Source: an uncultured Clostridium sp. (GTDB lineage Bacteria; Bacillota; Clostridia; TANB77; CAG-508). From it: a stretch of 64,000 bases of DNA. The notes under the pieces are model-generated. The model ran no database searches, was not told the DNA's origin, and saw nothing but the letters and a program-made list of their open reading frames with translations. The translations under genes and the position numbers were made by a program. Positions 1-64,000 of the stretch are shown in pieces. The stretch covers positions 760 to 64,759 of the forward strand of contig CANSPP010000004.1 of NCBI GenBank assembly GCA_947648905.1. Direction: 5' to 3'. Within the stretch, counting starts at the first letter, position 1, and every line of letters begins with the position of its first letter.

Positions 1-343
1 CACAGCAAATAAACCTAATATATTGAATTTATACTTTTCTTTTTGCTTATCCATTTCCTTAATAATCTCTTCTATCTTTTCATATTGCTCTTCTGTTACT
101 TCAAGCGAATAAATTTTAGTTGTTGTATTATAAAATCTTTTAAATGTTCCTTTATTTATATATTCATGTACAAATCCTGCAAAAAAAGGATTTGATGGCT
201 TTAATCTTCCAAAACTGTACATTTGTTGTAAATCTTTATCTAAAGCAATTGAAACATGTGAAAATGGCTTTTTTGTATATGCTCTAACAATATTTGATAG
301 TACCGTTCCTGTATGTGTTAATACGATATATATTTCTTTCATT
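1..343 (-). CDS. hypothetical protein, N-terminal part (gene continues past window start)
   Basis: minus-strand ORF with ATG at 343-341 (MKEIYIVLTHTGTVLSNIVRAYTKKPFSHVSIAL...), no stop before position 1; absent from ORF track because partial. Confidence 0.4.
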
Positions 344-403
344 CCTTGCTCCTTATTTTTTCTTCTTCATATATTATAGCATATTACTTTTTATTTGTAC
401 CAT

Positions 404-1546
404 TTATAATTCAATTATTTTTTCCCAAGGTAGTTCAGTTTTTCCAAAATGTCCATAGTTTGTAGTTTTCTTATATATTGGTTTGCGTAAATTTAAATAA
501 TTTATTATTCCTCTTGGTGTCAAGTCAAATTTTTCGTATATTTTTTCTGCTATTTCTTCTTCTGGAATTGTTGCCGTTCCAAAAGTTTCTACATATATTG
601 ATACTGGTTTTGCTACTCCTATTGCATATGATAATTGTATTTCACATTTTTTTGCTAGCTTATTTGCTACTATATTTTTAGCAATACATCTTGCCATATA
701 TGAAGCTGACCTATCAACTTTTGTTGCATCTTTTCCTGAAAATGCACCACCACCATGTCTTGCATATCCACCATATGTGTCAACAATTATTTTTCTTCCT
801 GTTAATCCGCTATCACCTAGTGGTCCTCCAATTACAAATCTTCCTGTTGGATTTATGTAATATTTTGTTTTTTCATCTAATAGGTCACTTGGTATAATAT
901 ATTTTATTACTTTTTCTTTTATGTCTTTTTTTAATTTGTCTAAATCTGCATCAGCAGTATGTTGTGTAGAAACAACTACTGTATCTACTCTAACTGGTGT
1001 GTCTCCTTCATATTCTATTGTTACTTGAGTTTTTCCGTCTGGTCTCAAATTTTCTACAATATTTTCTTTCCTTACTTGTGTTAATCTTTTTGACAATTTA
1101 TGTGCCAAAGTTATAGGTAATGGCATTAACTCTTCTGTTTCTGAACAGGCATACCCAAACATCAAACCTTGGTCTCCTGCTCCTTCTGACGAAATACCTT
1201 CTCCTTCTTTTTCTTCTAAAGCTTTATCCACACCTAATGCTATATCACTAGACTGTTTTGACATATTAACAATTATTTTGCAAGTTCTATAGTCCATATC
1301 TGTCTCACTATTATCATATCCAACTTCTTTAATTGTCTCTCTTGCCACTGCTTCAATATCCACTTTTGCATTTGAAGTTATTTCACCTGTTATATATATT
1401 TCACCTTTTCCTGCTACTGTTTCACAAGCCACTCTTGAATTTTCATCTTCTGCTAAATGTGCATCTAATATGCTATCTGATATATAATCACATAATTTAT
1501 CTGGATGCCCTTCTGTTACACTTTCTGACGTAAATAATTTTCTCAT
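404..1546 (-). CDS. metK: S-adenosylmethionine synthetase
   Basis: 380 aa, [20 protein letters not shown]... canonical MetK motifs; RBS GGAG upstream of ATG 1546. Confidence 0.97.
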
Positions 1547-1569
1547 TTTTATTACTCCCTTTCTTTATT

Positions 1570-1590
1570 CCTGCCACTGGGGACGGACAC
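1570..1590. repeat. copy of dispersed intergenic GGGGACG palindromic repeat (CTGCCAYTGGGGACGGAC variant)
   Basis: cctgccactggggacggacac; same core recurs at 53172, 56004, 56039. Confidence 0.6.
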
Positions 1591-1595
1591 AATAC

Positions 1596-1745
1596 AAAAA
1601 GCCTTTGCATTTTTGTGCAAAGGCTGTATTTTCTTTTTTGTTTTATCAGCCAAAGCACTTTGCTTTGTCGGTATTAGCACCTTATTTTTCAATAGGTTGC
1701 TGTGGAGTCATTGAGCCGATTCTCTCGTCCACTCTTGATAACAAT
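1596..1745 (-). ncRNA. SAM-I (S-box) riboswitch with intrinsic terminator, leader of metK
   Basis: minus-strand reads GTTATCAAGAGTGGACGAGAGAATCGGCTCAATGACTCCACAGCAACC...AAGGTGCTAATACCGACAAAG...GGCTGATAAAA = S-box consensus blocks; terminator hairpin GCCTTTGCA/TGCAAAGGC (1598-1626) + U-run. Confidence 0.9.
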
Positions 1746-1768
1746 ACAATTATTATACTATTTATTTT

Positions 1769-2257
1769 TTATAATGTCAATATTTTGTCGTTTTTTATAC
1801 TGTTTTGTACATCTATTACTCTTTGATTTTCTGATCCTTTCCATTTTAAAGTAGGATTACTCAATTCATCTACATATTGTCCATCTACTAATACGTCAAT
1901 ATATTGTAGTGCTTCTTTGTCTTTTAGTTCTTTGTCAAATTGAAATCCTGACCATACCCATAGGTCTTTATTTGGAAATTTTTCTTTGAATTTTTTTGCA
2001 AGTTCTGTTGTTCCTTCTATGTTTTTTGGATGCATTGGTTCTCCACCTAGGATTGATAATCCTTCTATTACATTATTATCACATAGTTCAAGAACTCTAT
2101 CTATTGTTTCTTCATTAAATTCTTTTCCGCCATTAAAGTCGTGAGTATCTTTGTTGAAGCAGTTTTTACAATTGAATGTACATCCTTGCATAAATATTGA
2201 TACTCTTACTCCTGGACCATTTGCTATGTCCATTTTTCTAATTTTGTTGTATCTCAT
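1769..2257 (-). CDS. nrdG: anaerobic ribonucleoside-triphosphate reductase activating protein (radical SAM)
   Basis: MRYNKIRKMDIANGPGVRVSIFMQGCTFNCKNCFN (CxxxCxxC); start moved to ATG 2257 with RBS AAAGGAA; directly downstream of nrdD. Confidence 0.9.
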   Translation of the reverse strand: MRYNKIRKMDIANGPGVRVSIFMQGCTFNCKNCFNKDTHDFNGGKEFNEETIDRVLELCDNNVIEGLSILGGEPMHPKNIEGTTELAKKFKEKFPNKDLWVWSGFQFDKELKDKEALQYIDVLVDGQYVDELSNPTLKWKGSENQRVIDVQNSIKNDKILTL

Positions 2258-2304
2258 TTTGTTTTCCTTTCTAATTCGAAATAGAATAGTTATATTGCTA
2301 GGCA

Positions 2305-2365
2305 AAGTTAGTTTGAAAGGCAAAGGAGCATACGTGGTGTATGTGACTGCGTTTCAAACTAACTT
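2305..2365. repeat. perfect 14-bp inverted repeat (AAGTTAGTTTGAAA / TTTCAAACTAACTT) with structured 33-nt loop between nrdD and nrdG
   Basis: seen directly; inner CATAC/GTATG sub-hairpin; plus strand of loop carries AAAGGAG-N5-GTG. Confidence 0.6.
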
Positions 2366-2397
2366 TAACGAAGCAAGATGGCTATTATCTTTCGAAT

Positions 2398-4557
2398 TTA
2401 CTCGTCGTCCTTATTATCTAAATGAATAACTCTTTCTTTAATTTCTTGAGTTCTACCCTTATTCCAGAAATTACTTCCAATATAACCACAAGTTCTTCTA
2501 GCTACATTCAATGTATCGTGATTTCTATTTCCACAGTTTGGGCAATACCATTCTAAGTCTTCATCAATTAAAATTTCTCCTGTATATCCACATTCTTGGC
2601 AATAATCTGATTTTGTATTTAATTCTGCATACATAATGTTGTCATAAATGAATTTGATTACTTGTAATACAGCAGGTAAATTGTTTTGTAAATTTGATGT
2701 TTCTACATATGATATAGCTCCACCTGGGCTTAATTCTTGGAATTCACTTTCTAATTTTAGTTTAGAAAATGCGTCTATTTCTTCAAATACAGGTACGTGA
2801 TATGAGTTTGTTATATAATCTCTATCTGTTATCCCTTCAATTTCTCCAAATCTGTCTTTTAAGCATTTTGCAAATTTATATGTTGTTGATTCTATTGGTG
2901 TTCCATACACACTGTAGTCCATATTTTCTTTTTCTTTCCATTCTTTACATTTAGCATTCATTCTCTTCATTACTTCGATTGCTAAGTCTTTTCCTTTTCC
3001 ATTGTCTGTATGGCTGTGTCCTGTCATATATTTTACACATTCATATAGTCCTGCATATCCAAGTGATATTGTTGAATATCCGCCATGTAATAAATCGTGT
3101 ATTTTTGCTCCTTTTGGTAATCTTGCTAATGCTCCATATTGCCATAATATTGGTGCTACGTCACTTGTTGCTTTTGCTAGTCTTTCGTGTCTTAGTTGAA
3201 GTGCTTGGTGACATAGTTCTAGTCTTTCGTCATATATTTTCCAGAATTTATCTAAGTCTTTTCCTGATGATAATGCAACATCTACTAAGTTTATTGTTAC
3301 AACACCTTGGTTAAATCTTCCATAATATTTTGGTTTGTTTGTTTCTGGGTCAACATATGGTGTTAAGAATGAACGACATCCCATACATGGGTAGCAGTTT
3401 CCATTTCCATTTTTGTCTTTTTTAAGTTCTTTCATTTTCTTTTCTGATATGTAATCTGGTACCATTCTTTTTGCTGTACATTTTGCTGCAAGTTCTGTTA
3501 AATACCAATATTTGCTGTTTTCGTGTATATTATCTTCTTCTAATACATATAGTAGTTTTGGGAATGCTGGTGTAATGTATACTCCTTTTTCGTTTTTCAT
3601 TCCTACTATTCTTTGCTCTAAAAATTCTTTTATTATTAATGCTAATTCTTCTTTATAGTCTTCTGTTTCTCCTAAATAGAAACATACACTTAGGAATGGA
3701 GATTGTCCATTTGTTGTTGTCATTGAGTTTATTTGATATTGGAATGTTTGAACTCCATCTTTTATTTCTTTTAGTAAATCTTCTTTTGCAAATTTCTCGC
3801 ATTGTTCTTTACTTAGTTTTCTAGCTTCATATTTCTTTAAATATATATTGTAACTATCTCTTACGAATGGGGCTAAATGTGTCATTGTTACTGTTGCACC
3901 ACCATATTGGCTAGATGTTACTGCTGTTATTATTTGTGTTGCAATTGTCATTGCTGTTAAGAATTTATGTGGTTTTTCTATCATTACACCATTTATGTTT
4001 GTTCCATTTTGTAACATATCTTCTAGGTTTATTAAATCACAATTATGTAGTGCGTTTTGTGCAAAATAATCTGCATCGTGGAAGTGGATTATTCCTTCGT
4101 CATGTGCTTTTACAATGTTTTCTGGTAATAAAAATCTTCTTGTTATGTCTGTACTTGTTATTCCTGCTAAATAATCTCTTTGTGTTGTTACTACTTTTGC
4201 ATTTTTGTTAGAATTTTCATTGTTCCAATATTCACTTTCACCTTCAATTAATTCTTTTATTGATTGGTCTGTTGTGTTTGCTTTTCTAACTAGTGCTCTT
4301 GTGTATCTATATGTTATATATTTTTTTGATAGTTGATATTTTCCCTTTTCCATCAATTTTTCTTCTATTATGTCTTGTATGTCTTCTACTAATATTCTTG
4401 GTTTTTGTAACTCTTCAATATAGTTTGTTATTTCTTTTATATCTTCTAGTGTTGCTCTTTCTTTTCTTGGTACCTCATTATTTGCTTTTTGAATTGCTAC
4501 TTTGATTTTTTCCCTATTATAATCAACTATTGTTCCATCTCTTTTTATGATTTTCAT
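2398..4557 (-). CDS. nrdD: anaerobic ribonucleoside-triphosphate reductase (class III RNR), copy 1
   Basis: ATP-cone MKIIKRDGTIVDYNREKIKVAIQKAN, C-terminal Zn ribbon CPNCGN and glycyl-radical motif RRTCGYIG; start at ATG 4557 (RBS AAAGGGGA). Confidence 0.95.
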   Translation of the reverse strand: MKIIKRDGTIVDYNREKIKVAIQKANNEVPRKERATLEDIKEITNYIEELQKPRILVEDIQDIIEEKLMEKGKYQLSKKYITYRYTRALVRKANTTDQSIKELIEGESEYWNNENSNKNAKVVTTQRDYLAGITSTDITRRFLLPENIVKAHDEGIIHFHDADYFAQNALHNCDLINLEDMLQNGTNINGVMIEKPHKFLTAMTIATQIITAVTSSQYGGATVTMTHLAPFVRDSYNIYLKKYEARKLSKEQCEKFAKEDLLKEIKDGVQTFQYQINSMTTTNGQSPFLSVCFYLGETEDYKEELALIIKEFLEQRIVGMKNEKGVYITPAFPKLLYVLEEDNIHENSKYWYLTELAAKCTAKRMVPDYISEKKMKELKKDKNGNGNCYPCMGCRSFLTPYVDPETNKPKYYGRFNQGVVTINLVDVALSSGKDLDKFWKIYDERLELCHQALQLRHERLAKATSDVAPILWQYGALARLPKGAKIHDLLHGGYSTISLGYAGLYECVKYMTGHSHTDNGKGKDLAIEVMKRMNAKCKEWKEKENMDYSVYGTPIESTTYKFAKCLKDRFGEIEGITDRDYITNSYHVPVFEEIDAFSKLKLESEFQELSPGGAISYVETSNLQNNLPAVLQVIKFIYDNIMYAELNTKSDYCQECGYTGEILIDEDLEWYCPNCGNRNHDTLNVARRTCGYIGSNFWNKGRTQEIKERVIHLDNKDDE

Positions 4558-4615
4558 TTCATTTTCCCCTTTCGTTTTTTCTGCTATCATTATATCTCTA
4601 TTTTTATTATTAACT

Positions 4616-4629
4616 GTTGCAATTGCAAC
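4616..4629. promoter_or_regulatory. palindromic operator GTTGCAATTGCAAC about 55 bp upstream of nrdD start (member of TGTTGC-N4-GCAACA motif)
   Basis: perfect 14-bp palindrome; same half-sites as 18423-18438 and 24658-24673. Confidence 0.5.
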
Positions 4630-4632
4630 TTT

Positions 4633-4676
4633 TTGGATAAAAAAATTTAGAGACGTGTTTTTATTTACACGCCTCT
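4633..4676 (-). terminator. rho-independent terminator after mnmA
   Basis: hairpin AGAGGCGTGTAAATAAAAACACGTCTCT followed by AAATTTTTTTATCC on minus strand. Confidence 0.7.
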
Positions 4677-4703
4677 AAGGAAACAAGTTTTATTACAATT
4701 ATA

Positions 4704-5756
4704 TTACAAAATTTTACCTCCGCCTAAAACTAAATCTCCATCATAAAAAACAGCAGATTGTCCAGGTGTTATAGCTCTTTGTGGCTCATCAAAAATAACC
4801 TTGATTTCGTCATTTTCCTGAATTATTTTCGCTTTAGCAGCTTTTGAAGAATATCTAGTTTTAACTTCAACATCAATCCAATCTTCTATTTTATCAACTA
4901 AAATCAAGTTGATATCTTTCACTCTTATCTCTTTTGTATATAACGCTTTTTCTTCTCCAACAATAACTTCGTTTCTAGCTTTATTGAAACCTAAAACAAA
5001 TAATGGCACAGGATTAGAAATTCCAAGACCTTTACGTTGTCCAATTGTATAATAATATAAACCTTTATGTTTTCCTAAAACTTCGCCTTTTGAGTTTACT
5101 ATATTACCTTCTTTTGGTTTTAAATCCGAATTATTTTCCAAGAATTTTTTATAATTTCCATCTGGTATAAAGCAAATATCTTCACTGTCTGGCTTGTTTG
5201 CAACTTTTAGATTGTTTTTTCTCGCTATTTCTCTTATTTGCTCTTTTTCTTCAAAGTCTGCCAAAGGAAATAATATATGCTCTACTAATTCTTTTGGTAT
5301 GTTCCATAACACATAACTTTGGTCTTTTTTTCCTGCATTTGATTTTGCTAATGCCCATCTTTGATATTTTTCGCTATATACTATTTTTGCATAATGACCT
5401 GTTGCTATATAATTACATCCTAATTCTTTTGCTTTTTCCCACATTGCACCAAATTTCATATACTTGTTACATTCTATACAAGGATTTGGTGTTTTGCAAT
5501 TTGAGTAGCAGTCTATAAAATCATTTATAACATATTTTTTGAATTCTTCTTTATAGTTATATGTAAAGTGTGGGACACCTATTTGATTACACACATTCTT
5601 AGCATCTATATATGTTTCTATATTACAACAGCTACTCCCTGCAAATAGTTCTAGTGTTGTTCCTATTACTTCATATCCTTTTTCTTTTAATAGTAAAGCT
5701 GATACACTACTGTCTACTCCACCGCTCATTCCTAATAATACTTTTTTATTTTCCAT
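4704..5756 (-). CDS. mnmA: tRNA 2-thiouridine(34) synthase
   Basis: 350 aa, MENKKVLLGMSGGVDSSVSALLLKEKGYEVIG PP-loop. Confidence 0.93.
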   Translation of the reverse strand: MENKKVLLGMSGGVDSSVSALLLKEKGYEVIGTTLELFAGSSCCNIETYIDAKNVCNQIGVPHFTYNYKEEFKKYVINDFIDCYSNCKTPNPCIECNKYMKFGAMWEKAKELGCNYIATGHYAKIVYSEKYQRWALAKSNAGKKDQSYVLWNIPKELVEHILFPLADFEEKEQIREIARKNNLKVANKPDSEDICFIPDGNYKKFLENNSDLKPKEGNIVNSKGEVLGKHKGLYYYTIGQRKGLGISNPVPLFVLGFNKARNEVIVGEEKALYTKEIRVKDINLILVDKIEDWIDVEVKTRYSSKAAKAKIIQENDEIKVIFDEPQRAITPGQSAVFYDGDLVLGGGKIL

Positions 5757-5766
5757 TTTTATTCCT

Positions 5767-6198
5767 CTATTTTTTATTCAATATATCTTCAATTGTATGC
5801 CAAGCAAGCAAAGCACATTTCACCCTTGCTGGCATATTTGAAATATTTCTAAAAGCAATTGCATCTTCTAGTTTTTCTAATTCTTCTTCGCTTGTTGTTT
5901 CTCTTTTTATCATTTCTATAAATGTTTTTATTATTTCTTTTGCTTCTTCTACTGTTTTTCCTTTTAATGTATCTATCATAATTGATGTTGAAGCTTGTGA
6001 AATAGCACATCCATGTCCTGTAAATGCCATATCTTCGATTGTATTTCCATCTAATTTTATTTCTATTTCTATTTCGTCTCCACAGTTTGGGTTATGCCCT
6101 AATTCTGAATAGTCAGCTTTTTCTAGTTTCTTTTTGTTGTATGAATTCATACTGTGTTCCATTATTAGTTCATTATACATTTGACTTAGTTCGTCCAT
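5767..6198 (-). CDS. sufU: SUF Fe-S cluster assembly scaffold/sulfur-transfer protein (SufU/NifU-like)
   Basis: 143 aa, GHNPNCGD...GHGCAISQAS motifs. Confidence 0.85.
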   Translation of the reverse strand: MDELSQMYNELIMEHSMNSYNKKKLEKADYSELGHNPNCGDEIEIEIKLDGNTIEDMAFTGHGCAISQASTSIMIDTLKGKTVEEAKEIIKTFIEMIKRETTSEEELEKLEDAIAFRNISNMPARVKCALLAWHTIEDILNKK

Positions 6199-6228
6199 TT
6201 TTCTTTCCTTTCGTTTTATTCTATTTTA

Positions 6229-6257
6229 GTTGACAATTTATTTTATGTGTGTTAATA
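6229..6257 (+). promoter_or_regulatory. orphan sigma70-type promoter TTGACA-17-TAATAT on plus strand with no downstream ORF
   Basis: ttgacaatttattttatgtgtgttaatat; feeds directly into a hairpin/terminator at 6303-6342. Confidence 0.5.
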
Positions 6258-6263
6258 TAATAA

Positions 6264-6342
6264 TATAAAGGATAAGAGCTATGCCCTTATCTCTCTGGTT
6301 GGTGAGATTTATCCGCGGGATAGATCTCTATTTTTCTTTTTT
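6264..6342 (+). ncRNA. candidate ~80-nt sRNA, convergent and antisense to 3' end of the small membrane-peptide gene (putative type I antitoxin)
   Basis: perfect promoter upstream; terminator GAGATTTATCCGCGGGATAGATCTC (11-bp stem) + TATTTTTCTTTTTTT at 6303-6342; overlaps peptide gene 6287-6342. Confidence 0.35.
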
Positions 6343-6448
6343 TGGAATAATACTTTAATTGATATCTATTCTTCGAACACATATGTATTAAAAATCCTAT
6401 TCCTATAAAGAAAACTACTAATATTAACAGGATTCCTATTAATTTCAT
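6287..6448 (-). CDS. 53-aa membrane peptide, candidate type I toxin (TxpA/BsrG-like architecture)
   Basis: MKLIGILLILVVFFIGIGFLIHMCSKNRYQLKYYSKKRKIEIYPADKSHQPER: one TM helix + basic tail; strong RBS AGGAGG-9nt-ATG 6448; own promoter and structured leader. Confidence 0.5.
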   Translation of the reverse strand: MKLIGILLILVVFFIGIGFLIHMCSKNRYQLKYYSKKRKIEIYPADKSHQPER

Positions 6449-6589
6449 AGCCATCAACCTCCTTCTTACGTAATTTACATTTAAGCTATAAAAAGCATAA
6501 ATGCATAGATTAGTAAGCATATATTACATAAACTTACCAGTCTATGCACTTATGCTTGAAGGAAGTTGATTTGTTTACCAACCAATCGA

Positions 6590-6618
6590 ATTATACCATA
6601 AGATAAATCGGCAGTCAA
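6590..6618 (-). promoter_or_regulatory. internal promoter TTGACT-17-TATAAT after sufS driving the small peptide (and sufU-mnmA)
   Basis: minus strand ATTGACTGCCGATTTATCTTATGGTATAATTCG; leader 6494-6556 forms 15-bp stem AGCAUAAGUGCAUAG/CUAUGCAUUUAUGCU. Confidence 0.55.
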
Positions 6619-6641
6619 TAATTTTGCAAACTTTTTTTCGT

Positions 6642-7862
6642 TTATTTTACAATATATTTTTCAAACATCTTGTACGCTTTTTCAAGCCCTGCAACTAGCT
6701 TATCCACATCTTCCTTAGTATTATAGAAATAGAAACTTGCCCTACAAGTAGAATCAATTCCCATAAATCTAAGAAGAGGTTGAGCGCAATGATTACCAGA
6801 ACGTACACATACATTTTGAGAGTCTAATATGCTTGCAACATCGTGTGGGTGAATTCCTTTTATATTAAAAGATATTACGCCTGAATGATTTTCTTTATTT
6901 GGTGTTAAATATAAGTCTATATATCCTAATTTTGATAATTGTTCTCTTGCATATTCTAAAACTTCATTTTCCATTTTGTGAATATTTTCGTATCCAATTT
7001 CTTCTATATAATCAATTGCAGCTCCTAACCCGATTACACCTTCGACGTTTTGTGTTCCTGCTTCGAATTTATTAGGAAGTGGTGCATATGTTGTTTCTTG
7101 CTCATATACATATTCAATCATATCTCCACCCATTAAAAACGGAGACATCTTATTTAATATTTCTTTTTTTCCATATAATATCCCAATACCTAAAGGTGCT
7201 AGCATCTTGTGTCCTGAGAATACTAAAAAATCACAATTTAATTCTTGTACATCTATTTTCATATGAGGTATACTTTGAGCCGCATCAACTATAACAATTG
7301 CTCCTTTTTTATGAGCATAGTCTATTATTTTTTTTACATTGTTTATTGTTCCTAAAACATTTGAAACTTGTGTTATTCCAACAATTTTTGTTTTGTCTGT
7401 TATTTTACTTTCAATTTCTTCGTCTGCAATTTCAAAATTATCATTTATGTACATATAGTTTAACTTGCTACCTGTTGCTTTTGCAACTTTTTGCCAAGGG
7501 ACAATGTTAGAATGATGTTCCATTATTGATACTACTATTTCATCATCTTTTTTTAATTCATTTAAACCATATGAATATGCAATCAAGTTTAAGCTTTCTG
7601 TTGCATTTTTTGTGAATATCACTTCTTCTCTATGTTTTGCATTTATAAACTTTGCAATTTTTGTTCTTGTATTTTCATATTGCTCAGTTGCTTCAATACT
7701 TAGAGAATATGCTCCTCTATGTGGATTGGCATTACTTTTTTCATAAAAATTGTCTATTGCTTCTATTACTTGTCTTGGTTTTTGTGTTGTTGCTCCACTG
7801 TCTAAATACGCTATATCGTTTTGTAATATTGGAAAATCATTTTTTATCTTTTCTATATCCAT
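6642..7862 (-). CDS. sufS: cysteine desulfurase, SufS/NifS family (PLP)
   Basis: 406 aa, ...RSGNHCAQPL... class II desulfurase signature. Confidence 0.9.
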   Translation of the reverse strand: MDIEKIKNDFPILQNDIAYLDSGATTQKPRQVIEAIDNFYEKSNANPHRGAYSLSIEATEQYENTRTKIAKFINAKHREEVIFTKNATESLNLIAYSYGLNELKKDDEIVVSIMEHHSNIVPWQKVAKATGSKLNYMYINDNFEIADEEIESKITDKTKIVGITQVSNVLGTINNVKKIIDYAHKKGAIVIVDAAQSIPHMKIDVQELNCDFLVFSGHKMLAPLGIGILYGKKEILNKMSPFLMGGDMIEYVYEQETTYAPLPNKFEAGTQNVEGVIGLGAAIDYIEEIGYENIHKMENEVLEYAREQLSKLGYIDLYLTPNKENHSGVISFNIKGIHPHDVASILDSQNVCVRSGNHCAQPLLRFMGIDSTCRASFYFYNTKEDVDKLVAGLEKAYKMFEKYIVK

Positions 7863-7878
7863 TTTAATTTCCTTTCAA

Positions 7879-8934
7879 TTAATCTAGCCTTACTTCCATT
7901 TCATTAATAATTTGTTCTTTTAAATCTTCATTTGGGATATTTTCAAGAACTTTATTAAATTTAGCTCTTAACATAAGTTTTAAAGCTTCTTTTAATTCAA
8001 ATCCTCTACTCATAATATAAAATAGTTCTTTTTCTCCTATTTTACCAGCACTTGTTGCGTGATTTCCTTCTACGTCTTCTTCTTCACATAACAACATTGG
8101 AAGTGCGATTGATTTTGCTGTGTCTGATAAAATTGTACAGTATTCATTTTCATTTCCAATTGCTTTTTTACAACCTCTTTTGAAATCTATTGTACCTTTG
8201 AAATTCTTCTTCGCATTGTCTTTTATCGCACCTTGAACATCTATATCCAAATTGCTTTGTTCTCCCCATAATTCACCTATATAATTTAGGTCAAATATTT
8301 GCTCTTTTCTTCCTAAATATATTGTATTTATTGTGCTATCTGCTTTGTTTCCTTTTATGTTAGAATAATAATTTGTTATACTAGTTTTTCCACCAAAATC
8401 TACTACTATATATTTTAGAGTGCTTTTTGCCTCTAATTCATTTTCAATACTGATAAAATTATTTGTTTGTTCATTTACTAAATTTAATAGTATTACATTT
8501 ACTTTAGAATTTTCATTAGTATTTACTTTTATTATTCCATTATGAAAACCTTGTACATTTTTTTCTGTTTCATATTTTACTATAATAGTTGCTTCTATTT
8601 CTGGTTCTGTATTAATTTTAATGTTTTCTACTAAATTTTTATTTTGTTCACTTAATACAAAATCTAATTGTAGTGGTTCTTTTAAACTTTCTTTTATGTC
8701 TATTTCTAGTTCTACATTTGGTTTACTTATTATTCCAACTCCATATTTTAGTTCCATATTATTTGACTTTTCAGTTATTTCTGTTGAACTTGTCTTACCT
8801 TTTATTTCTAAACTTTCAAAACTTCCTATTTCTTCTGGAATTGTTATATTTTTTAATTTTATGTTATTTATATTGTAATTTCTTGAAGTTCTTACTGGTG
8901 TTTGATTTAATTTTAATTCTTCCATATTATCCAA
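7879..8934 (-). CDS. sufD: Fe-S cluster assembly protein SufD
   Basis: 351 aa, C-terminal SufB/SufD fold ...KELFYIMSRGFELKEALKLM. Confidence 0.85.
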   Translation of the reverse strand: MDNMEELKLNQTPVRTSRNYNINNIKLKNITIPEEIGSFESLEIKGKTSSTEITEKSNNMELKYGVGIISKPNVELEIDIKESLKEPLQLDFVLSEQNKNLVENIKINTEPEIEATIIVKYETEKNVQGFHNGIIKVNTNENSKVNVILLNLVNEQTNNFISIENELEAKSTLKYIVVDFGGKTSITNYYSNIKGNKADSTINTIYLGRKEQIFDLNYIGELWGEQSNLDIDVQGAIKDNAKKNFKGTIDFKRGCKKAIGNENEYCTILSDTAKSIALPMLLCEEEDVEGNHATSAGKIGEKELFYIMSRGFELKEALKLMLRAKFNKVLENIPNEDLKEQIINEMEVRLD

Positions 8935-10327
8935 TTGCTCCTTCCAATTCTAAGTTAATTAGATTATTCATTTCTACTGCATACTCTACTGGTAGTTCTT
9001 TTGATATTGGATAAGCAAAACCTCTTACTATCATTGCTTTTGCGTCTTCTTCTGACAATCCTCTACTCATCAAATAGAAAATTGTTTTATCACTAATTTT
9101 TCCAATCTTTGCTTCATGAGAAAATTCAACTTCATCTGTTCTTATGTCATTTACTGGAATTGTATCTGATTTTGATATATCGTCTAGCATAAGTGATTCG
9201 CAAGATACTACTGATTTTGAGTTTTTTGCGTTTTCATTTATTCTTACTAGTGAACGATATGTACAAGTTCCACCATCTTTTGAAATTGACTTTGCATTTA
9301 CAACACTTGATGTATTTTTAGCATTATGTACAACTTTAAATCCATTATCTAAATTTTGTCCTTTTCCTGCAAACGAAATTCCTGTGAATTCTGTTTTAGA
9401 ACCTTCTCCATTTAATATGCTCATTGGATATAACATAGATATTCTTGATCCAAATGAACCTGAAACCCAGTCTACTTGTGCATTCTTTCCTACTATTGCT
9501 TTTTTAGTATTTAAGTTAAGCATATTTTTTGACCAGTTTTCTATTGTTGAATATCTTAAATATGCATTATCCTTTACATATAGTTCAACACAACCTGCGT
9601 GTAAATTAACTTTGTTGTATTTAGGTGCACTACATCCTTCAATAAAATGTAAGCTTGCTCCTTCTTCTACAATAATTAATGTGTGTTCAAATTGTCCTGA
9701 TTCTGGTGAATTTAGTCTAAAATAAGATTGTAATGGAATATCCACTTTTACACCTTTTGGAACATATACAAATGAACCTCCTGACCAAACTGCTCCATGT
9801 AATGCAACAAATTTATGGTCATATACAGGTACACATTTCATAAAATGTTCTTTTACAATCTCTGGATATTCACGTACAGCAGTTTCCATATCTGTATAAA
9901 TTACACCTTGTTTTATCAAATCTTCTTTCATACTATGGTAAACAACTTCTGAATCATATTGAGCACCAACTCCTGCAAGTGAAGTCTTTTCAGCTTCTGG
10001 AATTCCAAGTTTGTCAAAAGTTTCTTTTATATCATCTGGTACATCCTCCCAACTATTACTCATTTTTGTTTTTGGTCTAACATATGTTGCAATCTCATCC
10101 ATATTTAATTCTGACAAATCTGGACCCCAAGTTGGCAACTCTAATTTATTATATACATCTAAAGCTTTTAATCTAAACTCTCTCATCCAATCTGGGTCAT
10201 TTTTTTGTTTAGAAAGTTCTTCTATAATTTCCTTTGTCAAACCTTTTTCTATTTTATAGTCATATTCGTCTTTATTTTTTATATCATATATATTTCTATT
10301 AATATCTTCTATTTGGGTTTTAGCCAT
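8927..10327 (-). CDS. sufB: Fe-S cluster assembly protein SufB
   Basis: 466 aa, typical SufB. Confidence 0.93.
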   Translation of the reverse strand: MAKTQIEDINRNIYDIKNKDEYDYKIEKGLTKEIIEELSKQKNDPDWMREFRLKALDVYNKLELPTWGPDLSELNMDEIATYVRPKTKMSNSWEDVPDDIKETFDKLGIPEAEKTSLAGVGAQYDSEVVYHSMKEDLIKQGVIYTDMETAVREYPEIVKEHFMKCVPVYDHKFVALHGAVWSGGSFVYVPKGVKVDIPLQSYFRLNSPESGQFEHTLIIVEEGASLHFIEGCSAPKYNKVNLHAGCVELYVKDNAYLRYSTIENWSKNMLNLNTKKAIVGKNAQVDWVSGSFGSRISMLYPMSILNGEGSKTEFTGISFAGKGQNLDNGFKVVHNAKNTSSVVNAKSISKDGGTCTYRSLVRINENAKNSKSVVSCESLMLDDISKSDTIPVNDIRTDEVEFSHEAKIGKISDKTIFYLMSRGLSEEDAKAMIVRGFAYPISKELPVEYAVEMNNLINLELEGAIG

Positions 10328-10333
10328 TTTAAC

Positions 10334-11065
10334 TTATCCTTTCCTGTATTTTTCATAACCGTTTTCTTCAATTTCATTTGCTAATTCCTGTGTACCTGTT
10401 TTTACAATTTTTCCGTCAACCAAAATATGAACATAATCTACTTTTAAGCTATGTAAAATTTTAGTATTATGAGTAATAATTAAAACTGCATTTTCATCAT
10501 TTTTAAACATCTCAATTCCTTTTGAAACTGTCTTAATAGCATCAACATCTAGCCCAGAATCAGTTTCATCTAATATTGCTAATTTTGGATTTAATACAAG
10601 CATTTGCAAAATTTCATTTTTCTTTTTCTCTCCACCAGAAAAGCCTACATTTAAGCTTCTTTCCAATGTCCCTTCTTTAATCTTCAATTCTTTTGCATAT
10701 TTCTTTAACTCATCTTTAAATTGAAAAACTTTTACAGGCTTTCCTGTAACTTTATTTTTAGCATATTTTAAGAAATTTGAAACTGTAACACCTGGAATTT
10801 CTTCAGGTAATTGGAATGACATAAATACACCTTTCCTTGCAATTTCATCTGTTTTTAAATCTGTTATATCTGTACCATCAAAACTAATAGTCCCTTGTTT
10901 CTTTTGATATTCAGGATTATTTAAAATCGCATTAGCTGTTGTAGTTTTCCCAGAACCATTTGGTCCCATAATTACGTGAATCTCTCCCTTATTTACTTTT
11001 AAATTAATACCCTTTAAAATTTCTTTATCTCCTGCATTTACATATAAATCTTTTATTTCTAACAT
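10334..11065 (-). CDS. sufC: Fe-S cluster assembly ATPase SufC
   Basis: ABC ATPase GPNGSGKTT; start chosen at ATG 11065 (MLEIKDLYV) with RBS AAAGGAAG. Confidence 0.92.
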   Translation of the reverse strand: MLEIKDLYVNAGDKEILKGINLKVNKGEIHVIMGPNGSGKTTTANAILNNPEYQKKQGTISFDGTDITDLKTDEIARKGVFMSFQLPEEIPGVTVSNFLKYAKNKVTGKPVKVFQFKDELKKYAKELKIKEGTLERSLNVGFSGGEKKKNEILQMLVLNPKLAILDETDSGLDVDAIKTVSKGIEMFKNDENAVLIITHNTKILHSLKVDYVHILVDGKIVKTGTQELANEIEENGYEKYRKG

Positions 11066-11084
11066 TTCTATACTTCCTTTCATT

Positions 11085-11119
11085 GTGTCCAATTGGGGAC
11101 GTTTCCTTTTTGGACATTG
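11085..11119. repeat. dispersed palindromic repeat TGTCCAATTGGGGACGTTTCC-TTTTTGGACA
   Basis: gtgtccaattggggacgtttcctttttggacattg; family member. Confidence 0.7.
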
Positions 11120-11145
11120 TATCTAATTGGTTTATATTATTAAAT

Positions 11146-11619
11146 TTACTGGTGGTGTTTTTTTCCTTTGTACTCAAAAACACCTTTTCTTCTTGCACAA
11201 CATCTGCATTTTTCTTTGTTTATGTCATAGTCACAGTCTAAACTATTTAAATCTAATTCTTTATGTAAATATTTTGCAAGTTTATTTATTGTGCTGTCTG
11301 ATATTGCTGTTTTAATTTTTTCTGCTTCTTGCTCTGCTTCGTTCTCTTCTAATCCTAACACTTCTTTTAGGAATAGATATACTATGTCATATGCTTCTAA
11401 TATTTTTTTTGCTAAATTTTCTCCTTCTTTTGTTAGTTCAATAGTTCCATAAGATTCATAATTTACCAGCCCATTGTCTTTTAAGTTATTTATTGCTTTG
11501 TTTACACTGGGCTTTGTACAATTCATTTTGTTTGCTATATCTGTTACTCTTATGTTACCATTTTGTTTTTTTAGTATGTACATATTTTTTACATATTCTT
11601 CTAGTGCTTTTGATATCAT
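11146..11619 (-). CDS. DtxR/MntR-family metal-dependent transcriptional regulator (first gene of suf operon)
   Basis: 157 aa, N-terminal wHTH (VTDIANKMNCTKPSVNKAINNLKDNGLV), atypical Cys-rich C-terminus CDYDINKEKCRCCARRKG. Confidence 0.7.
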   Translation of the reverse strand: MISKALEEYVKNMYILKKQNGNIRVTDIANKMNCTKPSVNKAINNLKDNGLVNYESYGTIELTKEGENLAKKILEAYDIVYLFLKEVLGLEENEAEQEAEKIKTAISDSTINKLAKYLHKELDLNSLDCDYDINKEKCRCCARRKGVFEYKGKKHHQ

Positions 11620-11653
11620 TTAAACCTCTCTATTTTATATTGTTTTAGCGATT

Positions 11654-11698
11654 GTTAATCACGGTTAACATTATACTATTTTAAGTTTTGTTTGTCAA
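11654..11698 (-). promoter_or_regulatory. promoter TTGACA-17-TATAAT for dtxR-suf operon with overlapping 18-bp imperfect palindrome TGTTAACCGTGATTAACA (candidate DtxR-family operator)
   Basis: minus strand cTTGACAaacaaaacttaaaatagTATAATgttaaccgtgattaaca. Confidence 0.55.
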
Positions 11699-11705
11699 GG
11701 CTAAC

Positions 11706-11737
11706 ATTTGTTTTTTACAAAAAAAAGATACACCAAT
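11706..11737 (-). terminator. rho-independent terminator after the 91-aa gene
   Basis: GGTACACC-TAATT-GGTGTATC then TCTTTTTTTT on minus strand. Confidence 0.65.
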
Positions 11738-11762
11738 TAGGTGTACCTTTTTACTTACTTTG

Positions 11763-12038
11763 TTAATAAGCTGCTCTCTTGATTTTTTCCTTATATAAGT
11801 CAAAATCAAATCTAAACTTGATATCTCCTGTGTTTGTCTCATACAATGTATGAACAAGATAATTTCTAAACGGTTCTTTGTTTTTGATTTCATCATTGTC
11901 TTTCACTTCAGACCCTTTGAACAAATCAAAACATTTTTCTTTGTCATGGTAAATAACTGTTGGTTCACCGTTTAAGAATACTACGTACATTTTCTTGGTA
12001 TTGATCATTCCAGAATTTTGCAAAGTAAGTTGTGTCAT
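11763..12038 (-). CDS. hypothetical protein (91 aa)
   Basis: strong RBS AAGGAGG-7nt-ATG 12038; MTQLTLQNSGMINTKKMYVVFLNGEPTVIYHDKEKCFDLF... Confidence 0.55.
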   Translation of the reverse strand: MTQLTLQNSGMINTKKMYVVFLNGEPTVIYHDKEKCFDLFKGSEVKDNDEIKNKEPFRNYLVHTLYETNTGDIKFRFDFDLYKEKIKRAAY

Positions 12039-12210
12039 TTTTCTTCCTCCTTATTCTTACCTTAGCTGCGATATTTCCATTTTGCAATGGAGGGGAATTG
12101 TACAAACTAGTTTTACTAGCTATGTATTATATTTTATCACATTTTTATGTAAAATTCAAGAAAAATTGCTTATTTTTACTAATTTTTCATCGCAGTTTTC
12201 GACATTTTTC

Positions 12211-13134
12211 TTATTTTGATTTATGTGAAGTGGCTTTTTTTCTTATCTTTGCAACAAAAAATCCTTCATATAATTCGCTTGGCATAACACATAATGTTCC
12301 TTCTATCATTGTAGGAAGTAATGGTAATTGTTCAATGCCTTCAAATTCAATTGGTATAATTTCATATTCTTTTTTATTTAGAGTATCTATTATATTTTCG
12401 TTTTCTTCTTGCAAAATAGAGCAAGTTGAATATACCATTTCTTTCCCTGGTTTTAAAATTTTAAGTGCTTTTTTTAATAATTCTTTTTGAGCTTTTATAG
12501 ATTTTTGAACTAATTTTTCTGTAAATATTTTATTCAGATTTTGGTCATTTATATTTAACGTTCCACTTCCACTACATGGTGCATCTAACAAAATTTGGTC
12601 AAAAGAAAAAAAGTCATTTATTCTTCTTGCATCTGTTTGCATTACATATACACAAGTTGCCCCTTGTTTTTCTATATTGTATTTTAATCTTTGTGCTCTT
12701 ATATTGTTTAACTCACACGCTGTTATACTAGCATTATTATTGATTAATGCTGCTATTTGCGTTGTTTTTCCGCCTGGTGCTGCTGCCATATCTAATATGT
12801 CTGTTTTTTCTTTTGGCTCTAGCACAATTGGTGGCAACATAGAAGATAAGCTTTGTAAATAAATTTCTCCATTTTTATATATTTCTAATTCTTCTATTTC
12901 TTTTTCTCTTTTATTTTTTATTATGAATGCTTCTTTATTCCACTCTACTTTTTCATAATCTATTTGTGCTTTTTTCAATTCTTTTTCTATTTTTCGAGTA
13001 TCGCTTCTTATTGTGTTTACACGGAATGTTACTTTTCTTGCTTTTTTATATCCTTCTATTATTTCTTTTGCTAATTCTCTTCCATATTGATTTTCTAGTT
13101 TTTCTTCTAAAAATTTTGGTATGTTTGTTTCCAT
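12211..13134 (-). CDS. rRNA cytosine-C5 methyltransferase (RsmB/RsmF, NOL1/NOP2/Sun family)
   Basis: 307 aa, SAM motif DMAAAPGGKTT and catalytic DAPCSGSG. Confidence 0.85.
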   Translation of the reverse strand: METNIPKFLEEKLENQYGRELAKEIIEGYKKARKVTFRVNTIRSDTRKIEKELKKAQIDYEKVEWNKEAFIIKNKREKEIEELEIYKNGEIYLQSLSSMLPPIVLEPKEKTDILDMAAAPGGKTTQIAALINNNASITACELNNIRAQRLKYNIEKQGATCVYVMQTDARRINDFFSFDQILLDAPCSGSGTLNINDQNLNKIFTEKLVQKSIKAQKELLKKALKILKPGKEMVYSTCSILQEENENIIDTLNKKEYEIIPIEFEGIEQLPLLPTMIEGTLCVMPSELYEGFFVAKIRKKATSHKSK

Positions 13135-13265
13135 TTTTGTTCTCTCCTTGTTGCTATTTTACTATATTGCATACAGCTTAGTCAATTAACATTCAAAAAA
13201 GTTTTATAAATTTATTGTTATTATAAGTATCATTTGATATAATTAGCACAAAATAAAAAGAAAAA

Positions 13266-14601
13266 ATGGAGAAAAATATGAAAGATTTTTTTATTATATT
13301 AATTATGAAAATACTAAACATTATTCTAAAAATCTGTAGAAAAAAAGGTGGTAACTTCTTAGGAAAAATAGCATTTGACTGGGACCCTAATATATTCAAA
13401 TACTTCAAAGTAACTTGTCCTGTTATCGCAGTTACTGCAACAAACGGAAAAACTATGACAAATAATGCAATTGGCTATGTTTTTAAAACAGCTGGAAAAA
13501 AAGTAATTAGCAATACAGAAGGAAACAATATGGAAACTGGCATACTTTCAACTTTATTAAAAAGCTGTAGTTTAACAGGAAAAATCAAAGCTGACTATTT
13601 AGTTTTTGAAGTTGACGAAGGCTATGTACCTGTTGTATTTAAAGACTTAAGACTAGACACTTTAGTTATACTAGATTTCTTCCGTGACCAATTAGATAGA
13701 AATGGAGAGGTTGAATCTTTAATATTAAAAATCAATGAATTCTTAAAAACTTACACTGGCAACCTTGTATTAAACAATGACGACCCCAATGTTGCAAGAC
13801 TTCGGACAAGCCAATCCAGATAATCACAACGTTTATTATTTCAGTGTAGAAAAATACGAATATGCAACAAAAGAACTAAAAGAAGCAGGAGAAGGAAAAT
13901 TCTGTCCATTCTGTAATACACGTATAGAATATGAATATTATCAATATTCTCATATTGGTAAATTTAAATGTCCTAATTGTAATTATGGAGATAATGAAAT
14001 TTATAAATTGGCAACAAATGTTGATTTAAAAAATAGAACATTTAGTGTTGATGATGTAACCTATAAAATTAGATTTAACAGTATCTATAACATTTATAAT
14101 TTTATTGCTGTTATATCTTGTGTAAGTCTATATTCCATAGAAACAGAAATAGTACAAAAAGCTTTATCTACATTTATTTTAAATAATGGTAGATTAGAAG
14201 AATTAGAAATAAAAGGCGTTCCTACAATAATAAATTTGGCAAAAAACCCAACTGGATGTAATGTAAGCCTTCGTATTTTAAATGAAGATGATGACAAAAA
14301 AGAATTGTTATTTGTTTTGAATGATAATTTAGCAGATGGTCACGATGTTTCTTGGATTTGGGATATTAATTTCGATGATTTAAATAATGTTTCAAGAATT
14401 GTAACTGCTGGAACAAGAGCTTATGATATTGCAATTAGAATTAAAACTTCTGGATTTGATGCTAGCAAAATTGAACCTTTTCTAAATTTAAAGGAAGCTG
14501 TTGATAATTTCTACAAAACTGATGTTAAAAAATATGTTATTGCAAATTATACTTCTCTTCAACCTACTAGAAAAGAAATTTTAGCTTTAAATTCTAAATA
14601 A
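13266..14601 (+). CDS. murT: lipid II isoglutamine synthase Mur-ligase subunit MurT; reading frame interrupted at 13803 (surplus C before GGA)
   Basis: AVTATNGKTMT Mur ligase P-loop, ...NNDDPNVARL then frame +1 continues GQANPDNHNVYYF, Zn ribbon CPFCN...CPNC and DUF1727; matches S. aureus MurT DDPFVSRLKIASDTIVYY. Confidence 0.85.
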
Positions 14602-14631
14602 TGTCCAAAAAGGAAACGTCCCCAATTGGAC
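14602..14631. repeat. dispersed palindromic repeat (inverse orientation)
   Basis: tgtccaaaaaggaaacgtccccaattggaca. Confidence 0.7.
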
Positions 14632-14649
14632 AAAAGGAGATTATAAATT

Positions 14650-15396
14650 ATGAAAGAATTAAAAATATTATACCTATACCCAGATATATTAGAACTATAT
14701 GGAGATTTTGGAAATATACAAGTTTTAAAATATAGATTAGAAAAACGTGGAATACAAGCCACTATTGTACCATATTCAATTGGCGATGTAGCCCCTGACT
14801 TTTCAAGTTTCGACTTAGTATTTGCAGGTGGTGGTGCTGACCAAGAGCAAGGTATTTTATCAGAAGATTTAATTAAGTATAAAGAAAGCATAAAAGAAGC
14901 TGTTGATAATGGTGTGTTCTTCTTGCTGATTTGTGGTGCTTATCAGCTATTTGGAAAATATTATAAAGGAGTTGAAGGAAATATTATTCCTGGCTTAGAA
15001 GTTTTTGATTATTATACAGAAGCTATAAATGATAGAAAACAAAGATGTATTGGTAATGTTGTAATAAATAGCAATTTAAATGGTAAAGAGACTAAAATTA
15101 TTGGTTTTGAAAATCATGGCGGACAAACTTTTGATGTTGATACCTCTTTTGGCGATGTACTTTTTGGTAATGGTAATAAGTTTGGAGATACTAAAGAAGG
15201 TTTCTTTTTAGAAAATGTTATTGCAACTTATTTACATGGACCTCTTCTTTCTAAAAATCCAGAACTTGCTGATTACATTATAAAGTATTGTTTAGATAGA
15301 AAATATGATGAAAATGTCGTTTTAGAGCCACTAGATGACATTTTTGAAAATCTTTGTAGAGAGCAATTGTTAGAAAGGTTCTTAAACCAAAAATAA
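14650..15396 (+). CDS. gatD: lipid II isoglutamine synthase glutaminase subunit GatD (CobB/CobQ-like GATase)
   Basis: 248 aa, MKELKILYLYPDILELYGDFGN..., partner of murT. Confidence 0.85.
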   Translation: MKELKILYLYPDILELYGDFGNIQVLKYRLEKRGIQATIVPYSIGDVAPDFSSFDLVFAGGGADQEQGILSEDLIKYKESIKEAVDNGVFFLLICGAYQLFGKYYKGVEGNIIPGLEVFDYYTEAINDRKQRCIGNVVINSNLNGKETKIIGFENHGGQTFDVDTSFGDVLFGNGNKFGDTKEGFFLENVIATYLHGPLLSKNPELADYIIKYCLDRKYDENVVLEPLDDIFENLCREQLLERFLNQK

Positions 15397-15439
15397 AAAA
15401 TTACCAGAAGGGAGAACCTTTCTGGTAATTTTTTGTTTT

Positions 15440-16147
15440 TCAATAGAATACAACCACATTCTGCAGCTGAATTACTGGCACTTCGGCAATTTTGTTGTTC
15501 TTAGCAAAAGTAAATGATACAAATCCGCCAAGCAGGTGCTTATCCCTATCTACAATAATCGGCTTTTGAAAGTTCTTATATTTAGAATAGAATTTTGCTA
15601 CCTTTTCATACTTGGTCTGTTTGTGACTTGTTTTAGTATCTTTTCGTTCAGACTTATACTTTACTCCTTCTTTTCCACCTCTAATTTTATCTGTCCTCAT
15701 TCCTCTAACCCATATATCGTCTTCTTCGCTATACAAGTGAGAGAATTTTGTGTCATACCGTAGAGCTTCATTTTGAGCCATACATTCTTTTGCAAACTGA
15801 GAACGTTCTTTTTGTCCTTCAATTTCCAAATATTTTGAATGCTGTTCTGGCATAAGGTTTGCTTTACGTTCATTGCATTCTTTGCAATATGGAATAAGAT
15901 TGTTTGTAATGTCTGGTCCACCATAATCTTGTGGAATAATATGGTCAACTGTCATCATATTACTCTTAGTTTTCTGGTTGCAGCATTTACAAATATTTTT
16001 TCCATATATTGCATAAGTCAAATCTTTCATAAGAGATTTAAAACCTACATCAAATCTCATATATAAGATTCCATCTTCGATAAAAACTACCCTTTTCTGG
16101 CCTCTTTCATCGTACCGAGTAAATTGTTCTGGTAATATAATATTCAT
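15440..16147 (-). CDS. HNH endonuclease domain protein (foreign codon usage)
   Basis: CKCCNQKTKSNMMTVDHIIPQDYGGPDITNNLIPYCKECNERK HNH motif; GC-richer codons incl. two in-frame CGG Arg codons (15758-15760, 16115-16117). Confidence 0.8.
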   Translation of the reverse strand: MNIILPEQFTRYDERGQKRVVFIEDGILYMRFDVGFKSLMKDLTYAIYGKNICKCCNQKTKSNMMTVDHIIPQDYGGPDITNNLIPYCKECNERKANLMPEQHSKYLEIEGQKERSQFAKECMAQNEALRYDTKFSHLYSEEDDIWVRGMRTDKIRGGKEGVKYKSERKDTKTSHKQTKYEKVAKFYSKYKNFQKPIIVDRDKHLLGGFVSFTFAKNNKIAEVPVIQLQNVVVFY

Positions 16148-16235
16148 TATATTTACCTCCTATCTATTATGTTTACATTATATAATGTATCTCATATATC
16201 TGTCAATAAAAATGTCGAAATATGTCAACTTTTAT

Positions 16236-18362
16236 TTACAAATGCATTACTCTTTGCTTTATTTCTTTTGTTTTTCCAACATTCCAGAAATTCTCTCCTA
16301 AATATCCGCAGGTCCTTCTTACTACTGTCATTTTATTATGGTCTTTATTTCCACAATTTGGGCATTCCCACTCATTATCTTTGTTTATTATTATTTCGCC
16401 ATCAAATCCGCACTTATGGCAATAATCTGACTTTGTATTAAATTCAGCATATTGAATATTGTCATAAATAAATTGTACTACTGTTTCTAATGCTTTTATG
16501 TTTTTGTTCATATTTGGTATTTCAACATATGAGATAGAACCACCTGTTGAGATTTTTTGGAATTCACTTTCAAATTCTAATTTTGCAAATGCATCGATTT
16601 CTTCTCTTACATCTACGTGATATGAATTTGTATAATATCCTTTATCTGTTATGTCTTTTATTGTTCCAAATTTTTCTTTATCAATTCTTGCAAATCTGTA
16701 ACATAAGCTCTCTGCTGGTGTTCCATATAGCGCAAATCCTATGTTTGTTTCCTTTTTCCATTTTTGTGTTGTTTCTTTTAAATAATTCATAACTTTAAGT
16801 GCAAACTCGCGTCCTTCTTCTGTTGTGTGAGATACACCTTTTACTAGTTTTGTAAGCTCATATATTCCAATATATCCAAGTGACATTGTAGAATATCCGC
16901 CATATAATAACTTGTCTATTTTTTCACCTTTTTTCAATCTTGCTAATGCTCCATATTGCCAGTGAATTGGGCTTATATCAGAACTTGTTCCAAGTAGTGC
17001 ATAATGTCTACACATTAATGCTTCTTTGCAAAGTTCCAATCTTTCATCTAATAGTTTCCAGAATTTTTCTTCGTCACCATCTGCTATAATTCCTATTTGT
17101 GGTAAGTTGATGCTTACTACACCTTGATTAAATCTTCCTTCAAATTTGTATTTTCCATTTTCGTCTTTCCAAGGTGATAAGAAACTTCTACATCCCATTG
17201 GGCTAAATACGTTTCCTTCGTAGTTTTCACGCATTTTTTTAGCTGATATATAATCTGGATACATTCTTTTTGCTGAACATTTTACTGCAAGTTTTGTTAG
17301 GTAGTCATATTCCCCACCTTTTAAATTGTTGAATTCATCTAATACATATACAAGCTTTGGAAATGCTGGTGTTACATATACTCCTACCTCGTTTTTTACT
17401 CCTTCATATCTTTGATTAAGGATTTCTTCTATTATCATTGCATTTTCTTTGATATATGGGTCGTCTTTTTCTAAATGTAAGAATAATGTTACAAATGGAG
17501 ATTGCCCATTTGTTGTCATTAGTGTATTTATTTGATATTGCATTGTTTGTATTCCTGCTTTTAATTCTGCTTTTACTCTTTCTTCCACTAATTCCTCTAT
17601 CATTTCTTTTGATAGTTGTTTTCCGTGTTTTTCTTCAAGCTCTTTTTTATATTTATTATAGCTTACTCTTAGGTATTTTCCTAAATGTATCATATCTATT
17701 GATTGTCCGCCATATTGGTTACTTGCCACTGTTGCAATTATTTGTGTTGTTACTGTACAAGCCACTTGGAAACTTTTTGGACTTTCTATCATTTTCCCAT
17801 ACATTACAGTTCCATTGTCTAGCATATCACCTATGTTTACTAAACAGCAATTAAATATTGGTTGTATAAAATAATCTGCATCGTGGAAATGTAAAATTCC
17901 GTCTTCATGTGCTTTTGATATCTTTTCTGGTAGTAGCATTCTTTTTGTTAAATCTCTTGAAACTTCTCCTGCTATGTAATCTCTTTGTGTTGATGCTAAC
18001 ATTGTGTTTTTGTTTGAGTTTTCTTCTGCTAGTTCTTTGTTTTCGTTTCTTAAAAGGCCTAATATAGATTCGTCTGTTGTGTTTTGTTTTCTTACTAATG
18101 CTCTTGTGTATCTATATACTATGTATCTTTTTGATAGTTCATATCTTTGTATTTCCATTAGTTTTTGTTCTATTATGTCTTGTATGTCTTCTACTAATAT
18201 TCTTTTTTTGCCCATTTCTTCAATATAGTTTATTATTTCTTTTATTTCTTCTTTTGTGGCTCTCTCTTTTGGTCTTACTTCTTGGTTTGCTTTTTCGATT
18301 GCTATTTTGATTTTTTCTCTATCAAAATCTACTACTTGTCCATTTCTTTTTATAACTTTCAT
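16236..18362 (-). CDS. nrdD: anaerobic ribonucleoside-triphosphate reductase (class III RNR), copy 2
   Basis: 708 aa, ~60% identical to copy 1, ATP-cone MKVIKRNGQVVDFDREKIKIAIEKAN, RRTCGYLG glycyl radical motif, CPNCGN. Confidence 0.95.
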   Translation of the reverse strand: MKVIKRNGQVVDFDREKIKIAIEKANQEVRPKERATKEEIKEIINYIEEMGKKRILVEDIQDIIEQKLMEIQRYELSKRYIVYRYTRALVRKQNTTDESILGLLRNENKELAEENSNKNTMLASTQRDYIAGEVSRDLTKRMLLPEKISKAHEDGILHFHDADYFIQPIFNCCLVNIGDMLDNGTVMYGKMIESPKSFQVACTVTTQIIATVASNQYGGQSIDMIHLGKYLRVSYNKYKKELEEKHGKQLSKEMIEELVEERVKAELKAGIQTMQYQINTLMTTNGQSPFVTLFLHLEKDDPYIKENAMIIEEILNQRYEGVKNEVGVYVTPAFPKLVYVLDEFNNLKGGEYDYLTKLAVKCSAKRMYPDYISAKKMRENYEGNVFSPMGCRSFLSPWKDENGKYKFEGRFNQGVVSINLPQIGIIADGDEEKFWKLLDERLELCKEALMCRHYALLGTSSDISPIHWQYGALARLKKGEKIDKLLYGGYSTMSLGYIGIYELTKLVKGVSHTTEEGREFALKVMNYLKETTQKWKKETNIGFALYGTPAESLCYRFARIDKEKFGTIKDITDKGYYTNSYHVDVREEIDAFAKLEFESEFQKISTGGSISYVEIPNMNKNIKALETVVQFIYDNIQYAEFNTKSDYCHKCGFDGEIIINKDNEWECPNCGNKDHNKMTVVRRTCGYLGENFWNVGKTKEIKQRVMHL

Positions 18363-18422
18363 TCTACATTTCCCCCTTCTAAGTTTTACTTCGTTTATTA
18401 TATATTAACTTTAGTTACTTTC

Positions 18423-18438
18423 TGTTGCAAAAGCAACA
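18423..18438. promoter_or_regulatory. palindromic operator TGTTGCAAAAGCAACA ~60 bp upstream of nrdD copy 2
   Basis: identical 16-mer at 24658-24673; 5-N6-5 (CRP/FNR-like geometry). Confidence 0.55.
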
Positions 18439-18584
18439 AGCAAACTTATTTTTTTCATAAGTTTGCTTGTTTGTATGTTTTGATGTTTTATTACATTTTT
18501 ATTACAAATTTAATTCTTAAATTATAGTATTAACACTAAAAAACAAAATTTTATTCATAGCATTCTTTTATTCTCATAATACTA

Positions 18585-19751
18585 TTAAAATTTAATTCTA
18601 TTAAATTCATCATACAGTTCAATTAGATAATCACATACTTCATTGTTTCTTATAATTACATTTTCCGCGATTTTACTGCAGTAATTACAATTCAAACAAT
18701 TTCCTGTACAATGATCATTTTTAAAAAAATTAATAAATCCATCTAATTTTTGATTATCAATATATATATGTCTAGGATATCTTCTTTCACATCCCAAACC
18801 TCTTACTGTACGTATTTTTTCAACTATTTCATTTTTAGACATATTCTTTACTTTATTATCATTTATTGTTAGTTCTTCTTTAGAATTGCTCCAACCGTGC
18901 CCTTGAATTAAATCCAATAAATTTCCATTATATTTTCTTTCACTATACGCTTTTACTCTTTTTATAATCTCATCAGTTGGAAAATCTCTTTCAGTAATTT
19001 TAAAATGTTCTATCCCAATATTTTCATATTCTTTAATATCTTCTGGTCTAATCCAAGGCGACTTTATGTATTCCTCTAAATTCTTTAATTCATATTCTTG
19101 ACATTTGTATAAACACCAATCTGCATAATGTTCTTTATCCTTATTCATTGAATTTGATGCATGTGATAAAGCTGCTGTATGTGTATGAATATATGGACAA
19201 TTTTTTAAACAACTATTTGTCATAAGTAATTCTATTTTCGCTTTTTTTAGATTATCAACCATATATTTTAAAGTTTTAAAGTCTCTATTAATTTTCACAA
19301 AATCTACACAAACATAATCTGCTCCCATTTCTTCCCAAAATTTAGCTTTTTCAAAACTATCTATACAGGCAAATGTTGAAATTCTAACTGTAAAACAGTC
19401 ATAATATTTTTTTATTATTTGTAACAAAAAAGGATTTGTTACCGTTAAAGCATTAACGCCTATTTCTTTTAAGTAATCTAGAAATTTTCTAACATTTTGT
19501 TGCCATTCTTCACTTTGCTCCTTATTAGCAAGACAAGCTCCATTTAATAAATAATTAAATTTTATATTATTTTCTCTAACTTTCTTTACATGCCTCTCGA
19601 GCATAGTTTTATCTATATTTTTTAATGTATTTGATGGTCTTCCTCCCCCAACATAATCTTGTTGTAATTTTCCGTAAACTTCATATACTGGATAATCTTT
19701 TAACTTATCTATTAGTTCGTCATCAAAATTAGTAGCTACTGATAATTTCAT
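18585..19751 (-). CDS. uncharacterized protein, weak peptidase-U32-like TIM-barrel features, Cys-rich C-terminus (CTGNCLNCNYC)
   Basis: start at ATG 19751 (MKLSVATNF...) with RBS AAAGGAG; ...VTNPFLLQIIKKYYDCFTVRISTFACIDSFEKAKFWEEMGADYVCV resembles U32 core. Confidence 0.4.
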   Translation of the reverse strand: MKLSVATNFDDELIDKLKDYPVYEVYGKLQQDYVGGGRPSNTLKNIDKTMLERHVKKVRENNIKFNYLLNGACLANKEQSEEWQQNVRKFLDYLKEIGVNALTVTNPFLLQIIKKYYDCFTVRISTFACIDSFEKAKFWEEMGADYVCVDFVKINRDFKTLKYMVDNLKKAKIELLMTNSCLKNCPYIHTHTAALSHASNSMNKDKEHYADWCLYKCQEYELKNLEEYIKSPWIRPEDIKEYENIGIEHFKITERDFPTDEIIKRVKAYSERKYNGNLLDLIQGHGWSNSKEELTINDNKVKNMSKNEIVEKIRTVRGLGCERRYPRHIYIDNQKLDGFINFFKNDHCTGNCLNCNYCSKIAENVIIRNNEVCDYLIELYDEFNRIKF

Positions 19752-19764
19752 AATTATCACTCCT

Positions 19765-20811
19765 TTATAATATTTTCTTACATTTCTTTATAAAATTTCT
19801 ATTTGTTTTTCTATCTTGAACTGCAATTCTAAAATGAATATTCTTTTCTTCATCTTCTATAATCATTAACGAAATATCGTTTTTATTGAATTTTTCTATT
19901 ATCTCATAACTTAATTTAGTTTTAGAAAACAAAATATTTGATTCACTTGGATAAAATTCTATATTAAGTTTTCTTAGGTTTTTTTCTATATTCTTACGTT
20001 CTTTCATTATTAATTTTATATTCTTTTTGTAATTATTACTTAAAAGGATTTTTTTAGCATACTCACATGAAATCCCAGAAACTTCATTAACAGTTATATT
20101 TTCTTCATATATTTTCTTAAACTTTCTTGAGCAAATCATATATCCTATTCTTAAACCAGCAATTCCATAAGCCTTTGATAATGATTTTATAACTATAATA
20201 TTGTCTGGCATCTCTATTTTAGACAAACTGCTTTTATTGGAAAATTCAATTGCTGACTCGTCTACAATAACATATACATTTACATTTTCAGCAATATATT
20301 TTATCTCTTCGTTACTCATAAGCATTCCTGTTGGATTATTTGGATTGCATATATAAATCATTTTTGTATCCGCGTCAACACTTTTTATTATGCCTTCTGC
20401 ACTCACTTTTACGTTTTCTTTCATATATACTCTTTTAGTACTTCCGTTCATTGCAGTAACTGCATATTCTGCTTGATTAAATGTCAAAAACGGTGTGACT
20501 AGATTTCCTGAATTTTTAAACAAAATTTTTATTATATTTTGAAGAATGCCATTTGCACCTGCTCCTATAATAATTTCTTTTGTTTTAATATCTTGAATTG
20601 TCTTAATTGTCTCTCTTAATTCTTTAACTATATAATGTGATGGATACTCAGAAAGATTTGAATAATTAATTGTAAATTTTGGATATTTATATAGATACTT
20701 ACCAGATAATGTCATATCAATCTGTTTTGTTTCATAGTTAGTATAATCATCTAAAAAATTGCGCTTAGATATTTGATATGCCTTATTTCTTAAGCCTGAT
20801 TGTATATACAT
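19765..20811 (-). CDS. PLP-dependent aminotransferase, class I/II (HisC/CobD-like)
   Basis: 348 aa, SLSKAYGIAGLRIGYMI PLP-lysine region. Confidence 0.75.
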   Translation of the reverse strand: MYIQSGLRNKAYQISKRNFLDDYTNYETKQIDMTLSGKYLYKYPKFTINYSNLSEYPSHYIVKELRETIKTIQDIKTKEIIIGAGANGILQNIIKILFKNSGNLVTPFLTFNQAEYAVTAMNGSTKRVYMKENVKVSAEGIIKSVDADTKMIYICNPNNPTGMLMSNEEIKYIAENVNVYVIVDESAIEFSNKSSLSKIEMPDNIIVIKSLSKAYGIAGLRIGYMICSRKFKKIYEENITVNEVSGISCEYAKKILLSNNYKKNIKLIMKERKNIEKNLRKLNIEFYPSESNILFSKTKLSYEIIEKFNKNDISLMIIEDEEKNIHFRIAVQDRKTNRNFIKKCKKIL

Positions 20812-22501
20812 TTCTTTTACCTATCCCTACATCTGTTATGTGTTCATCAACATTTTTCTCTATATAAAATCCATTTTCTTTAACTATTTGGTTTATTTCT
20901 TCTTTTGATAGCAATACCATAGGTGGTCTATTTTCAACTTCATACACACCCTTTCCTAGATATTTTAAATCTTCTGTAATTATATCATTTGTAAATACTG
21001 ATAAAATTACATATCCATTCTTTTTTAATATCCTATTAAATTCCTTAATAGTATTTATAAATTCTATTTTAGTAGTTGCATTATGAATAACTCCAATTGA
21101 CAATATAATATCGAAAATTTCAGAAGATGTAGGTATATTGTCCATATTGGCTTGTACAAATTCAATATTTTCTTTTTCCAAAGAAAATGCCATTTCTTTA
21201 TATTTATCAACCGCTAAAACATTATATCCGTGGCTATTTAAATATCTTGAATATCTTCCTCCTCCACATCCGATATCTATTACTTTATCTATTTTTCTTT
21301 TATTACTTATTTCTTCTATTTCTTTTACTATATATTGAGAAACTGGTTTCTCTGTAAATTTTTTTGCGACTTCTTCATCTTGCCAAAATATTGTTTTTTC
21401 CTCTTTATTTTTTACTGTATAAGTACTATTGCAAATACTGGTTTCAATTACATTCATTCCTACTTTTTGCATTGTATCTTTACAAATTTCCTTTTGCTCT
21501 TCATTTTTTACTATTGCCATAAAAGCTGGTCCTACTGATGATAATGTTAAAAATTCACAGCAATTATTCTCATACAATTTTCTTAGTTCATTAGCTTTTT
21601 CTATTGTCTTTTCATATACAAATGAGCAGTTTTCAATACTTCCCATATTAAATCTATAATCAAATACAATATCTGCTAACTCTCTAATATTTCCATTGCA
21701 AAGTCCTGGTAATGCTTTATGTAATAAATTATATGCAATTTTTTCTGCATATTTATCACCTGTTCTCTTAAACTTCCACAAATTTTCTTCTTCTAATTTC
21801 ATTAATTCTTCTGCACTTTTAGGATTAAAATCATTTGGAATTGCTATTAATACTTTTGCATCATATTTCAATTTTGCTATTGTTGTTGCTTTGCCTGCAA
21901 TAATTATAATTCCTTCTTCAGTTAATCCGTTTGTAGCGCCTCCACCAATACATTGAACCATCTTCAGTTCTTCTTCATTTTCATCTGATATTTCTTCTCC
22001 ATGATTACTAGCTAAGAATTTTATCAAATCTTTGTTAGCTATAGGACATCCATATAATTCATTAATAGCTACCGCTACTGCCGTTATTGTAGAACTACTA
22101 GATCCAAATCCACAGTGCTTTATAACTTTAGAGGAATCTACATCTATTTTTAAAGACGGATTTACATTTAATATTTTAGTCATAATTCTATATGCATGCT
22201 TTATTAGTACTTTTCTTTGTGTTCTATCTGAAATCTCAAGTAACCCACCTGCTTCAGAAGTAATTTCTATTCCTACTTTAATTTTTATATTTAATGAAAT
22301 TACTACTTCACCTGGTGTAAATATTAAATCGTTATTATAGCAAACAGCAGCTGGATTTATGGCCATTGCGTCCATCCTACATGGATATTCTATATTTATC
22401 TTGTTGTACTTCAACTTTAAATTTTCTTCTATTGTATGAGGATATTTACTAAAAATATATCCTGCTTTAAATGTTGGAAATCTATCTACCACTTTTACCA
22501 A
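20783..22501 (-). CDS. fusion protein: GHMP-kinase-like domain (beta-RFAP-synthase/PduX-like) + class I SAM-dependent methyltransferase
   Basis: N-terminal HCGFGSSSSTITAVAVAINE GHMP motif; C-terminal VIDIGCGGGRYSRYL SAM motif I; start uncertain (non-ATG, GTG 22492 has RBS). Confidence 0.6.
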   Translation of the reverse strand: MVKVVDRFPTFKAGYIFSKYPHTIEENLKLKYNKINIEYPCRMDAMAINPAAVCYNNDLIFTPGEVVISLNIKIKVGIEITSEAGGLLEISDRTQRKVLIKHAYRIMTKILNVNPSLKIDVDSSKVIKHCGFGSSSSTITAVAVAINELYGCPIANKDLIKFLASNHGEEISDENEEELKMVQCIGGGATNGLTEEGIIIIAGKATTIAKLKYDAKVLIAIPNDFNPKSAEELMKLEEENLWKFKRTGDKYAEKIAYNLLHKALPGLCNGNIRELADIVFDYRFNMGSIENCSFVYEKTIEKANELRKLYENNCCEFLTLSSVGPAFMAIVKNEEQKEICKDTMQKVGMNVIETSICNSTYTVKNKEEKTIFWQDEEVAKKFTEKPVSQYIVKEIEEISNKRKIDKVIDIGCGGGRYSRYLNSHGYNVLAVDKYKEMAFSLEKENIEFVQANMDNIPTSSEIFDIILSIGVIHNATTKIEFINTIKEFNRILKKNGYVILSVFTNDIITEDLKYLGKGVYEVENRPPMVLLSKEEINQIVKENGFYIEKNVDEHITDVGIGKRNVYTIRLKK

Positions 22502-22544
22502 CTCCTTTTATTTGCTAATTCTTTGTTAAATTTTTCTGCAAACT

Positions 22545-23144
22545 TTAACTATCAATGTTATTTCCTTCGATTACATTTTCTCTATACCACTTTGCAAATT
22601 GGTCTTTTGCATCTCCCCAAAAAGTTGATTCATATTCATAATCTTCTTCTCGTAACTCGCTTAAAGTTTTACTTTCTCCATCTGGTATATAAAATTTGTC
22701 ATGCCATCTTCCGCGAGTTCCTTTCGGTTCAAATGCTATCTTTCCTGTTCCACCTCCTGAAAAAACAATAGGTTCATTATTTGGTTCACAATATGCAAAA
22801 CAGTGTTCTATTCTTGCTTTTCTATTTTTTTCATTTTTAAATAGTTCCAAAAACTTTTCTACCCCTATCTGTTTATCAAAATACGCATTATATGGCCCTG
22901 GCAATCCTCCTAAAGCTTCTATGTATAATCCTGTATCTGATTTTAGAACTGAACATCCTAATTTATTTGCTGCATATTTTGCACTAAATGCAACTACTTC
23001 TGCACAAGTTTTAGCTTGTGTCTCTAAAATTTCAAAATCTGGATTTACAATTTCTATGTTAAATCCATATTTTTTTGAAAAAAACTCATTAGCTTCTTCA
23101 ACTTTATGCTGATTTGTTGTTAAGTAAATTAATTTCCTTTTCAT
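22545..23144 (-). CDS. non-canonical purine NTP pyrophosphatase (Ham1/RdgB/ITPase family)
   Basis: 199 aa, LTTNQHKVEEAN ... Ham1 motifs. Confidence 0.8.
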   Translation of the reverse strand: MKRKLIYLTTNQHKVEEANEFFSKKYGFNIEIVNPDFEILETQAKTCAEVVAFSAKYAANKLGCSVLKSDTGLYIEALGGLPGPYNAYFDKQIGVEKFLELFKNEKNRKARIEHCFAYCEPNNEPIVFSGGGTGKIAFEPKGTRGRWHDKFYIPDGESKTLSELREEDYEYESTFWGDAKDQFAKWYRENVIEGNNIDS

Positions 23145-23722
23145 TATCTTTCATCCTCTCTTTCCTTCACATTTGATTTTATTATAATGTCTTCCATAGT
23201 TTCTATGAAACTATCAGTATTATCATTTTGCAAATACACGCAAGATTTTATTGCATATTGCTCTAATTGCTCTAATCCCATATCTTTTTCTTGTTGTAAA
23301 ATCATCTCAAACTGCTCATCTGTCAAATTAATTTTTTCTCTTCTTTGATAATTATTTTTTAATTGTTCAAATGGCGCTGCTATATATATTATTTGTGGAT
23401 TTTCTATTGAAAATCTATTTGCAATAAATTTAATCCCATTCAAAGACCTACTACCTGTTATTATAGTTATATCTTTATCTTGTCCTTTGAATAATCTTTC
23501 TATTTGCTTGCACAATATTATATCTGTAAAATTTTCACCATATTTTTCTTCTCCATCTTTAATCCATTCACTTAATGATATATTAGGTGAAAATATTTTA
23601 TGAGCTTCTCTTATTAATGGTCCTAAATCTATATGCTCCACATTATAATCTTTTTTTAACTTATTAACTATATATGTTTTTCCAACACCATGCGGTCCTA
23701 CCAAAAAGAACACATTTTTCAT
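23144..23722 (-). CDS. P-loop NTPase, nucleoside/nucleotide-kinase-like
   Basis: 192 aa, FLVGPHGVGKTYIVNKL Walker A; stop overlaps downstream ATG (TAATG). Confidence 0.6.
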   Translation of the reverse strand: MKNVFFLVGPHGVGKTYIVNKLKKDYNVEHIDLGPLIREAHKIFSPNISLSEWIKDGEEKYGENFTDIILCKQIERLFKGQDKDITIITGSRSLNGIKFIANRFSIENPQIIYIAAPFEQLKNNYQRREKINLTDEQFEMILQQEKDMGLEQLEQYAIKSCVYLQNDNTDSFIETMEDIIIKSNVKEREDER

Positions 23723-23979
23723 TTTACCACTCCATTCTGTTTATTATTATAAATTATCCTGTGTATCCTTTTGGGTTTTTCTTTTGTTCCTACTTTCTAA
23801 TTATATGTTGGAATTATATTATCTTTTAATTGTTTTTCATTTTCATACCTTCATTTGCATTATAGCACCGTTTATCCTCATTGTAAATATATTTTTTAAA
23901 ATTATTATCATTTCATTATGTACAACAAAAATTACACTATAAAAAGTACAAAAATGCCAGTATTATGACTGACATTATT

Positions 23980-24612
23980 CTAATATATTTTTAATGTAAT
24001 TTTATTTTTATTTTTCTCAATAAATCCATCTTCTTTAAGAAGCTTCATTTCACGCATCATAGCACTTCTATCAACACTCAAATAATCAGCCAAATCAGTT
24101 AAAGAAAAAGGCAACGTAAAAGTCTTATTCAACGTCCTTGTAGAAAGAAGCGTAAAATATCCAAGTAGTTTCTCACGAATGGTTCTCTTTGTTAATAGCT
24201 CCACACGCATATTTAAATCTATAACTTTGTTTAAAATTAATTCTGGTAAATTCTCAGTTAGGAAATTGTGAAATTTACAATTGCTCCTGCATTTAGTATG
24301 TATACTATCATATATATATATTAAAACTTCACATTTTTCACGAGCTTCTACTAGTAACTCGTTGTTTGTTGTTACGGTATAAAACACTTCACCAAAGATA
24401 TCGTTTTTGGATAGATGCTCTACTATGGTTCTGTTTCCGTTTAAATCATAACGTACCAAATCTGCATTTCCACTTATCAGTATGCAAAATTGATTTCTTT
24501 TTTGTATGTATGTTGTTATTACTTCGTTTTTTGAAAAAGTTTTCTTTTGTACTCTGTGACAGTTATGTTCAAAGTCGTTTATGAAACTGTCCATATCAAA
24601 ATTCAAATTCAT
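23980..24612 (-). CDS. Crp/Fnr family transcriptional regulator
   Basis: cNMP-binding N-domain and C-terminal HTH (TLPFSLTDLADYLSVDRSAMMREMKLLKEDGFI); start set to ATG 24612 (RBS AAGGG); track start is GTG inside operator. Confidence 0.8.
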   Translation of the reverse strand: MNLNFDMDSFINDFEHNCHRVQKKTFSKNEVITTYIQKRNQFCILISGNADLVRYDLNGNRTIVEHLSKNDIFGEVFYTVTTNNELLVEAREKCEVLIYIYDSIHTKCRSNCKFHNFLTENLPELILNKVIDLNMRVELLTKRTIREKLLGYFTLLSTRTLNKTFTLPFSLTDLADYLSVDRSAMMREMKLLKEDGFIEKNKNKITLKIY

Positions 24613-24642
24613 TTTTATCAACCCTTTTTCAATTCTGAAGTT

Positions 24643-24673
24643 ATTATATAACACTTTTGTTGCAAAAGCAACA
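24643..24673 (-). promoter_or_regulatory. promoter (-10 TATAAT, -35 TTGCTT) of Crp/Fnr gene overlapped by palindrome TGTTGCAAAAGCAACA (24658-24673)
   Basis: minus strand TTGTTGCTTTTGCAACAAAAGTGTTATATAAT. Confidence 0.5.
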
Positions 24674-24817
24674 ATTCCAATGTTAAAAAAGTTGGCTTTT
24701 AAGAAAATCTAAACCAAATCCTCTTGATAAGAGTTTTAAGAATACTTAACCTCTATACTGATGAATAGTTATAAAAATTTAATGAAAAAAATAATCCTTA
24801 GTAACTCGATATAAGGT

Positions 24818-26596
24818 TTAATTCAGCCATTCTTTTACAATTCTGTTGAAGTTTTCCATTGTCTCTTTATTATATTCATACTCATGGTTTTCAACTTTCT
24901 TAAATATTTCTAAAGAATAATATGCTTTTTCATCAACATAATCTTCATTGTTAATTCCTATATATTTTTTATCTTCTTCTGAAAATAAGTCTTCTATTGA
25001 TAAATTGATATTTTCATTTTCCCTGTTTGTTCCATCAATAAACTTTATATCATTAAAATCAACTAATAGTTTATTAGTTAAGATTTTATATTGTCTTCTT
25101 CCTTCTGTATCTTGATCAATAAGAATTTTATATTTATATCCCCAACCAATTAAAATTGAAATAATATTATGGATATTAGTTACACTAGTAGATGGAATAA
25201 TATTGTATTCTTTATTATATTGTTTTTGCATTAGAAAAGCCTTTAAGTAATTGTAATCAGAAATACCTTCTGTAATTATATTTACTTTTTTACTATCTAT
25301 AGCTGTGAAACTATATCTCATATTCATTCCTATCGCAGTTAAAATTGGAGTAATTGTTTCTTTTTTAGAAGTCATTTTATGCGGTAGTGAATAATATTTA
25401 TTTCCAATATTACTATTGCCCAACTTATCTTTTATAACTATTCGAGTTCTATATAATTTATCTTGATAAATCATAGTTGGTAACTGAGTAGTATATACAA
25501 TTTGGTTATCTTTTGAAGTAAAATCTTCAAATAGATTTAATATTTCTTTTTGAGCATTAACATGTAAATATACCCCAGGTTCATCTAATAAAATAAAATA
25601 ATTTTCTATATCATATTTTTGAGTTTTAGCTAGGAGTTGTATGTACATATTTAAATACCATTTTAATCCATTACTTCTTTCACTTAAGTTTAAATATTTA
25701 CTATTAGTTTTAACCACAAAATTTAATGATTCTGTATCGAAGTTAACTCTAAGAGTTACATCTTCTTGCTTATAAAATTTGTTAAATTCTTTTATAATTG
25801 TTCCAATTTTGTTATTTATTTCTTCTACAAAATTATATTTATCATCATCTTCAGATAATTTCCAATATCCCATTAAACCTTCCAAATCCATCCCAATAGT
25901 TTTTAATAAATATTTTAGCATTTGTTTTGATTGTGTATTATCAGCTAAATATTTTCGAGTATATTTTGTTCTAAGCTCAATATTATCTAAAAGAATAAAT
26001 TGTGGAAATAATGAATGAATATTTATTAAATATTCCCTGCATTCTTTCAAATACTGAATAAATTCTTCATAACTCGAATTTCCTTCCAGCAACAATATTA
26101 TGTTATCTATATAAGTGTAATTTATAAACACTTTTGTTTCAGCATTGTTGATCATTTTGATAATATTATTGAATTGATTTTTCTTATTTTCATCATTCAA
26201 ATAAATATTTTTATTTAATTCATTCATCTTTTTTCTATTTTTTTGAAAGTTCTTATTATTACTTATAATTTCTGACAAACCACCATCAATATCTAAATCA
26301 TACTGGTCATTAATTGTAATAATAGTTTCTTTTGTTGATTTATAAATATTTTTTTCGCTCCTATATGGAACTAGAACTAATGATACTAATGGTTTCTTCA
26401 TATTGTTCTTGTTATTATTTTTAAAATAGTCAATGTCATTTATTCCTGATAAATCTAGTTTTCCAATTGCTTGTATTAAATTACTTTTTCCAGATTCATT
26501 TTTTCCAATAATTGTATTGATGTTTTCTAAATCTATCCTGTTATTTTCCTCTGCAAATGATTTGAAATTTTGTATTTTAACTGATTTTACTTTCAT
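24818..26596 (-). CDS. OLD-family nuclease: N-terminal ABC/AAA_15-type ATPase + C-terminal TOPRIM (candidate antiphage defence, single-gene class)
   Basis: Walker A GKNESGKSN, Walker B ILLDEPGVYLH, TOPRIM VNIITEGISDYNYL ... ILIDQDTEG; start at ATG 26596 (MKVKSVKIQNFKSF) with RBS AAAGGAG; extremely AT-rich. Confidence 0.8.
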   Translation of the reverse strand: MKVKSVKIQNFKSFAEENNRIDLENINTIIGKNESGKSNLIQAIGKLDLSGINDIDYFKNNNKNNMKKPLVSLVLVPYRSEKNIYKSTKETIITINDQYDLDIDGGLSEIISNNKNFQKNRKKMNELNKNIYLNDENKKNQFNNIIKMINNAETKVFINYTYIDNIILLLEGNSSYEEFIQYLKECREYLINIHSLFPQFILLDNIELRTKYTRKYLADNTQSKQMLKYLLKTIGMDLEGLMGYWKLSEDDDKYNFVEEINNKIGTIIKEFNKFYKQEDVTLRVNFDTESLNFVVKTNSKYLNLSERSNGLKWYLNMYIQLLAKTQKYDIENYFILLDEPGVYLHVNAQKEILNLFEDFTSKDNQIVYTTQLPTMIYQDKLYRTRIVIKDKLGNSNIGNKYYSLPHKMTSKKETITPILTAIGMNMRYSFTAIDSKKVNIITEGISDYNYLKAFLMQKQYNKEYNIIPSTSVTNIHNIISILIGWGYKYKILIDQDTEGRRQYKILTNKLLVDFNDIKFIDGTNRENENINLSIEDLFSEEDKKYIGINNEDYVDEKAYYSLEIFKKVENHEYEYNKETMENFNRIVKEWLN

Positions 26597-26754
26597 AAAT
26601 TGCTCCTTTATTTTTCTATTATTATTCCTCCGCATTATTATTTTCTTCTAATTTTTCTCTTTTTCGTCTTACAATAATTTTTCTTTATCTAATCTACTGA
26701 TATCTAAATATTTATGATCTAGTACATCTATTTTACTTATAACTGATTTTCCTA

Positions 26755-26925
26755 AATTTTTTCTATATCGTCTTGCGCAACTTTGGCAGCATGTTCACCT
26801 ATTTTTGCTATTTTTCTATTTTCTTTTAATCCATAAGATTTATGCTCTTTTGTAAGTTTTCTTGTAGCTACTTTCCCTAAATCTGCTAATACAACTTTCA
26901 TATCAGTCATATTATTTCCTAATGC
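26755..26925 (-). CDS. possible small ORF (56 aa) MTDMKVVLADLGKVATRKLTKEHKSYGLKENRKIAKIGEHAAKVAQDDIEKI
   Basis: below 60-aa track cutoff; weak RBS; lies between OLD gene and hisS. Confidence 0.2.
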
Positions 26926-27067
26926 CTCTTTTCTAATATTCTTATTTTATCTTCAATCATTCTTTTTTTACATATTCCCGTAATTTCTTGGATTAATACT
27001 ATCTGTTAAAGCTCTAATAACATCAATTACACTTAAATAGTATTTTTCCTCTCTTACGTAACTTTAA

Positions 27068-28384
27068 TTAAAATTTAATCTCATCAATTTGTTCTAAACT
27101 ATATTCCTTTTCTTCCCCTGTTTCCATATCTTTTAGCTTAAACTTATTATTTGTAATCTCATCTTCACCCAAAATAATAACATAAGGAATTTCCAATTTA
27201 TCGGCATATTTAAATTTAGCCTTTAACTTTTTATTATTCAAGTAAATTTCAGTATTAATTCCATTATTTCTTAAAGCTGTTGCAACTTTAATTGGAACAG
27301 TTAAATCTTCTACCATTGGTATTACTAGAACTTGTGCAATAGATTTTTTAGTTGCTTTTATCAATTCTAATTCATTTAATTTATAAAATAAACGTGTTAA
27401 GCCAATTGATATTCCAACACCAGGCAGTTTTTTATCTGTATAATATTCTGCTAAATTCTCATATCTTCCACCTGAGCAAACACTTCCTAATTCTCTGTAA
27501 TCATTTAAGAATGTTTCATATACTGTTCCTGTATAATAATCTAATCCTCTTGCTATTGTTAAATCTACACTATAATTCTTTTCTGGGATTCCAAATAAAT
27601 TCATATTTTTAATTACATATTCTAATTCATATATTCCAGTTTTAAATGTTTCATTTTCTATATCTAAAGATTTTAATTTTTCTAGTTTTTCTTCGGACGT
27701 TCCTTCTATTTCTATAAAATCAACTATCTTTTGAATTGCATCTTCTGAAATTCCTATTTTTTGTAATTCTACAATTACCGCTTCTTTTCCTATTTTATCA
27801 ATTTTATCTATTATTCTTAAAATCTCAACAGAAGCTTCTTTTTGCCCAATACCTTCAAACAATCCATTCAAAATCTTTCTATTATTAACTCTAATTGTAA
27901 AATCGCTAAATCCTAAATCTGTAAAAATAGAATAAATTACACTTGGAAGCTCTGCATCATTTATTAAATCTAACTCTCCATCCCCAATAATATCAATATC
28001 ACATTGATAAAACTCACGGAATCTTCCCTTTTGTGTTCTTTCTCCCCTGTACACCTTTCCTATTTGATATCTTCTAAAAGGAAAACTTAAATTTCCATAG
28101 TTTTTTGCAACATATTTTGAAAGTGGTACAGTTAGGTCAAATCTTAAAGATAAATCTGTATCTCCTTTATTAAATCTGTAAATTTGTTTTTCTGTTTCAC
28201 CACCTGCTTTTGCAAGCAAAACTTCTGATAATTCTACAATTGGTGTGTCTAGTGGTAAAAAACCAAATTTTTTATATGTATTTTCTATTTTTTCTCTCAT
28301 TTGGTTAAACAATATCTGTTCATTTGGTAACAATTCCATAAATCCAGATAATGTTCTTGGTTCTGTTTTGGTCATATCTTTCAT
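27068..28384 (-). CDS. hisS: histidine--tRNA ligase
   Basis: class II motif 2 FRRYQIGKVYRGERTQKGRFREFYQCD, C-terminal anticodon-binding domain; start 28384 or 28375. Confidence 0.9.
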   Translation of the reverse strand: MKDMTKTEPRTLSGFMELLPNEQILFNQMREKIENTYKKFGFLPLDTPIVELSEVLLAKAGGETEKQIYRFNKGDTDLSLRFDLTVPLSKYVAKNYGNLSFPFRRYQIGKVYRGERTQKGRFREFYQCDIDIIGDGELDLINDAELPSVIYSIFTDLGFSDFTIRVNNRKILNGLFEGIGQKEASVEILRIIDKIDKIGKEAVIVELQKIGISEDAIQKIVDFIEIEGTSEEKLEKLKSLDIENETFKTGIYELEYVIKNMNLFGIPEKNYSVDLTIARGLDYYTGTVYETFLNDYRELGSVCSGGRYENLAEYYTDKKLPGVGISIGLTRLFYKLNELELIKATKKSIAQVLVIPMVEDLTVPIKVATALRNNGINTEIYLNNKKLKAKFKYADKLEIPYVIILGEDEITNNKFKLKDMETGEEKEYSLEQIDEIKF

Positions 28385-28429
28385 TCCTTTCTTTCCTGCC
28401 AGCAACCTCTGTTCCCATTGGCAGATTTA

Positions 28430-29077
28430 TTATATTAGTTTTGGTTTCAACTCTAAGTAGATTGGTTTTTCGTCTTTTATTCTTGTGCTTACTCCATGTC
28501 CTGGGTATACTATTGTTTCATCTGGTAATTTCATTAATTTGTTTGTGATTGAATTCATTATATCTTCTCTGCTTGATGTTGGTAAGTCCGTTCTTCCCCA
28601 AGTTCCTCTAAATAGTGTGTCTCCTGAGAATAGACATTTTTCACTTTCGCAATAAAGTGATGTTCCTCCTTGTGTGTGTCCTGGTGTGTGGATTACTTTG
28701 AATTCTAAGTTTCCTAAATGTATTAAGTCTCCATCATCTATTCTAGAGTCCGCTTCTAACTCAATTTTTTCGTTTCTTATATATGGTGTTAAGTTTATGC
28801 TAGCATCGTTTAGCCCTTCTGCGTCACTTCTATGAATTAAGATTTTTCCACCACATTTTTGTTTTAGTTCTGGTACTCCAAATATGTGGTCTCCGTGGCA
28901 GTGGGTTAAATAAATATATTTTAGTTTTCCGCCTAATATTTTAATCATTTCTTCTAGTTTATCTACATCTCCTGCTGGGTCAATTATCATAATCTCTTTT
29001 GACTCTTCGTCAAATATTATATAACAGTTGGTTGGGTCTCCTACCCAAGTATTTATTTTTAGTTCTTTTAGTATCAT
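28430..29077 (-). CDS. MBL-fold metallo-hydrolase
   Basis: 215 aa, HCHGDHIFG metal-binding motif. Confidence 0.8.
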   Translation of the reverse strand: MILKELKINTWVGDPTNCYIIFDEESKEIMIIDPAGDVDKLEEMIKILGGKLKYIYLTHCHGDHIFGVPELKQKCGGKILIHRSDAEGLNDASINLTPYIRNEKIELEADSRIDDGDLIHLGNLEFKVIHTPGHTQGGTSLYCESEKCLFSGDTLFRGTWGRTDLPTSSREDIMNSITNKLMKLPDETIVYPGHGVSTRIKDEKPIYLELKPKLI

Positions 29078-29117
29078 TTGTTTTCCCCTTCTTTTTCCAT
29101 TTGGTCACTATATAGAT

Positions 29118-29176
29118 GTGTCCCTATTTGGACATAATGTCCAAGAAAGAAACGTCCCCAATTGGACAATTGGACA
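29118..29176. repeat. dispersed palindromic repeat, two overlapping copies
   Basis: gtgtccctatttggaca...tgtccaagaaagaaacgtccccaattggacaattggaca. Confidence 0.7.
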
Positions 29177-31372
29177 TTATTTCTTTCTGTTTACCTCATA
29201 TACGCTGTTTACTTTTCTAATAGCTTTTATTGCTTTGTTTAGCTCTGCTAGGTTTTCTACTTCTAGTGTTATATCTATTATTGCTATTTTCTCTTTTGTT
29301 ATTTTTGTATTTACACCTTCGATTTTTGCCTTTGTTGTTCCTATTTCTCTTAATATATCTAGAAGTAGTCCTGTTCTGTCATTTGAACATATTTCTATGT
29401 CTGCTTTGTATGATGCTTTTTCTTCTTCGTACCATTCTACATCTATTAGTCTATTTTCTTCTGATAGTAATTCTCCAATGTTTGTACAGTCTTTTCTATG
29501 GACTGATACTCCTCTTCCTTTTGTTATGTATCCTACTATTTCGTCTCCTGGTAGTGGGTTACAGCATTTTGAGAGTTTTACTAAACAGTTGTCTATTCCT
29601 TTTACTATTATTCCTGCATTTGATGGCTTTGGTTTCTTAGCTTTTGCTATTGCTAGTTCTTGTATTTTTTCTTCTATGTTTTCTTCTTGATGTTCTTTTC
29701 TGTATTCTTGTAACATTCTTGCAATTACTTTTACTGATGAATTTGCTCCAAATCCGATTGCTGCGTACATTTCGTCTAAGTCTTTATATTTGTATTTATT
29801 TAGCATTGGTTCTAAATATTCTGGCTTAAATAAGTCACTGTGTGAAAAACCAATTCTTTTTAGTTCTTTTTCTATTAAGTCTTTTCCTTTTTCTATGTTC
29901 TCGGCTTTTTGCTCTTTTTTGAACCAGCTTTTTATTTTATTTTTTGCTGATGAGCTTTTTACAAATTTTAGCCAATCTCTACTTGGCCCTTTTGAATTTT
30001 CTGATGTTATTATTTCTACTATATCACCTGTTTTTAGCGGTGTTAATATTGGCATCATTTTACTGTTTATTTTACATCCTGTCATATGATGTCCTATTTC
30101 TGCATGTATGTTGTATGCAAAGTCTATTGGTGTTGAACCACTTGGTAATACTTTTATTGCTCCTTTTGGAGTGAATACGTATACTTCGTCTTCAAATAAT
30201 TCTGTTTTTAATGTTTCCAAAAATTCTTGTGGGTCTTGCATATCTTTTTGCCATTCTAGTGTTTCACGTAGCCAAGCTAACTTGTCTTCTTCTACTTTTA
30301 CTGCTTGTTTTTTTCCAAAGTAGCTTGCTTCTTTATATGCCCAGTGTGCTGCTATACCAAATTCAGCAATTCTGTGCATTTCCCAAGTACGAATTTGTAC
30401 TTCAAATGGTGTTCCTTTTTCTCCAAGTAATGTTGTATGTATTGATTGGTACATATTTGGTTTTGGAACTGCTATATAGTCTTTAAATCTTCCTGGCATT
30501 GGACTATATAAATCGTGTACTACTCCTAATGCTGCATAACAGTCTTTTACTGATGTTACTAATATTCTAAGTGCAAATAAATCATATATTTGGTCTAGTG
30601 TTTTGTTGTCTCTTTTCATTTTACGATAGATACTATATAAATGTTTTGCTCTTCCTGTAACTTCTGCATCTATTTTTTGTTTTTTTAGCTCTACTCTTAT
30701 GTCTTGCATTATTTTTTCAATAAATTTTAGTCTTTCTTCTCTTTTCTTGTTTATTCCTTCTACTAATTCGTGGAATTCTTCTGGATATAAATATTTAAAT
30801 GCCAAATCTTCTAATTCCCATTTTATAGAGTATAAACCTAATCTGTTTGCAAGTGGTGCATATAATTCCATTGTCTCTTTTGCATTTGCTATTTGTCTGT
30901 CTCTTTTTAGGTGTTTTAAAGTTCTCATATTATGCAATCTATCTGCTAGTTTTATTATGATAACTCTAATGTCTTTTCCCATTGCAAGAAACATTTTTCT
31001 GTAATCTTCTACCTGTTGTTCTTCAACTGTTGCAAATGCTATGTTTCCTAATTTTGTAACACCTGCTACCATATCTGATATTTCTTCTCCAAATTCCCTT
31101 TTTATATCATTTTCTGTTGCATCTGTATCTTCTACAACATCGTGCAAAAGTGCCGCACAAATTGTACTTTCGTCTAGTCCTATATCTGCTAATATGTATG
31201 CAACATTTATTGGATGTATTATATATGGTTCACCTGATTTTCTGCGTTGGTCTCCATGATGTTCTACTGCATATTTATATGCTTTTTGTATTAGTTTTTG
31301 GTCTACTCTTCTTGAATGTTCTTTCCTTTTTGCAATTATATCTTGTATTGTTATGTCTTTTGTTTCTTGCAT
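29177..31372 (-). CDS. relA: bifunctional (p)ppGpp synthetase/hydrolase
   Basis: 731 aa, HD domain HHDVVEDT, synthetase RAKHLYSIYRKM, TGS and ACT domains. Confidence 0.95.
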   Translation of the reverse strand: MQETKDITIQDIIAKRKEHSRRVDQKLIQKAYKYAVEHHGDQRRKSGEPYIIHPINVAYILADIGLDESTICAALLHDVVEDTDATENDIKREFGEEISDMVAGVTKLGNIAFATVEEQQVEDYRKMFLAMGKDIRVIIIKLADRLHNMRTLKHLKRDRQIANAKETMELYAPLANRLGLYSIKWELEDLAFKYLYPEEFHELVEGINKKREERLKFIEKIMQDIRVELKKQKIDAEVTGRAKHLYSIYRKMKRDNKTLDQIYDLFALRILVTSVKDCYAALGVVHDLYSPMPGRFKDYIAVPKPNMYQSIHTTLLGEKGTPFEVQIRTWEMHRIAEFGIAAHWAYKEASYFGKKQAVKVEEDKLAWLRETLEWQKDMQDPQEFLETLKTELFEDEVYVFTPKGAIKVLPSGSTPIDFAYNIHAEIGHHMTGCKINSKMMPILTPLKTGDIVEIITSENSKGPSRDWLKFVKSSSAKNKIKSWFKKEQKAENIEKGKDLIEKELKRIGFSHSDLFKPEYLEPMLNKYKYKDLDEMYAAIGFGANSSVKVIARMLQEYRKEHQEENIEEKIQELAIAKAKKPKPSNAGIIVKGIDNCLVKLSKCCNPLPGDEIVGYITKGRGVSVHRKDCTNIGELLSEENRLIDVEWYEEEKASYKADIEICSNDRTGLLLDILREIGTTKAKIEGVNTKITKEKIAIIDITLEVENLAELNKAIKAIRKVNSVYEVNRKK

Positions 31373-31387
31373 TGTTTACACCTCTTT

Positions 31388-33079
31388 CTATATCGATTTC
31401 ATAATGTCTTTTATATTAATTTGTAAATTGTCTACTCCTCCAAAAGTATTTATTTCTAAAACTCCTGCAACATCTACTTTGTCGCCTATTAGGTATTCTT
31501 CTGCTAAATATCCTATATTAAACCCTATTGCATTTATTATATTATTGTTATTTTTTAATGTTAACTTTAAATGTTTTCCACCTGATAATGCTCTAATTGA
31601 ATCTATTTTTAAATTTTTAAATGCAAATATTGGCATTTTATTTGCTTCTCCAAATGGCTCTAATTGTTTTATACTTTCCACCATTTCTTTATTTATTTCA
31701 TTTAAATTTATTTTAGCATCAATGTTTATTATTGGAATGATTTGATCTATTTTATTTTCTGTTGCTATTTGTTCAAATTCTCTTTTAAATTCTTCTAAAT
31801 TCTCTTTTTTCACAGTTATTCCAACAGCCATACTGTGACCACCAAATTTTTCTATAGTATCTAAACATTGCATTAACGCTTCATGTAGGTCAAAGCCTGG
31901 TATACTCCTTCCAGAGCCTTTACCTATTCCATCTTCTTCAAAACTTAATAATATACTTGGTTTAAAATACATATCTGTTATTTTTGAAGATACTATTCCT
32001 ATTACTCCATGATGCCAGTTTTCTCCACCTACTATTATTGCTTTGTTTTCATTTAATTTTTCTTTTTCTATTTTCTCTATTGCATTTTCAAAAATTGCTT
32101 TTTCAGTTTCTTGTCTTTCTTTGTTGTGGTCATTCAATTTTTGTGTTAATTCATTTACCTCTTGAATATCTGTTGACAATAATAAGTCTAAAGCTTCTTT
32201 TGCTTTTCCCATTCTTCCACAAGCATTTATTCTAGGTGCTACACCAAATGAAATTGTATTAGAATCTATTTTTGTATATCCTGATGAATTAATTATAGAC
32301 CTAAGTCCTATATTTTTTGTTTGTTTTACTAACATAAGACCAAGTTTAGCAATTACTCTATTCTCATCTACTAATGGTACTATGTCTGATATTGTTCCTA
32401 CACATACGATATCTAAATATTTTAAATAAGCTTCTTCTTTCAAATCTAATTTTTTAGCTAGAGCCTGTGTTACCTTAAACACTACTCCTACTCCTGCTAA
32501 TTCTCTAAATGGATATTTACTATCTTTTCTTTTATTATCTATAACTGCAACAGCATTTGGAAGCTCATTTCCTGGCTCGTGATGGTCTGTTACAATTGTT
32601 TCAATTCCTAATGAATTTGCATAATCTATTTCTTCTAATCCAGAAATTCCGCAATCAACTGTAATCATTAAATTACATCCGTCTTTAGCAATTTTATCAA
32701 TCGCATTTTTATTTAATCCGTATCCTTCATCTAATCTGTTTGGAATATATACAGAAGTTTCTAAACCTATTTCCCTTAAAAAACTTTTCAAAACTGTTAT
32801 ACTTGTTATCCCATCAACATCATAATCTCCATAAATTGTAACCTTTTCTTTATTATCTATAGCCTTTATTATTCTTTGGACAGCAATATCCATATCAGCT
32901 ATTAAAAATGGGTCATGAAAATCATTTCTTGTTGGATTTAAAAATAGTCTTATTTGTTCTTCTTCTGTTATCTCTCTATTAGATAGTATAGTTGCAAGTA
33001 AATCGTTTAATCCATACTTACTTTTTAACTCTTCTATTTTCTCTTGATTAGTTTCGTATATTTGCCATTTTTTGTTCAT
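31388..33079 (-). CDS. recJ: single-stranded-DNA-specific exonuclease RecJ
   Basis: 563 aa, DHH (VTDHHEPG) and DHHA1 (GGHSMAVG). Confidence 0.9.
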   Translation of the reverse strand: MNKKWQIYETNQEKIEELKSKYGLNDLLATILSNREITEEEQIRLFLNPTRNDFHDPFLIADMDIAVQRIIKAIDNKEKVTIYGDYDVDGITSITVLKSFLREIGLETSVYIPNRLDEGYGLNKNAIDKIAKDGCNLMITVDCGISGLEEIDYANSLGIETIVTDHHEPGNELPNAVAVIDNKRKDSKYPFRELAGVGVVFKVTQALAKKLDLKEEAYLKYLDIVCVGTISDIVPLVDENRVIAKLGLMLVKQTKNIGLRSIINSSGYTKIDSNTISFGVAPRINACGRMGKAKEALDLLLSTDIQEVNELTQKLNDHNKERQETEKAIFENAIEKIEKEKLNENKAIIVGGENWHHGVIGIVSSKITDMYFKPSILLSFEEDGIGKGSGRSIPGFDLHEALMQCLDTIEKFGGHSMAVGITVKKENLEEFKREFEQIATENKIDQIIPIINIDAKINLNEINKEMVESIKQLEPFGEANKMPIFAFKNLKIDSIRALSGGKHLKLTLKNNNNIINAIGFNIGYLAEEYLIGDKVDVAGVLEINTFGGVDNLQINIKDIMKSI

Positions 33080-33173
33080 ATTCCTCTCCTAATTTTCAAT
33101 TTTCTACTATTTTATACTATTTTGCCATTTTTTTAAAGAGTTTTCGCACAATTTCACTAAAAAATCTTCAATT

Positions 33174-33214
33174 ATCCAATTGGGTGTCCAATTGGGGACG
33201 TTTCTCTTTTGGAC
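33174..33214. repeat. dispersed palindromic repeat
   Basis: tccaattgggtgtccaattggggacgtttctcttttggaca. Confidence 0.7.
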
Positions 33215-33270
33215 ATTTTTTATGCAAAAAAATAAAGAGCAAACTTTTACATTTGCTCTTTATTTACAAT

Positions 33271-33651
33271 TTATTCAACTTCTTTCTTCCATAATCCGTG
33301 TTTGTTGCAATATGCGTAGATAGTAGCTCCTTTTATATATGGAAATCTAACTTCTGCATCTTGCTCTGGATATAACTTTACAGTGATTTCTTTATTTTCT
33401 TTTACTAGACTAATCCATTCAATGAAGTGCTCTTTTTCCATTACATGATTTACTTTTACAAGTATTTCGTCTTCTATTTTTTCATATATAGGTACGTGTT
33501 TTTCGACTGCTGCATCTACTGAGTTTGGTATCATTTTTTCCATTTGCTCTCCACAGCATACTATTCCACAACCATTGCAGTTACAGTCTTCTATTACTTT
33601 TACTGTTGCTCCACATGATTTGCATTTTTTTATTGTTAATTCGTTTTTCAT
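33271..33651 (-). CDS. dfx: desulfoferrodoxin (2Fe superoxide reductase)
   Basis: 126 aa, N-terminal CKSCG...CCGEQM desulforedoxin site, C-terminal SOR centre EKHVP...HFIEW...CNKHGLW. Confidence 0.9.
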   Translation of the reverse strand: MKNELTIKKCKSCGATVKVIEDCNCNGCGIVCCGEQMEKMIPNSVDAAVEKHVPIYEKIEDEILVKVNHVMEKEHFIEWISLVKENKEITVKLYPEQDAEVRFPYIKGATIYAYCNKHGLWKKEVE

Positions 33652-33815
33652 TTTTATCTCTCCTTTTTGTTTTTTTCTAGTATATCACTCTTTTTTTATT
33701 TTTACTAGTATAACAAATAATTATTTAAAAAAACTTCCTTTTTTCACTTGAATTTATTCTACTTTTAGTATAATATAGTATGGAAAGTAAAAGAGATTAC
33801 TTTAAGGAGGAAAAA

Positions 33816-34652
33816 ATGCCAAGAAAAACAAAAGAACAAACAGAAATAGAAAAAGAAGAAAACACAAGAAAACCAGCAAAAACTACTAAAAAAACAAGTA
33901 ATGCAAAAACACCAGCTAAAAAATCAGAAACAAAGAAAACTTCTACCGCGAAGAAATCAACAACTAAGAGTTCCACTGCTAAAAAAAGTACAACTAAAAG
34001 TTCTACTACAAAGAAAACTGCAGCAAAAAAATCTACAAGTAGTAAAAAAACTACAACAAGAAAAAAAGTAGCCACAACTAAAGCAAAGCCAGAAAATGTT
34101 GAATATTACGACTTACCATATAGATATAATCAAACTGTCGTAAAAGTTTTAGCGCAAACTCCTAACACCCTATTTATTTATTGGGATATTTCAGATACAG
34201 ATAGAAAAGCATTTGAAGAACAATATGGAGAAAACTTTTTTGAAACTACAAGACCAGTTTTAATTGTTAGAAATGATACTTTAGGATATAGTTTTGAGGT
34301 AGAAATTAATGACTTCGCAAATAGTTGGTATTTACACATTAATGATAGCAAATGTGATTACAAAATTGAACTTGGTAGACGCCCTATCACTAAAACAGAA
34401 AAAATAAATGTAGATTACATATATGTTTCAAGCTCTAATGAAATAGAAACTCCGAATGATAAAGTTCTATTTAATAAAGAACAAAAAATGGTTTATTTTA
34501 GAAATATAAAAACTGGAGTTCAAACTTCAAAAGAAGTAGCAACAGCTTCATTTATTAGAAATATGGGGAAAATTTATGATATTTATGATATAGACGTAAA
34601 TAACAATAAAAATATCCTATCAAACCCATCATCTGGTAGCATCTATCAATAA
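33816..34652 (+). CDS. DUF4912 domain protein with K/T/S-rich low-complexity N-terminus
   Basis: start at ATG 33816 (MPRKTKEQ) with RBS AAGGAGG; conserved partner of GH57 enzymes. Confidence 0.7.
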   Translation: MPRKTKEQTEIEKEENTRKPAKTTKKTSNAKTPAKKSETKKTSTAKKSTTKSSTAKKSTTKSSTTKKTAAKKSTSSKKTTTRKKVATTKAKPENVEYYDLPYRYNQTVVKVLAQTPNTLFIYWDISDTDRKAFEEQYGENFFETTRPVLIVRNDTLGYSFEVEINDFANSWYLHINDSKCDYKIELGRRPITKTEKINVDYIYVSSSNEIETPNDKVLFNKEQKMVYFRNIKTGVQTSKEVATASFIRNMGKIYDIYDIDVNNNKNILSNPSSGSIYQ

Positions 34653-34672
34653 TTAACAAAGGAGAAATAAAT

Positions 34673-36259
34673 ATGCAAGAAAAAAAAGGATATGTAAGTT
34701 TTGTACTTCACGCCCATCTTCCATTTATCCACCACCCTGAAAGTGATGACTATTTAGAAGAATCTTGGCTATATGAAGCAATATCTGAAACATATATACC
34801 ATTACTTACAAACTTTCAAAAACTAGTAGACGAAGGAGTAAAATTTAGAGTTACAATGTCAATGACTCCCCCTCTACTTTCAATGTTAGATAACAAACTA
34901 TTACAAAGAAAATATATAAAATATCTAAAAAAACTAATTGAATTATCTGAGAAAGAAATAAAAAGAACAGCAGGTGACGAAAGGCTAAATAAACTTTCTC
35001 ATTATTATTTTGACCGTTATTCTAATGACCTACATATATTTAAAGATGTTTACAAATGTAACTTGATTGAAGCATTTAAACACTTTCAAGATATTGGCGT
35101 ATTAGAAATAATAACTTGTGGAGCAACACATGGATACTTTCCTATTCTATATGTTAACGAAAAAACTGTAAAGGCTCAAATTGCAGTTGGAGTCCAAACA
35201 TATGAAAGATACTTTGGAAGAAAACCACGTGGTATCTGGCTTCCTGAATGTGGATATATTCCTGAAGCAGATAAATACTTAAAAGAATTTGGAATTGATT
35301 ATATAATTACTGAAACACACGGAATTTTATATGCTAACCCTACTCCTGTATATGGCACAGCTGCACCAATTGTTTCACCTGAAGGTGTTGTAGCATTTGG
35401 GCGTGACTTAGAATCTTCAAGACAAGTATGGAGTTCAATTAATGGATATCCAGGTGACTTCAATTACAGAGAGTTTTATCGTGATATTGGATATGAAGCT
35501 GATTACGATTATATAAAACCATATATAGCACATAACGGAGTAAGAGTTCATACAGGTATTAAATATCATAGAATAACTGGAAAAACAGAATTTAAAGATT
35601 ACTATAATATACAATGGGCAAAAGACTCTGCCGAAAAGCAAGCTGGTCACTTCTTAGACTCTAGAACAGCTCAAATAGGAAACCTAGCTGAATATACAGA
35701 AAATCCTCCTATTATCTTGTGTCCTTATGACGCAGAACTTTATGGGCATTGGTGGTACGAAGGTCCATACTGGCTATATATTTTATTTAAGAAAATTTAT
35801 TATGATGACTGTAACTTTGAATTGATAACACCATCAGAATATATCGACAAATACCCTAATATGCAAGTCGCTTCCCCTTGTCGCTCAAGTTGGGGCGCAA
35901 ATGGATATAGCGAAGTTTGGCTAAACCAAACAAATGACTATGTTCATAGACACTTACATGTTGCAGGAGACAGAATGTGCGAATTAGCTTACCTTTATCC
36001 TAATGCAAAAGGATTAAAGAAAAAAGCATTAAACCAATGTGCAAGAGAACTTTTATTAGCACAAAGTAGTGATTGGCTATTTATTATTACAAATGGAACA
36101 ATGGTCGACTATGCAAAGAAAAGAATTAAAGACCACATTGGAAGATTTACAAAATTGTATTATCAAATAAAAGAAGATAATATCGATGAAGACTTCTTGA
36201 AAGACATAAGCAAAAAAGATTGTGTCTTCCCTGATATAGATTATATGATTTATAGATAA
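34673..36259 (+). CDS. glycoside hydrolase family 57 (1,4-alpha-glucan branching enzyme-like)
   Basis: 528 aa, FVLHAHLPF... GH57 N-terminal signature, DUF1957-type C-terminus. Confidence 0.85.
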   Translation: MQEKKGYVSFVLHAHLPFIHHPESDDYLEESWLYEAISETYIPLLTNFQKLVDEGVKFRVTMSMTPPLLSMLDNKLLQRKYIKYLKKLIELSEKEIKRTAGDERLNKLSHYYFDRYSNDLHIFKDVYKCNLIEAFKHFQDIGVLEIITCGATHGYFPILYVNEKTVKAQIAVGVQTYERYFGRKPRGIWLPECGYIPEADKYLKEFGIDYIITETHGILYANPTPVYGTAAPIVSPEGVVAFGRDLESSRQVWSSINGYPGDFNYREFYRDIGYEADYDYIKPYIAHNGVRVHTGIKYHRITGKTEFKDYYNIQWAKDSAEKQAGHFLDSRTAQIGNLAEYTENPPIILCPYDAELYGHWWYEGPYWLYILFKKIYYDDCNFELITPSEYIDKYPNMQVASPCRSSWGANGYSEVWLNQTNDYVHRHLHVAGDRMCELAYLYPNAKGLKKKALNQCARELLLAQSSDWLFIITNGTMVDYAKKRIKDHIGRFTKLYYQIKEDNIDEDFLKDISKKDCVFPDIDYMIYR

Positions 36260-36433
36260 AGAAAAAAGTAACTTATTCAAGATTTACTTACAATGTAAAT
36301 TTTTGATTTAAGTTACTTTTATTTTTTACTTATAATTTTTAAACAAGCTACATTTTTTACCAAAGCAACATAGTATAGTGTATAAGTTTTGCACTTTTAG
36401 TAGATAATAATTATATTAGAGAGGAGTTTTTTG

Positions 36434-37288
36434 ATGAAGTCATTATGTATAAAAACAAATAATTCAAATTCGCTTTCTTATCTACTAAATGAGTTAGACA
36501 ATTTGGAATTAGACCAAATTTGCTTTTCCTGCAATAAATTTAAACATTACAAAAACATAATCATCCATTATACAGGAGAAAATGATAAATTATTTTTAGA
36601 TAATATAAGTTCGATTTTATCTCTTTTAGTAATTGACGAATTTGATGAAATCTTTTTAAAAAAAGAAATTATACAAAATTATTTTTACTTTGATGCAAAT
36701 GAAAGACAACAAATATTAGATTTATGTTTTGATATAATGGCAAACAACTTCTCTATAATTTTTGACCAAAAATTTAAAACCATATATAAATGCTTTTATG
36801 AATTTATATCAGAAAATAAAACCCTTGTATTTGACGGATTTCTAAATTTTAGAATAAAACCATATCTAAATATTTTGGATGAAATTGTCAATGAATCTGT
36901 AAATCAATTTGTAGTAGAAAAAGAATACTTAGAATTTATATCTTTATTAAGGCTTTATATAAACTCTCAAGATAGTAATTCTAATGTAGTACACATTATT
37001 TACTCGCAATCAGAATCAATTTTATTAGATGAAAATAAAGAAATAATTACAGTATCAGATAGTAGTTTTAAAGCAAAATATCTAAGTGATATTACTTTTT
37101 CTTCAAATGATTATACTTTAAACTCTCTATTGACTCTACTTCCGAAAAAGATATACATTCACTTAATAGACTTCTATGTTGACGAATTTATCACTACATT
37201 GCAAACCATATTTGAAAATCGTATTCAGATTTGCACTGATTGCAATATTTGTAATTTATATAAAAATTCAAGCAAAACAAAAAGCTAA
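36434..37288 (+). CDS. YtxC-like putative sporulation protein
   Basis: 285 aa; RBS GAGAGGAG; family-level resemblance only. Confidence 0.4.
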   Translation: MKSLCIKTNNSNSLSYLLNELDNLELDQICFSCNKFKHYKNIIIHYTGENDKLFLDNISSILSLLVIDEFDEIFLKKEIIQNYFYFDANERQQILDLCFDIMANNFSIIFDQKFKTIYKCFYEFISENKTLVFDGFLNFRIKPYLNILDEIVNESVNQFVVEKEYLEFISLLRLYINSQDSNSNVVHIIYSQSESILLDENKEIITVSDSSFKAKYLSDITFSSNDYTLNSLLTLLPKKIYIHLIDFYVDEFITTLQTIFENRIQICTDCNICNLYKNSSKTKS

Positions 37289-37296
37289 GATCATTA

Positions 37297-37403
37297 TGGG
37301 ACATTTGGGGACGTTTCCTTTTTGTCCCAATTTTTAAGTGTTTTTAGGGACAGGGCAAAAAACATCATAATATTTAGGTGTTTTTTTACTCTGTCCCTAA
37401 AAT
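37297..37403. repeat. cluster of dispersed repeat copies (GGGGACG / GGGACAG variants) between convergent genes
   Basis: gggacatttggggacgtttcctttttgtccc ... tagggacagggcaaaaaacatc ... ctctgtccctaaaatg. Confidence 0.65.
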
Positions 37404-37414
37404 GTATATTAATT

Positions 37415-37990
37415 TTATTGAATAGCATCTATTGCTTCTTCTAATCCTGGTAATAGAGCATTTGTTAAATCTTCGTTTCCAACAATTTTCCATTTACCAT
37501 CTTCTTTTACAGCTTGTATATTTTTAGTTAAAGTTGTTGTTTGTACTTCTTCACTTTTTAATTCTTCTAGGAGATATTTATTTGATGTTTCTTCTGTCAT
37601 ACTTTCTCCACCAAATACTGCTTTGACTATTTTTTGTGAATAATTTGTCATTATTGTTTTAAAGTCTTTGTTTGTTACTTCTAATTCAATTGTCGCATTT
37701 TCGTTTTCTTCTGTTATATTTTTAATTTTCCAAGATAGTTTATCAAAAAGATATTTTTGTGCCTCTTCATTAAGTGAATCTTCTTCTATTGAATCTTCAC
37801 CTGTCATAAATTCTTGTGCTTTTTCGAAATCTCCAGCTTTTAGATTTGTTAATAACCCATCTACTGATTTTTTAGGATTACTTGATGTAACCATTAATAT
37901 TGTTAATATTACTACTACCGCAATTATTGCTACTACTGCTATTGCTGTTGTTATTAGTGATACTTTTTTTGTTTTTTGTTCCATTCTCAC
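37415..37990 (-). CDS. membrane-anchored hypothetical protein
   Basis: 191 aa, N-terminal TM helix LITTAIAVVAIIAVVVILTILMV, acidic ectodomain. Confidence 0.6.
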   Translation of the reverse strand: MRMEQKTKKVSLITTAIAVVAIIAVVVILTILMVTSSNPKKSVDGLLTNLKAGDFEKAQEFMTGEDSIEEDSLNEEAQKYLFDKLSWKIKNITEENENATIELEVTNKDFKTIMTNYSQKIVKAVFGGESMTEETSNKYLLEELKSEEVQTTTLTKNIQAVKEDGKWKIVGNEDLTNALLPGLEEAIDAIQ

Positions 37991-38098
37991 TCTCTCCTTT
38001 TTTATATTTATTATTATATTTCGATTATATATTAACGTTTGAGTTTTTGCAATATTTTTAAAGATTTTTTTAGCATTTTTGGGACAGAGATAAAATGT

Positions 38099-39035
38099 TT
38101 AAACTGCATTATTTATTCCGCGAGCAACTATTTGTGACATATTTTCTATTAAGTCGTCTATTTCTTTAGGTGTAACAATTAGATTGTAGTCCTTTGGAAG
38201 TAATGCTTCTCTTATCTCTTGATAATTATCCTCTTCTTTTAGTTTATTTAAATAATCATTTGATTTTGCTTCATCTTGTAGTTTTTCAATAAATAAGTCT
38301 AGGCTATCATTTACAAGTACTGCTGTTTCTACTACTGTTGGAATTCCGAATTGCTACTACTGGAATTCCCAATGTCTTCTCACTTATTTCACTTCTTGTG
38401 TTTCCTACTCCTGCACCTGGTACTATTCCTGTATCTGACAGTTGTATTGTGCTACTTATTCTTTCTATACTCCTTGATGCTAGAGCATCTATTACTATAA
38501 CTAACTTTGGATTGATATTGTCTACAATTCCTTTTAGTATTTCTACTGTTTCTATTCCTGTTGTTCCTAGCACCCCTGGTGATATTGCACTTACCATTCT
38601 TGTTCCTTCTTCTACATATTGTGGTAAATAGTTTATTATATGTCTTGTTACTTCTATTTCATTTATTACTTTTGGTCCTAAACTATCTGGTGTTACATAT
38701 ATGTTTCCAAGACCTACTACTAGTATTTCTCCTTGTTTGTCTATATGTGCGTCTAAAACTTTTACTAATTGATTTGATAGTGTTTCTGCTGCTTTTTCTA
38801 TTTCTTCTTCTTGTGCTATTTTTAATTGCTTTACATCTATGGTAATATAGTTTCCTACTGGTTTTCCTATTGCTTTTTCGCCATTTTCATTTGTGATTTT
38901 TACTGTTTCTACTTTTATGTTTTCGTTTATCTCTTCTTTGCTACTTTCTATTCCGTCAATTTCGTTTTCCAACTTGTTTGCTTTTTGGTATATGTCTCTT
39001 CTTTCTGATGCTAAATCTGTTCTAAAATTATACAT
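38099..39035 (-). CDS. gpr: germination protease (GPR endopeptidase, A25); frame interrupted at 38348 (surplus C before GGA)
   Basis: FRTDLASE, LVVGLGNIYVTPDSLGPKV, IDALASRSIERISSTIQLSDTGIVPGAGVGN; sense ...gca att C gga att cca...; skipping the C restores conserved GIPVVAI-GIPTVVETAVLVND...LIVTPKEIDDLIE. Confidence 0.85.
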
Positions 39036-39103
39036 AAAAATTCCACTCCTTTTAGCTTATTATTTGTGAAATTTTGTATATTTATTCAAAATGTTATTGA
39101 GAT

Positions 39104-39137
39104 ACAAAAAATAGTTGTGCAAGCAACTATTTTTTTA
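39104..39137 (-). terminator. rho-independent terminator of small basic ORF
   Basis: ATAGTTG-cttgca-CAACTAT followed by TTTTTTT. Confidence 0.65.

Positions 39138-64000: not shown

Follow-up and report, generated by a model that had tools for sequence, protein, structure and literature searches.

A conserved palindrome as predicted operator of a Crp/Fnr-family regulator at the class III ribonucleotide reductase genes of gut Clostridia

Strict anaerobes, many uncultured gut Clostridia among them, make their DNA precursors mainly through class III ribonucleotide reductase; outside the Proteobacteria the transcriptional control of this enzyme is usually ascribed to NrdR. NrdR controls ribonucleotide reductase operons, including nrdDG, via palindromic promoter boxes (PMC12051234). 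In Escherichia coli, FNR bound at -33.5 and -64.5 activates nrdDG (PMC10425943). FNR-nrdDG in E. coli and Salmonella and Anr/Dnr-nrdD in Pseudomonas aeruginosa follow the same scheme that is predicted here, namely a Crp/Fnr dimer, a 5-N4-5 site and activation of class III reductase genes (PMC10425943, PMC2892513, PMC5645315). In Clostridia, Bacteroides and Thermotogales, the Crp/Fnr-family protein HcpR2 is a predicted regulator of hcp and frdX with the palindrome GTAAC-N4-GTTAC (PMC1274295). No published description of a circuit joining nrdD to a regulator of the motif GTTGC-N4-GCAAC was found.

The latter motif occurs upstream of three genes in the window, as we call the whole 64-kb stretch of DNA analysed here. 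Its 14-bp core lies in the promoters of nrdD1-nrdG (GTTGCAATTGCAAC, 4616-4629), of nrdD2 (GTTGCAAAAGCAAC on the plus strand, GTTGCTTTTGCAAC in gene orientation, 18424-18437) and of the gene for a Crp/Fnr-type regulator (24659-24672); the sites are given without strand, and the three genes are all on the minus strand. The exact 16-mer TGTTGCAAAAGCAACA occurs twice (18423-18438 and 24658-24673), and TGTTGCAATTGCAACt at 4615-4630, located by sequence and by a position weight matrix, contains the perfect 14-bp palindrome. These coordinates bear out the preliminary description, which had reported an identical 16-mer before nrdD copy 2 and the regulator gene and a palindrome before nrdD copy 1. A scan of the window for the pattern with up to two mismatches gave 11 matches against 1.7 expected, a number reached in 0 of 100 shuffles. 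The four top sites of the weight-matrix scan are the three intergenic ones and an exact core within sufS (7474-7487), which encodes VAKAT; the next best has one mismatch and lies inside fmt (52401), after which the score falls steeply. A dispersed repeat was rejected because the flanks are otherwise unrelated, sharing only the motif, the -10 element and, at the nrdD sites, CAG.

Both reductase genes are of class III. NrdD1 (2398-4557, minus strand; 719 residues from ATG 4557) has the Pfam domains NRDD, ATP-cone and Gly_radical and scores 897 bits against NCBIfam NF006732 (cutoff 657); NrdD2 (16236-18362, minus strand; 708 residues, assigned with Pfam) scores 950 bits, and the two are 57.5% identical. 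The first in-frame ATG of nrdD1, at 4590, was rejected as the start, as it arises from the promoter TATAAT followed by G. With the start at 4557 the operator centre is 65 nt upstream; for nrdD2 the centre is 68 nt and the near edge 61 nt from the ATG, in keeping with the distances given earlier. The only nrdG of the window (1769-2323, minus strand; start codon uncertain) is situated downstream of nrdD1, and its product matches Pfam Fer4_12 and Radical_SAM and scores 189 bits against TIGR02491 NrdG (cutoff 126). There is no nrdG behind nrdD2, where the next open reading frame encodes an HNH endonuclease (Pfam).

In both nrdD promoters a TATAAT, read from the sequence at 4589-4594 and 18397-18402 (minus strand), follows the end of the core after exactly 21 nt, and a usable -35 element is absent. 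For nrdD1, a consensus promoter scan found no -35/-10 pair and no -35 match. A strong hairpin terminator predicted by scanning (18435-18471, given without strand) abuts the nrdD2 operator; the same hairpin is present in loci L001-L004 and stands directly 3' of the regulator gene in the sister species. No riboswitch was found at the operator-bearing promoters. The promoter of the regulator gene is built differently. A -10 TATAAT (24643-24648, minus strand) lies 10 nt past the core, and the -35 hexamer (24666-24671, minus strand), separated from it by a 17-nt spacer, is formed by the upstream, or left, half-site of the operator, so that the overlap with -35 and spacer seen in the preliminary description is confirmed. 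This hexamer reads TTGCTT in the window and TTGCAA in most species, according to the orthologue consensus. An upstream GTG at 24654 was rejected as the regulator start, since it falls within this promoter. Since the half-site doubles as the -35 element and the core lies 10 nt from TATAAT, the geometry implies autorepression.

The same arrangement is found in relatives. In a close set of 80 orthologous loci from uncultured gut Clostridia (1.30 Mb), 119 exact cores were counted against 0 in five Markov shuffles, and all but two of them are in the regulator/nrdD intergenic regions. The regulator adjoins nrdD in 68 of the 80 species. Its promoter carries the motif in at least 73 of 79 species (65 exact and 8 with one mismatch), with the -10 element at 10 nt from the core in 72 of the 73. 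Among 57 adjacent nrdD promoters, 53 have a perfect TATAAT at a distance of exactly 21 nt from the core, and none has a -35 match better than 3/6. Over 55 species keep the operator in front of their nrdD2 orthologues, and nrdD1-type genes in three other species (L009, L029 and L074) share the core upstream. In nine distant relatives (regulator identity 29-51%, genomes of 24-53% GC), nrdD adjacency is found in eight; the core is exact in seven and has a single mismatch in one, and on the nrdD side it is spaced 21-23 nt from the -10 element. With E ≤ 1e-10, regulator homologues form 1,800 or more clusters at the 50% identity level, and the genes of most members sampled lie beside nrdD. Comparative footprinting in related genomes, which had been proposed as a check, is thus strongly positive, with the association of regulator, nrdD and motif extending down to 29% identity. 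By this comparative evidence the palindrome is a conserved predicted operator, and over 80 gut Clostridia have it together with this regulator and this gene.

We put the probability at roughly 0.7 that the palindromes are operators of a regulator dimer that activates nrdD, represses its own gene and has a metal or iron-sulfur centre as its switch. The dimer encoded at 23980-24612 would bind all three palindromes. At nrdD1-nrdG and nrdD2 the operators would be centred at about -40.5 relative to the predicted start, the geometry of a class II activator. Because of this position, the TATAAT at 21 nt and the lack of a -35 element, the regulator, once bound, most likely brings in RNA polymerase and co-activates both class III operons. 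Co-activation would make functional sense, because the one nrdG gene follows nrdD1. At its own promoter the operator would be centred at about -29.5, and regulator and sigma factor would compete for the same DNA; with the upstream half-site serving as the -35 element, such competition would amount to negative autoregulation. Autoregulation is also known for fnr. Comparative genomics supports, at the level of prediction, the earlier proposal of a neighbouring Crp/Fnr homologue that regulates its own gene and both class III reductases. The anaerobic character that this proposal ascribes to the regulon is more tentative.

The same regulator and operators could also act in the opposite sense at nrdD, where an NrdR-like promoter occlusion would be relieved by a signal. 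The operator covers the would-be -35 region, and a site in such a position might also repress; autorepression, too, is predicted for this protein. The role of repressor moreover appears vacant in the window's clade, where 73 nrdD upstream regions contain no NrdR box with up to two mismatches, whereas the positive control, a distant relative (L093) with a clear NrdR box at nrdD, gives a match. In the window, three matches to the box were found at three mismatches against 3.0 expected, none of them upstream of nrdD; the palindrome is thus not an NrdR box, as the preliminary description had stated. The NrdR box (acaCwAtATaTwGtgt) is usually tandem and unrelated to the palindrome, and NrdR, a Zn-ribbon and ATP-cone protein, is unrelated to the regulator. 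We nevertheless regard repression of nrdD as unlikely. The nrdD promoters lack a -35 element (at most 3/6) and, in the window's clade, a TG-extended -10, and would be too weak to need repression. The spacing of 21-23 nt stays fixed among regulators of 29-100% identity and puts the centre at -40.5 to -42.5, the class II position; a repressor site would allow more positional variation.

The encoded protein (23980-24612, minus strand; 210 residues) belongs to the Crp/Fnr superfamily, as it combines a cNMP-type β-roll with a Crp-type helix-turn-helix after a long dimerisation helix. Its N-terminus matches Pfam PF00027 cNMP_binding (E = 2.8e-9, above cutoff) and its C-terminus PF13545 HTH_Crp_2 (E = 1.9e-7). 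The AlphaFold2 model (pLDDT 82) has a β-roll and helices at 114-140 and 171-194, and Foldseek matches it with probability 1.0 to NtcA, Clr, CRP, Vfr and FNR. Conservation analysis shows invariant C18, C43, C108, C112 and H115 and the recognition helix VDRSAMMRE, of which DRSAMMRE is nearly invariant across the family, matching the invariance of the motif. R182, S183 and R187 align with R180, E181 and R185 of CRP, positions at which residue changes track half-site changes within the Crp/Fnr family (PMC1274295). The operator layout fits the roughly 16-bp site of two-fold symmetry (5-N4-5 or 5-N6-5) that is typical of the superfamily, in agreement with the Crp/Fnr-like geometry suggested previously. 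The protein-DNA link at the palindrome is itself a prediction, and another transcription factor might bind there, with the neighbouring Crp/Fnr gene as a passenger. This is very improbable, because the regulator, the motif in its own promoter and nrdD are found together in 68 of 80 close and 8 of 9 distant loci, the 16-bp symmetric 5-N4-5 site has the Crp/Fnr layout (PMC1274295), and recognition helix and motif are both invariant across the family.

A further idea, that the palindromes act as hairpins in RNA or DNA (as small terminators or structural elements) or arose by chance in AT-rich DNA, has next to no probability and is already contradicted by the pattern of conservation: the 14-mer does fold to a 5-bp hairpin of about -6 kcal/mol, and a crude scan marked one copy as terminator-like, but the sequence and not just the pairing is kept, the core does not vary among hosts of 24-53% GC, one-mismatch variants occur without compensation, the sites are upstream of the -10 elements and hence outside the nrdD and regulator transcripts, genuine long-stem terminators stand beside them, 0 matches are expected by chance in 1.3 Mb, and, of 120 viral contigs in which the extended pattern occurs by chance, none has a gene for NrdD or the regulator.

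The regulator differs from its described relatives in both site and protein. Compared with FNR, its half-site is GTTGC and not TTGAT, a single site at about -40.5 replaces the two of E. coli (-33.5 and -64.5), it is local and encoded beside nrdD whereas FNR is global, and its hosts are strict anaerobes of the Clostridia. FNR proper was rejected, since the N-terminal Cx2Cx5C motif is absent, C18 being the single N-terminal cysteine and C94, C108 and C112 the other conserved ones; by BLASTP only the DNA-binding domain aligns with E. coli FNR. FNR, FixK and FnrL were also rejected on scores (NCBIfam FixK 28.5 bits and FnrL 18.9, cutoffs 300) and on the lack of a TTGAT-N4-ATCAA box. For CRP, the NCBIfam score is 28.7 bits against a cutoff of 266, and the cAMP phosphate-binding Arg82/Ser83 are replaced by N84/E85, so that this assignment was rejected as well; compared with the CRP site TGTGA-N6-TCACA, nothing is kept in the half-site TGTTG but the G that the R180 equivalent contacts. 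Like HcpR2, the protein is a local Crp/Fnr-family regulator of anaerobic Firmicutes derived from comparative genomics with a 5-N4-5 palindrome, and like some HcpR2 members it has Ser at the position of CRP E181 (PMC1274295). HcpR2 was rejected because the half-site differs and the neighbour is nrdD (68/80 close, 8/9 distant) and not hcp; moreover, HcpR proteins have no cysteine motif (PMC1274295), whereas this family has C18/C94/C108/C112/H115. The nearest solved structures by sequence, Listeria Lmo0753 (PDB 7t8o) and Thermotoga TM1171 (1o5l), have the same two-domain Crp/Fnr architecture, although they match only weakly (E = 1e-6 and 3e-4); no link to nrdD is known for either of them, nor is either described with the GTTGC-N4-GCAAC motif.

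A metal or iron-sulfur centre is the probable switch of DNA-binding activity, with C18, C108, C112 and H115 as its candidate ligands. These residues (C18, C108-x3-C112-x2-H115) behave as an all-or-none signature, complete in 84 representatives, absent in 29 and partial in 7, and may constitute a sensor site; they could also form a structural zinc site that is not a sensor. In P0285 ('Bacilli bacterium', L088) the signature is wholly absent, and the nrdD link and the motif are kept. C94, invariant in nine nrdD-linked members examined (27-41% identity), is a further conserved cysteine. C18 and C94 align with E. coli CRP cysteines, which bind no metal in CRP; the C92 position of CRP, aligned with C94, is that of C122, which in E. 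coli FNR is the fourth cysteine beside the N-terminal Cx2Cx5C. The proposed centre would be at the start of the dimerisation helix and would tie expression of an oxygen-labile enzyme to redox, O2 or Fe-S status. A wider reading is tentative, and we hold it to be somewhat doubtful as a whole: the family would be a widespread new Crp/Fnr subfamily with a new metal or Fe-S centre (ligands C18, C94, C108-x3-C112 and H115 in an insertion before the dimerisation helix), acting instead of NrdR as the primary switch of class III reductase in gut Clostridia, making the supply of dNTPs follow O2, redox or Fe-S status, and in some lineages also controlling genes for a glycyl-radical 'spare part', rubredoxin and flavodiiron proteins.

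No concept is overturned by these findings, as Crp/Fnr control of nrdDG is already known in E. coli, Salmonella and Pseudomonas. The predicted circuit is directly testable, because probes, point mutants and cysteine mutants can be named, and the motif can be used to annotate nrdD regulation in metagenome-assembled genomes. The protein may represent a new sensory variant of the Crp/Fnr fold. With its sharp 14-bp motif, fixed promoter geometry and candidate sensor signature in genomes of 24-53% GC, the predicted regulator-operator pair appears to be a dedicated one, and the palindrome would mark a control circuit, hitherto undescribed, through which strict anaerobes govern the synthesis of DNA precursors.

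The palindrome GTTGC-N4-GCAAC is predicted, with a probability of about 0.9, to be the operator of the Crp/Fnr-superfamily regulator encoded in the window (23980-24612, minus strand; 210 aa with cNMP_binding and HTH_Crp_2 domains). Exact cores lie upstream of the regulator gene (24659-24672) and of both class III ribonucleotide reductase (RNR) genes, nrdD1 (4616-4629) and nrdD2 (18424-18437). Two exact copies of the 16-mer TGTTGCAAAAGCAACA are present, at 18423-18438 and 24658-24673, and TGTTGCAATTGCAACt is found at 4615-4630. nrdD1 (2398-4557, minus strand) is followed by the activase gene nrdG (1769-2323, minus strand), whereas nrdD2 (16236-18362, minus strand) is followed by an HNH endonuclease ORF and not by nrdG. 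NrdD1 and NrdD2 share 57.5% identity, which indicates that they are old paralogues. The mechanical ORF calls that start nrdD1 at ATG 4590 and the regulator at GTG 24654 were rejected, since the ATG is the end of the promoter TATAAT plus a G and the GTG lies inside the regulator's own promoter; comparison with NrdD2, ribosome-binding sites and orthologues put the real starts at 4557 (nrdD1) and 24612 (regulator).

When up to two mismatches are allowed, the motif has 11 matches in the window where 1.7 would be expected, and in 100 shuffles the count never reached 11. A weight matrix made from orthologous sites gave four standout matches in the window. Three of them, that is three of the four exact cores, are in the promoters to which the preliminary description had assigned a shared palindrome. 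The fourth, GTTGCTTTTGCAAC at 7474-7487, is inside sufS (6642-7862, minus strand), where it encodes VAKAT in preferred codons. sufS is the cysteine desulfurase gene of a suf operon and is situated just upstream of mnmA and nrdD1. This core is probably a coincidence, although an internal site related to Fe-S metabolism is possible. A site at 52401 inside fmt ranks after these four, and scores then drop steeply; being intragenic and carrying one mismatch, it was taken as a chance match.

The two nrdD promoters share one architecture. On the coding strand, the 14-bp core is followed after 21 nt by a perfect TATAAT (4589-4594 and 18397-18402), which places the operator centre at about -40.5 if the -10 hexamer is taken as -12 to -7. 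Neither promoter has a -35-like element at the proper distance, and a consensus promoter scan found no -35/-10 pair in them. At the regulator promoter, only 10 nt separate the core from the TATAAT (24643-24648), which centres the operator near -29.5; its -35 element, TTGCTT (24666-24671), comes from the upstream half-site of the operator and has a 17-nt spacer. The central four bases at nrdD operators (more than 50 loci, and 18424-18437) are asymmetric and orientation-specific, reading TTTT along transcription and followed by a conserved CAGAAA, while those at regulator promoters are mostly AATT or ATTT. The asymmetric centre at nrdD may reflect DNA bending or RNA polymerase contacts.

Regulator homologues number in the thousands. 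A scan of species-representative genomes provided 80 loci, one per species, from MAGs of uncultured gut 'Clostridia' and 'Clostridium sp.', with regulators 60-100% identical to that of the window. Exact cores number 119 in the 1.30 Mb of these loci, none of five Markov shuffles contained one, and with two exceptions the cores precede either the regulator or an adjacent gene of ~708 aa. By tblastn this neighbour is the NrdD2 orthologue (72-98% identity in most loci, the lowest ~51%). nrdD is present in 68 of the 80 loci, and several of the remaining twelve are contigs that end early. In most species the regulator and nrdD are divergent with one operator apiece; in a few, a single operator is common to both. 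Thus the comparative footprinting proposed in the preliminary description finds the core kept upstream of the regulator and of the adjacent nrdD. NrdD1-type orthologues in three loci (L009, L029 and L074) also have the core upstream. In L009 and L029, nrdD1-type and nrdD2-type genes stand in tandem beside the regulator with a hairpin between the two, and the operator is found only at the first, nrdD1-type gene. Spacing is conserved as well. Of 57 nrdD promoters in which the core is exact, 53 show a perfect TATAAT at precisely 21 nt past it, the best -35 match is at most 3/6, and the nrdD promoter consensus is TTGTTGCTTTTGCAACAGAA-N-TATATAAT. The regulator promoters (n=79) have an exact core in 65 cases and a one-mismatch core in 8, with the -10 element at 10 nt in 72 of these 73; most of the other six do have the site, with a TATACT -10 element or a different spacing.

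The linkage extends to distant relatives. When 1.84 billion cluster representatives were searched exhaustively with HMMER, 3,942 clusters of the regulator family were recovered at E <= 1e-3, of which 1,873 passed E <= 1e-10; the only name retrieved by cluster look-up was 'Crp/Fnr family transcriptional regulator [Bacilli bacterium]', and a profile search aimed at named or cultured homologues brought up mainly members of the same clade. Genomic context was looked up for nine representatives of 29-51% identity, and in eight of them nrdD or an NrdD-derived gene adjoins the regulator. The regulator is divergent from nrdD-nrdG-dut in L081, L086 and L090, from a split nrdD and nrdG in L088, and from an nrdD N-terminus at the contig end in L092. 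In L093, nrdD is 745 nt upstream of the regulator, with rubredoxin alongside (L093 4692-4847), and in L095 nrdD is directly downstream. In L094 (region 3449-3902) the regulator is divergent from an operon that encodes an 89-aa fragment matching the glycyl-radical C-terminus of NrdD, together with rubredoxin and a flavodiiron protein. The 89-aa protein has the glycyl-radical motif RVRRITGYLVG and could serve as a 'spare part' for NrdD damaged by O2; the operator is 22 nt before the TATAAT of its operon. An exact core is present in the pertinent intergenic region of seven of these nine representatives, and in L093 the core carries one mismatch. The hosts vary in GC content between 24% and 53%, which means that AT-rich DNA does not explain the motif. 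From core to -10 element the distance is 21-23 nt for nrdD and 10 nt for the regulator. L095 departs from this on the regulator side: its operator is downstream of a canonical TTGACA-17-TATAAT promoter, still a repressing position. The regulator family is not uniformly an nrdD regulator, because the ninth representative, P0287 (L083, 61% GC), adjoins Nfn/GltD-like genes, with no nrdD link and no motif nearby.

These arrangements suggest a mechanism in which a dimer of the regulator would bind GTTGC-N4-GCAAC. At nrdD1-nrdG and nrdD2 the dimer would occupy the class II position of promoters without a -35 element, and would probably activate them. Repression of nrdD by the regulator is possible, and suits the weak promoters and rigid spacing less well. 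Because nrdG follows nrdD1 only, sharing the operator would tie expression of NrdD2 to that of its activase. At its own promoter the dimer would cover the -35 element and spacer, which makes autorepression likely; where a single site lies between divergent promoters, the same dimer would simultaneously activate nrdD and repress the regulator gene. For comparison, E. coli nrdDG has FNR sites at -33.5 and -64.5 (PMC10425943).

That a different factor binds the palindrome is very unlikely in view of the three-way co-occurrence of motif, regulator and nrdD. The preliminary description had also stated that the palindrome is not an NrdR box, and this holds: no NrdR box was found at 73 nrdD promoters of the window's clade, whereas L093 has a clear one. 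A hairpin or terminator does not account for the sites, since sequence rather than pairing is conserved and the sites are upstream of the -10 element; genuine long-stem terminators of upstream genes (4647-4678 and 18435-18471) adjoin two of them. Chance matching is ruled out by the clear background statistics, and a dispersed repeat by the unrelated flanks of the sites. A scan of viral contigs for TTGTTGCNNNNGCAACAG gave 120 loci, none with NrdD or the regulator, and hence background only. Rfam found no riboswitch or other element at nrdD in the window, its sole match being a SAM riboswitch (RF00162, 81.9 bits, 1640-1744, minus strand) upstream of metK (404-1546), directly 3' of nrdG.

The regulator has a Crp/Fnr fold (AlphaFold2 pLDDT 82; Foldseek probability 1.0 to NtcA, Clr, CRP, Vfr, CLP, CprK and FNR). 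It falls outside every curated family, all NCBIfam equivalogs scoring ~10-fold below their cutoffs, and the proteins of solved structure closest to it in sequence are Lmo0753 (E = 1e-6) and TM1171. In an alignment to E. coli CRP, R182, S183 and R187 of the recognition helix correspond to R180, E181 and R185. The arginine recognising the G of TGTGA is retained, as is this G in TGTTG, whereas the E181 position and the inner bases of the half-site have both changed; co-variation of this type has been described for the Crp/Fnr family (PMC1274295). The helix DRSAMMRE is almost invariant over the whole subfamily, in parallel with the invariance of the motif. N84 and E85 replace the cAMP phosphate ligands R82 and S83 of CRP, so that cAMP is unlikely as the effector.

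All of the 79 close orthologues share C18, C43, C108, C112 and H115. Over 120 representatives, C18, C108, C112 and H115 are distributed in an all-or-none manner (all four in 84, none in 29, partial in 7), and C94 is also invariant in nine nrdD-linked members of 27-41% identity. The C-x3-C-x2-H element is in a ~10-residue insertion relative to CRP, directly before the dimerisation helix. As a sequence signature, this pattern speaks for a single metal or Fe-S centre, although it may equally be structural zinc. P0285, the homologue in L088, is nrdD-linked and keeps the motif, yet lacks the signature. The Cys pattern is not that of FNR, and BLASTP aligns only the DNA-binding domain with E. coli FNR. 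The analogy with FNR, the Cys/His signature and the O2-related neighbours of distant members (rubredoxin, flavodiiron protein and the glycyl-radical spare part) tentatively point to redox, O2 or Fe-S status as the likeliest signal.

Two insertions flank the regulator relative to four sister species (L001-L004). The first (18507-23971, 5.5 kb) separates the regulator stop codon from the nrdD2 terminator and operator; in the sister species nrdD2 is directly 3' of the regulator. It is absent in L001, L003 and L004, and L002 has only the Ham1 piece. Its five minus-strand genes (AAA_17 P-loop, Ham1/ITPase, a GHMP-kinase-methyltransferase fusion, class I/II aminotransferase and U32-like) may be co-transcribed with the regulator. 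The second, window-specific insertion (24690-27062) is just upstream of the regulator promoter and carries an ORF (24818-26635, minus strand; 605 aa, AAA_15 and TOPRIM) that PADLOC matches best to the single-gene 'Old' nuclease (E = 4.8e-25); this OLD-family nuclease gene is probably an anti-phage defence gene. Directly 3' of nrdD2, the free-standing HNH endonuclease ORF (15440-16147, minus strand; L003 has a second, diverged copy) occupies the place of nrdG and dut in relatives, so that within the window nrdD2 lacks a dedicated activase gene. murT consists of two overlapping plus-strand ORFs in different frames (13266-13823, Mur_ligase_M; 13777-14601, MurT_C). Because all four sister species share this frame shift, a conserved split or programmed frameshift is indicated, not a sequencing error.

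Control of class III RNR by the Crp/Fnr family is already known in Proteobacteria, and Clostridia have a known precedent for local Crp/Fnr regulators whose 5-N4-5 motif is altered (HcpR2, GTAAC-N4-GTTAC). Searches of the open full-text literature by topic and by sequence string, which did not extend to RegPrecise or subscription journals, brought up no account of the present regulator, the motif or the link to nrdD. The specificity of the regulator is new and its sensor possibly so; the regulon prediction is solid and testable, and holds no conceptual surprise.

Follow-up and report, generated by a model that had tools for sequence, protein, structure and literature searches.

A candidate type I toxin-antitoxin-like cassette between sufS and sufU in uncultured gut Clostridia

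Type I toxin-antitoxin systems of Gram-positive bacteria are defined by a small toxin and the features of a convergent, overlapping antisense RNA (PMC6563280). In the bsrG/SR4 pair the overlap lies at the 3' ends and the Shine-Dalgarno (SD) sequence is sequestered (PMC3834814), and yonT is located on a polycistronic mRNA under the control of SR6 (PMC5848175). For hok and aapA, a long-distance interaction between 5' and 3' end renders the full-length mRNA inert (PMC5416894, PMC6733600). Within the Clostridia, experimentally validated type I systems come from C. difficile only. Their toxins of 34–59 aa are hydrophobic at the N-terminus and rich in Lys at the C-terminus, and the modules adjoin CRISPR arrays or sit in prophages and possess sigma-B promoters (PMC6563280).

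In a stretch of 64,000 nucleotides from an uncultured Clostridium sp., referred to here as the window, a preliminary description had pointed to a module of the TxpA/BsrG/Fst type embedded between sufS and sufU. The type I layout stands and every sequence-level prediction held in comparative tests, whereas membership in these families by sequence does not. We assign a probability of about 0.7 to the reading that the cassette belongs to a hitherto undescribed family of type I toxin-antitoxin-like modules, known to date from uncultured gut Clostridia alone. In the best reading of its architecture, the module would combine a Bacillus-style 3'-overlapping antitoxin with mRNA folding of the hok/AapA style.

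The cassette and its peptide

On the minus strand, the whole cassette extends over about 420 bp from the sufS stop codon to the ribosome site of sufU (6215–6635). It is flanked by a 6-bp direct repeat, ACGAAA, at 6636–6641 and 6209–6214. Comparison of occupied and empty sites in close relatives revealed GCGAAA as a single copy at the empty site (locus L011) and on both flanks at the occupied one (L017). With nhmmer, one module was found in the window (6254–6573).

The 53-aa ORF between sufS and sufU occupies 6287–6448 on the minus strand, stop codon included, and the sequence first quoted for it is exact. The AGGAGG ribosome-binding site named in the preliminary description belongs to a conserved AAGGAGG (6458–6464), 9 nt upstream of the ATG at 6448. 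An N-terminally extended ORF of 77 aa (6287–6520) was discarded, as it lacks an SD sequence and starts inside the leader hairpin, and Met 6448 is where the homologues start. A dN/dS of 0.37 (codons 2–36) indicates purifying selection on the ORF. The frequency of stops is 0.001 in frame compared to 0.18 and 0.057 in the other frames, and indels occur only in multiples of 3. Codon-position diversity alone is a weak coding signal (0.28/0.22/0.32), with dN/dS and stop counts being clearer; the weakness probably results from overlapping RNA constraints. The ORF is intact in 57–58 full-length copies and was skipped by gene callers in identical contigs.

One transmembrane helix followed by a basic tail, as proposed earlier, is in accordance with the AlphaFold model, which predicts a helix for residues 2–26 (pLDDT ~95) and a beta-hairpin for residues 29–44. 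The mean Kyte-Doolittle value is 3.2 over residues 3–21, and the tail, which contains the invariant motif KRKIEIYP, holds 9 K/R and 3 D/E. Also invariant in the family are Cys24, Tyr33 and Ser35, and residue 22 is a conserved His or Tyr (His/Tyr22-x-Cys24). In a large subfamily starting with MELIEH, the charged residues E2, E5, H6 and K10 in the N-terminal segment point towards a weaker transmembrane character. The invariant Cys24 together with the conserved C-terminal beta-hairpin of the model might mean that the peptide acts on a specific partner instead of damaging membranes in general.

The peptide has its own sense promoter, TTGACT-17-TGgTATAAT, at 6590–6618 of the minus strand (11/12 positions plus TG extension), as had been proposed; 62 copies carry a TTGAC(T/A)-17-TATAAT-like promoter at the corresponding position. 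A TG-extended antisense promoter, TTGACA-17-TGtTAATAT, is likewise present on the plus strand, one base away from the position first given (6230–6258 instead of 6229–6257). In this DNA with 29% GC, 21 promoter-like hexamer pairs were found, compared to 22.8 expected from shuffles. Since such pairs are no more common than in shuffled DNA, the promoter matches alone are not evidence. Terminator-like sites are enriched, with 5 found and 0.8 expected. Judged by sequence comparison, the decisive evidence for the cassette is the conservation of all its elements in 64–70 distinct copies elsewhere. Downstream of the cassette, the search for an independent strong sufU promoter gave a weak best candidate (9/12).

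The two predicted RNAs and their folding

The predicted antisense RNA, the candidate antitoxin, comprises about 78 nt on the plus strand (6264–6343) with a 5' hairpin, a G/U-rich single-stranded linker, a terminator hairpin and a U-tract. Its promoter was compared in 64 distinct copies, truncated ones included: the hexamer TTGACA and the 17-nt spacer are each kept in 63, the hexamer TAATAT in 60 and the TG extension in 61. All 64 copies conserve the sequence signals of both promoter and terminator. The forecast of a convergent sRNA of about 80 nt over the 3' end of the peptide gene is thereby borne out at the level of its signals in essentially all copies. Among the copies the predicted RNA covers the ORF 3' end with a length of 78–102 nt, and 54 of 59 distinct predicted RNAs adopt the two-hairpin fold; taken by itself, the antisense RNA has an unexceptional fold energy (z = −1.6).

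The plus-strand terminator, also part of the original proposal, was located at 6304–6328 inside codons 41–49, followed by TATTTTTCTTTTTTT to 6343; this U-tract (6329–6343) is the complement of the KKRK codons. In the alignment 92.8% of the cells of the hairpin are paired, its loop length varies in multiples of 3 only, and an exchange Y43C (TAT>TGT) is compensated by the synonymous change GAT>GAC at D46. A further terminator-like hairpin, absent from the preliminary description, directly follows the stop codon in the sense direction (6268–6295 or, more narrowly, 6271–6291, minus strand). Its complement forms the 5' hairpin of the antisense RNA, and its stem covaries between subfamilies. The statement that the plus strand carries no ORF was nearly right: a 25-aa ORF exists (6281–6358), and it was rejected as a candidate, having no SD sequence, an ATG in a variable loop and no conservation.

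The predicted peptide mRNA of about 325 nt (6262–6586, minus strand) is highly structured, with a minimum free energy of −119 kcal/mol (z = −11.5 compared to shuffles). The same architecture was obtained for two distant copies, L058 and L075 (z = −8.7 each). Its SD region GAAGGAGGUUGAU (6453–6465, minus strand) is sequestered in the predicted full-length fold by pairing with the anti-SD arm AUCAACUUCCUUC (6558–6570, minus strand). This helix comprises 13 bp; 88.6% of its cells are paired and 9 of the 13 pairs show changes on both sides. Between the two arms lies a long leader hairpin, for which a stem of 15 bp at 6494–6556 had been described. The stem is present, the length was underestimated: 29 pairs with bulges span 6493–6557 of the minus strand in the window copy, and 25–29 bp are found across copies. 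Over 25 aligned pairs, 98.5% of the cells are paired, with compensatory changes in 10 pairs.

A third element brings the ends of the mRNA together. The 5' arm of this clamp, UGGUUGGU (6577–6584, minus strand), is identical to the single-stranded linker of the antisense RNA, and the 3' arm, ACCAACCA in codons 49–51 (6296–6303, minus strand), is the complement of that linker. An alignment-based test of the clamp found helices 1–2 only ~46% paired, which we attribute to a shift of the pairing register between subfamilies and to the misalignment of the ends by MAFFT. As a substitute, duplex energies of arms from the same copy were compared with those of arms combined across copies, free of any alignment. 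Own-copy duplexes reach −10.5 kcal/mol compared to −7.2 kcal/mol for cross-copy ones (0 of 20000 permutations); for 11 well-separated representatives the values are −11.2 and −7.0 (2 of 50000 permutations).

For the structure overall, 84.5% of the cells are paired, compared to 41–49% with the partners slid. Double-change pairs amount to 44 and to 29.2 ± 2.7 in shuffles (0 of 500), controls that cannot fully remove shared ancestry. Within the limits of such comparative data, covariation supports three RNA features, namely the SD-sequestering helix, the leader hairpin and the 5'-3' clamp of the mRNA.

From these elements the following mode of action can be proposed. A strong sigma-A-type promoter on the minus strand would give rise to the ~325-nt mRNA for a peptide consisting of a single transmembrane helix and a cytoplasmic tail of basic character. 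The full-length mRNA would close into a rod, in which the first ~10 nt pair with codons 49–51, the upstream anti-SD stretch pairs with the region from the SD sequence to the AUG, and the 25–29-bp hairpin fills the leader. Owing to clamp, anti-SD helix and leader hairpin, the primary transcript should be poorly translatable. The convergent plus-strand promoter would supply the ~78-nt RNA, a full complement of the 3' UTR and the ~18 codons before it, which by virtue of its linker, having the sequence of the mRNA 5' end, is expected to target the same 3' site as the clamp. Pairing with the 3' region of the mRNA may then lead to duplex decay of the RNase III type, as for txpA/RatA and bsrG/SR4, and/or keep the mRNA untranslatable, so that the membrane-active peptide would remain off. 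The signals and their conservation, the RNA covariation and the purifying selection on the ORF are in silico results; production of both RNAs, toxicity of the peptide and the nuclease involved are what we infer from the sequence. The multi-layer repression of translation and the loss of the start with retention of the antisense gene may be taken as indirect hints of toxicity.

Distribution of the family and alternative explanations

Searches with the peptide against Pfam and NCBIfam returned no toxin family even at E ≤ 10; the best matches were unrelated transmembrane noise with 12–17 bits compared to cut-offs of at least 25 bits. Membership by sequence was found neither for TxpA/BsrG, Fst/Ldr, Hok/Gef, Ibs and TisB nor for other toxin families with Pfam or NCBIfam models. 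In Rfam, nothing in the region attained the gathering score, and at E ≤ 10 only miRNA-hairpin noise and SIB_RNA appeared (15.7 bits, gathering score 56). PHROGs and PADLOC yielded nothing significant. With tblastn a single match at E = 7 was obtained among 50,697 phage records and none among 72,556 plasmids. In the literature, we found no report of the motif or of a type I system with sufS/sufU.

Beyond 13 close homologues, 219 protein clusters at 90% identity were collected at E ≤ 1, all of them unnamed. All elements are retained in approximately 64–70 distinct copies, which come from uncultured gut Clostridia of ~48 species; all family sequences are metagenome assemblies. The genomic context was compared at 49 loci of gut Clostridia MAGs (~48 species), which were fetched from genomes with a peptide match. 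At 42 of the 49 loci the cassette lies inside the suf-mnmA cluster, always co-oriented with the operon and ending 25–35 nt ahead of the downstream start codon. Three different junctions of this operon are occupied, the junction differing between species, and an operon among the loci fetched may hold up to two intact copies or none at all (L078, remnant only). The close relatives L011, L009 and L017 differ in that the module is present, absent or decayed; the site in L011 is free of it, as is the sufU|mnmA junction of the window itself. More distant copies adjoin unrelated genes, among them rnhA, GGDEF-EAL, a two-component system and RNase J, and outside suf the cassette can be oriented away from the genes on either side (L075, L077). 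Housekeeping genes make up the genomic contexts. At least six copies have decayed by independent deletions, with loss of the hairpin, the SD sequence and the first 10–35 codons, whereas the two promoters and the antisense gene were retained; of one copy only the sRNA part is left. An intact ORF without the antisense promoter did not occur among the copies compared. Other large gaps in the suf operons of relatives contained no further modules; unrelated ORFs were found there instead.

The preliminary description had asked for conservation of the peptide between sufS and sufU in relatives, and had set a conserved, non-toxic suf-associated membrane protein against its own reading. The peptide is mostly suf-associated in this lineage, but its position, copy number and integrity vary. 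This bears on an alternative according to which the peptide is not toxic but a small membrane protein that works with the Suf/tRNA-thiolation machinery, which it might anchor or regulate at the membrane by means of the conserved His/Tyr22-x-Cys24 and the C-terminal hairpin; antisense RNA and mRNA fold would merely tune its level. We consider this explanation unlikely, in spite of the co-oriented position in the suf-mnmA cluster, the invariant residues, the small beta-hairpin predicted behind the transmembrane helix and the absence of the module from phage and plasmid collections. The variation described is too large for a fixed Suf component, and the one-to-one occurrence with the suf genes at a fixed position across the lineage, as it would characterise an accessory component, was not observed. 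Independent deletions that destroy the ORF and spare the antisense gene, as well as the distant copies beside unrelated genes, argue in the same direction. The conservation of KRKIEIYP, moreover, is largely explained by the antisense terminator on the other strand, and the unrelated genes inserted at the same junctions would fit an insertion hot spot.

If the peptide were instead a secondary passenger, the cassette could be an operon-internal regulatory RNA device, whose strong internal promoter, leaky terminator and antisense RNA uncouple or tune expression of the downstream genes, here sufU-mnmA. Co-orientation with the downstream gene and the short distance to its start codon would suit such a device, as would the best sufU promoter candidate of only 9/12 and the preservation of both promoters in truncated copies; a polycistronic mRNA under SR6 control, as described for yonT (PMC5848175), offers a precedent. 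However, the ORF is selected as a protein and intact in 57–58 of the full-length copies, the changing junction leaves no consistent stoichiometric break, empty sites work without the device, and the non-suf copies can point away from both neighbours. It is therefore held to be quite improbable. That AT-rich promoter-like hexamers, hairpins and a spurious small ORF came together in an intergenic spacer by chance would agree with the chance rate of promoter-like sites and with the omission of the ORF by gene callers, but this explanation is refuted by the comparative data: distinct copies keep all elements, and covariation, fold z-scores and dN/dS all indicate selection. Hardly any weight is left for it.

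The type I toxin-antitoxin-like module remains the preferred reading, and its near-confinement to the suf-mnmA operon with constant co-orientation could reflect functional coupling rather than selfish persistence. We regard it as possible, if rather doubtful, that the family is more than a selfish pair and that the antitoxin acts by strand displacement, with cassettes being co-opted as operon-internal units. The linker, mimicking the mRNA 5' end, would compete with the 5'-3' clamp, and the displaced 5' end might be exposed to 5'-dependent decay, or translation be locked again. To our knowledge such an antitoxin mode has not been described for type I systems. In genome-reduced gut Clostridia, co-opted promoter, terminator and antisense units might uncouple the expression of sufS, sufU and mnmA from that of sufCBD; if co-option is true, Fe-S and tRNA-thiolation supply would be tied to a membrane-active peptide. 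That an essential, highly conserved operon is occupied repeatedly raises the question of whether the cassettes persist and spread by hitch-hiking on the housekeeping genes beside them or were recruited to regulate these genes. Apart from this, the family brings in no fewer than 219 unnamed protein clusters, from gut Clostridia that are abundant and uncultured. Its covariation-backed model of RNA architecture is unusually complete and directly testable with the cloned ~420-bp cassette, and for synthetic post-transcriptional regulation, such compact and self-contained cassettes for RNA control are useful parts as well.

Comparison with described type I systems

With bsrG/SR4 and txpA/RatA of Bacillus subtilis, and also with bsrE/SR5 and yonT/SR6, the cassette shares the small peptide with N-terminal transmembrane helix and charged C-terminus. 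Convergent genes overlapping at their 3' ends and a partly sequestered toxin SD are further features in common with these pairs (PMC3834814, PMC6563280), as is the short antisense RNA with its own intrinsic terminator, here a predicted one. Unlike the Bacillus systems, the cassette resides in a housekeeping operon and not in a prophage or the skin element, has no sequence similarity to Pfam, NCBIfam or Rfam families, and possesses a covariation-backed 5'-3' clamp and a long-range anti-SD helix around a 25–29-bp hairpin. We know of no description of these two RNA elements for the Bacillus systems.

A 5'-3' interaction and SD sequestration also lock the full-length toxin mRNA of hok/Sok from enterobacterial plasmids and chromosomes and of aapA/IsoA from Helicobacter and Campylobacter, in a fold likewise conserved by covariation. 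As in hok and aapA, an inert primary transcript would be expected for the cassette mRNA (PMC5416894, PMC6733600), and similar to chromosomal hok genes many copies are inactivated (PMC6733600). Sok and IsoA, in contrast, pair with the 5' region of the 3'-processed mRNA. The predicted antisense RNA of the cassette instead overlaps the end of the coding sequence (~18 codons) and the 3' UTR, with the 3' arm of the clamp inside the overlap, and it carries a copy of the mRNA 5' end sequence in its linker. The SD sequence is predicted to be sequestered by a 5'-proximal anti-SD rather than by the 3' end. There is no sequence homology to either system, and the host is a Firmicute.

The C. difficile pairs CD2517.1-RCd8, CD2907.1-RCd9, CD0956.2-RCd10 and their relatives match the cassette in their clostridial host and in the convergent, overlapping genes (PMC6563280), and the peptide shares the build of their toxins in size, hydrophobic N-terminus and Lys-rich C-terminus. 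Compared to these modules, the cassette differs by its sigma-A-type extended −10 promoters and its place in the suf operon with no phage or plasmid match; most Gram-positive type I systems, too, differ from it in being carried by prophages or plasmids. On this comparison, two designs from separate lineages would be joined in a single cassette: the antitoxin with 3' overlap known from Bacillus and the mRNA clamp between 5' and 3' end known from hok and aapA.

The sufS-sufU spacer and its signals

The window has a GC content of 29% and carries on its minus strand, in this order, a dtxR-like gene, sufC, sufB, sufD, sufS (6642-7862), sufU (5767-6198), mnmA (4704-5756), nrdD, nrdG, a SAM riboswitch and a metK-like gene. 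All elements of the module proposed in the preliminary description, namely the ORF, both promoters and the plus-strand terminator, are present in the 443-bp spacer between sufS and sufU. The 53-aa ORF (6287-6448, minus) follows AAGGAGG at 9-nt spacing and is preceded by the sense promoter TTGACT-17-TGgTATAAT (6590-6618, minus). A leader stem was also found where expected, but with 29 pairs over 6493-6557 (minus) instead of the 15 originally described. Immediately 3' of the stop codon lies a terminator-like hairpin (6271-6291, minus). On the plus strand, the antisense promoter TTGACA-17-TGtTAATAT (6230-6258) is followed by a terminator with its stem at 6304-6328 and a T-run. Terminator-like sites are enriched in the window (5 found, 0.8 expected). 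Since, in DNA this rich in AT, promoter-like hexamer pairs are no commoner than chance (21 found, 22.8 expected), the window sequence alone does not prove function.

A CGAAAAAAAGTT(C/T)G motif (6627-6640, minus), conserved at the equivalent place in most copies, closely precedes the sense -35 box and could serve as an UP element or represent an operator-like palindrome (CGAA-N6-TTCG). Elsewhere in the region, a strong terminator-like hairpin of 12 pairs with a T-run (4647-4678, minus) between mnmA and nrdD shows where the suf-mnmA transcription unit ends. The SAM riboswitch (RF00162, 81.9 bits, 1640-1744, minus) lies upstream of a 380-aa ORF (404-1546, minus), which is metK-like as judged by synteny with relatives.

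Coding gene, spread and decay

In full-length copies from related genomes the Shine-Dalgarno (SD) sequence, start codon and reading frame are preserved. Over 1335 pairs the median dN/dS of codons 2-36, a segment free of antisense overlap, is 0.37, and stop codons occur at a frequency of 0.001 in frame compared to 0.18 and 0.057 in other frames. Judged from these sequence comparisons, the 53-aa ORF is a real gene. Its product is strongly hydrophobic at residues 3-21, and the C-terminal 29 residues contain nine K/R and three D/E. AlphaFold, supplied with a 52-sequence alignment, predicts a helix at 2-26 (pLDDT ~95) and, with lower confidence, a beta-hairpin at 29-44. In a 'MELIEHLLMKLVSFGG...' subfamily comprising about 20 of 57 aligned copies (e.g. 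those of loci L054-L069) the N-terminal segment bears charged residues, which could mean a weaker transmembrane helix or an attenuated peptide.

The 13 close homologues (62-93% identity) are unnamed and without a Pfam domain. A profile search returned 219 clusters at E <= 1, each 'hypothetical' or unnamed and each from a Clostridia MAG. Scanning one genome per species revealed 49 loci in about 48 species, all of them uncultured Clostridia of the gut, sampled from humans, rabbits, goats, mice and chickens; one carrier is a closed 1.55-Mb chromosome. In 42 of the 49 loci the gene lies within the suf-mnmA cluster, always in the cluster's orientation, at sufD|sufS, sufS|sufU or sufU|mnmA. Two copies in a single suf operon are frequent, and the window holds one cassette, its sufU|mnmA junction being empty. 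More distant family members have unrelated neighbours (rnhA, a GGDEF-EAL gene, a two-component system, RNase J).

Comparison of occupied and empty sites in close relatives delimited a cassette of ~420 bp flanked on both sides by a 6-bp direct repeat: GCGAAA in the related locus L017 and ACGAAA in the window (6636-6641 and 6209-6214). The empty site of L011 (2070-2090) has a single repeat copy. The repeat may have arisen as a target-site duplication or may reflect microhomology; neither a transposase nor a clear terminal inverted repeat was found at the cassette, except for two inward-facing -35 boxes. Relatives also hold unrelated inserted ORFs at these junctions (L057 1828-2557, L042 4210-5145, L031 4685-5991 and the sufU|mnmA spacers of L039, L043, L050, L066 and L067), among them a 223-aa kinase-like, a 289-aa, a 235-aa PP-loop-like one, together with several ORFs 120-145 aa long. 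These insertions make the junctions look like a hot spot for insertion in general, which may account for the concentration of the cassette in this operon. One relative has a 265-nt sufB-sufD spacer (L018 1916-2179) without homology to the cassette.

Independent deletions have affected at least six distinct copies (L009_4138, L051, L058_1889, L063_6163, L066_2305, L078). Lost in these copies are the SD and the first 10-35 codons together with the leader hairpin's 3' half, but each still has its antisense gene and the two promoters. L009 combines an intact copy at sufU|mnmA with the decayed one at sufS|sufU, and L053 (4038-4111, between sufU and mnmA) retains only an orphan antisense-RNA region (profile positions 254-332). 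No intact ORF lacking the antisense promoter was found.

RNA architecture and shared coding of both strands

The predicted 325-nt peptide mRNA folds at -119 kcal/mol (z = -11.5) into a terminal 5'-3' helix, an anti-SD:SD helix, a long leader hairpin, coding-region hairpins, the antisense-terminator hairpin and a 3' terminator. The divergent copies L058 and L075, each folded independently, adopt this architecture too (z = -8.7 in either case). In the 57 transcripts analyzed, paired cells amount to 84.5%, compared to 41-49% with slid partners, and both sides have changed in 44 pairs versus 29.2 +/- 2.7 in shuffles (0/500). Covariation includes 9 of 13 pairs in the anti-SD helix; pairing in the leader hairpin reaches 98.5%, and ten of its pairs are compensated. 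The 'MELIEHLLMKLVSFGG...' subfamily has a different anti-SD solution, GGAGUACC...UUCU, and in L055 (3957-4203) precisely the long leader hairpin is missing, the antisense gene, the promoter, the SD and an intact ORF all being kept.

Because the register of the 5'-3' clamp shifts among subfamilies, it was analyzed without alignment by pairing the first 24 nt of each copy with its own and other copies' 3' linker regions. Own duplexes reach -10.5 kcal/mol compared to -7.2 for other copies (0/20000 permutations), and -11.2 compared to -7.0 in 11 well-separated representatives (2/50000). The motif pairs vary by subfamily: GGTTGG/CCAACC, GTGATTGATTA/TAATCAATCAC, TTAGTTAGTA/TACTAACTAA, AGTTGTTTTG/CAAAACAACT and GTGTGTTTG/CAAACACAC. 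The antisense RNA linker has the sequence of the mRNA 5' end, and both therefore compete for one 3' site.

For the opposite strand, 64 distinct 3' regions were anchored at the invariant KRKIEI codons. The antisense promoter retains TTGACA in 63, the 17-nt spacer in 63, TAATAT in 60 and the TG extension in 61 of them. The predicted RNA measures 78-102 nt. In 54 of 59 distinct sequences it forms two hairpins, one at the 5' end and the other a terminator followed by a U-tract, which are joined by a G/U-rich single-stranded linker of 11-20 nt. Codons E41-H49 encode the antisense terminator stem, and the KKRK codons are complementary to its U-tract. Likewise, the 5' hairpin is complementary to the sense terminator, and the antisense -10 box and start region are complementary to this terminator's U-rich tail. 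The invariance of the KRKIEIYP motif is explained by these overlapping elements encoded in the same sequence. Loop lengths of the antisense terminator hairpin differ in multiples of three only, and Y43C (TAT>TGT) is offset by a synonymous D46 change (GAT>GAC), which shows simultaneous selection on protein and RNA stem. A 25-aa ORF within the predicted antisense RNA (6281-6358, plus) was rejected: it has no SD, other copies do not conserve it, and its ATG falls within the variable loop of the first hairpin.

Proposed mechanism and relation to known systems

A chance arrangement of these elements is excluded by the comparative data. The probable reading (about 0.7) is that the cassette works in the manner of type I toxin-antitoxin modules. 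In this model the full-length mRNA would be kept closed to translation by its anti-SD helix and clamp, and the convergent sRNA would pair with the mRNA 3' end, resulting in duplex-dependent decay and/or holding the mRNA closed; the peptide would be a membrane-active toxin. Signals, conservation, covariation and coding-sequence selection are demonstrated here, and transcription of the RNAs, toxicity of the peptide, the nuclease involved and any step of activation are proposed by analogy with bsrG/SR4 (PMC3834814), aapA/IsoA and hok (PMC5416894, PMC6733600) and Clostridial systems (PMC6563280).

That the peptide is instead a non-toxic small membrane protein linked to Suf would fit the near confinement of its gene to the suf operon and the invariant Cys24, but variable position and copy number, decayed copies and copies outside suf make this unlikely. 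Less probable still is a regulatory unit internal to the operon in which the peptide is secondary.

As to the toxin-antitoxin reading, the asymmetric decay resembles that of toxin-antitoxin pairs, where the toxin is dispensable and the antitoxin retained, and recalls the inactivated copies of chromosomal hok genes. The peptide matched no family in Pfam, NCBIfam, PHROG or PADLOC and no phage or plasmid record; no Rfam family was matched, and a literature search for the peptide motif gave no paper mentioning it. For this reason the cassette is regarded as a new family within a known kind, type I toxin-antitoxin-like modules. It is not a sequence member of the Bacillus 3'-overlap, hok, aapA or C. 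difficile systems; the first are nearest in gene arrangement, hok and aapA in mRNA logic, and the C. difficile modules in host and toxin shape.

What the first reader, a model, noticed from the sequence alone, without database searches (positions are those of the whole stretch)
15440..18362. Second nrdD paralog lacking its own nrdG, followed by an HNH endonuclease of foreign composition
Two class III RNR genes (718 and 708 aa, ~60% identical) lie 12 kb apart. Only copy 1 has an adjacent nrdG. Copy 2 is followed 88 bp downstream by a free-standing HNH endonuclease with GC-richer codons. HNH homing endonucleases commonly sit next to nrd genes in phages, which suggests a mobile origin for the nrdD2-HNH module.
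Basis: partly seen in the sequence, partly recalled or inferred. Interest (0 to 1): 0.5.

Follow-up and report, generated by a model that had tools for sequence, protein, structure and literature searches.

The report
Solitary HNH nuclease cassette beside nrdD2
A second, fully functional-looking anaerobic ribonucleotide reductase gene is followed by a small self-promoted HNH nuclease gene. The nuclease is a patchily distributed, fast-evolving accessory cassette of uncultured gut Clostridia, not a partner of the reductase and not a recent phage import.

Summary
NrdD1 (2398-4590, with nrdG at 1769-2323) and NrdD2 (16236-18362, no nrdG) are 57% identical. An HNH ORF (15440-16147) starts 88 bp after nrdD2, and its GC3 is the highest of 56 window ORFs.

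- nrdD2 is a core, syntenic, strongly constrained gene (dN/dS about 0.02).
- It lacks an activase gene because nrdG2, still present between nrdD2 and the HNH gene in a sister clade, was lost in this lineage.
- The HNH gene is an independent unit with a perfect sigma-A-type promoter, an RBS, and a terminator shared with gatD.
- Its product combines a Cas9/Gme-type HNH domain with a degenerate ParB/sulfiredoxin-like fold.
- The family has about 85-260 clusters, all in uncultured gut Clostridia, with no full-length phage or plasmid relatives.

The gene sits in a slot between the nrd stop codon and the terminator. In relatives that slot is empty, holds other cargo, or holds one or two divergent HNH copies. 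Other family members occupy unrelated slots between core genes. All copies at the nrdD2 slot are intact and under purifying selection.

The most likely reading is a selfish, homing-type nuclease cassette spread by homologous recombination (about 0.4). A stand-alone defence nuclease is the main rival (about 0.3). Interest is modest.

The parts
16236..18362 (-). nrdD2, class III (anaerobic) ribonucleoside-triphosphate reductase paralogue, 708 aa. Carries an ATP-cone, the NRDD core, a C-terminal Cys4 zinc ribbon and the glycyl-radical motif RRTCGYLG.
   Evidence: Pfam/NCBIfam. 57% identical to NrdD1. Aligns end to end with solved NrdD 9d3x, E 2e-155. 97-98% identical in relatives, dN/dS about 0.02.
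16177..16206 (-). The HNH gene's own sigma-70/sigma-A-type promoter, in the 88-bp spacer: TTGACA, 18 nt, TATAAT, 12 of 12 matches. The -35 overlaps the direct repeats TTGACATATTT/CGACATTTTTA/TTGACA.
   Evidence: Promoter scan. The spacer is about 90% conserved in type A and type B loci. Family members at other loci also have TTGAC/TATAAT-like boxes.
16156..16160 (-). Ribosome-binding site GGAGG, 8 nt before the ATG at 16147.
   Evidence: Read from the sequence. AGGAGG is conserved upstream of family members.
15440..16147 (-). Free-standing nuclease gene, 235 aa. It has an N-terminal beta/alpha region, an HNH domain, a variable helical/disordered middle and a C-terminal ParB/sulfiredoxin-like region.
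15833..15991 (-). HNH (beta-beta-alpha-metal) catalytic core, aa 53-105. Zinc cysteines C53, C56, C88, C91; D68-H69; N83; N92. All are invariant in the family.
   Evidence: Alignment A1. Profile match to the Gme HNH nicking endonuclease 4h9d, E 1e-13, with all motif residues aligned.
15443..15613 (-). C-terminal ParB/Srx-like segment, aa 179-235: Y..Y...KPIIVD....LLGG......VPVI.L.NV.VFY. There is no arginine at the ParB GxxR / Srx GCHR position.
15393..15436 (.). Bidirectional intrinsic terminator hairpin shared by the HNH gene (and nrdD2 read-through) and the convergent gatD.
   Evidence: Terminator scan and inverted repeat I1. In HNH-less relatives this hairpin directly follows the nrdD2 or nrdG2 stop.
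14650..15396 (+). gatD (CobQ-like glutamine amidotransferase), the convergent core-gene neighbour that closes the slot.
   Evidence: Pfam GATase_3. Synteny in all relatives.
2398..4590 (-). nrdD1, first class III RNR paralogue (probable start at MKIIK, 4557).
1769..2323 (-). nrdG1, radical-SAM activase. It is the only nrdG in the window and the presumed activator of both NrdD proteins (inferred).
   Evidence: NCBIfam TIGR02491 NrdG, 189 bits. NrdG2 of the sister clade is 42-50% identical to it.

Best explanation
Two separate things lie side by side.

(1) nrdD2 is a vertically inherited, functional core paralogue of the anaerobic ribonucleotide reductase. The ancestral unit was nrdD2-nrdG2. The window's lineage lost nrdG2, so NrdD2 is presumably activated in trans by NrdG1, encoded about 14 kb away (inferred).

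(2) The gene 88 bp downstream is an autonomous cassette, consisting of its own consensus promoter, an RBS and the ORF. It is lodged between the nrd stop codon and the terminator shared with gatD. It encodes a small nuclease made of a zinc-bound HNH catalytic core, most similar to nicking HNH enzymes and the Cas9/IscB HNH domain, and a degenerate ParB/sulfiredoxin-like fold. That fold has lost the nucleotide-binding arginine, so it probably serves in DNA binding or dimerisation (inferred).

The cassette behaves as a selfish accessory element of a clade of uncultured gut Clostridia. It is gained, lost, duplicated in tandem and exchanged between strains by homologous recombination through the conserved flanks. 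Sister lineages of the family sit in other slots between core genes.

The most likely mechanism is homing-like (inferred, not shown). The enzyme nicks or cuts cassette-less alleles at or near the conserved neighbouring gene, and repair from a cassette-bearing copy carries the gene in, as with free-standing HNH endonucleases beside phage nrd genes. It has no role in ribonucleotide reduction.
For: Shown:
- Core synteny and strong constraint of nrdD2.
- nrdG2 lies between nrdD2 and the HNH gene in L028, L029, L034, L038, L040 and L054. It is absent from the window clade, L023, L046, L059 and L060.
- Perfect promoter, RBS and shared terminator.
- Identity to type-B relatives is about 90% in nrdD2 and the spacer, falls to 45-70% exactly across the ORF, and returns to 83-86% in gatD.
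- HNH dS against type-B loci is 1.4-1.9 while the flanks give 0.45-0.95. Two divergent intact copies stand in tandem in L024.
- Scarless presence/absence of a 1,233-bp HNH+GNAT cassette between strains whose flanks are 93-98% identical, inserted precisely between the nrdG2 stop and the terminator.
- Empty slots in L036, L059 and L060-62, and other cargo in L037, L049 and L050.
- The cassette is 100% identical at nucleotide level in strains whose flanks are 94-98% identical.
- Family members occur in unrelated slots: UMPH-1|ATPase, fabG|spoIIP, rpmF|deaminase, murJ|ispE, and a frameshifted copy by pyrG.
- nrdD2-slot HNHs never form an exclusive clade, 0 of 60 bootstraps.
- GC3 excess in 10 of 11 loci.
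- Catalytic residues are invariant and dN/dS is 0.08-0.27.
- Fold and closest solved relatives.

Precedent: the free-standing HNH endonuclease MobE between T4 nrdA and nrdB (PMC2790892).
Against: - No cleavage site or target is known.
- At deep levels the HNH tree follows the host clades, so inheritance is largely vertical.
- Every copy at the nrdD2 slot is intact and under purifying selection, as low as 0.08-0.11 in the sister clade. A fixed homing gene would be expected to decay, so this fits a host-useful gene better.
- The identical-cassette result is conditioned on identical protein, and these species are visibly mosaic from recombination. It is suggestive only.
- The same slot takes unrelated cargo, so it may simply be a permissive hot spot.
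- No empty allele was sampled inside the window's own close clade.
Confidence: 0.42

Rival explanations
1. Stand-alone defence nuclease of a type IV-restriction-like kind. The HNH domain would cut foreign (for example modified) DNA, and the ParB/Srx-like domain would act as sensor or DNA clamp. The gene would be kept by host-level selection and diversified by an arms race. The position beside nrdD2 would be incidental, a permissive accessory slot.
For: - Long-term retention of intact copies with dN/dS 0.08-0.27.
- Deep allelic lineages and tandem paralogues.
- Patchy distribution.
- The same slot holds other accessory genes, including a PD-(D/E)XK Rpn-type nuclease and a GNAT.
- OLD-family nuclease genes lie nearby in the window (24818-26635) and in L064-66.
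- A ParB/Srx-type fold joined to a His-Me finger is the domain pair of GmrSD-type enzymes (PMC4619093).
- PADLOC gives domain-level hits to PDC-M01B and PtuB HNH, E 2e-7 to 1e-3.
Against: - PADLOC matches cover only the HNH motif, and no known system is recovered.
- The gene is solitary between housekeeping genes, with no integrase or defence island around it. Each sub-lineage is faithful to one slot, unlike typical defence cargo.
- The nucleotide-binding arginine of the ParB/Srx fold is missing.
- The family is confined to one group of uncultured Clostridia.
Confidence: 0.3
2. One reading: a recently acquired, phage-derived homing endonuclease that arrived together with nrdD2 as one mobile module.
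For: HNH endonucleases do sit beside nrd genes in phages (PMC2790892, PMC2988022). The ORF has the highest GC3 in the window.
Against: - nrdD2 is syntenic and core with native composition.
- No full-length relatives in 50,697 phage records, IMG/VR, BFVD or plasmids.
- The HNH is at this locus in lineages down to 36% identity, and its dS against type-A relatives equals that of the flanks.
- The GC3 excess is family-wide.
Confidence: 0.04
3. A dedicated functional partner of NrdD2, for example a replacement for the lost NrdG2 or a factor needed for RNR function or regulation.
For: Immediate adjacency, probable read-through co-transcription (no terminator between the genes), and constant pairing throughout the window clade.
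Against: - It coexists with nrdG2 in the sister clade.
- nrdD2 exists with neither nrdG2 nor the HNH gene in L059 and L060-62.
- Family members lie at loci unrelated to nrd.
- It has no radical-SAM CxxxCxxC motif; its four cysteines are the HNH zinc site.
Confidence: 0.04
4. A relic: a once-mobile nuclease gene now fixed and drifting, with no present activity of any kind.
For: In the window clade it evolves faster than its neighbours (50-80% against 84-98% protein identity). The middle third is poorly conserved and predicted disordered. One frameshifted copy exists in L033.
Against: - All roughly 20 distinct alleles seen at this slot are full length.
- The catalytic and zinc residues are invariant down to 36% identity.
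- dN/dS is well below 1.
- A perfect promoter and RBS are conserved.
Confidence: 0.08

Closest known systems
Free-standing HNH homing endonucleases beside phage nrd genes (T4 MobE between nrdA and nrdB; PMC2790892, PMC2988022)
   Same: HNH catalytic family. Free-standing ORF in an intergenic slot next to a highly conserved ribonucleotide reductase gene. Presence/absence among relatives, with spread expected through recombination of the flanks.
   Different: It lies in a bacterial core chromosome, not a phage. There is no sequence similarity beyond the HNH motif. The second domain is ParB/Srx-like rather than a known homing-endonuclease DNA-binding module. Descent is long and mostly vertical under purifying selection. 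Cleavage and homing are untested.
Gme HNH nicking endonuclease (PDB 4h9d) and the Cas9/IscB HNH domain
   Different: These are either a single domain (Gme) or embedded in large RNA-guided enzymes. NCBIfam IscB and Cas9 scores are far below their cut-offs (36 against 175). The 88-bp spacer leaves no room for a guide RNA, and there is no Rfam hit.
ParB-CTPase-fold/HNH fusion proteins noted as novel and uncharacterised in PMC12704722
   Same: Combination of a ParB/Srx-type fold with an HNH domain in bacterial proteins.
   Different: Here the ParB-like part is too degenerate for Pfam ParBc, lacks the GxxR arginine, and the whole protein is only about 215-240 aa. Whether it belongs to the fusions counted in that survey was not tested.
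GmrSD/BrxU/SspE-type type IV restriction enzymes (PMC4619093)
   Same: Domain pair of a ParB/Srx-like fold plus a His-Me-finger nuclease. Stand-alone, with no methylase partner.
   Different: About 2.5 times smaller, with the opposite domain order and no DGQQR-type NTPase motif. No Pfam DUF262/DUF1524 or PADLOC GmrSD/BrxU hits.
Duplicated class III RNR operons (nrdDG)
   Same: NrdD2 has every hallmark of a formate-type NrdD, and its sister-clade orthologues keep their own NrdG2.
   Different: In this lineage the second activase gene has been lost, leaving one nrdG for two nrdD genes.

Membership tests
Class III ribonucleotide reductase NrdD (for nrdD2) | NRDD catalytic core with an ATP-cone, scoring above the curated family cut-offs | tested here: met
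   Pfam NRDD 639 bits. NCBIfam NF006732 950 bits (cut-off 657) and TIGR02487 513 bits (cut-off 326).
Class III ribonucleotide reductase NrdD (for nrdD2) | C-terminal glycyl-radical motif and Cys4 zinc ribbon | tested here: met
   RRTCGYLG and CHKCG...CPNCG align with the corresponding residues of solved NrdD 9d3x. Pfam Gly_radical E 2e-22.
Class III ribonucleotide reductase NrdD (for nrdD2) | A cognate radical-SAM activase NrdG encoded alongside | tested here: not met
   There is no nrdG next to nrdD2 in the window. nrdG2 is present in the sister clade. Activation in trans by NrdG1 (1769-2323) is inferred and cannot be tested here.
HNH (His-Me finger) endonuclease superfamily | HNH profile match above the gathering score, with the catalytic D-H, N, N and zinc cysteines | tested here: met
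   PF01844 41.3 bits (cut-off 21.4) and PF14279 42.6 bits (cut-off 27.5). C53, C56, D68, H69, N83, C88, C91 and N92 are invariant and align with 4h9d.
Homing endonuclease gene (functional class) | Presence/absence polymorphism at one precise site between otherwise homologous alleles | tested here: met
   L036 against L038/L040/L054. L059 and L060-62 have an empty slot. No empty allele was sampled within the window's closest clade.
Homing endonuclease gene (functional class) | Horizontal spread: element genealogy younger than, or incongruent with, its flanks | tested here: inconclusive
   The cassette is 100% identical in flanks that are 94-98% identical, and the nrdD2-slot copies are not monophyletic. 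However, deep topology follows the host clades and one search is conditioned on identical protein.
Homing endonuclease gene (functional class) | Site-specific cleavage of the element-less allele, followed by gene conversion | not testable with these tools
   Needs biochemistry or genetics.
ParB/Srx (ParB-CTPase) fold proteins | ParB-N/sulfiredoxin fold | tested here: met
ParB/Srx (ParB-CTPase) fold proteins | Nucleotide-binding GxxR / GCHR arginine motif and a ParBc profile match | tested here: not met
   The equivalent position reads LLGG[F/Y] or LLDGF with no arginine. There is no Pfam ParBc hit.
GmrSD/BrxU type IV restriction enzymes | DUF262 NTPase domain plus DUF1524 nuclease domain | tested here: not met
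   No such Pfam or PADLOC hits.
Phage-borne HNH endonucleases | Full-length relatives in phage genomes or viral contigs | tested here: not met
   Phage tblastn gives E 1e-6 or weaker, covers at most 55% of the query and is centred on the HNH domain. IMG/VR scan found none. BFVD gave only single-domain matches, TM at most 0.29. PHROG hits cover the HNH region only.

The most novel reading that the evidence does not exclude
This could be a family of free-standing homing endonucleases that live in bacterial core chromosomes rather than in phages, introns or inteins. They would use a degenerate ParB/sulfiredoxin fold as the DNA-recognition or dimerisation module. Each sub-lineage would be tied to one slot beside a conserved housekeeping gene (nrdD/nrdG, pyrG, a P-type ATPase, rpmF and others). 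Spread among strains of uncultured gut Clostridia would go by DNA uptake and break-induced gene conversion, leaving a lasting GC3 excess through biased gene conversion.
Probability: 0.3. Interest if true: 0.6.

Novelty: new variant of a known kind. Interest (0 to 1): 0.35.

Why it matters
For annotation, the result separates two things that look like one module. The first is a normal duplicated anaerobic RNR whose second activase gene was lost, so one NrdG probably serves two NrdD proteins. The second is an unrelated nuclease cassette.

The nuclease belongs to an uncharacterised family of about 215-240 aa that joins an HNH domain to a ParB/Srx-like fold. The family is found only in uncultured gut Clostridia. 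If it proves to be a homing element, it would show that free-standing homing endonucleases persist and move inside bacterial core genomes. It would also give a compact new DNA-recognition scaffold. If it is a defence nuclease, it would be a minimal relative in architecture of the GmrSD-type enzymes. In either case it marks a recombination-active slot that is useful for strain typing in these organisms.

Tried and rejected
- PADLOC, PHROGs and NCBIfam on the HNH protein gave only HNH-domain-level hits and no named system.
- The phage collection, IMG/VR, BFVD and plasmids gave no full-length relative.
- The afdb50 fold library was not available.
- RNA-guided (IscB-like) nuclease idea: rejected. 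The NCBIfam score is far below the cut-off, the spacer is only 88 bp and contains the promoter, and there is no Rfam hit.
- NrdG-substitute idea: rejected on distribution and the lack of a radical-SAM motif.
- A 10-nt repeat (ATTACCAGAA) at the ORF's 5' end and in the terminator: judged to be chance, because it is simply the conserved terminator stem in relatives. No target-site duplication was seen at the L036/L038 junction.
- One context look-up went to a 1.1-kb contig.
Whether empty alleles exist in that species therefore remains unknown.
- The neighbours of family members include several nucleotide-metabolism genes (nrdD, UMPH-1, a cytidine/dCMP-type deaminase, pyrG). I considered a functional link with the ParB-like nucleotide fold and set it aside, because the other slots are unrelated and the nucleotide-binding motif is missing.
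Full report
**1. The observation**

The window is about 29% G+C.
- ORF 16236-18362 (-) encodes a 708-aa class III ribonucleotide reductase with an ATP-cone, the NRDD core and a glycyl-radical domain. Pfam NRDD gives E 9e-192, and NCBIfam NF006732 scores 950 bits against a cut-off of 657.
- It aligns end to end with a solved NrdD (9d3x, E 2e-155), including the zinc-ribbon cysteines and the RRTCGYLG glycyl-radical motif.
- A first copy lies at 2398-4590 (-) and is followed by nrdG at 1769-2323 (TIGR02491, 189 bits). The two NrdD proteins are 57% identical.
- No nrdG flanks the second copy.
- 88 bp after the nrdD2 stop, ORF 15440-16147 (-) encodes a 235-aa protein with an HNH domain at residues 53-105 (Pfam HNH_5 E 6e-11, HNH E 2e-10).
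- Its third-position G+C is 0.280, the highest of 56 window ORFs (mean 0.166, sd 0.036, z 3.2). It also holds two of the five CGG codons counted in 37 ORFs.

**2. Anatomy of the HNH unit**

- The 88-bp spacer contains a perfect TTGACA-18-TATAAT promoter at 16206-16177 and a GGAGG ribosome-binding site at 16160-16156.
- There is no terminator between nrdD2 and the HNH gene.
- A 20-pair bidirectional hairpin at 15393-15436 ends both this gene and the convergent gatD.
- An AlphaFold2 model built on 12 homologues is confident (pLDDT 86.7, pTM 0.83). Residues 161-176 are predicted disordered.
- By sequence, the closest solved protein is the Gme HNH nicking endonuclease (4h9d, E 1e-13), with every zinc and catalytic residue aligned.
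- Those residues (C53, C56, D68, H69, N83, C88, C91, N92) are invariant in the family.
- The C-terminal motif KPIIVD...LLGG...VPVI resembles the ParB/Srx core but has no arginine at the nucleotide-binding position, and Pfam ParBc does not match.
- The three folded parts are the best conserved (mean pairwise identity 0.58-0.64). The middle is the most variable (0.39-0.46).

**3. Relatives and their contexts**

- The word-indexed search of 5.8 billion proteins found only 12 clusters.
- A profile search of 1.84 billion representatives found 85 clusters at E<=1e-30 and 262 at E<=1e-10. Of the 150 listed, most are 210-240 aa and match the whole profile.
- All named sources are uncultured Clostridia from gut metagenomes.
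- Phage genomes, IMG/VR contigs, predicted viral structures and plasmids gave only HNH-motif or single-domain matches.
- In genomes whose HNH is 80%, 63%, 53%, 50% and even 36% identical to the window's, the gene sits in the same place. It lies after a 708-aa NrdD and before gatD/murT, inside the conserved run relA-lactamase-hisS-crp-nrdD2-[HNH]-gatD-murT-rsmF-suf.
- nrdD2 is thus part of the core chromosome. It is 97-98% identical across the window clade, with dN/dS about 0.02.

**4. Why nrdD2 has no nrdG**

- In a sister clade (NrdD2 83-86% identical), an nrdG 42-50% identical to the window's NrdG1 lies between nrdD2 and the HNH gene, or between nrdD2 and gatD.
- An NrdD2 tree separates a clade with nrdG2 from a clade without it. 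The clade without it comprises the window clade, L023, L046 and L059. L060 also lacks it.
- The simplest reading is an old duplication of a whole nrdDG operon, followed by loss of nrdG2 in some lineages.
- The strong constraint on NrdD2 implies that it is still activated, presumably by NrdG1. This step is inferred.

**5. The HNH gene is a variable cassette in a fixed slot**

I anchored a search on the 3' end of nrdD2 and another on GatD, neither of which selects for the HNH gene. The space between the nrd stop codon and the shared terminator was found in several states:
- empty (L036, L059, L060-62);
- holding a 126-aa unknown ORF (L037);
- holding pilin-like genes (L049);
- holding a PD-(D/E)XK Rpn-type gene (L050);
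- holding an HNH gene plus a GNAT gene (L038, L040, L054);
- holding one HNH gene;
- holding two divergent HNH genes in tandem (L024).

L036 and L038 are 93-98% identical in their flanks. They differ by a scarless 1,233-bp insertion placed exactly between the nrdG2 stop and the terminator hairpin.

In the window clade, nucleotide identity to type-B genomes runs as follows:
- about 90% through nrdD2 and the promoter spacer;
- 45-70% exactly across the ORF;
- 83-86% again in gatD.

Synonymous divergence tells the same story:
- Against type-A relatives, HNH dS (0.47-0.52) matches the flanks.
- Against the other lineages it is 1.4-1.9, while the flanks give 0.45-0.95.
- The two L024 copies differ by dS 2.8.

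Lineages A, A2 and B form one clade in 60 of 60 bootstraps. They are therefore old tandem paralogues, or old alleles that predate the radiation of the host clade.

Within a species, the cassette can be 100% identical at the nucleotide level while adjacent nrdD2 and gatD segments are 94-98% identical. The second comparison was conditioned on identical protein, and these genomes are visibly mosaic, so this is suggestive rather than diagnostic.

**6. The family is not tied to nrd**

Other members lie between:
- a pyrimidine-nucleotidase-like gene and a P-type ATPase, in a variant recorded in 215 blocks of the contig index;
- fabG and spoIIP;
- rpmF and a cytidine-deaminase-family gene;
- a murJ-like gene and ispE;
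- and, as a frameshifted copy, next to pyrG.

None of the cassettes examined is directly flanked by an integrase, transposase or phage genes; one locus, L067, has a Bro-N domain gene about 5 kb away. All have their own promoter-like boxes and a strong RBS. HNH proteins from the nrdD2 slot of the two host clades never group exclusively (0 of 60 bootstraps). So either the slot was colonised more than once, or members moved between slots. The GC3 excess over neighbouring genes is seen in 10 of 11 loci, including distant lineages. It is therefore a property of the family, not a sign of recent import.

**7. Selection**

All copies seen at the nrdD2 slot are full length. dN/dS is 0.17-0.27 in the window clade and 0.08-0.11 in the sister clade. 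The protein is therefore functional.

**8. Mechanism**

What is shown:
- The gene is an autonomous, expressed-looking nuclease gene.
- It has an intact His-Me active site.
- It lies in a slot where DNA is gained, lost, duplicated and exchanged through conserved flanks.
- It is unrelated to RNR chemistry.

What is inferred:
- I favour a homing-type selfish endonuclease at about 0.4. The enzyme would nick or cut cassette-less alleles near the conserved neighbour and be copied in by repair. This is the way free-standing HNH genes such as T4 mobE behave beside nrdA/nrdB (PMC2790892, PMC2988022).
- Points in favour are slot fidelity, position next to very conserved genes, scarless presence/absence, identical cassettes in diverged backgrounds, tandem pile-up, and a persistent GC3 excess that biased gene conversion could explain.
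- The main rival, at about 0.3, is a stand-alone defence nuclease. It is supported by long-term purifying selection on fixed copies, by a domain pair recalling GmrSD-type enzymes (PMC4619093), and by the accessory and nuclease genes that share the slot and neighbourhood.
- A recent phage import, a dedicated NrdD2 partner and a dead relic are each contradicted by the data above.

**9. Comparison with what is known, and novelty**

- Duplicated nrdD genes are ordinary.
- The HNH core is a clear member of the HNH superfamily.
- The ParB/Srx resemblance is at fold level only, and the defining nucleotide-binding motif is absent.
- ParB-fold/HNH fusions were recently listed as novel and uncharacterised (PMC12704722). 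Whether this family is among them was not tested.
- I rate the finding as a new variant of a known kind (free-standing HNH nuclease genes), of modest interest.

**10. Seen in passing**

The most interesting side observation is a conserved +1 frame change in murT at CTT-CGG-A. The others are listed separately.

Noticed in passing
window 13266-14601 (+), shift site about 13800-13806: murT is read in two overlapping frames: 13266-13823 (Mur ligase domain) and 13777-14601 (MurT_C). Relatives L023, L057 and L059 have a single 436-aa ORF reading ...NVARLGKSNPDN.... The +1 change falls at CTT-CGG-A, where CGG is the rarest Arg codon here (5 of 14,565 codons). The string AGACTTCGGACA is identical in L007, L012, L020 and L024 despite dS of 0.5-0.9. 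It looks like a Ty1-type (CUU-AGG-C-like) programmed +1 frameshift, or else a conserved split gene.
   Followed up: partly
window 14601-14650; L007 6751-8367, L012 6774-8396, L020 8782-10410: In window-clade relatives MurT_C and GatD are fused into one 538-542-aa ORF. In the window they are separate, with a stop at 14601 and the GatD ATG at 14650.
   Followed up: no
window 18507-22570: A 4,064-bp insertion directly upstream of the nrdD2 leader, absent from L026. It carries a U32-peptidase-like gene (18585-19760), a class I/II aminotransferase (19765-20811) and a GHMP-kinase/SAM-methyltransferase fusion (20783-22501). G+C is low, 0.25-0.28.
   Followed up: partly
window 24818-26635 (-): An OLD-family nuclease gene (AAA_15/AAA_21 ATPase plus TOPRIM), 605 aa, G+C 0.228, lies between hisS and crp. 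In relatives hisS and crp are adjacent, so this is a strain-specific, defence-like insertion. A similar OLD-like gene with a DUF3800 gene lies two genes from the HNH family member in L064-L066.
   Followed up: partly
window 16201-16230 (-): Direct repeats TTGACATATTT / CGACATTTTTA / TTGACA overlap the -35 box of the HNH promoter. They are conserved in both type A and type B loci and could be an operator.
   Followed up: no
window 18435-18471: A perfect 15-bp palindrome (AACAAGCAAACTTAT, 7 nt, ATAAGTTTGCTTGTT) lies 73-109 nt upstream of the nrdD2 start, inside the leader that is conserved in relatives. It could be an operator or attenuator. A Crp/Fnr-family regulator gene is the usual upstream neighbour.
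   Followed up: no
window 1640-1744 (-): A SAM riboswitch (RF00162, 81.9 bits) lies between nrdG1 and metK (404-1546). It is the only Rfam hit in the window.
   Followed up: no
L038 2933-4101; L040 3596-4764; L054 8990-9649 and adjacent: In one sister species the HNH gene travels with a 160-aa GNAT acetyltransferase as a single 1.2-kb cassette. The cassette is 100% identical between strains whose flanks differ by 2-6%.
   Followed up: partly
L024 10001-10693 and 10887-11603: Two intact, divergent HNH genes (57% identical, dS 2.8) stand in tandem, each with a copy of the promoter spacer, between nrdD2 and gatD.
   Followed up: yes
L033 9968-10650; L064-L068; L070-L072: Several neighbours of family members are nucleotide-metabolism genes: nrdD/nrdG, a UMPH-1-type pyrimidine nucleotidase, a cytidine/dCMP-deaminase-family gene and pyrG. 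This may only reflect a preference for slots beside very conserved genes. The copy next to pyrG in L033 is frameshifted.
   Followed up: no

Follow-up and report, generated by a model that had tools for sequence, protein, structure and literature searches.

ForT, PyfQ and beta-RFAP (RHP) synthase, from the biosynthesis of formycin, pyrazofurin and methanopterin, are decarboxylative C-glycoside synthases that depend on PRPP; they convert an aromatic carboxylate and PRPP into a C-ribotide, CO2 and PPi. PduX and CobD are the L-threonine kinase and the threonine-phosphate decarboxylase of cobamide synthesis. In ForT, the tight turn His99...Ser104 and Thr106 bind the pyrophosphate and 5'-phosphate of PRPP, and Arg19, in the first strand, and Arg135 are essential in PRPP binding (PMC8183095). 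Known U32 proteins hydroxylate tRNA or rRNA pyrimidines, with methyltransferases acting next on the product (PMC6599085, PMC5727448), and the CX6CX15CX3/4C motif of U32 hydroxylases (CX6CX16CX38C in UbiU) binds a [4Fe-4S] cluster (PMC6747719). Here, we compare these systems with a gene cluster on the minus strand (18585–23722) of a 64,000-nucleotide stretch of DNA from an uncultured Clostridium sp., referred to below as the window. As with PduX and CobD, a gene for a GHMP-fold protein stands beside one for a HisC/CobD-family PLP enzyme, accompanied by a P-loop kinase.

A conserved five-gene module of gut Clostridia and Bacilli

The cluster consists of five co-directional, overlapping open reading frames, all recovered where the original prediction had placed them, and its domain calls for all five proteins are borne out by Pfam. 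In order of transcription, the genes encode a P-loop kinase (Kin), a Ham1 pyrophosphatase, a fusion of a GHMP-fold domain with a methyltransferase (MT), a HisC/CobD-like PLP enzyme (AT) and a U32-like protein. Their coupling is as tight as had been claimed, with the ATG of Ham1 overlapping the stop codon of Kin and AT overlapping the fusion gene by 29 nt. The best promoter-like match of the region (11/12; 23859–23887, minus strand), TTTACA-N17-TATAAT with a TG extension (extended −10), lies upstream of Kin, the first gene. The leader of ~135 nt between this site and Kin has no match in Rfam, and riboswitch control of the operon was rejected, the only hit at gathering thresholds being a SAM riboswitch at 1640–1744. 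A terminator-like hairpin with 15 perfect base pairs (18435–18471) separates the U32-like gene from nrdD copy 2 and probably marks the end of the operon; given the short T-run of the minus strand, its action as a terminator is a prediction. The GC content of the cluster (26.9%) is close to that of the window (29.1%), and therefore the "unusual composition" attributed to the cluster applies to the gene set and not to the bases, which are ordinary.

Beyond the window, we compared 62 related loci from gut Clostridia and Bacilli, with near-identical contigs counted separately, and tblastn located all five genes in nearly every locus with enough flanking sequence. The hosts include Clostridia, Bacilli and "Tenericutes" MAGs, and the fusion proteins are 56–84% identical. 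The genes occur together in at least nine different orders and in unrelated, often mobile contexts, elsewhere including integrase/resolvase/methylase islands, with flanks that vary even between the closest relatives. Because they have stayed together through at least nine rearrangements, the five genes are not chance neighbors; instead of mapping to unrelated housekeeping families without conserved co-occurrence, they form a real functional module, grouped far beyond chance. By contrast, the proposed tie to nrdD copy 2 does not extend past this lineage, to which its adjacency to the module is restricted; nrdD copy 2, Crp and OLD, all present only in this lineage, were accordingly rejected as module members. 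The OLD nuclease that adjoins the module here matches PADLOC Old.

Several further genes accompany the module at related loci. Nucleotide enzymes are represented by an NT5C-like nucleotidase, NUDIX, a dNK/Tmk-like kinase, NDK and a YfbR-like HD nucleotidase. A stand-alone DAHP synthase lacking a regulatory domain and scoring above the curated cut-off (364.7 versus 335) is found at 14 loci, within the module or next to it, a PaaK-like aryl-acid ligase at 6, and a GreA-like paralogue at 25. In one variant (locus L070), Kin, Ham1, GHMP and MT are retained, AT and the U32-like protein are absent, and the GHMP domain is fused to a domain of PrnB, a tryptophan-rearranging heme enzyme. No phosphoribosyltransferase other than the GHMP candidate is present in the conserved core.

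Other associations were considered and set aside. Self-resistance through an aminoacyl-tRNA synthetase, brought up by hisS near the module here and by TyrRS/MetRS-like genes flanking locus L001, was rejected because the hisS of locus L013 lies 6 kb away among infC, rplT and recA and such synthetases do not recur across loci. A phage origin was rejected as well, with relatives of the GHMP domain absent from IMG/VR and INPHARED and phage relatives found for the U32-like protein only; matches of AT in the viral and phage sets are host-like hisC genes in unannotated records. The same applies to plasmid carriage, PLSDB having yielded no match.

The five proteins and their nearest relatives

None of the five proteins reached a curated equivalog cut-off among the best 25 of 47 NCBIfam matches. 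Kin (23144–23722, minus strand; 192 aa) matches Pfam AAA_17 and, weakly, adk and UMP-CMP kinases (adk, 25.8 versus a cut-off of 168; PDB matches at E 1e-5 or weaker). The hallmarks of NMP kinases are nonetheless present, namely Walker A, the NMP-binding (S/T)G-x-x-x-R motif and the core and LID arginines, and invariant residues of the family comprise G9, G14-K15 (Walker A GPHGVGKT), D32-x-G34...R38 (DTGPIxR), G90-x-R92...G96-I97 and R128. In loci L004 and L024, Kin is fused to Ham1.

Ham1 (22545–23144, minus strand; 199 aa) belongs to the Ham1/ITPase family of NTP pyrophosphatases (Pfam Ham1p_like, 2.3e-32; 112.8 versus a threshold of 22.5) and falls short of the TIGR00042 equivalog (123.8 versus 145.35). 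It aligns over its full length with PH1917 (E 1.7e-23), and the catalytic motifs of the PH1917/MJ0226-type house-cleaning ITPase/RdgB enzymes, T-x-N-x-x-K-x-x-E near the N terminus, E-x-Q and D-(S/T)-G-L...PG-x-Y, are kept. However, the GFGYDP and SHRG motifs of PH1917 read GRWHDK and TFWG in the window copy, and all 29 module-associated copies compared carry G-x-WHD-x and F/Y-WG (x variable) in place of the canonical hypoxanthine/xanthine-contact motifs GFGYDP and SHR. The Ham1 of L070 is 65% identical and has the same RWHD/YWG pocket. Unlike the house-cleaning enzymes, module Ham1 is encoded in an operon or as a fusion with a kinase, and an additional, ordinary Ham1 is encoded near the module in loci L022 and L043. 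Judged by sequence, module Ham1 is a specialized subfamily with an altered base pocket.

The fusion gene (20783–22501, minus strand) probably starts at 22492, because its homologs are 569 aa long. Its N-terminal domain (aa 4–366; 21404–22492; GHMP_kinases_N, 7.8e-9) has the two-domain fold, the Gly/Ser-rich phosphate-binding loop (motif II) and motif III of the GHMP superfamily, and ForT structures are its top three matches in Foldseek. The domain shares with ForT, PyfQ and beta-RFAP synthase the (Q/K)H-x-GFGS-x-(T/S)ST loop and the GPA motif III, at ~14–17% identity. The phosphate loop KHCGFGSSSST corresponds to QHSGFGSKTST of ForT, and in the HMM alignment LPQHSGFGSKTST of ForT is paired with ILKHCGFGSSSST of the GHMP family, in which H129, G131, G133, S134 and S136 are invariant. 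By alignment, the PPi-binding loop of the family has the same pattern as the H99...S104...T106 loop that in ForT binds the PPi and 5'-phosphate. An invariant R42 in the middle of a strand (E34-47) recalls R19 in strand 11-24 of ForT, an equivalence mapped by position only. At about the position of ForT G134-R135, again mapped by position, the family has A-S-N-H-G-E-E and no Arg, and this N-H/Y-G-E-E is similar to "SYGEL", the motif by which homoserine kinase binds Mg, which leaves room for an ATP-dependent kinase. The score of the window protein against BetaRFA-P_synth (NF040726) is 27.7 bits versus a cut-off of 328, and for distant members of the family this is the best model (2.2e-15 and 56.6 bits for P0323). 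The domain further differs from the ForT-type synthases in being fused to MT, or to PrnB in relatives; in its partners (Ham1, an NMP-kinase-like protein, and U32-like and HisC-like proteins, where the formycin cluster has Pur-type enzymes and methanopterin synthesis has pterin enzymes); and in its occurrence in gut Firmicutes, as opposed to actinomycetes and methanogens.

The C-terminal domain of the fusion (aa 367–572; 20783–21403) is a class I SAM methyltransferase (Methyltransf_11/23/25, E ~1e-16) that matches no specific family, with PDB sequence and profile searches returning only uncharacterized structural-genomics methyltransferases. In loci L065, L070 and L076, GHMP and MT are split and MT is a separate gene.

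AT (19765–20811, minus strand; 348 aa) belongs to the broader fold-type I Aminotran_1_2 family (2.8e-31; 109.4 versus 19.7), scores below both curated cut-offs (hisC, 172.7 versus 276.55; CobD, 154.6 versus 290.55 bits), and has histidinol-phosphate aminotransferases as its closest solved structures.

The U32-like TIM-barrel protein (18585–19751, minus strand; 388 aa) has homologs of the same length that begin with MKLSV, the mechanically called frame extending to 19760. It has the U32 fold, with the Peptidase_U32 match (2.5e-11) confined to aa 89–151. Ten of its 14 cysteines (73, 129, 148, 181, 185, 217, 348, 352, 355 and 358) are invariant among 39 homologs and are spaced as CX3C...X31...C and a C-terminal CX3CX2CX2C. 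Unlike UbiU/UbiV, TrhP and RlhA, it lacks CX6CX15CX3/4C and carries the C-terminal motif in addition. It matched no NCBIfam model among the best 25 of 47 matches, and this, with the missing motif, leaves the canonical RNA or quinone hydroxylase originally predicted unsupported. Its only phage relatives are the uncharacterized RB69 gp50 family, within the RB69 arabinosyl-5hoC cluster; gp50 is labeled a "sugar or heterocycle reductase" from fold matches only (PMC13326640, Table 1). For a putative prephenate-dependent hydroxylation by this protein, the dedicated DAHP synthase in 14 loci is indirect support only.

A candidate nucleotide pathway and its alternatives

None of the described pathways fits the five-gene set, and we found no paper on the module or this gene combination; a search on AfhE/HY126 and on RFAP-synthase/U32 in gut bacteria returned nothing relevant except PMC13326640. 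With no equivalog, PADLOC system or publication to account for it, the original view that the set makes or modifies a small molecule linked to a nucleotide, by none of the known pathways, stands, as do the domain calls and the tight coupling. A nucleotide theme is indicated by the motifs of Kin, by the catalytic motifs and changed base contacts of Ham1, and by the accessory nucleotide enzymes. A ForT-like step is suggested by the Foldseek ranking, the PPi loop, the Arg of the first strand, the BetaRFA-P_synth relatives and the lack of another phosphoribosyltransferase, and an aromatic precursor by the DAHP synthase, the PaaK-like ligase and the replacement of AT and the U32-like protein by PrnB in L070.

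We consider it evenly balanced between right and wrong that the operon is a self-contained pathway making and controlling a non-canonical ribonucleotide. In the scheme that we infer, in which the substrates, the order of steps, the use of PRPP rather than ATP and the product are all predicted, the HisC-like enzyme and the U32-like Fe-S protein would start, independently of O2, from an aromatic amino acid or another shikimate-pathway metabolite and turn it into an aromatic or heteroaromatic carboxylate. The GHMP domain would couple this acid to PRPP with release of PPi and CO2, yielding a ribonucleoside 5'-monophosphate, probably C-linked, which the fused MT would methylate. Kin would then form the diphosphate, and the cellular NDK, or the dedicated NDK of one variant, the triphosphate, which Ham1 with its rebuilt pocket would return to the monophosphate, thereby limiting or timing entry into RNA or DNA. 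The product could be an antimetabolite, a defense molecule, a signal or a cofactor. Weighing against this pathway are the low BetaRFA-P_synth score, the kinase-like NHGEE and the U32-like protein without the hydroxylase Cys motif; in addition, Kin and Ham1 acting on one nucleotide would create a futile cycle unless regulated.

The alternative that survives best, although we judge it unlikely, is the one originally proposed, in which GHMP would use ATP to phosphorylate a small molecule and the HisC-like enzyme would process the phosphorylated product, in the manner of PduX and CobD or of ThrB. The resulting phospho-amino-alcohol or amino acid would then be attached to a nucleotide or derived from one. 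The adjacency of the two genes and the SYGEL-like motif fit this logic, but the specific analogy is not supported: no PduX model occurs among the best 25 of 47 NCBIfam matches, AT scores below the CobD cut-off and lower for CobD than for hisC, and none of the 62 related loci compared contains cobamide or pdu genes. Moreover, motif II has the His of ForT and not the Gly-Ser of kinases, consistent with the structural ranking; GHMP is independent of the PLP enzyme, because L070 keeps it with Kin, Ham1 and MT in the absence of AT; and it is hard to see which substrate would link a kinase to the PrnB domain fused to it.

Less probable still is a T-even-like remodeling of the canonical pool as chemical defense, in which Ham1 would convert an NTP to the NMP, the U32-like protein, MT and AT would modify the base of this NMP, and Kin would rephosphorylate it, the modified NTP being incorporated or serving as an antiviral chain poison or signal. 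Phages with hmC and 5hoC follow the same logic, with an NTP pyrophosphatase, modification of the NMP and an NMP kinase, and the relationship to the RB69 cluster points the same way. So do the OLD nuclease beside the module here and the mobile islands elsewhere, a relative that carries a HEPN_Toprim_N fusion and lies on a TrwC/ParA contig, the GreA-like paralogue, and a PDB match to the Ham1-like KomB from a solved complex, which we take to be part of an anti-phage system. However, this reading leaves the GHMP domain without a role, and that domain was not found in IMG/VR viral contigs, INPHARED phages or PLSDB plasmids. In PADLOC 2.0 no system matched the five genes, apart from a generic match of the MT domain to mad2 and matches weaker than 1e-3, and the DAHP synthase and PrnB associations suggest that the building block is aromatic rather than a canonical base. 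Finally, RNA modification of the TrhP/RlhA plus TrmR/CmoB type by the U32-like protein and MT (hydroxylation, then methylation), with the remaining genes as mere neighbors, is very improbable: the hydroxylation precedents (PMC6599085, PMC5727448) and a weak CmoB match of MT (2.8e-8) are set against a U32-like protein that lacks both the Cys motif and, among the best 25 of 47 matches, an NCBIfam model, the fusion of MT to GHMP, and the unity of the five genes through their rearrangements.

Returning to the self-contained ribonucleotide pathway, we tentatively extend it to a mobile operon of anaerobic gut Firmicutes that may join PRPP and an acid derived from shikimate or aromatic amino acids into a novel aryl or heteroaryl C-nucleotide. 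The U32-like Fe-S enzyme, of a new clade, and the HisC-like enzyme would be an O2-independent counterpart of PrnB, the triphosphate would be checked by Ham1 and would serve as an immune molecule or as an antimetabolite directed at polymerases, and gp50 would take part in phage nucleotide hypermodification; as a whole, this proposal is possible but doubtful. To our knowledge, C-nucleotide synthases of the ForT type have been described only from methanopterin synthesis and a small number of antibiotic pathways in actinomycetes. If such an enzyme is indeed widespread among anaerobes of the human and animal gut, this would suggest that the microbiome makes a nucleotide-like metabolite that has gone unrecognized, possibly an antiviral or antibacterial one. 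Because the operon is compact, with five genes behind one promoter, heterologous expression is directly feasible. The operon would also offer testable functions for three enzyme groups that are poorly understood, namely a U32-like clade that RB69-type T4-like phages share, the Ham1 subfamily whose specificity pocket has been rebuilt, and a branch of the GHMP fold between kinases and PRPP-dependent glycoside synthases.

Layout and conservation of the five-gene operon

The five open reading frames of the original prediction are present, all on the minus strand, and Pfam searches bore out every one of its domain calls. The operon comprises genes for an NMP-kinase-like P-loop protein (Kin; 23144-23722), a Ham1/ITPase-family NTP pyrophosphatase (Ham1; 22545-23144), whose ATG overlaps the Kin stop codon, a GHMP-fold domain fused to a class I methyltransferase (MT) (20783-22501; the start is probably at 22492, because the homologs are 569 aa long), a HisC-like PLP enzyme (AT; 19765-20811), whose gene shares 29 nt with the fusion gene, and a U32-like protein (18585-19751). 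The region's best promoter-like site (23887-23859, minus strand; 11/12 matches, extended -10) lies just upstream of Kin, and a 15-bp hairpin (18435-18471) lies between the U32-like gene, the last of the operon, and nrdD copy 2; the operon leader matched no Rfam family. With a GC content of 26.9% vs 29.1% for the window, the base composition of the cluster is ordinary. In the NCBIfam search (best 25 of 47 matches), none of the five proteins reached a curated equivalog cut-off, and no model matched the U32-like protein.

The operon is part of an inserted block (OLD-Crp-module-nrdD2-HNH; 15440-26635) that interrupts housekeeping genes, with recJ-relA-MBL-hisS on one side and gatD/murT-rsmF-suf on the other. 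An OLD-family ATPase/TOPRIM nuclease (24818-26635, minus strand; PADLOC Old, 4.8e-25) is encoded two genes upstream of the operon, separated from it by a Crp/Fnr regulator gene (23980-24654), and the same OLD-Crp/Fnr-operon arrangement is found at 100% identity in the related locus L018. On the other side of the operon, the block contains nrdD copy 2 (16236-18362, minus strand), followed by an HNH endonuclease gene (15440-16147); this copy is 57.5% identical to the other full-length nrdD of the window (2398-4590, minus strand), and its adjacency to the module is not conserved elsewhere. Outside the block, murT (13266-14601, plus strand), upstream of gatD (14650-15396), is seemingly split by a frameshift, with Mur_ligase_M (13266-13823) and MurT_C (13777-14601) in different overlapping frames. 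The sole Rfam match in the window is a SAM riboswitch (RF00162; 1640-1744, minus strand; 81.9 bits).

The GHMP-MT fusion has more than 500 homologs in gut metagenomes, nearly all unnamed. We collected 62 related loci outside the window by exact look-up and by genome and metagenome scans and queried them with the five window proteins using tblastn. All five genes were found in every sufficiently flanked locus except L016, where Kin has diverged too far to be recognized by tblastn and a Ham1 gene was not found within 10 kb. At least nine gene orders were observed, including the window arrangement (Kin-Ham1-GHMP_MT-AT-U32), Kin-U32-[MT2]-GHMP_MT-AT-Ham1, GHMP_MT-U32-Kin-[five extra genes]-AT-Ham1, and GHMP_MT-AT-U32-[NT5C-like]-Kin-M23-Ham1. 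Kin and Ham1 are fused into a single protein of 389-398 aa in two loci (L004 and L024), GHMP and MT are encoded separately in three (L065, L070, and L076), and the flanking genes are dissimilar even among the nearest relatives of the module, which in L076 and L077 is surrounded by integrase, resolvase, and DNA-methylase genes. According to the record titles, the hosts are uncultured Clostridia, Bacilli, and 'Tenericutes' from human, mouse, rabbit, and deer gut. Because the five genes co-occur across related loci in varied orders, flanks, and fusions, the alternative allowed for in the original prediction, namely housekeeping genes that are unrelated and show no conserved co-occurrence, is rejected. 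A chance neighborhood is excluded, and the five genes are a functional unit.

The GHMP domain and its putative nucleotide-handling partners

In Foldseek searches with the AF2 model of the GHMP domain (pLDDT 90.8), the top three matches were structures of ForT, a PRPP-dependent C-glycoside synthase (E 4e-16 to 7e-15), followed by the best kinase (E 7e-14) and homoserine kinase (E 6e-13). In the family profile alignment, the GHMP phosphate loop ILKHCGFGSSSST pairs with LPQHSGFGSKTST of ForT, whereas homoserine kinases carry GSGLGSSAA at this position. ForT binds the pyrophosphate and 5'-phosphate of PRPP through His99-Ser104 and Thr106, and its residues R19, T106, and R135 are essential (PMC8183095). 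The residues invariant in the GHMP family include H129, S134, and S136, as well as R42, which, matched by position only, lies in the middle of the first long strand, as does ForT R19. Counting against a ForT-like reading, the family has an invariant N-(H/Y)-G-E-E similar to SYGEL, the Mg-binding motif of homoserine kinase; mapped by position, G134-R135 of ForT falls at roughly this place. When 1.84 billion representatives were searched exhaustively, only 193 clusters of GHMP-domain relatives were recovered, the most distant of which had BetaRFA-P_synth as the best model, with scores far under the cut-off. Distant stand-alone relatives (30-38% identical) in loci L078 (8238-11510) and L074 (1412-3887) adjoin an opposite-strand 453-aa ORF without assigned function, and L078 also has a SLOG/LDcluster4 gene nearby.

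The MT domain is a generic class I methyltransferase in Pfam, NCBIfam, and PDB searches. Kin displays the motif pattern of adenylate/UMP-CMP-type NMP kinases (Walker A GPHGVGKT, DTGPIxR, GxRxxxGI, and a conserved Arg). Ham1 can be aligned with PH1917 over its full length and retains the catalytic motifs, but its base-contact motifs are replaced (GFGYDP by GRWHDK and SHRG by TFWG); a replacement of this kind, G-x-WHD-x and (F/Y)WG, occurs in all 29 module-associated copies compared. Divergent Ham1 paralogs in L022 and L043 (31-39% identical to the module copy) and the outlier Ham1 of L065 have neither the module nor the canonical base-contact motifs. The nearest relatives of AT are histidinol-phosphate aminotransferases and CobD, with scores under both cut-offs.

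The U32-like protein, the PrnB variant, and accessory genes

The U32-like protein (AF2 model, pLDDT 89.3) has 10 invariant Cys, which include an additional CX3CX2CX2C at the C-terminus and are not spaced like the CX6CX15CX3/4C of UbiU/V-type Fe-S hydroxylases (PMC6747719). Among phages, it has relatives only in the RB69 ORF050c/gp50 family (222 T4-like phages, 26-30% identity), with which it has six Cys in common; RB69 gp50 is encoded within the arabinosyl-5-hydroxycytosine cluster. The RB69 protein (locus L007, 5977-7146) has the Cys triad and C-terminal Cys cluster of the U32-like protein, is flanked by gp51, an HAD phosphatase, and gp48, the 5hodCMP synthase, and is assigned no role in the published pathway. 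This link, together with the mobile and defense-island contexts of the module, would fit a phage-style remodeling of the canonical nucleotide pool or chemical defense; however, such a function appears unlikely, given that it leaves the GHMP domain without explanation and that PADLOC matched no known defense model to the five-gene operon. RNA modification by the U32-like protein and MT is highly improbable, considering that the former lacks the expected Cys motif, MT is fused to GHMP, and the five genes are conserved together.

The most telling variant of the module was found in L070, in which a PrnB domain is fused to a GHMP domain (1745-3925; GHMP 45% identical) and accompanied by Kin (35% identical), Ham1 (65% identical, its pocket likewise RWHD/YWG), a separate MT, and NDK, with neither AT nor a U32-like gene. 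Besides NDK, the PrnB-GHMP gene has a NAPRTase_N-like and a CTP_transf_like gene as neighbors. Another PrnB-GHMP fusion (L073, 10001-12652), encoded on a TrwC/ParA plasmid-like contig, has an N-terminal HEPN_Toprim_N domain; next to it are a YfbR-like nucleotidase and the remnant of a Ham1. The wider family has Kin, Ham1, GHMP, and MT as its invariant core, for which AT+U32 and PrnB seem to be alternative front ends. In the reaction of PrnB-type heme enzymes, tryptophan is rearranged to a pyrrole and loses its carboxylate. In strict anaerobes, the place of the heme enzyme may plausibly be taken by AT+U32, because U32 enzymes are anaerobic substitutes for O2-dependent oxygenases (PMC10990095, PMC11574389).

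All ORFs of the loci were clustered and recurrent clusters were annotated (counts are loci, near-duplicate contigs included). The accessory genes encode a GreA-like paralog (25 loci), a cytoplasmic M23 metallopeptidase (17), a short, regulator-less class I-beta DAHP synthase (14; 364.7 vs 335 bits, passing the curated cut-off), a second methyltransferase (13), an NT5C-like nucleotidase (11), a NUDIX hydrolase (9), a set of PaaK-like aryl-acid ligase, GT2, and two alpha/beta hydrolases (6, five of which also have a dNK/Tmk-like kinase), a DapDC-like decarboxylase with a second aminotransferase (2), and a radical SAM enzyme (2). None of these genes occurs in the window, the operon of which is therefore the minimal version. 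The M23 proteins, unusual in being cytoplasmic, lack a signal peptide and keep HxxxD and HxH; some are fused to Kin, and M23 domains adjoin or are fused with the NMP-kinase-like gene in L022 (10017-11201), L016 (13891-15111), and L052 (14409-15095). Directly downstream of the module in L004 (16064-21704), a cluster of ThiF, JAB, an 82-aa protein, aminotransferase, ATP-grasp, pyruvate kinase, and Amidoligase_2 has the appearance of an amidoligase or ubiquitin-like conjugation system.

A predicted pathway for a non-canonical nucleotide

Judged by sequence, gene context, and predicted structure, the operon likely encodes a pathway dedicated to a nucleotide outside the canonical set. Because the core contains two nucleotide-only enzymes, a probable NMP kinase and an NTP pyrophosphatase whose base pocket is remodeled, and no conventional phosphoribosyltransferase, the GHMP domain would create the nucleotide. 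The building block would be aromatic and derive from the shikimate pathway, as suggested by PrnB and also by the PaaK-like ligase and the dedicated DAHP synthase, which is unregulated. In the simplest account, the GHMP domain would act in the fashion of ForT, converting PRPP and an aromatic carboxylate to a nucleotide, which the fused MT would methylate; Kin, along with NDK where present, would raise the phosphorylation state, and Ham1 would return the triphosphate to the monophosphate. We give this specific succession, from ForT-like nucleotide creation through methylation and phosphorylation to control by Ham1, an even chance. The GreA-like, NUDIX, and nucleotidase accessories may protect the producer against a polymerase-directed nucleotide analog.

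In its probable key step, the operon is similar to known C-nucleotide pathways, and in the pairing of Ham1 with a kinase, to house-cleaning and T-even logic. It belongs to no curated family or described pathway, given that the equivalog tests failed, no defense model matched, and no publication describing this gene combination was found. We rate it as a likely nucleotide-analog biosynthetic operon with a new combination of enzymes.

Follow-up and report, generated by a model that had tools for sequence, protein, structure and literature searches.

The window, a 64,000-nucleotide stretch of DNA from an uncultured Clostridium sp. of the gut, contains a gene for an OLD-family protein, in which an ATPase is joined to a Toprim nuclease. 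This gene lies alone between housekeeping genes and outside any defence island in the window, and the other inserted DNA there is decayed. The locus raises the question of whether the gene is a defence gene that acts by itself, a remnant of a larger system, or a gene with a role other than defence. We put the probability at roughly 70% that it encodes a horizontally acquired Class 1 OLD nuclease, most likely a stand-alone anti-phage defence protein; the case for defence comes from genomic context and from relatives. The features of the locus are listed in Table 1.

Table 1. Features of the OLD locus, in window coordinates
Feature	Position	Strand	Basis or remark
Crp/Fnr regulator, cNMP-binding/HTH_Crp_2	23980..24654		domain annotation
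Insertion, 2,411 bp (pseudogene debris, OLD gene and ~165 bp of 3' flank)	24652..27062	.	blastn against L006
OLD-family gene, ATPase and Toprim nuclease, 592 aa	24818..26596	-	stop codon included at 24818
Toprim nuclease core, aa 438-557	24926..25285	-	metal A E443/D494/D496; metal B D447/S533/E535; K557 invariant
Walker B and D-loop FILLDEPGVYLH, aa 334-345	25562..25597	-	D338, E339, P340 and H345 invariant
ABC-signature-like ERSNGLKW, aa 306-313	25658..25681	-	S308, G310 and W313 invariant; E306 and R307 >90%
Walker A / P-loop GKNESGKS, aa 31-38, K37	26483..26506	-	G31, N33, G36 and K37 invariant in 63 relatives
Ribosome-binding site AAAGGAG	26603..26609	-	6 nt 5' of ATG at 26596; read from sequence
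Remnants of an unrelated gene with stops and frameshifts, weakly Bro-N-like	26700..27040	-	upstream insertion edge; three-frame translation
hisS	27068..28405		domain annotation

The longest reading frame at this site in the list of open reading frames spans 24818..26635 on the minus strand and has 605 aa. Since an AAAGGAG site precedes the ATG at 26596, and since nearly all homologs are 589-597 aa long and have the N-terminus MKVKS, the start was assigned to this ATG and not to the upstream ATG at 26635. At least ~120 homologs at 60-84% identity are of the same length. [quoted passage not shown] The layout was borne out, and the length was corrected to 592 aa, encoded on the minus strand. The protein contains all four motifs quoted in that reading: the Walker A sequence GKNESGKSN (aa 31-39), the sequence LLDEPGVYLH with Walker B and the D-loop His (aa 336-345), ITEG (aa 441-444) and DQDTEG (aa 494-499). 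Domain annotation of the flanking genes also agreed with its naming of a Crp/Fnr regulator and hisS as the neighbours.

The junction between these two neighbours was compared by blastn with L006, the nearest genome. Window position 27063 corresponds to position 11342 of L006 and 24651 to 11380, and 37 bp in L006 stand against 2,411 bp in the window. In 11 more related genomes, hisS likewise adjoins the Crp gene and the OLD gene is absent there. Because hisS directly adjoins Crp/Fnr in these genomes, the segment was identified as a 2.4-kb insertion, and because the OLD gene is missing from the locus in them, it was classed as accessory rather than core. Searches for target-site duplications and terminal inverted repeats at the insertion borders gave only chance-level AT-rich matches. 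A promoter and terminator scan of 24500..27200 returned fewer promoter-like sites than shuffled sequence and zero terminators, and it was uninformative in such AT-rich DNA. Neither an ncRNA nor a tRNA lies near the OLD gene, where no Rfam family gave a match. A second insertion lies nearby (18507..23971), for which PADLOC gave nothing defence-specific.

Codon composition even more AT-skewed than the surroundings had been proposed for this gene, and this was true in part. At the level of bases, the AT-richness was confirmed: the gene has a GC content of 22.7%, compared to 29.0 ± 2.1% in segments of the same size (z = -2.95), and is lower than any other stretch of that size in the 64 kb, with the insertion as a whole at 23.5%. 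An excess at the level of codons was not found, as the third-position GC of the gene (0.16) is unexceptional compared to its neighbours. Since this value is ordinary, the AT bias was attributed mainly to amino-acid composition, in which Asn, Lys and Ile are abundant, and not to distinct codon usage.

Domain models and residue conservation in 63 diverse relatives, at 25-59% identity, were used to examine the protein. The ABC-type ATPase head comprises aa 1-105 and ~276-372 and is split by a helical insertion at aa ~106-275. In the AF2 model, this insertion (aa 106-275) is placed between ATPase strands with a pLDDT of ~90, as in Ts OLD, where the corresponding insertion is the dimerisation domain. 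Pfam AAA_15 scored 51.3 bits over aa 1-370 (cutoff 32.1) and AAA_21 scored 51 bits (cutoff 27). H345 is seven residues past the Walker B Asp, and the spacing is equal in Ts OLD (E276/H283) and P2 Old (D299/H306) (PMC7049728). The H-loop position is occupied by Gln371 in this protein and by Gln in 21 of 24 close homologs; the His is kept in 61 of the 63 members of the wider family. This His is essential for the ATPase activity of Ts OLD, and ATP turnover may be altered here because Gln371 takes its place.

In the Toprim domain, the published metal-binding residues map to E443, D447, D494, D496, S533 and E535, which completes the two-metal acidic set. The catalytic residues are invariant or nearly so in the 63 relatives, and their counterparts in alignments with Ts OLD and P2 Old have been validated by experiment, with roles described in PMC7049728. 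The family in which the metal-binding residues are conserved comprises more than 3,600 clusters (at 50% identity), ~350 of them with E below 1e-30. The OLD-like_TOPRIM model gave 20 bits with the single sequence, under its gathering cutoff of 23.2, and was matched by 57 of 63 diverse relatives. Of the three models recommended by the sequence-only reading, AAA_15 passed, the OLD Toprim model was sub-cutoff singly and recovered at the family level, and DUF4435 was matched by none of the 63 relatives. K557, invariant in 63/63, is a candidate for the catalytic lysine. K543, located 8 residues after E535, was considered as the equivalent of the catalytic Lys/Arg and dropped, as the wider family does not conserve it. 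The linker between the two domains (aa 372-432) has low confidence in the AF2 model, and global TM-scores of the model against Ts OLD are low (0.27-0.30), which makes its domain arrangement and active-site geometry provisional.

By both sequence and structure, the protein is nearer to Class 1 OLD than to the other classes. The PADLOC Old model matched it with an E of 6.4e-25 and covered the Toprim domain too, and the C-terminal 193 aa alone matched Old only in PADLOC. A PDB search with the single sequence returned mainly P-loop matches to Rad50; Ts OLD was recovered only by the family profile, and it ranks as a best solved relative together with the C-terminal region of Bp OLD. The latter structure, from Burkholderia pseudomallei (PDB 6NK8), is grouped with the Class 2 comparison, and no gajB is adjacent here. 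[quoted passage not shown] For Class 3 (retron type I-B effectors, with a reverse transcriptase and msr/msd ncRNA alongside), no reverse transcriptase ORF was found in the window and no Rfam match near the gene; the NCBIfam model retron_eff_Eco8 reached 28.8 bits against a cutoff of 250, at the P-loop only. Beside the OLD gene in the window, there is no helicase, reverse transcriptase, separate Toprim or AriB/DUF4435-type domain. This confirms, from the window ORFs and the domains of the neighbours, the earlier statement that neither GajB nor a separate AriB is adjacent.

The sequence-only reading had also offered a fused PARIS-like gene (Class 4, AriA-AriB). In such a protein, the ATPase would sense an anti-restriction factor such as Ocr and release or activate a DUF4435-type Toprim domain, which would cleave tRNA. 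The PADLOC AriA models do match the protein with an E of 2e-15, the family profile matches AriA structures at ~1e-11, and the commonest close homolog shows translational coupling with an MmeI-type restriction enzyme, which is compatible with anti-restriction sensing. However, the AriA matches are limited to the generic ABC head (aa 1-370) and are weaker than the Old match, which extends over the Toprim domain. None of the 63 family members matched DUF4435, in contrast to the 57 that matched OLD-like_TOPRIM, and the C-terminal domain matches Old only. The best solved relatives are OLD proteins, and P2 Old aligns at 98.7% probability. A fused PARIS-like gene is, thus, highly improbable.

Another possible explanation is that the gene has no role in defence, and that it encodes either a genome-maintenance or cell-cycle ATPase of the SMC/Rad50/RecF type or, on a mobile element, a selfish toxin of the addiction type. 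In its ATPase head, the protein is similar to Rad50, SMC and RecF, housekeeping genes surround the OLD gene in the window, and archaeal Cran1 is an example of an OLD-family ATPase with a cellular role (PMC12796447). The RecF, SMC and Rad50 models, however, reach only the first ~45 residues and stay far under their cutoffs (recF, for example, at 22.7 bits versus 172). A RecF- or SbcC-like housekeeping assignment, which the sequence-only reading had named as the outcome that would speak against it, did not emerge, as the scores come from the P-loop only and the Toprim catalytic residues are strictly conserved. In addition, the gene is missing from the locus in the nearest and 11 related genomes, and its homologs are found on integrative elements and in defence islands. 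We consider a non-defence role improbable.

The loci of the homologs were compared next to the window locus. Five distinct genomic contexts have no neighbouring gene in common, and DNA homology among the loci comprises the OLD gene only: it breaks off at the stop codon on one side and 25-55 nt before the ATG on the other. The OLD gene thus travels among genomes by itself, as a cassette of a single gene. Close homologs are located in integrase/RepA_N/TnpV elements, where they overlap an MmeI-family restriction-modification gene. The most widespread variant, present in 180 collection blocks, is 84% identical, and in L001-L003 it overlaps the 3' end of a gene for a 932-aa MmeI-family protein by 20 nt. 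At other loci, a close homolog lies alongside Fic/VbhA, adjoins PemK toxins, an integrase and a type I restriction-modification system, or belongs to an island with HEPN, AAA+/S8 protease, Fic and AAA_21+RloB. A tblastn search of phage genomes gave a single weak partial match and did not detect P2; in plasmids, every match was below 30% identity.

The overlap with the MmeI-family gene could indicate that the OLD protein worked with this upstream enzyme in the donor, in which case the window copy would be an orphan that is inactive or only partly functional. The decayed DNA upstream of the OLD gene in the insertion would fit this explanation. With this debris, tblastn gave one weak match, at 40.7% identity and an E of 2e-4, to a 'Bro-N domain-containing protein' encoded by an Arcobacter plasmid, and NCBIfam gave none; a DinD/Bro-N identity is tentatively suggested by the tblastn match. 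The idea of a decayed partner was rejected after the genes at homolog loci (285-aa, 224-aa, DUF5655, 97-aa and 107-aa) showed no similarity to the debris. The orphan explanation is opposed by the other close homologs (62-77% identity), which have neither an MmeI neighbour nor any other common partner, and by the confinement of DNA homology to the OLD gene. Moreover, the window ORF is intact, a 100% identical protein is present in two other samples, and the dN/dS of 0.11-0.21 indicates purifying selection. An orphaned copy is, therefore, unlikely.

These findings support the acquired, stand-alone Class 1 OLD gene first suggested by the sequence-only reading: the catalytic residues are conserved, no partner is present, the empty site is seen in related genomes, and homologs occur in mobile and defence contexts. 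The gene is intact and horizontally acquired, and it belongs to a known family; the system itself is not new.

The protein was compared with characterized members of the family. Ts OLD from Thermus scotoductus (Class 1, PDB 6P74) has ~13% identity to it in structural alignments. In Ts OLD, Glu stands in for the Walker B Asp and the signature is degenerate (PMC7049728), whereas the window protein has the canonical D338-E339 and an S-x-G motif; at the H-loop, the His of Ts OLD contrasts with Gln371. The window protein is 64 aa longer, with ~57 residues of helices past the metal B Glu, and its conserved basic residue is K557 at +22 from this Glu, compared to an Arg at +7 in Ts OLD. P2 Old, the Class 1 archetype, is similar in size (586 versus 592 aa). 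The link to it comes from profile-profile comparison only: hhalign aligned the two from Walker B to the DxD (E 3e-16), over ~170 residues at 22% identity, and placed P2 E398, E402, D453 and D455 on E443, D447, D494 and D496. Both are single-gene and borne on mobile elements; defence has been shown for P2 Old and is presumed here. P2 Old is prophage-encoded, is triggered by RecBCD inhibition and cuts tRNA anticodon stems (PMC12445682). Vc OLD of Vibrio cholerae and YbjD/OldB of E. coli are ATPase-Toprim proteins that are encoded by single chromosomal genes without a partner; the likeness to Vc OLD is by description, and close kinship with YbjD is not claimed, as the hhalign probability is 42%. 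In both, phages are restricted by a bacterial Class 1 OLD acting alone (PMC12392090; PMC13261556). Since Vc OLD nicks DNA and YbjD has a phenotype that is independent of its Toprim domain (PMC12392090; PMC13261556), mechanisms vary within Class 1.

With P2 Old, Vc OLD and YbjD as precedents for single-gene OLD defence (PMC12445682; PMC12392090; PMC13261556), the window protein could work as follows. By analogy with Ts OLD, P2 Old and Vc OLD, it would dimerise through the helical insertion, and the engaged heads would bind and hydrolyse ATP to license the Toprim site. This site would hold two Mg2+/Ca2+ ions, one on E443/D494/D496 and one on D447/S533/E535, and K557 would stabilise the transition state. 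A phage cue would then lead to cutting of double-stranded nucleic acid. As with Vc OLD, the target may be DNA, of the phage or the host, that is nicked, or it may be the anticodon stem of tRNAs, as with P2 Old; either would halt phage replication, possibly at the expense of the cell. Judging from archaeal Cran1 (PMC12796447) and, in part, from YbjD (PMC13261556), an OLD architecture is no guarantee of Toprim-dependent defence. It is also conceivable, with low probability, that the Class 1 clade of gut Clostridia is a distinct subtype that acts as a back-up, sensing failure or inhibition of restriction by a PARIS-like logic, rather than as an autonomous nuclease. This suggestion comes from the combination of a canonical Walker B and signature-like motif with the H-loop Gln, the position of the conserved, putatively catalytic Lys in a C-terminal helix, which resembles Class 2, and the cassette, coupled in its commonest form to an MmeI-type enzyme.

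Stand-alone OLD ATPase-nucleases are a known but little-studied type of single-gene anti-phage protein. Class 1 OLDs are reported to be rare, with a DefenseFinder figure of ~0.45% of genomes cited in PMC12392090, and phage phenotypes in the class come only from P2 Old (tRNA amputation), Vc OLD (DNA nicking) and YbjD (a Toprim-independent effect). In other respects, our analysis is routine defence-gene annotation. Class 1 OLD genes do, however, neighbour other defence genes, contrary to a generalisation in a 2023 review (PMC10568477). The large, conserved Firmicutes clade would provide a handy extra test case for what a single-gene OLD senses and cuts: the empty site allows a clean comparison, and the clade spreads as single-gene cassettes that are carried by small integrative elements in Clostridia from the guts of humans and animals.

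The longest open reading frame of the OLD gene covers 24818..26635 on the minus strand and encodes 605 aa. Three observations place the translation start almost certainly at the ATG at 26596: the ribosome-binding site AAAGGAG 6 nt before it, the MKVKS N-terminus shared by a 592-aa protein of 100% identity and over 100 homologs of 589-597 aa, and DNA homology to all homolog loci that begins only 25-55 nt upstream of this ATG. The sequence-only reading had placed a gene for a 593-aa protein here; the gene is real, but its product is 592 aa long. The four motifs quoted from it are all present (GKNESGKSN at residues 31-39, LLDEPGVYLH at 336-345, ITEG at 441-444 and DQDTEG at 494-499). The AT skew attributed to the gene is seen in its total GC of 22.7%, the lowest 1.8-kb stretch in the 64-kb window (mean 29.0%, sd 2.1; z = -2.95), but not in its third-position GC of 0.16, which is similar to that of its neighbours.

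Pfam searches with the single sequence confirmed the N-terminal ATPase, with AAA_15 and AAA_21 both over their cutoffs at 51 bits. The proposed C-terminal OLD-type TOPRIM was less clear from the protein itself, which scored 20 bits over residues 440-496, slightly under the 23.2-bit cutoff of OLD-like_TOPRIM, but 57 of 63 diverse relatives (alignment A2) matched this model, and the best PADLOC model was Old (E 6.4e-25, residues 194-539). The relatives come from a database of 1.84 billion cluster representatives, which was searched exhaustively. This search gave 3,612 related clusters, 347 of them with E < 1e-30, and nearly all full-length matches listed were 580-630 aa. The A2 members, drawn from these clusters, have 25-59% identity, and 10 of the 63 match DUF2813, the YbjD N-terminus. 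The best solved relative in an A2 profile search was the Class 1 OLD of Thermus scotoductus (Ts OLD, 6P74; E 2e-17). It also ranked top (E 2.8e-10) when the AlphaFold2 model (mean pLDDT 78.7; linker 372-432 unreliable) was compared with the PDB by Foldseek. The defining features of the OLD family and of Class 1 were present as far as in silico methods can test them.

The features of the other classes were not found, namely gajB for Class 2, a reverse transcriptase with an ncRNA for Class 3 and an AriB/DUF4435 Toprim for Class 4, in keeping with the earlier claim that no GajB or separate AriB is adjacent. A fused PARIS-like protein had been offered as an alternative and was rejected: DUF4435 was matched by none of the 63 A2 members, the PADLOC AriA, GajA, MADS, HEC and retron ATPase models matched only the ATPase head, and Old was the sole PADLOC match when the C-terminal 193 residues were searched alone. 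Placement in a housekeeping family such as RecF, SbcC or Rad50, without TOPRIM residues, fails because of low model scores and the accessory status of the gene. NCBIfam recF, SMC, Rad50 and ABC transporter models matched only the P-loop or Walker B region, far under their cutoffs.

Residues invariant in A2 are G31, N33, G36, K37, S308, G310, W313, D338, E339, P340, H345, A348 and Q349 in the ATPase head and, further C-terminal, P417, E443, G444, D494, E535 and K557; D447 and D496 are conserved in >90% of members. E443, D447, D494 and D496 align to E377, D381, D431 and D433 of Ts OLD in the printed alignment to that protein, and when A2 was aligned to phage P2 Old with hhalign (98.7% probability, E 3e-16) they fell on E398, E402, D453 and D455. 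The roles of these residues in Ts OLD and P2 Old are those given in a 2020 paper (PMC7049728). By motif, the metal B pair S478/E480 of Ts OLD corresponds to S533-I-E535, where the family has T, E or S at position 533. K557 is a candidate transition-state-stabilising base, equivalent to K562 of the Burkholderia pseudomallei OLD, P2 K550 and Ts R487. It was chosen because it is invariant, unlike K543, which has P2-like spacing.

Compared with Ts OLD and P2 Old, the protein has a canonical Walker B Asp-Glu, retains a signature-like S-x-G-x-x-W motif and carries a longer, helical C-terminus bearing an invariant Lys. It also differs in having Gln in the H-loop. The H-loop His is found in 61 of 63 A2 members, and Gln371 (nt 25484..25486) is shared with 21 of 24 close homologs. 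Since the H310A mutation abolishes the ATPase activity of Ts OLD (PMC7049728), nucleotide turnover may differ in the Gln371 clade. By analogy with Ts OLD, P2 Old and Vibrio cholerae (Vc) OLD (PMC7049728, PMC12445682, PMC12392090), the protein would dimerise via a helical insertion at residues ~106-275, ATP would license the Toprim site and this site would cleave by two metals. The characterised Class 1 substrates differ: Vc OLD nicks DNA (PMC12392090), Ts OLD degrades DNA in vitro (PMC7049728) and P2 Old cuts tRNA anticodon stems (PMC12445682).

The minus-strand gene order is recJ, relA, MBL-fold hydrolase, hisS, OLD, a cNMP-binding/HTH_Crp_2 regulator, five more genes and nrdD, which bears out the Crp/Fnr and hisS neighbours named earlier. 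A hisS protein scan of species-representative genomes gave 80 loci, all from uncultured gut Clostridia and relatives. In the nearest, L006 (amino-acid identity 96% for hisS, 98% for Crp and 98% for nrdD), hisS is followed by a 37-bp gap, the Crp gene and then nrdD. The blastn break points fall at window 27063/24651 and, therefore, 24652..27062 (2,411 bp) is missing from L006. At ~90-94% DNA identity, L006 represents a sister lineage, not a strain of the same species. Eleven more related genomes have hisS, Crp and nrdD together without the OLD gene; by outgroup comparison the DNA was therefore gained in the window's lineage and not lost in the others. The identical protein occurs, within the same insertion, on two contigs in Logan that derive from other samples.

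A search of the insertion borders gave neither a target-site duplication nor terminal repeats. The 470 bp at the upstream end of the insertion hold weakly Bro-N-like fragments broken by stops and frameshifts; their tblastn match was a 'Bro-N domain-containing protein' on an Arcobacter cloacae plasmid (40.7% identity, E 2e-4), and an NCBIfam search gave no match. They are probably debris of the DNA that brought the OLD gene. A search of the whole 64-kb window for tRNA genes gave none, and the window's only Rfam family, a SAM riboswitch, is ~23 kb from the OLD gene. A palindrome directly upstream of the Crp/Fnr-family gene is kept in both the window and L006 and could serve as an operator for the regulator itself or as the terminator stem of hisS. 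In 11 genomes that are more distantly related, the Crp gene has the opposite orientation to hisS.

Between the Crp/Fnr gene and nrdD lies another, independent insertion of 5.5 kb that is missing from L006 and 11 related genomes. Its genes encode an AAA_17/adenylate-kinase-like P-loop protein, a Ham1/RdgB-like NTP diphosphatase, a 572-aa GHMP-kinase N-domain/SAM methyltransferase fusion, a HisC/CobD-like PLP enzyme and a peptidase-U32-like protein, all under NCBIfam equivalog cutoffs. A PADLOC search of this insertion gave no specific match; the genes could form a cassette for modifying nucleotides or small molecules.

Coordinates of features in the window and in comparison loci
Feature	Coordinates	Strand	Remarks
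OLD gene	24818..26596	minus	592 aa
Decayed fragments	26700..27040	minus	upstream edge of OLD insertion; stops and frameshifts; include 52-aa ORF MTDMKVV...
Palindrome, window	24655..24680		TTGTTGCTTTTGCAACAA
Palindrome, L006	11347..11375		TGTTGCAAAAGCAACA
Second insertion	18507..23971
Second-insertion genes	18585-19760, 19765-20811, 20783-22501, 22545-23144, 23144-23722	minus	five, co-oriented
SAM riboswitch RF00162	1640..1744	minus	Rfam match, 81.9 bits
84% OLD homolog, L001-L003	8001..9779		start overlapped by 20 nt by 3' end of MmeI-family gene, 5222..8020
Defence island, L004	3771..7066 and 15377..17223

Among the close homologs, the one seen most widely (84% identity; 180 collection blocks) lies in an integrase/RepA_N/TnpV integrative element at different chromosomal sites, beside a gene for a 932-aa MmeI-family type IIL restriction-modification enzyme; the two may be functionally linked. 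A 77% homolog (L088-L090) is in a like element with Fic/VbhA and other cargo but without MmeI, and a 75% homolog (L093) is beside two PemK toxins, an integrase and a type I restriction-modification system. Two 66% homologs were found, one (L091) inserted within a polysaccharide-synthesis locus and the other (L004) in an island with HEPN, DUF5655, Fic, an AAA+ ATPase paired with an S8 protease, and AAA_21 paired with RloB. This island around the L004 homolog is densely packed with defence genes and belongs to a related genome of gut Clostridia. The five homolog contexts have no neighbour in common, nucleotide homology of all homolog loci to the window is restricted to the OLD gene, and comparison with five homologs in pairs gave dN/dS of 0.11-0.21. 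The gene therefore travels as a single-gene cassette and is maintained by purifying selection.

Architecture, conserved ATPase and Toprim residues, the missing partner gene, acquisition and selective constraint were all observed. Together with the empty site in L006 and 11 more genomes, the Class 1 features uphold the earlier proposal, and the gene is supported as an acquired stand-alone Class 1 OLD and a candidate single-gene defence gene. The MmeI coupling in one sub-lineage suggests that the clade might act as a restriction-linked back-up sensor, which we consider improbable. A 2023 review described Class 1 OLD genes as not near other defence genes (PMC10568477); in contrast, members of this gene's clade are often found alongside them.
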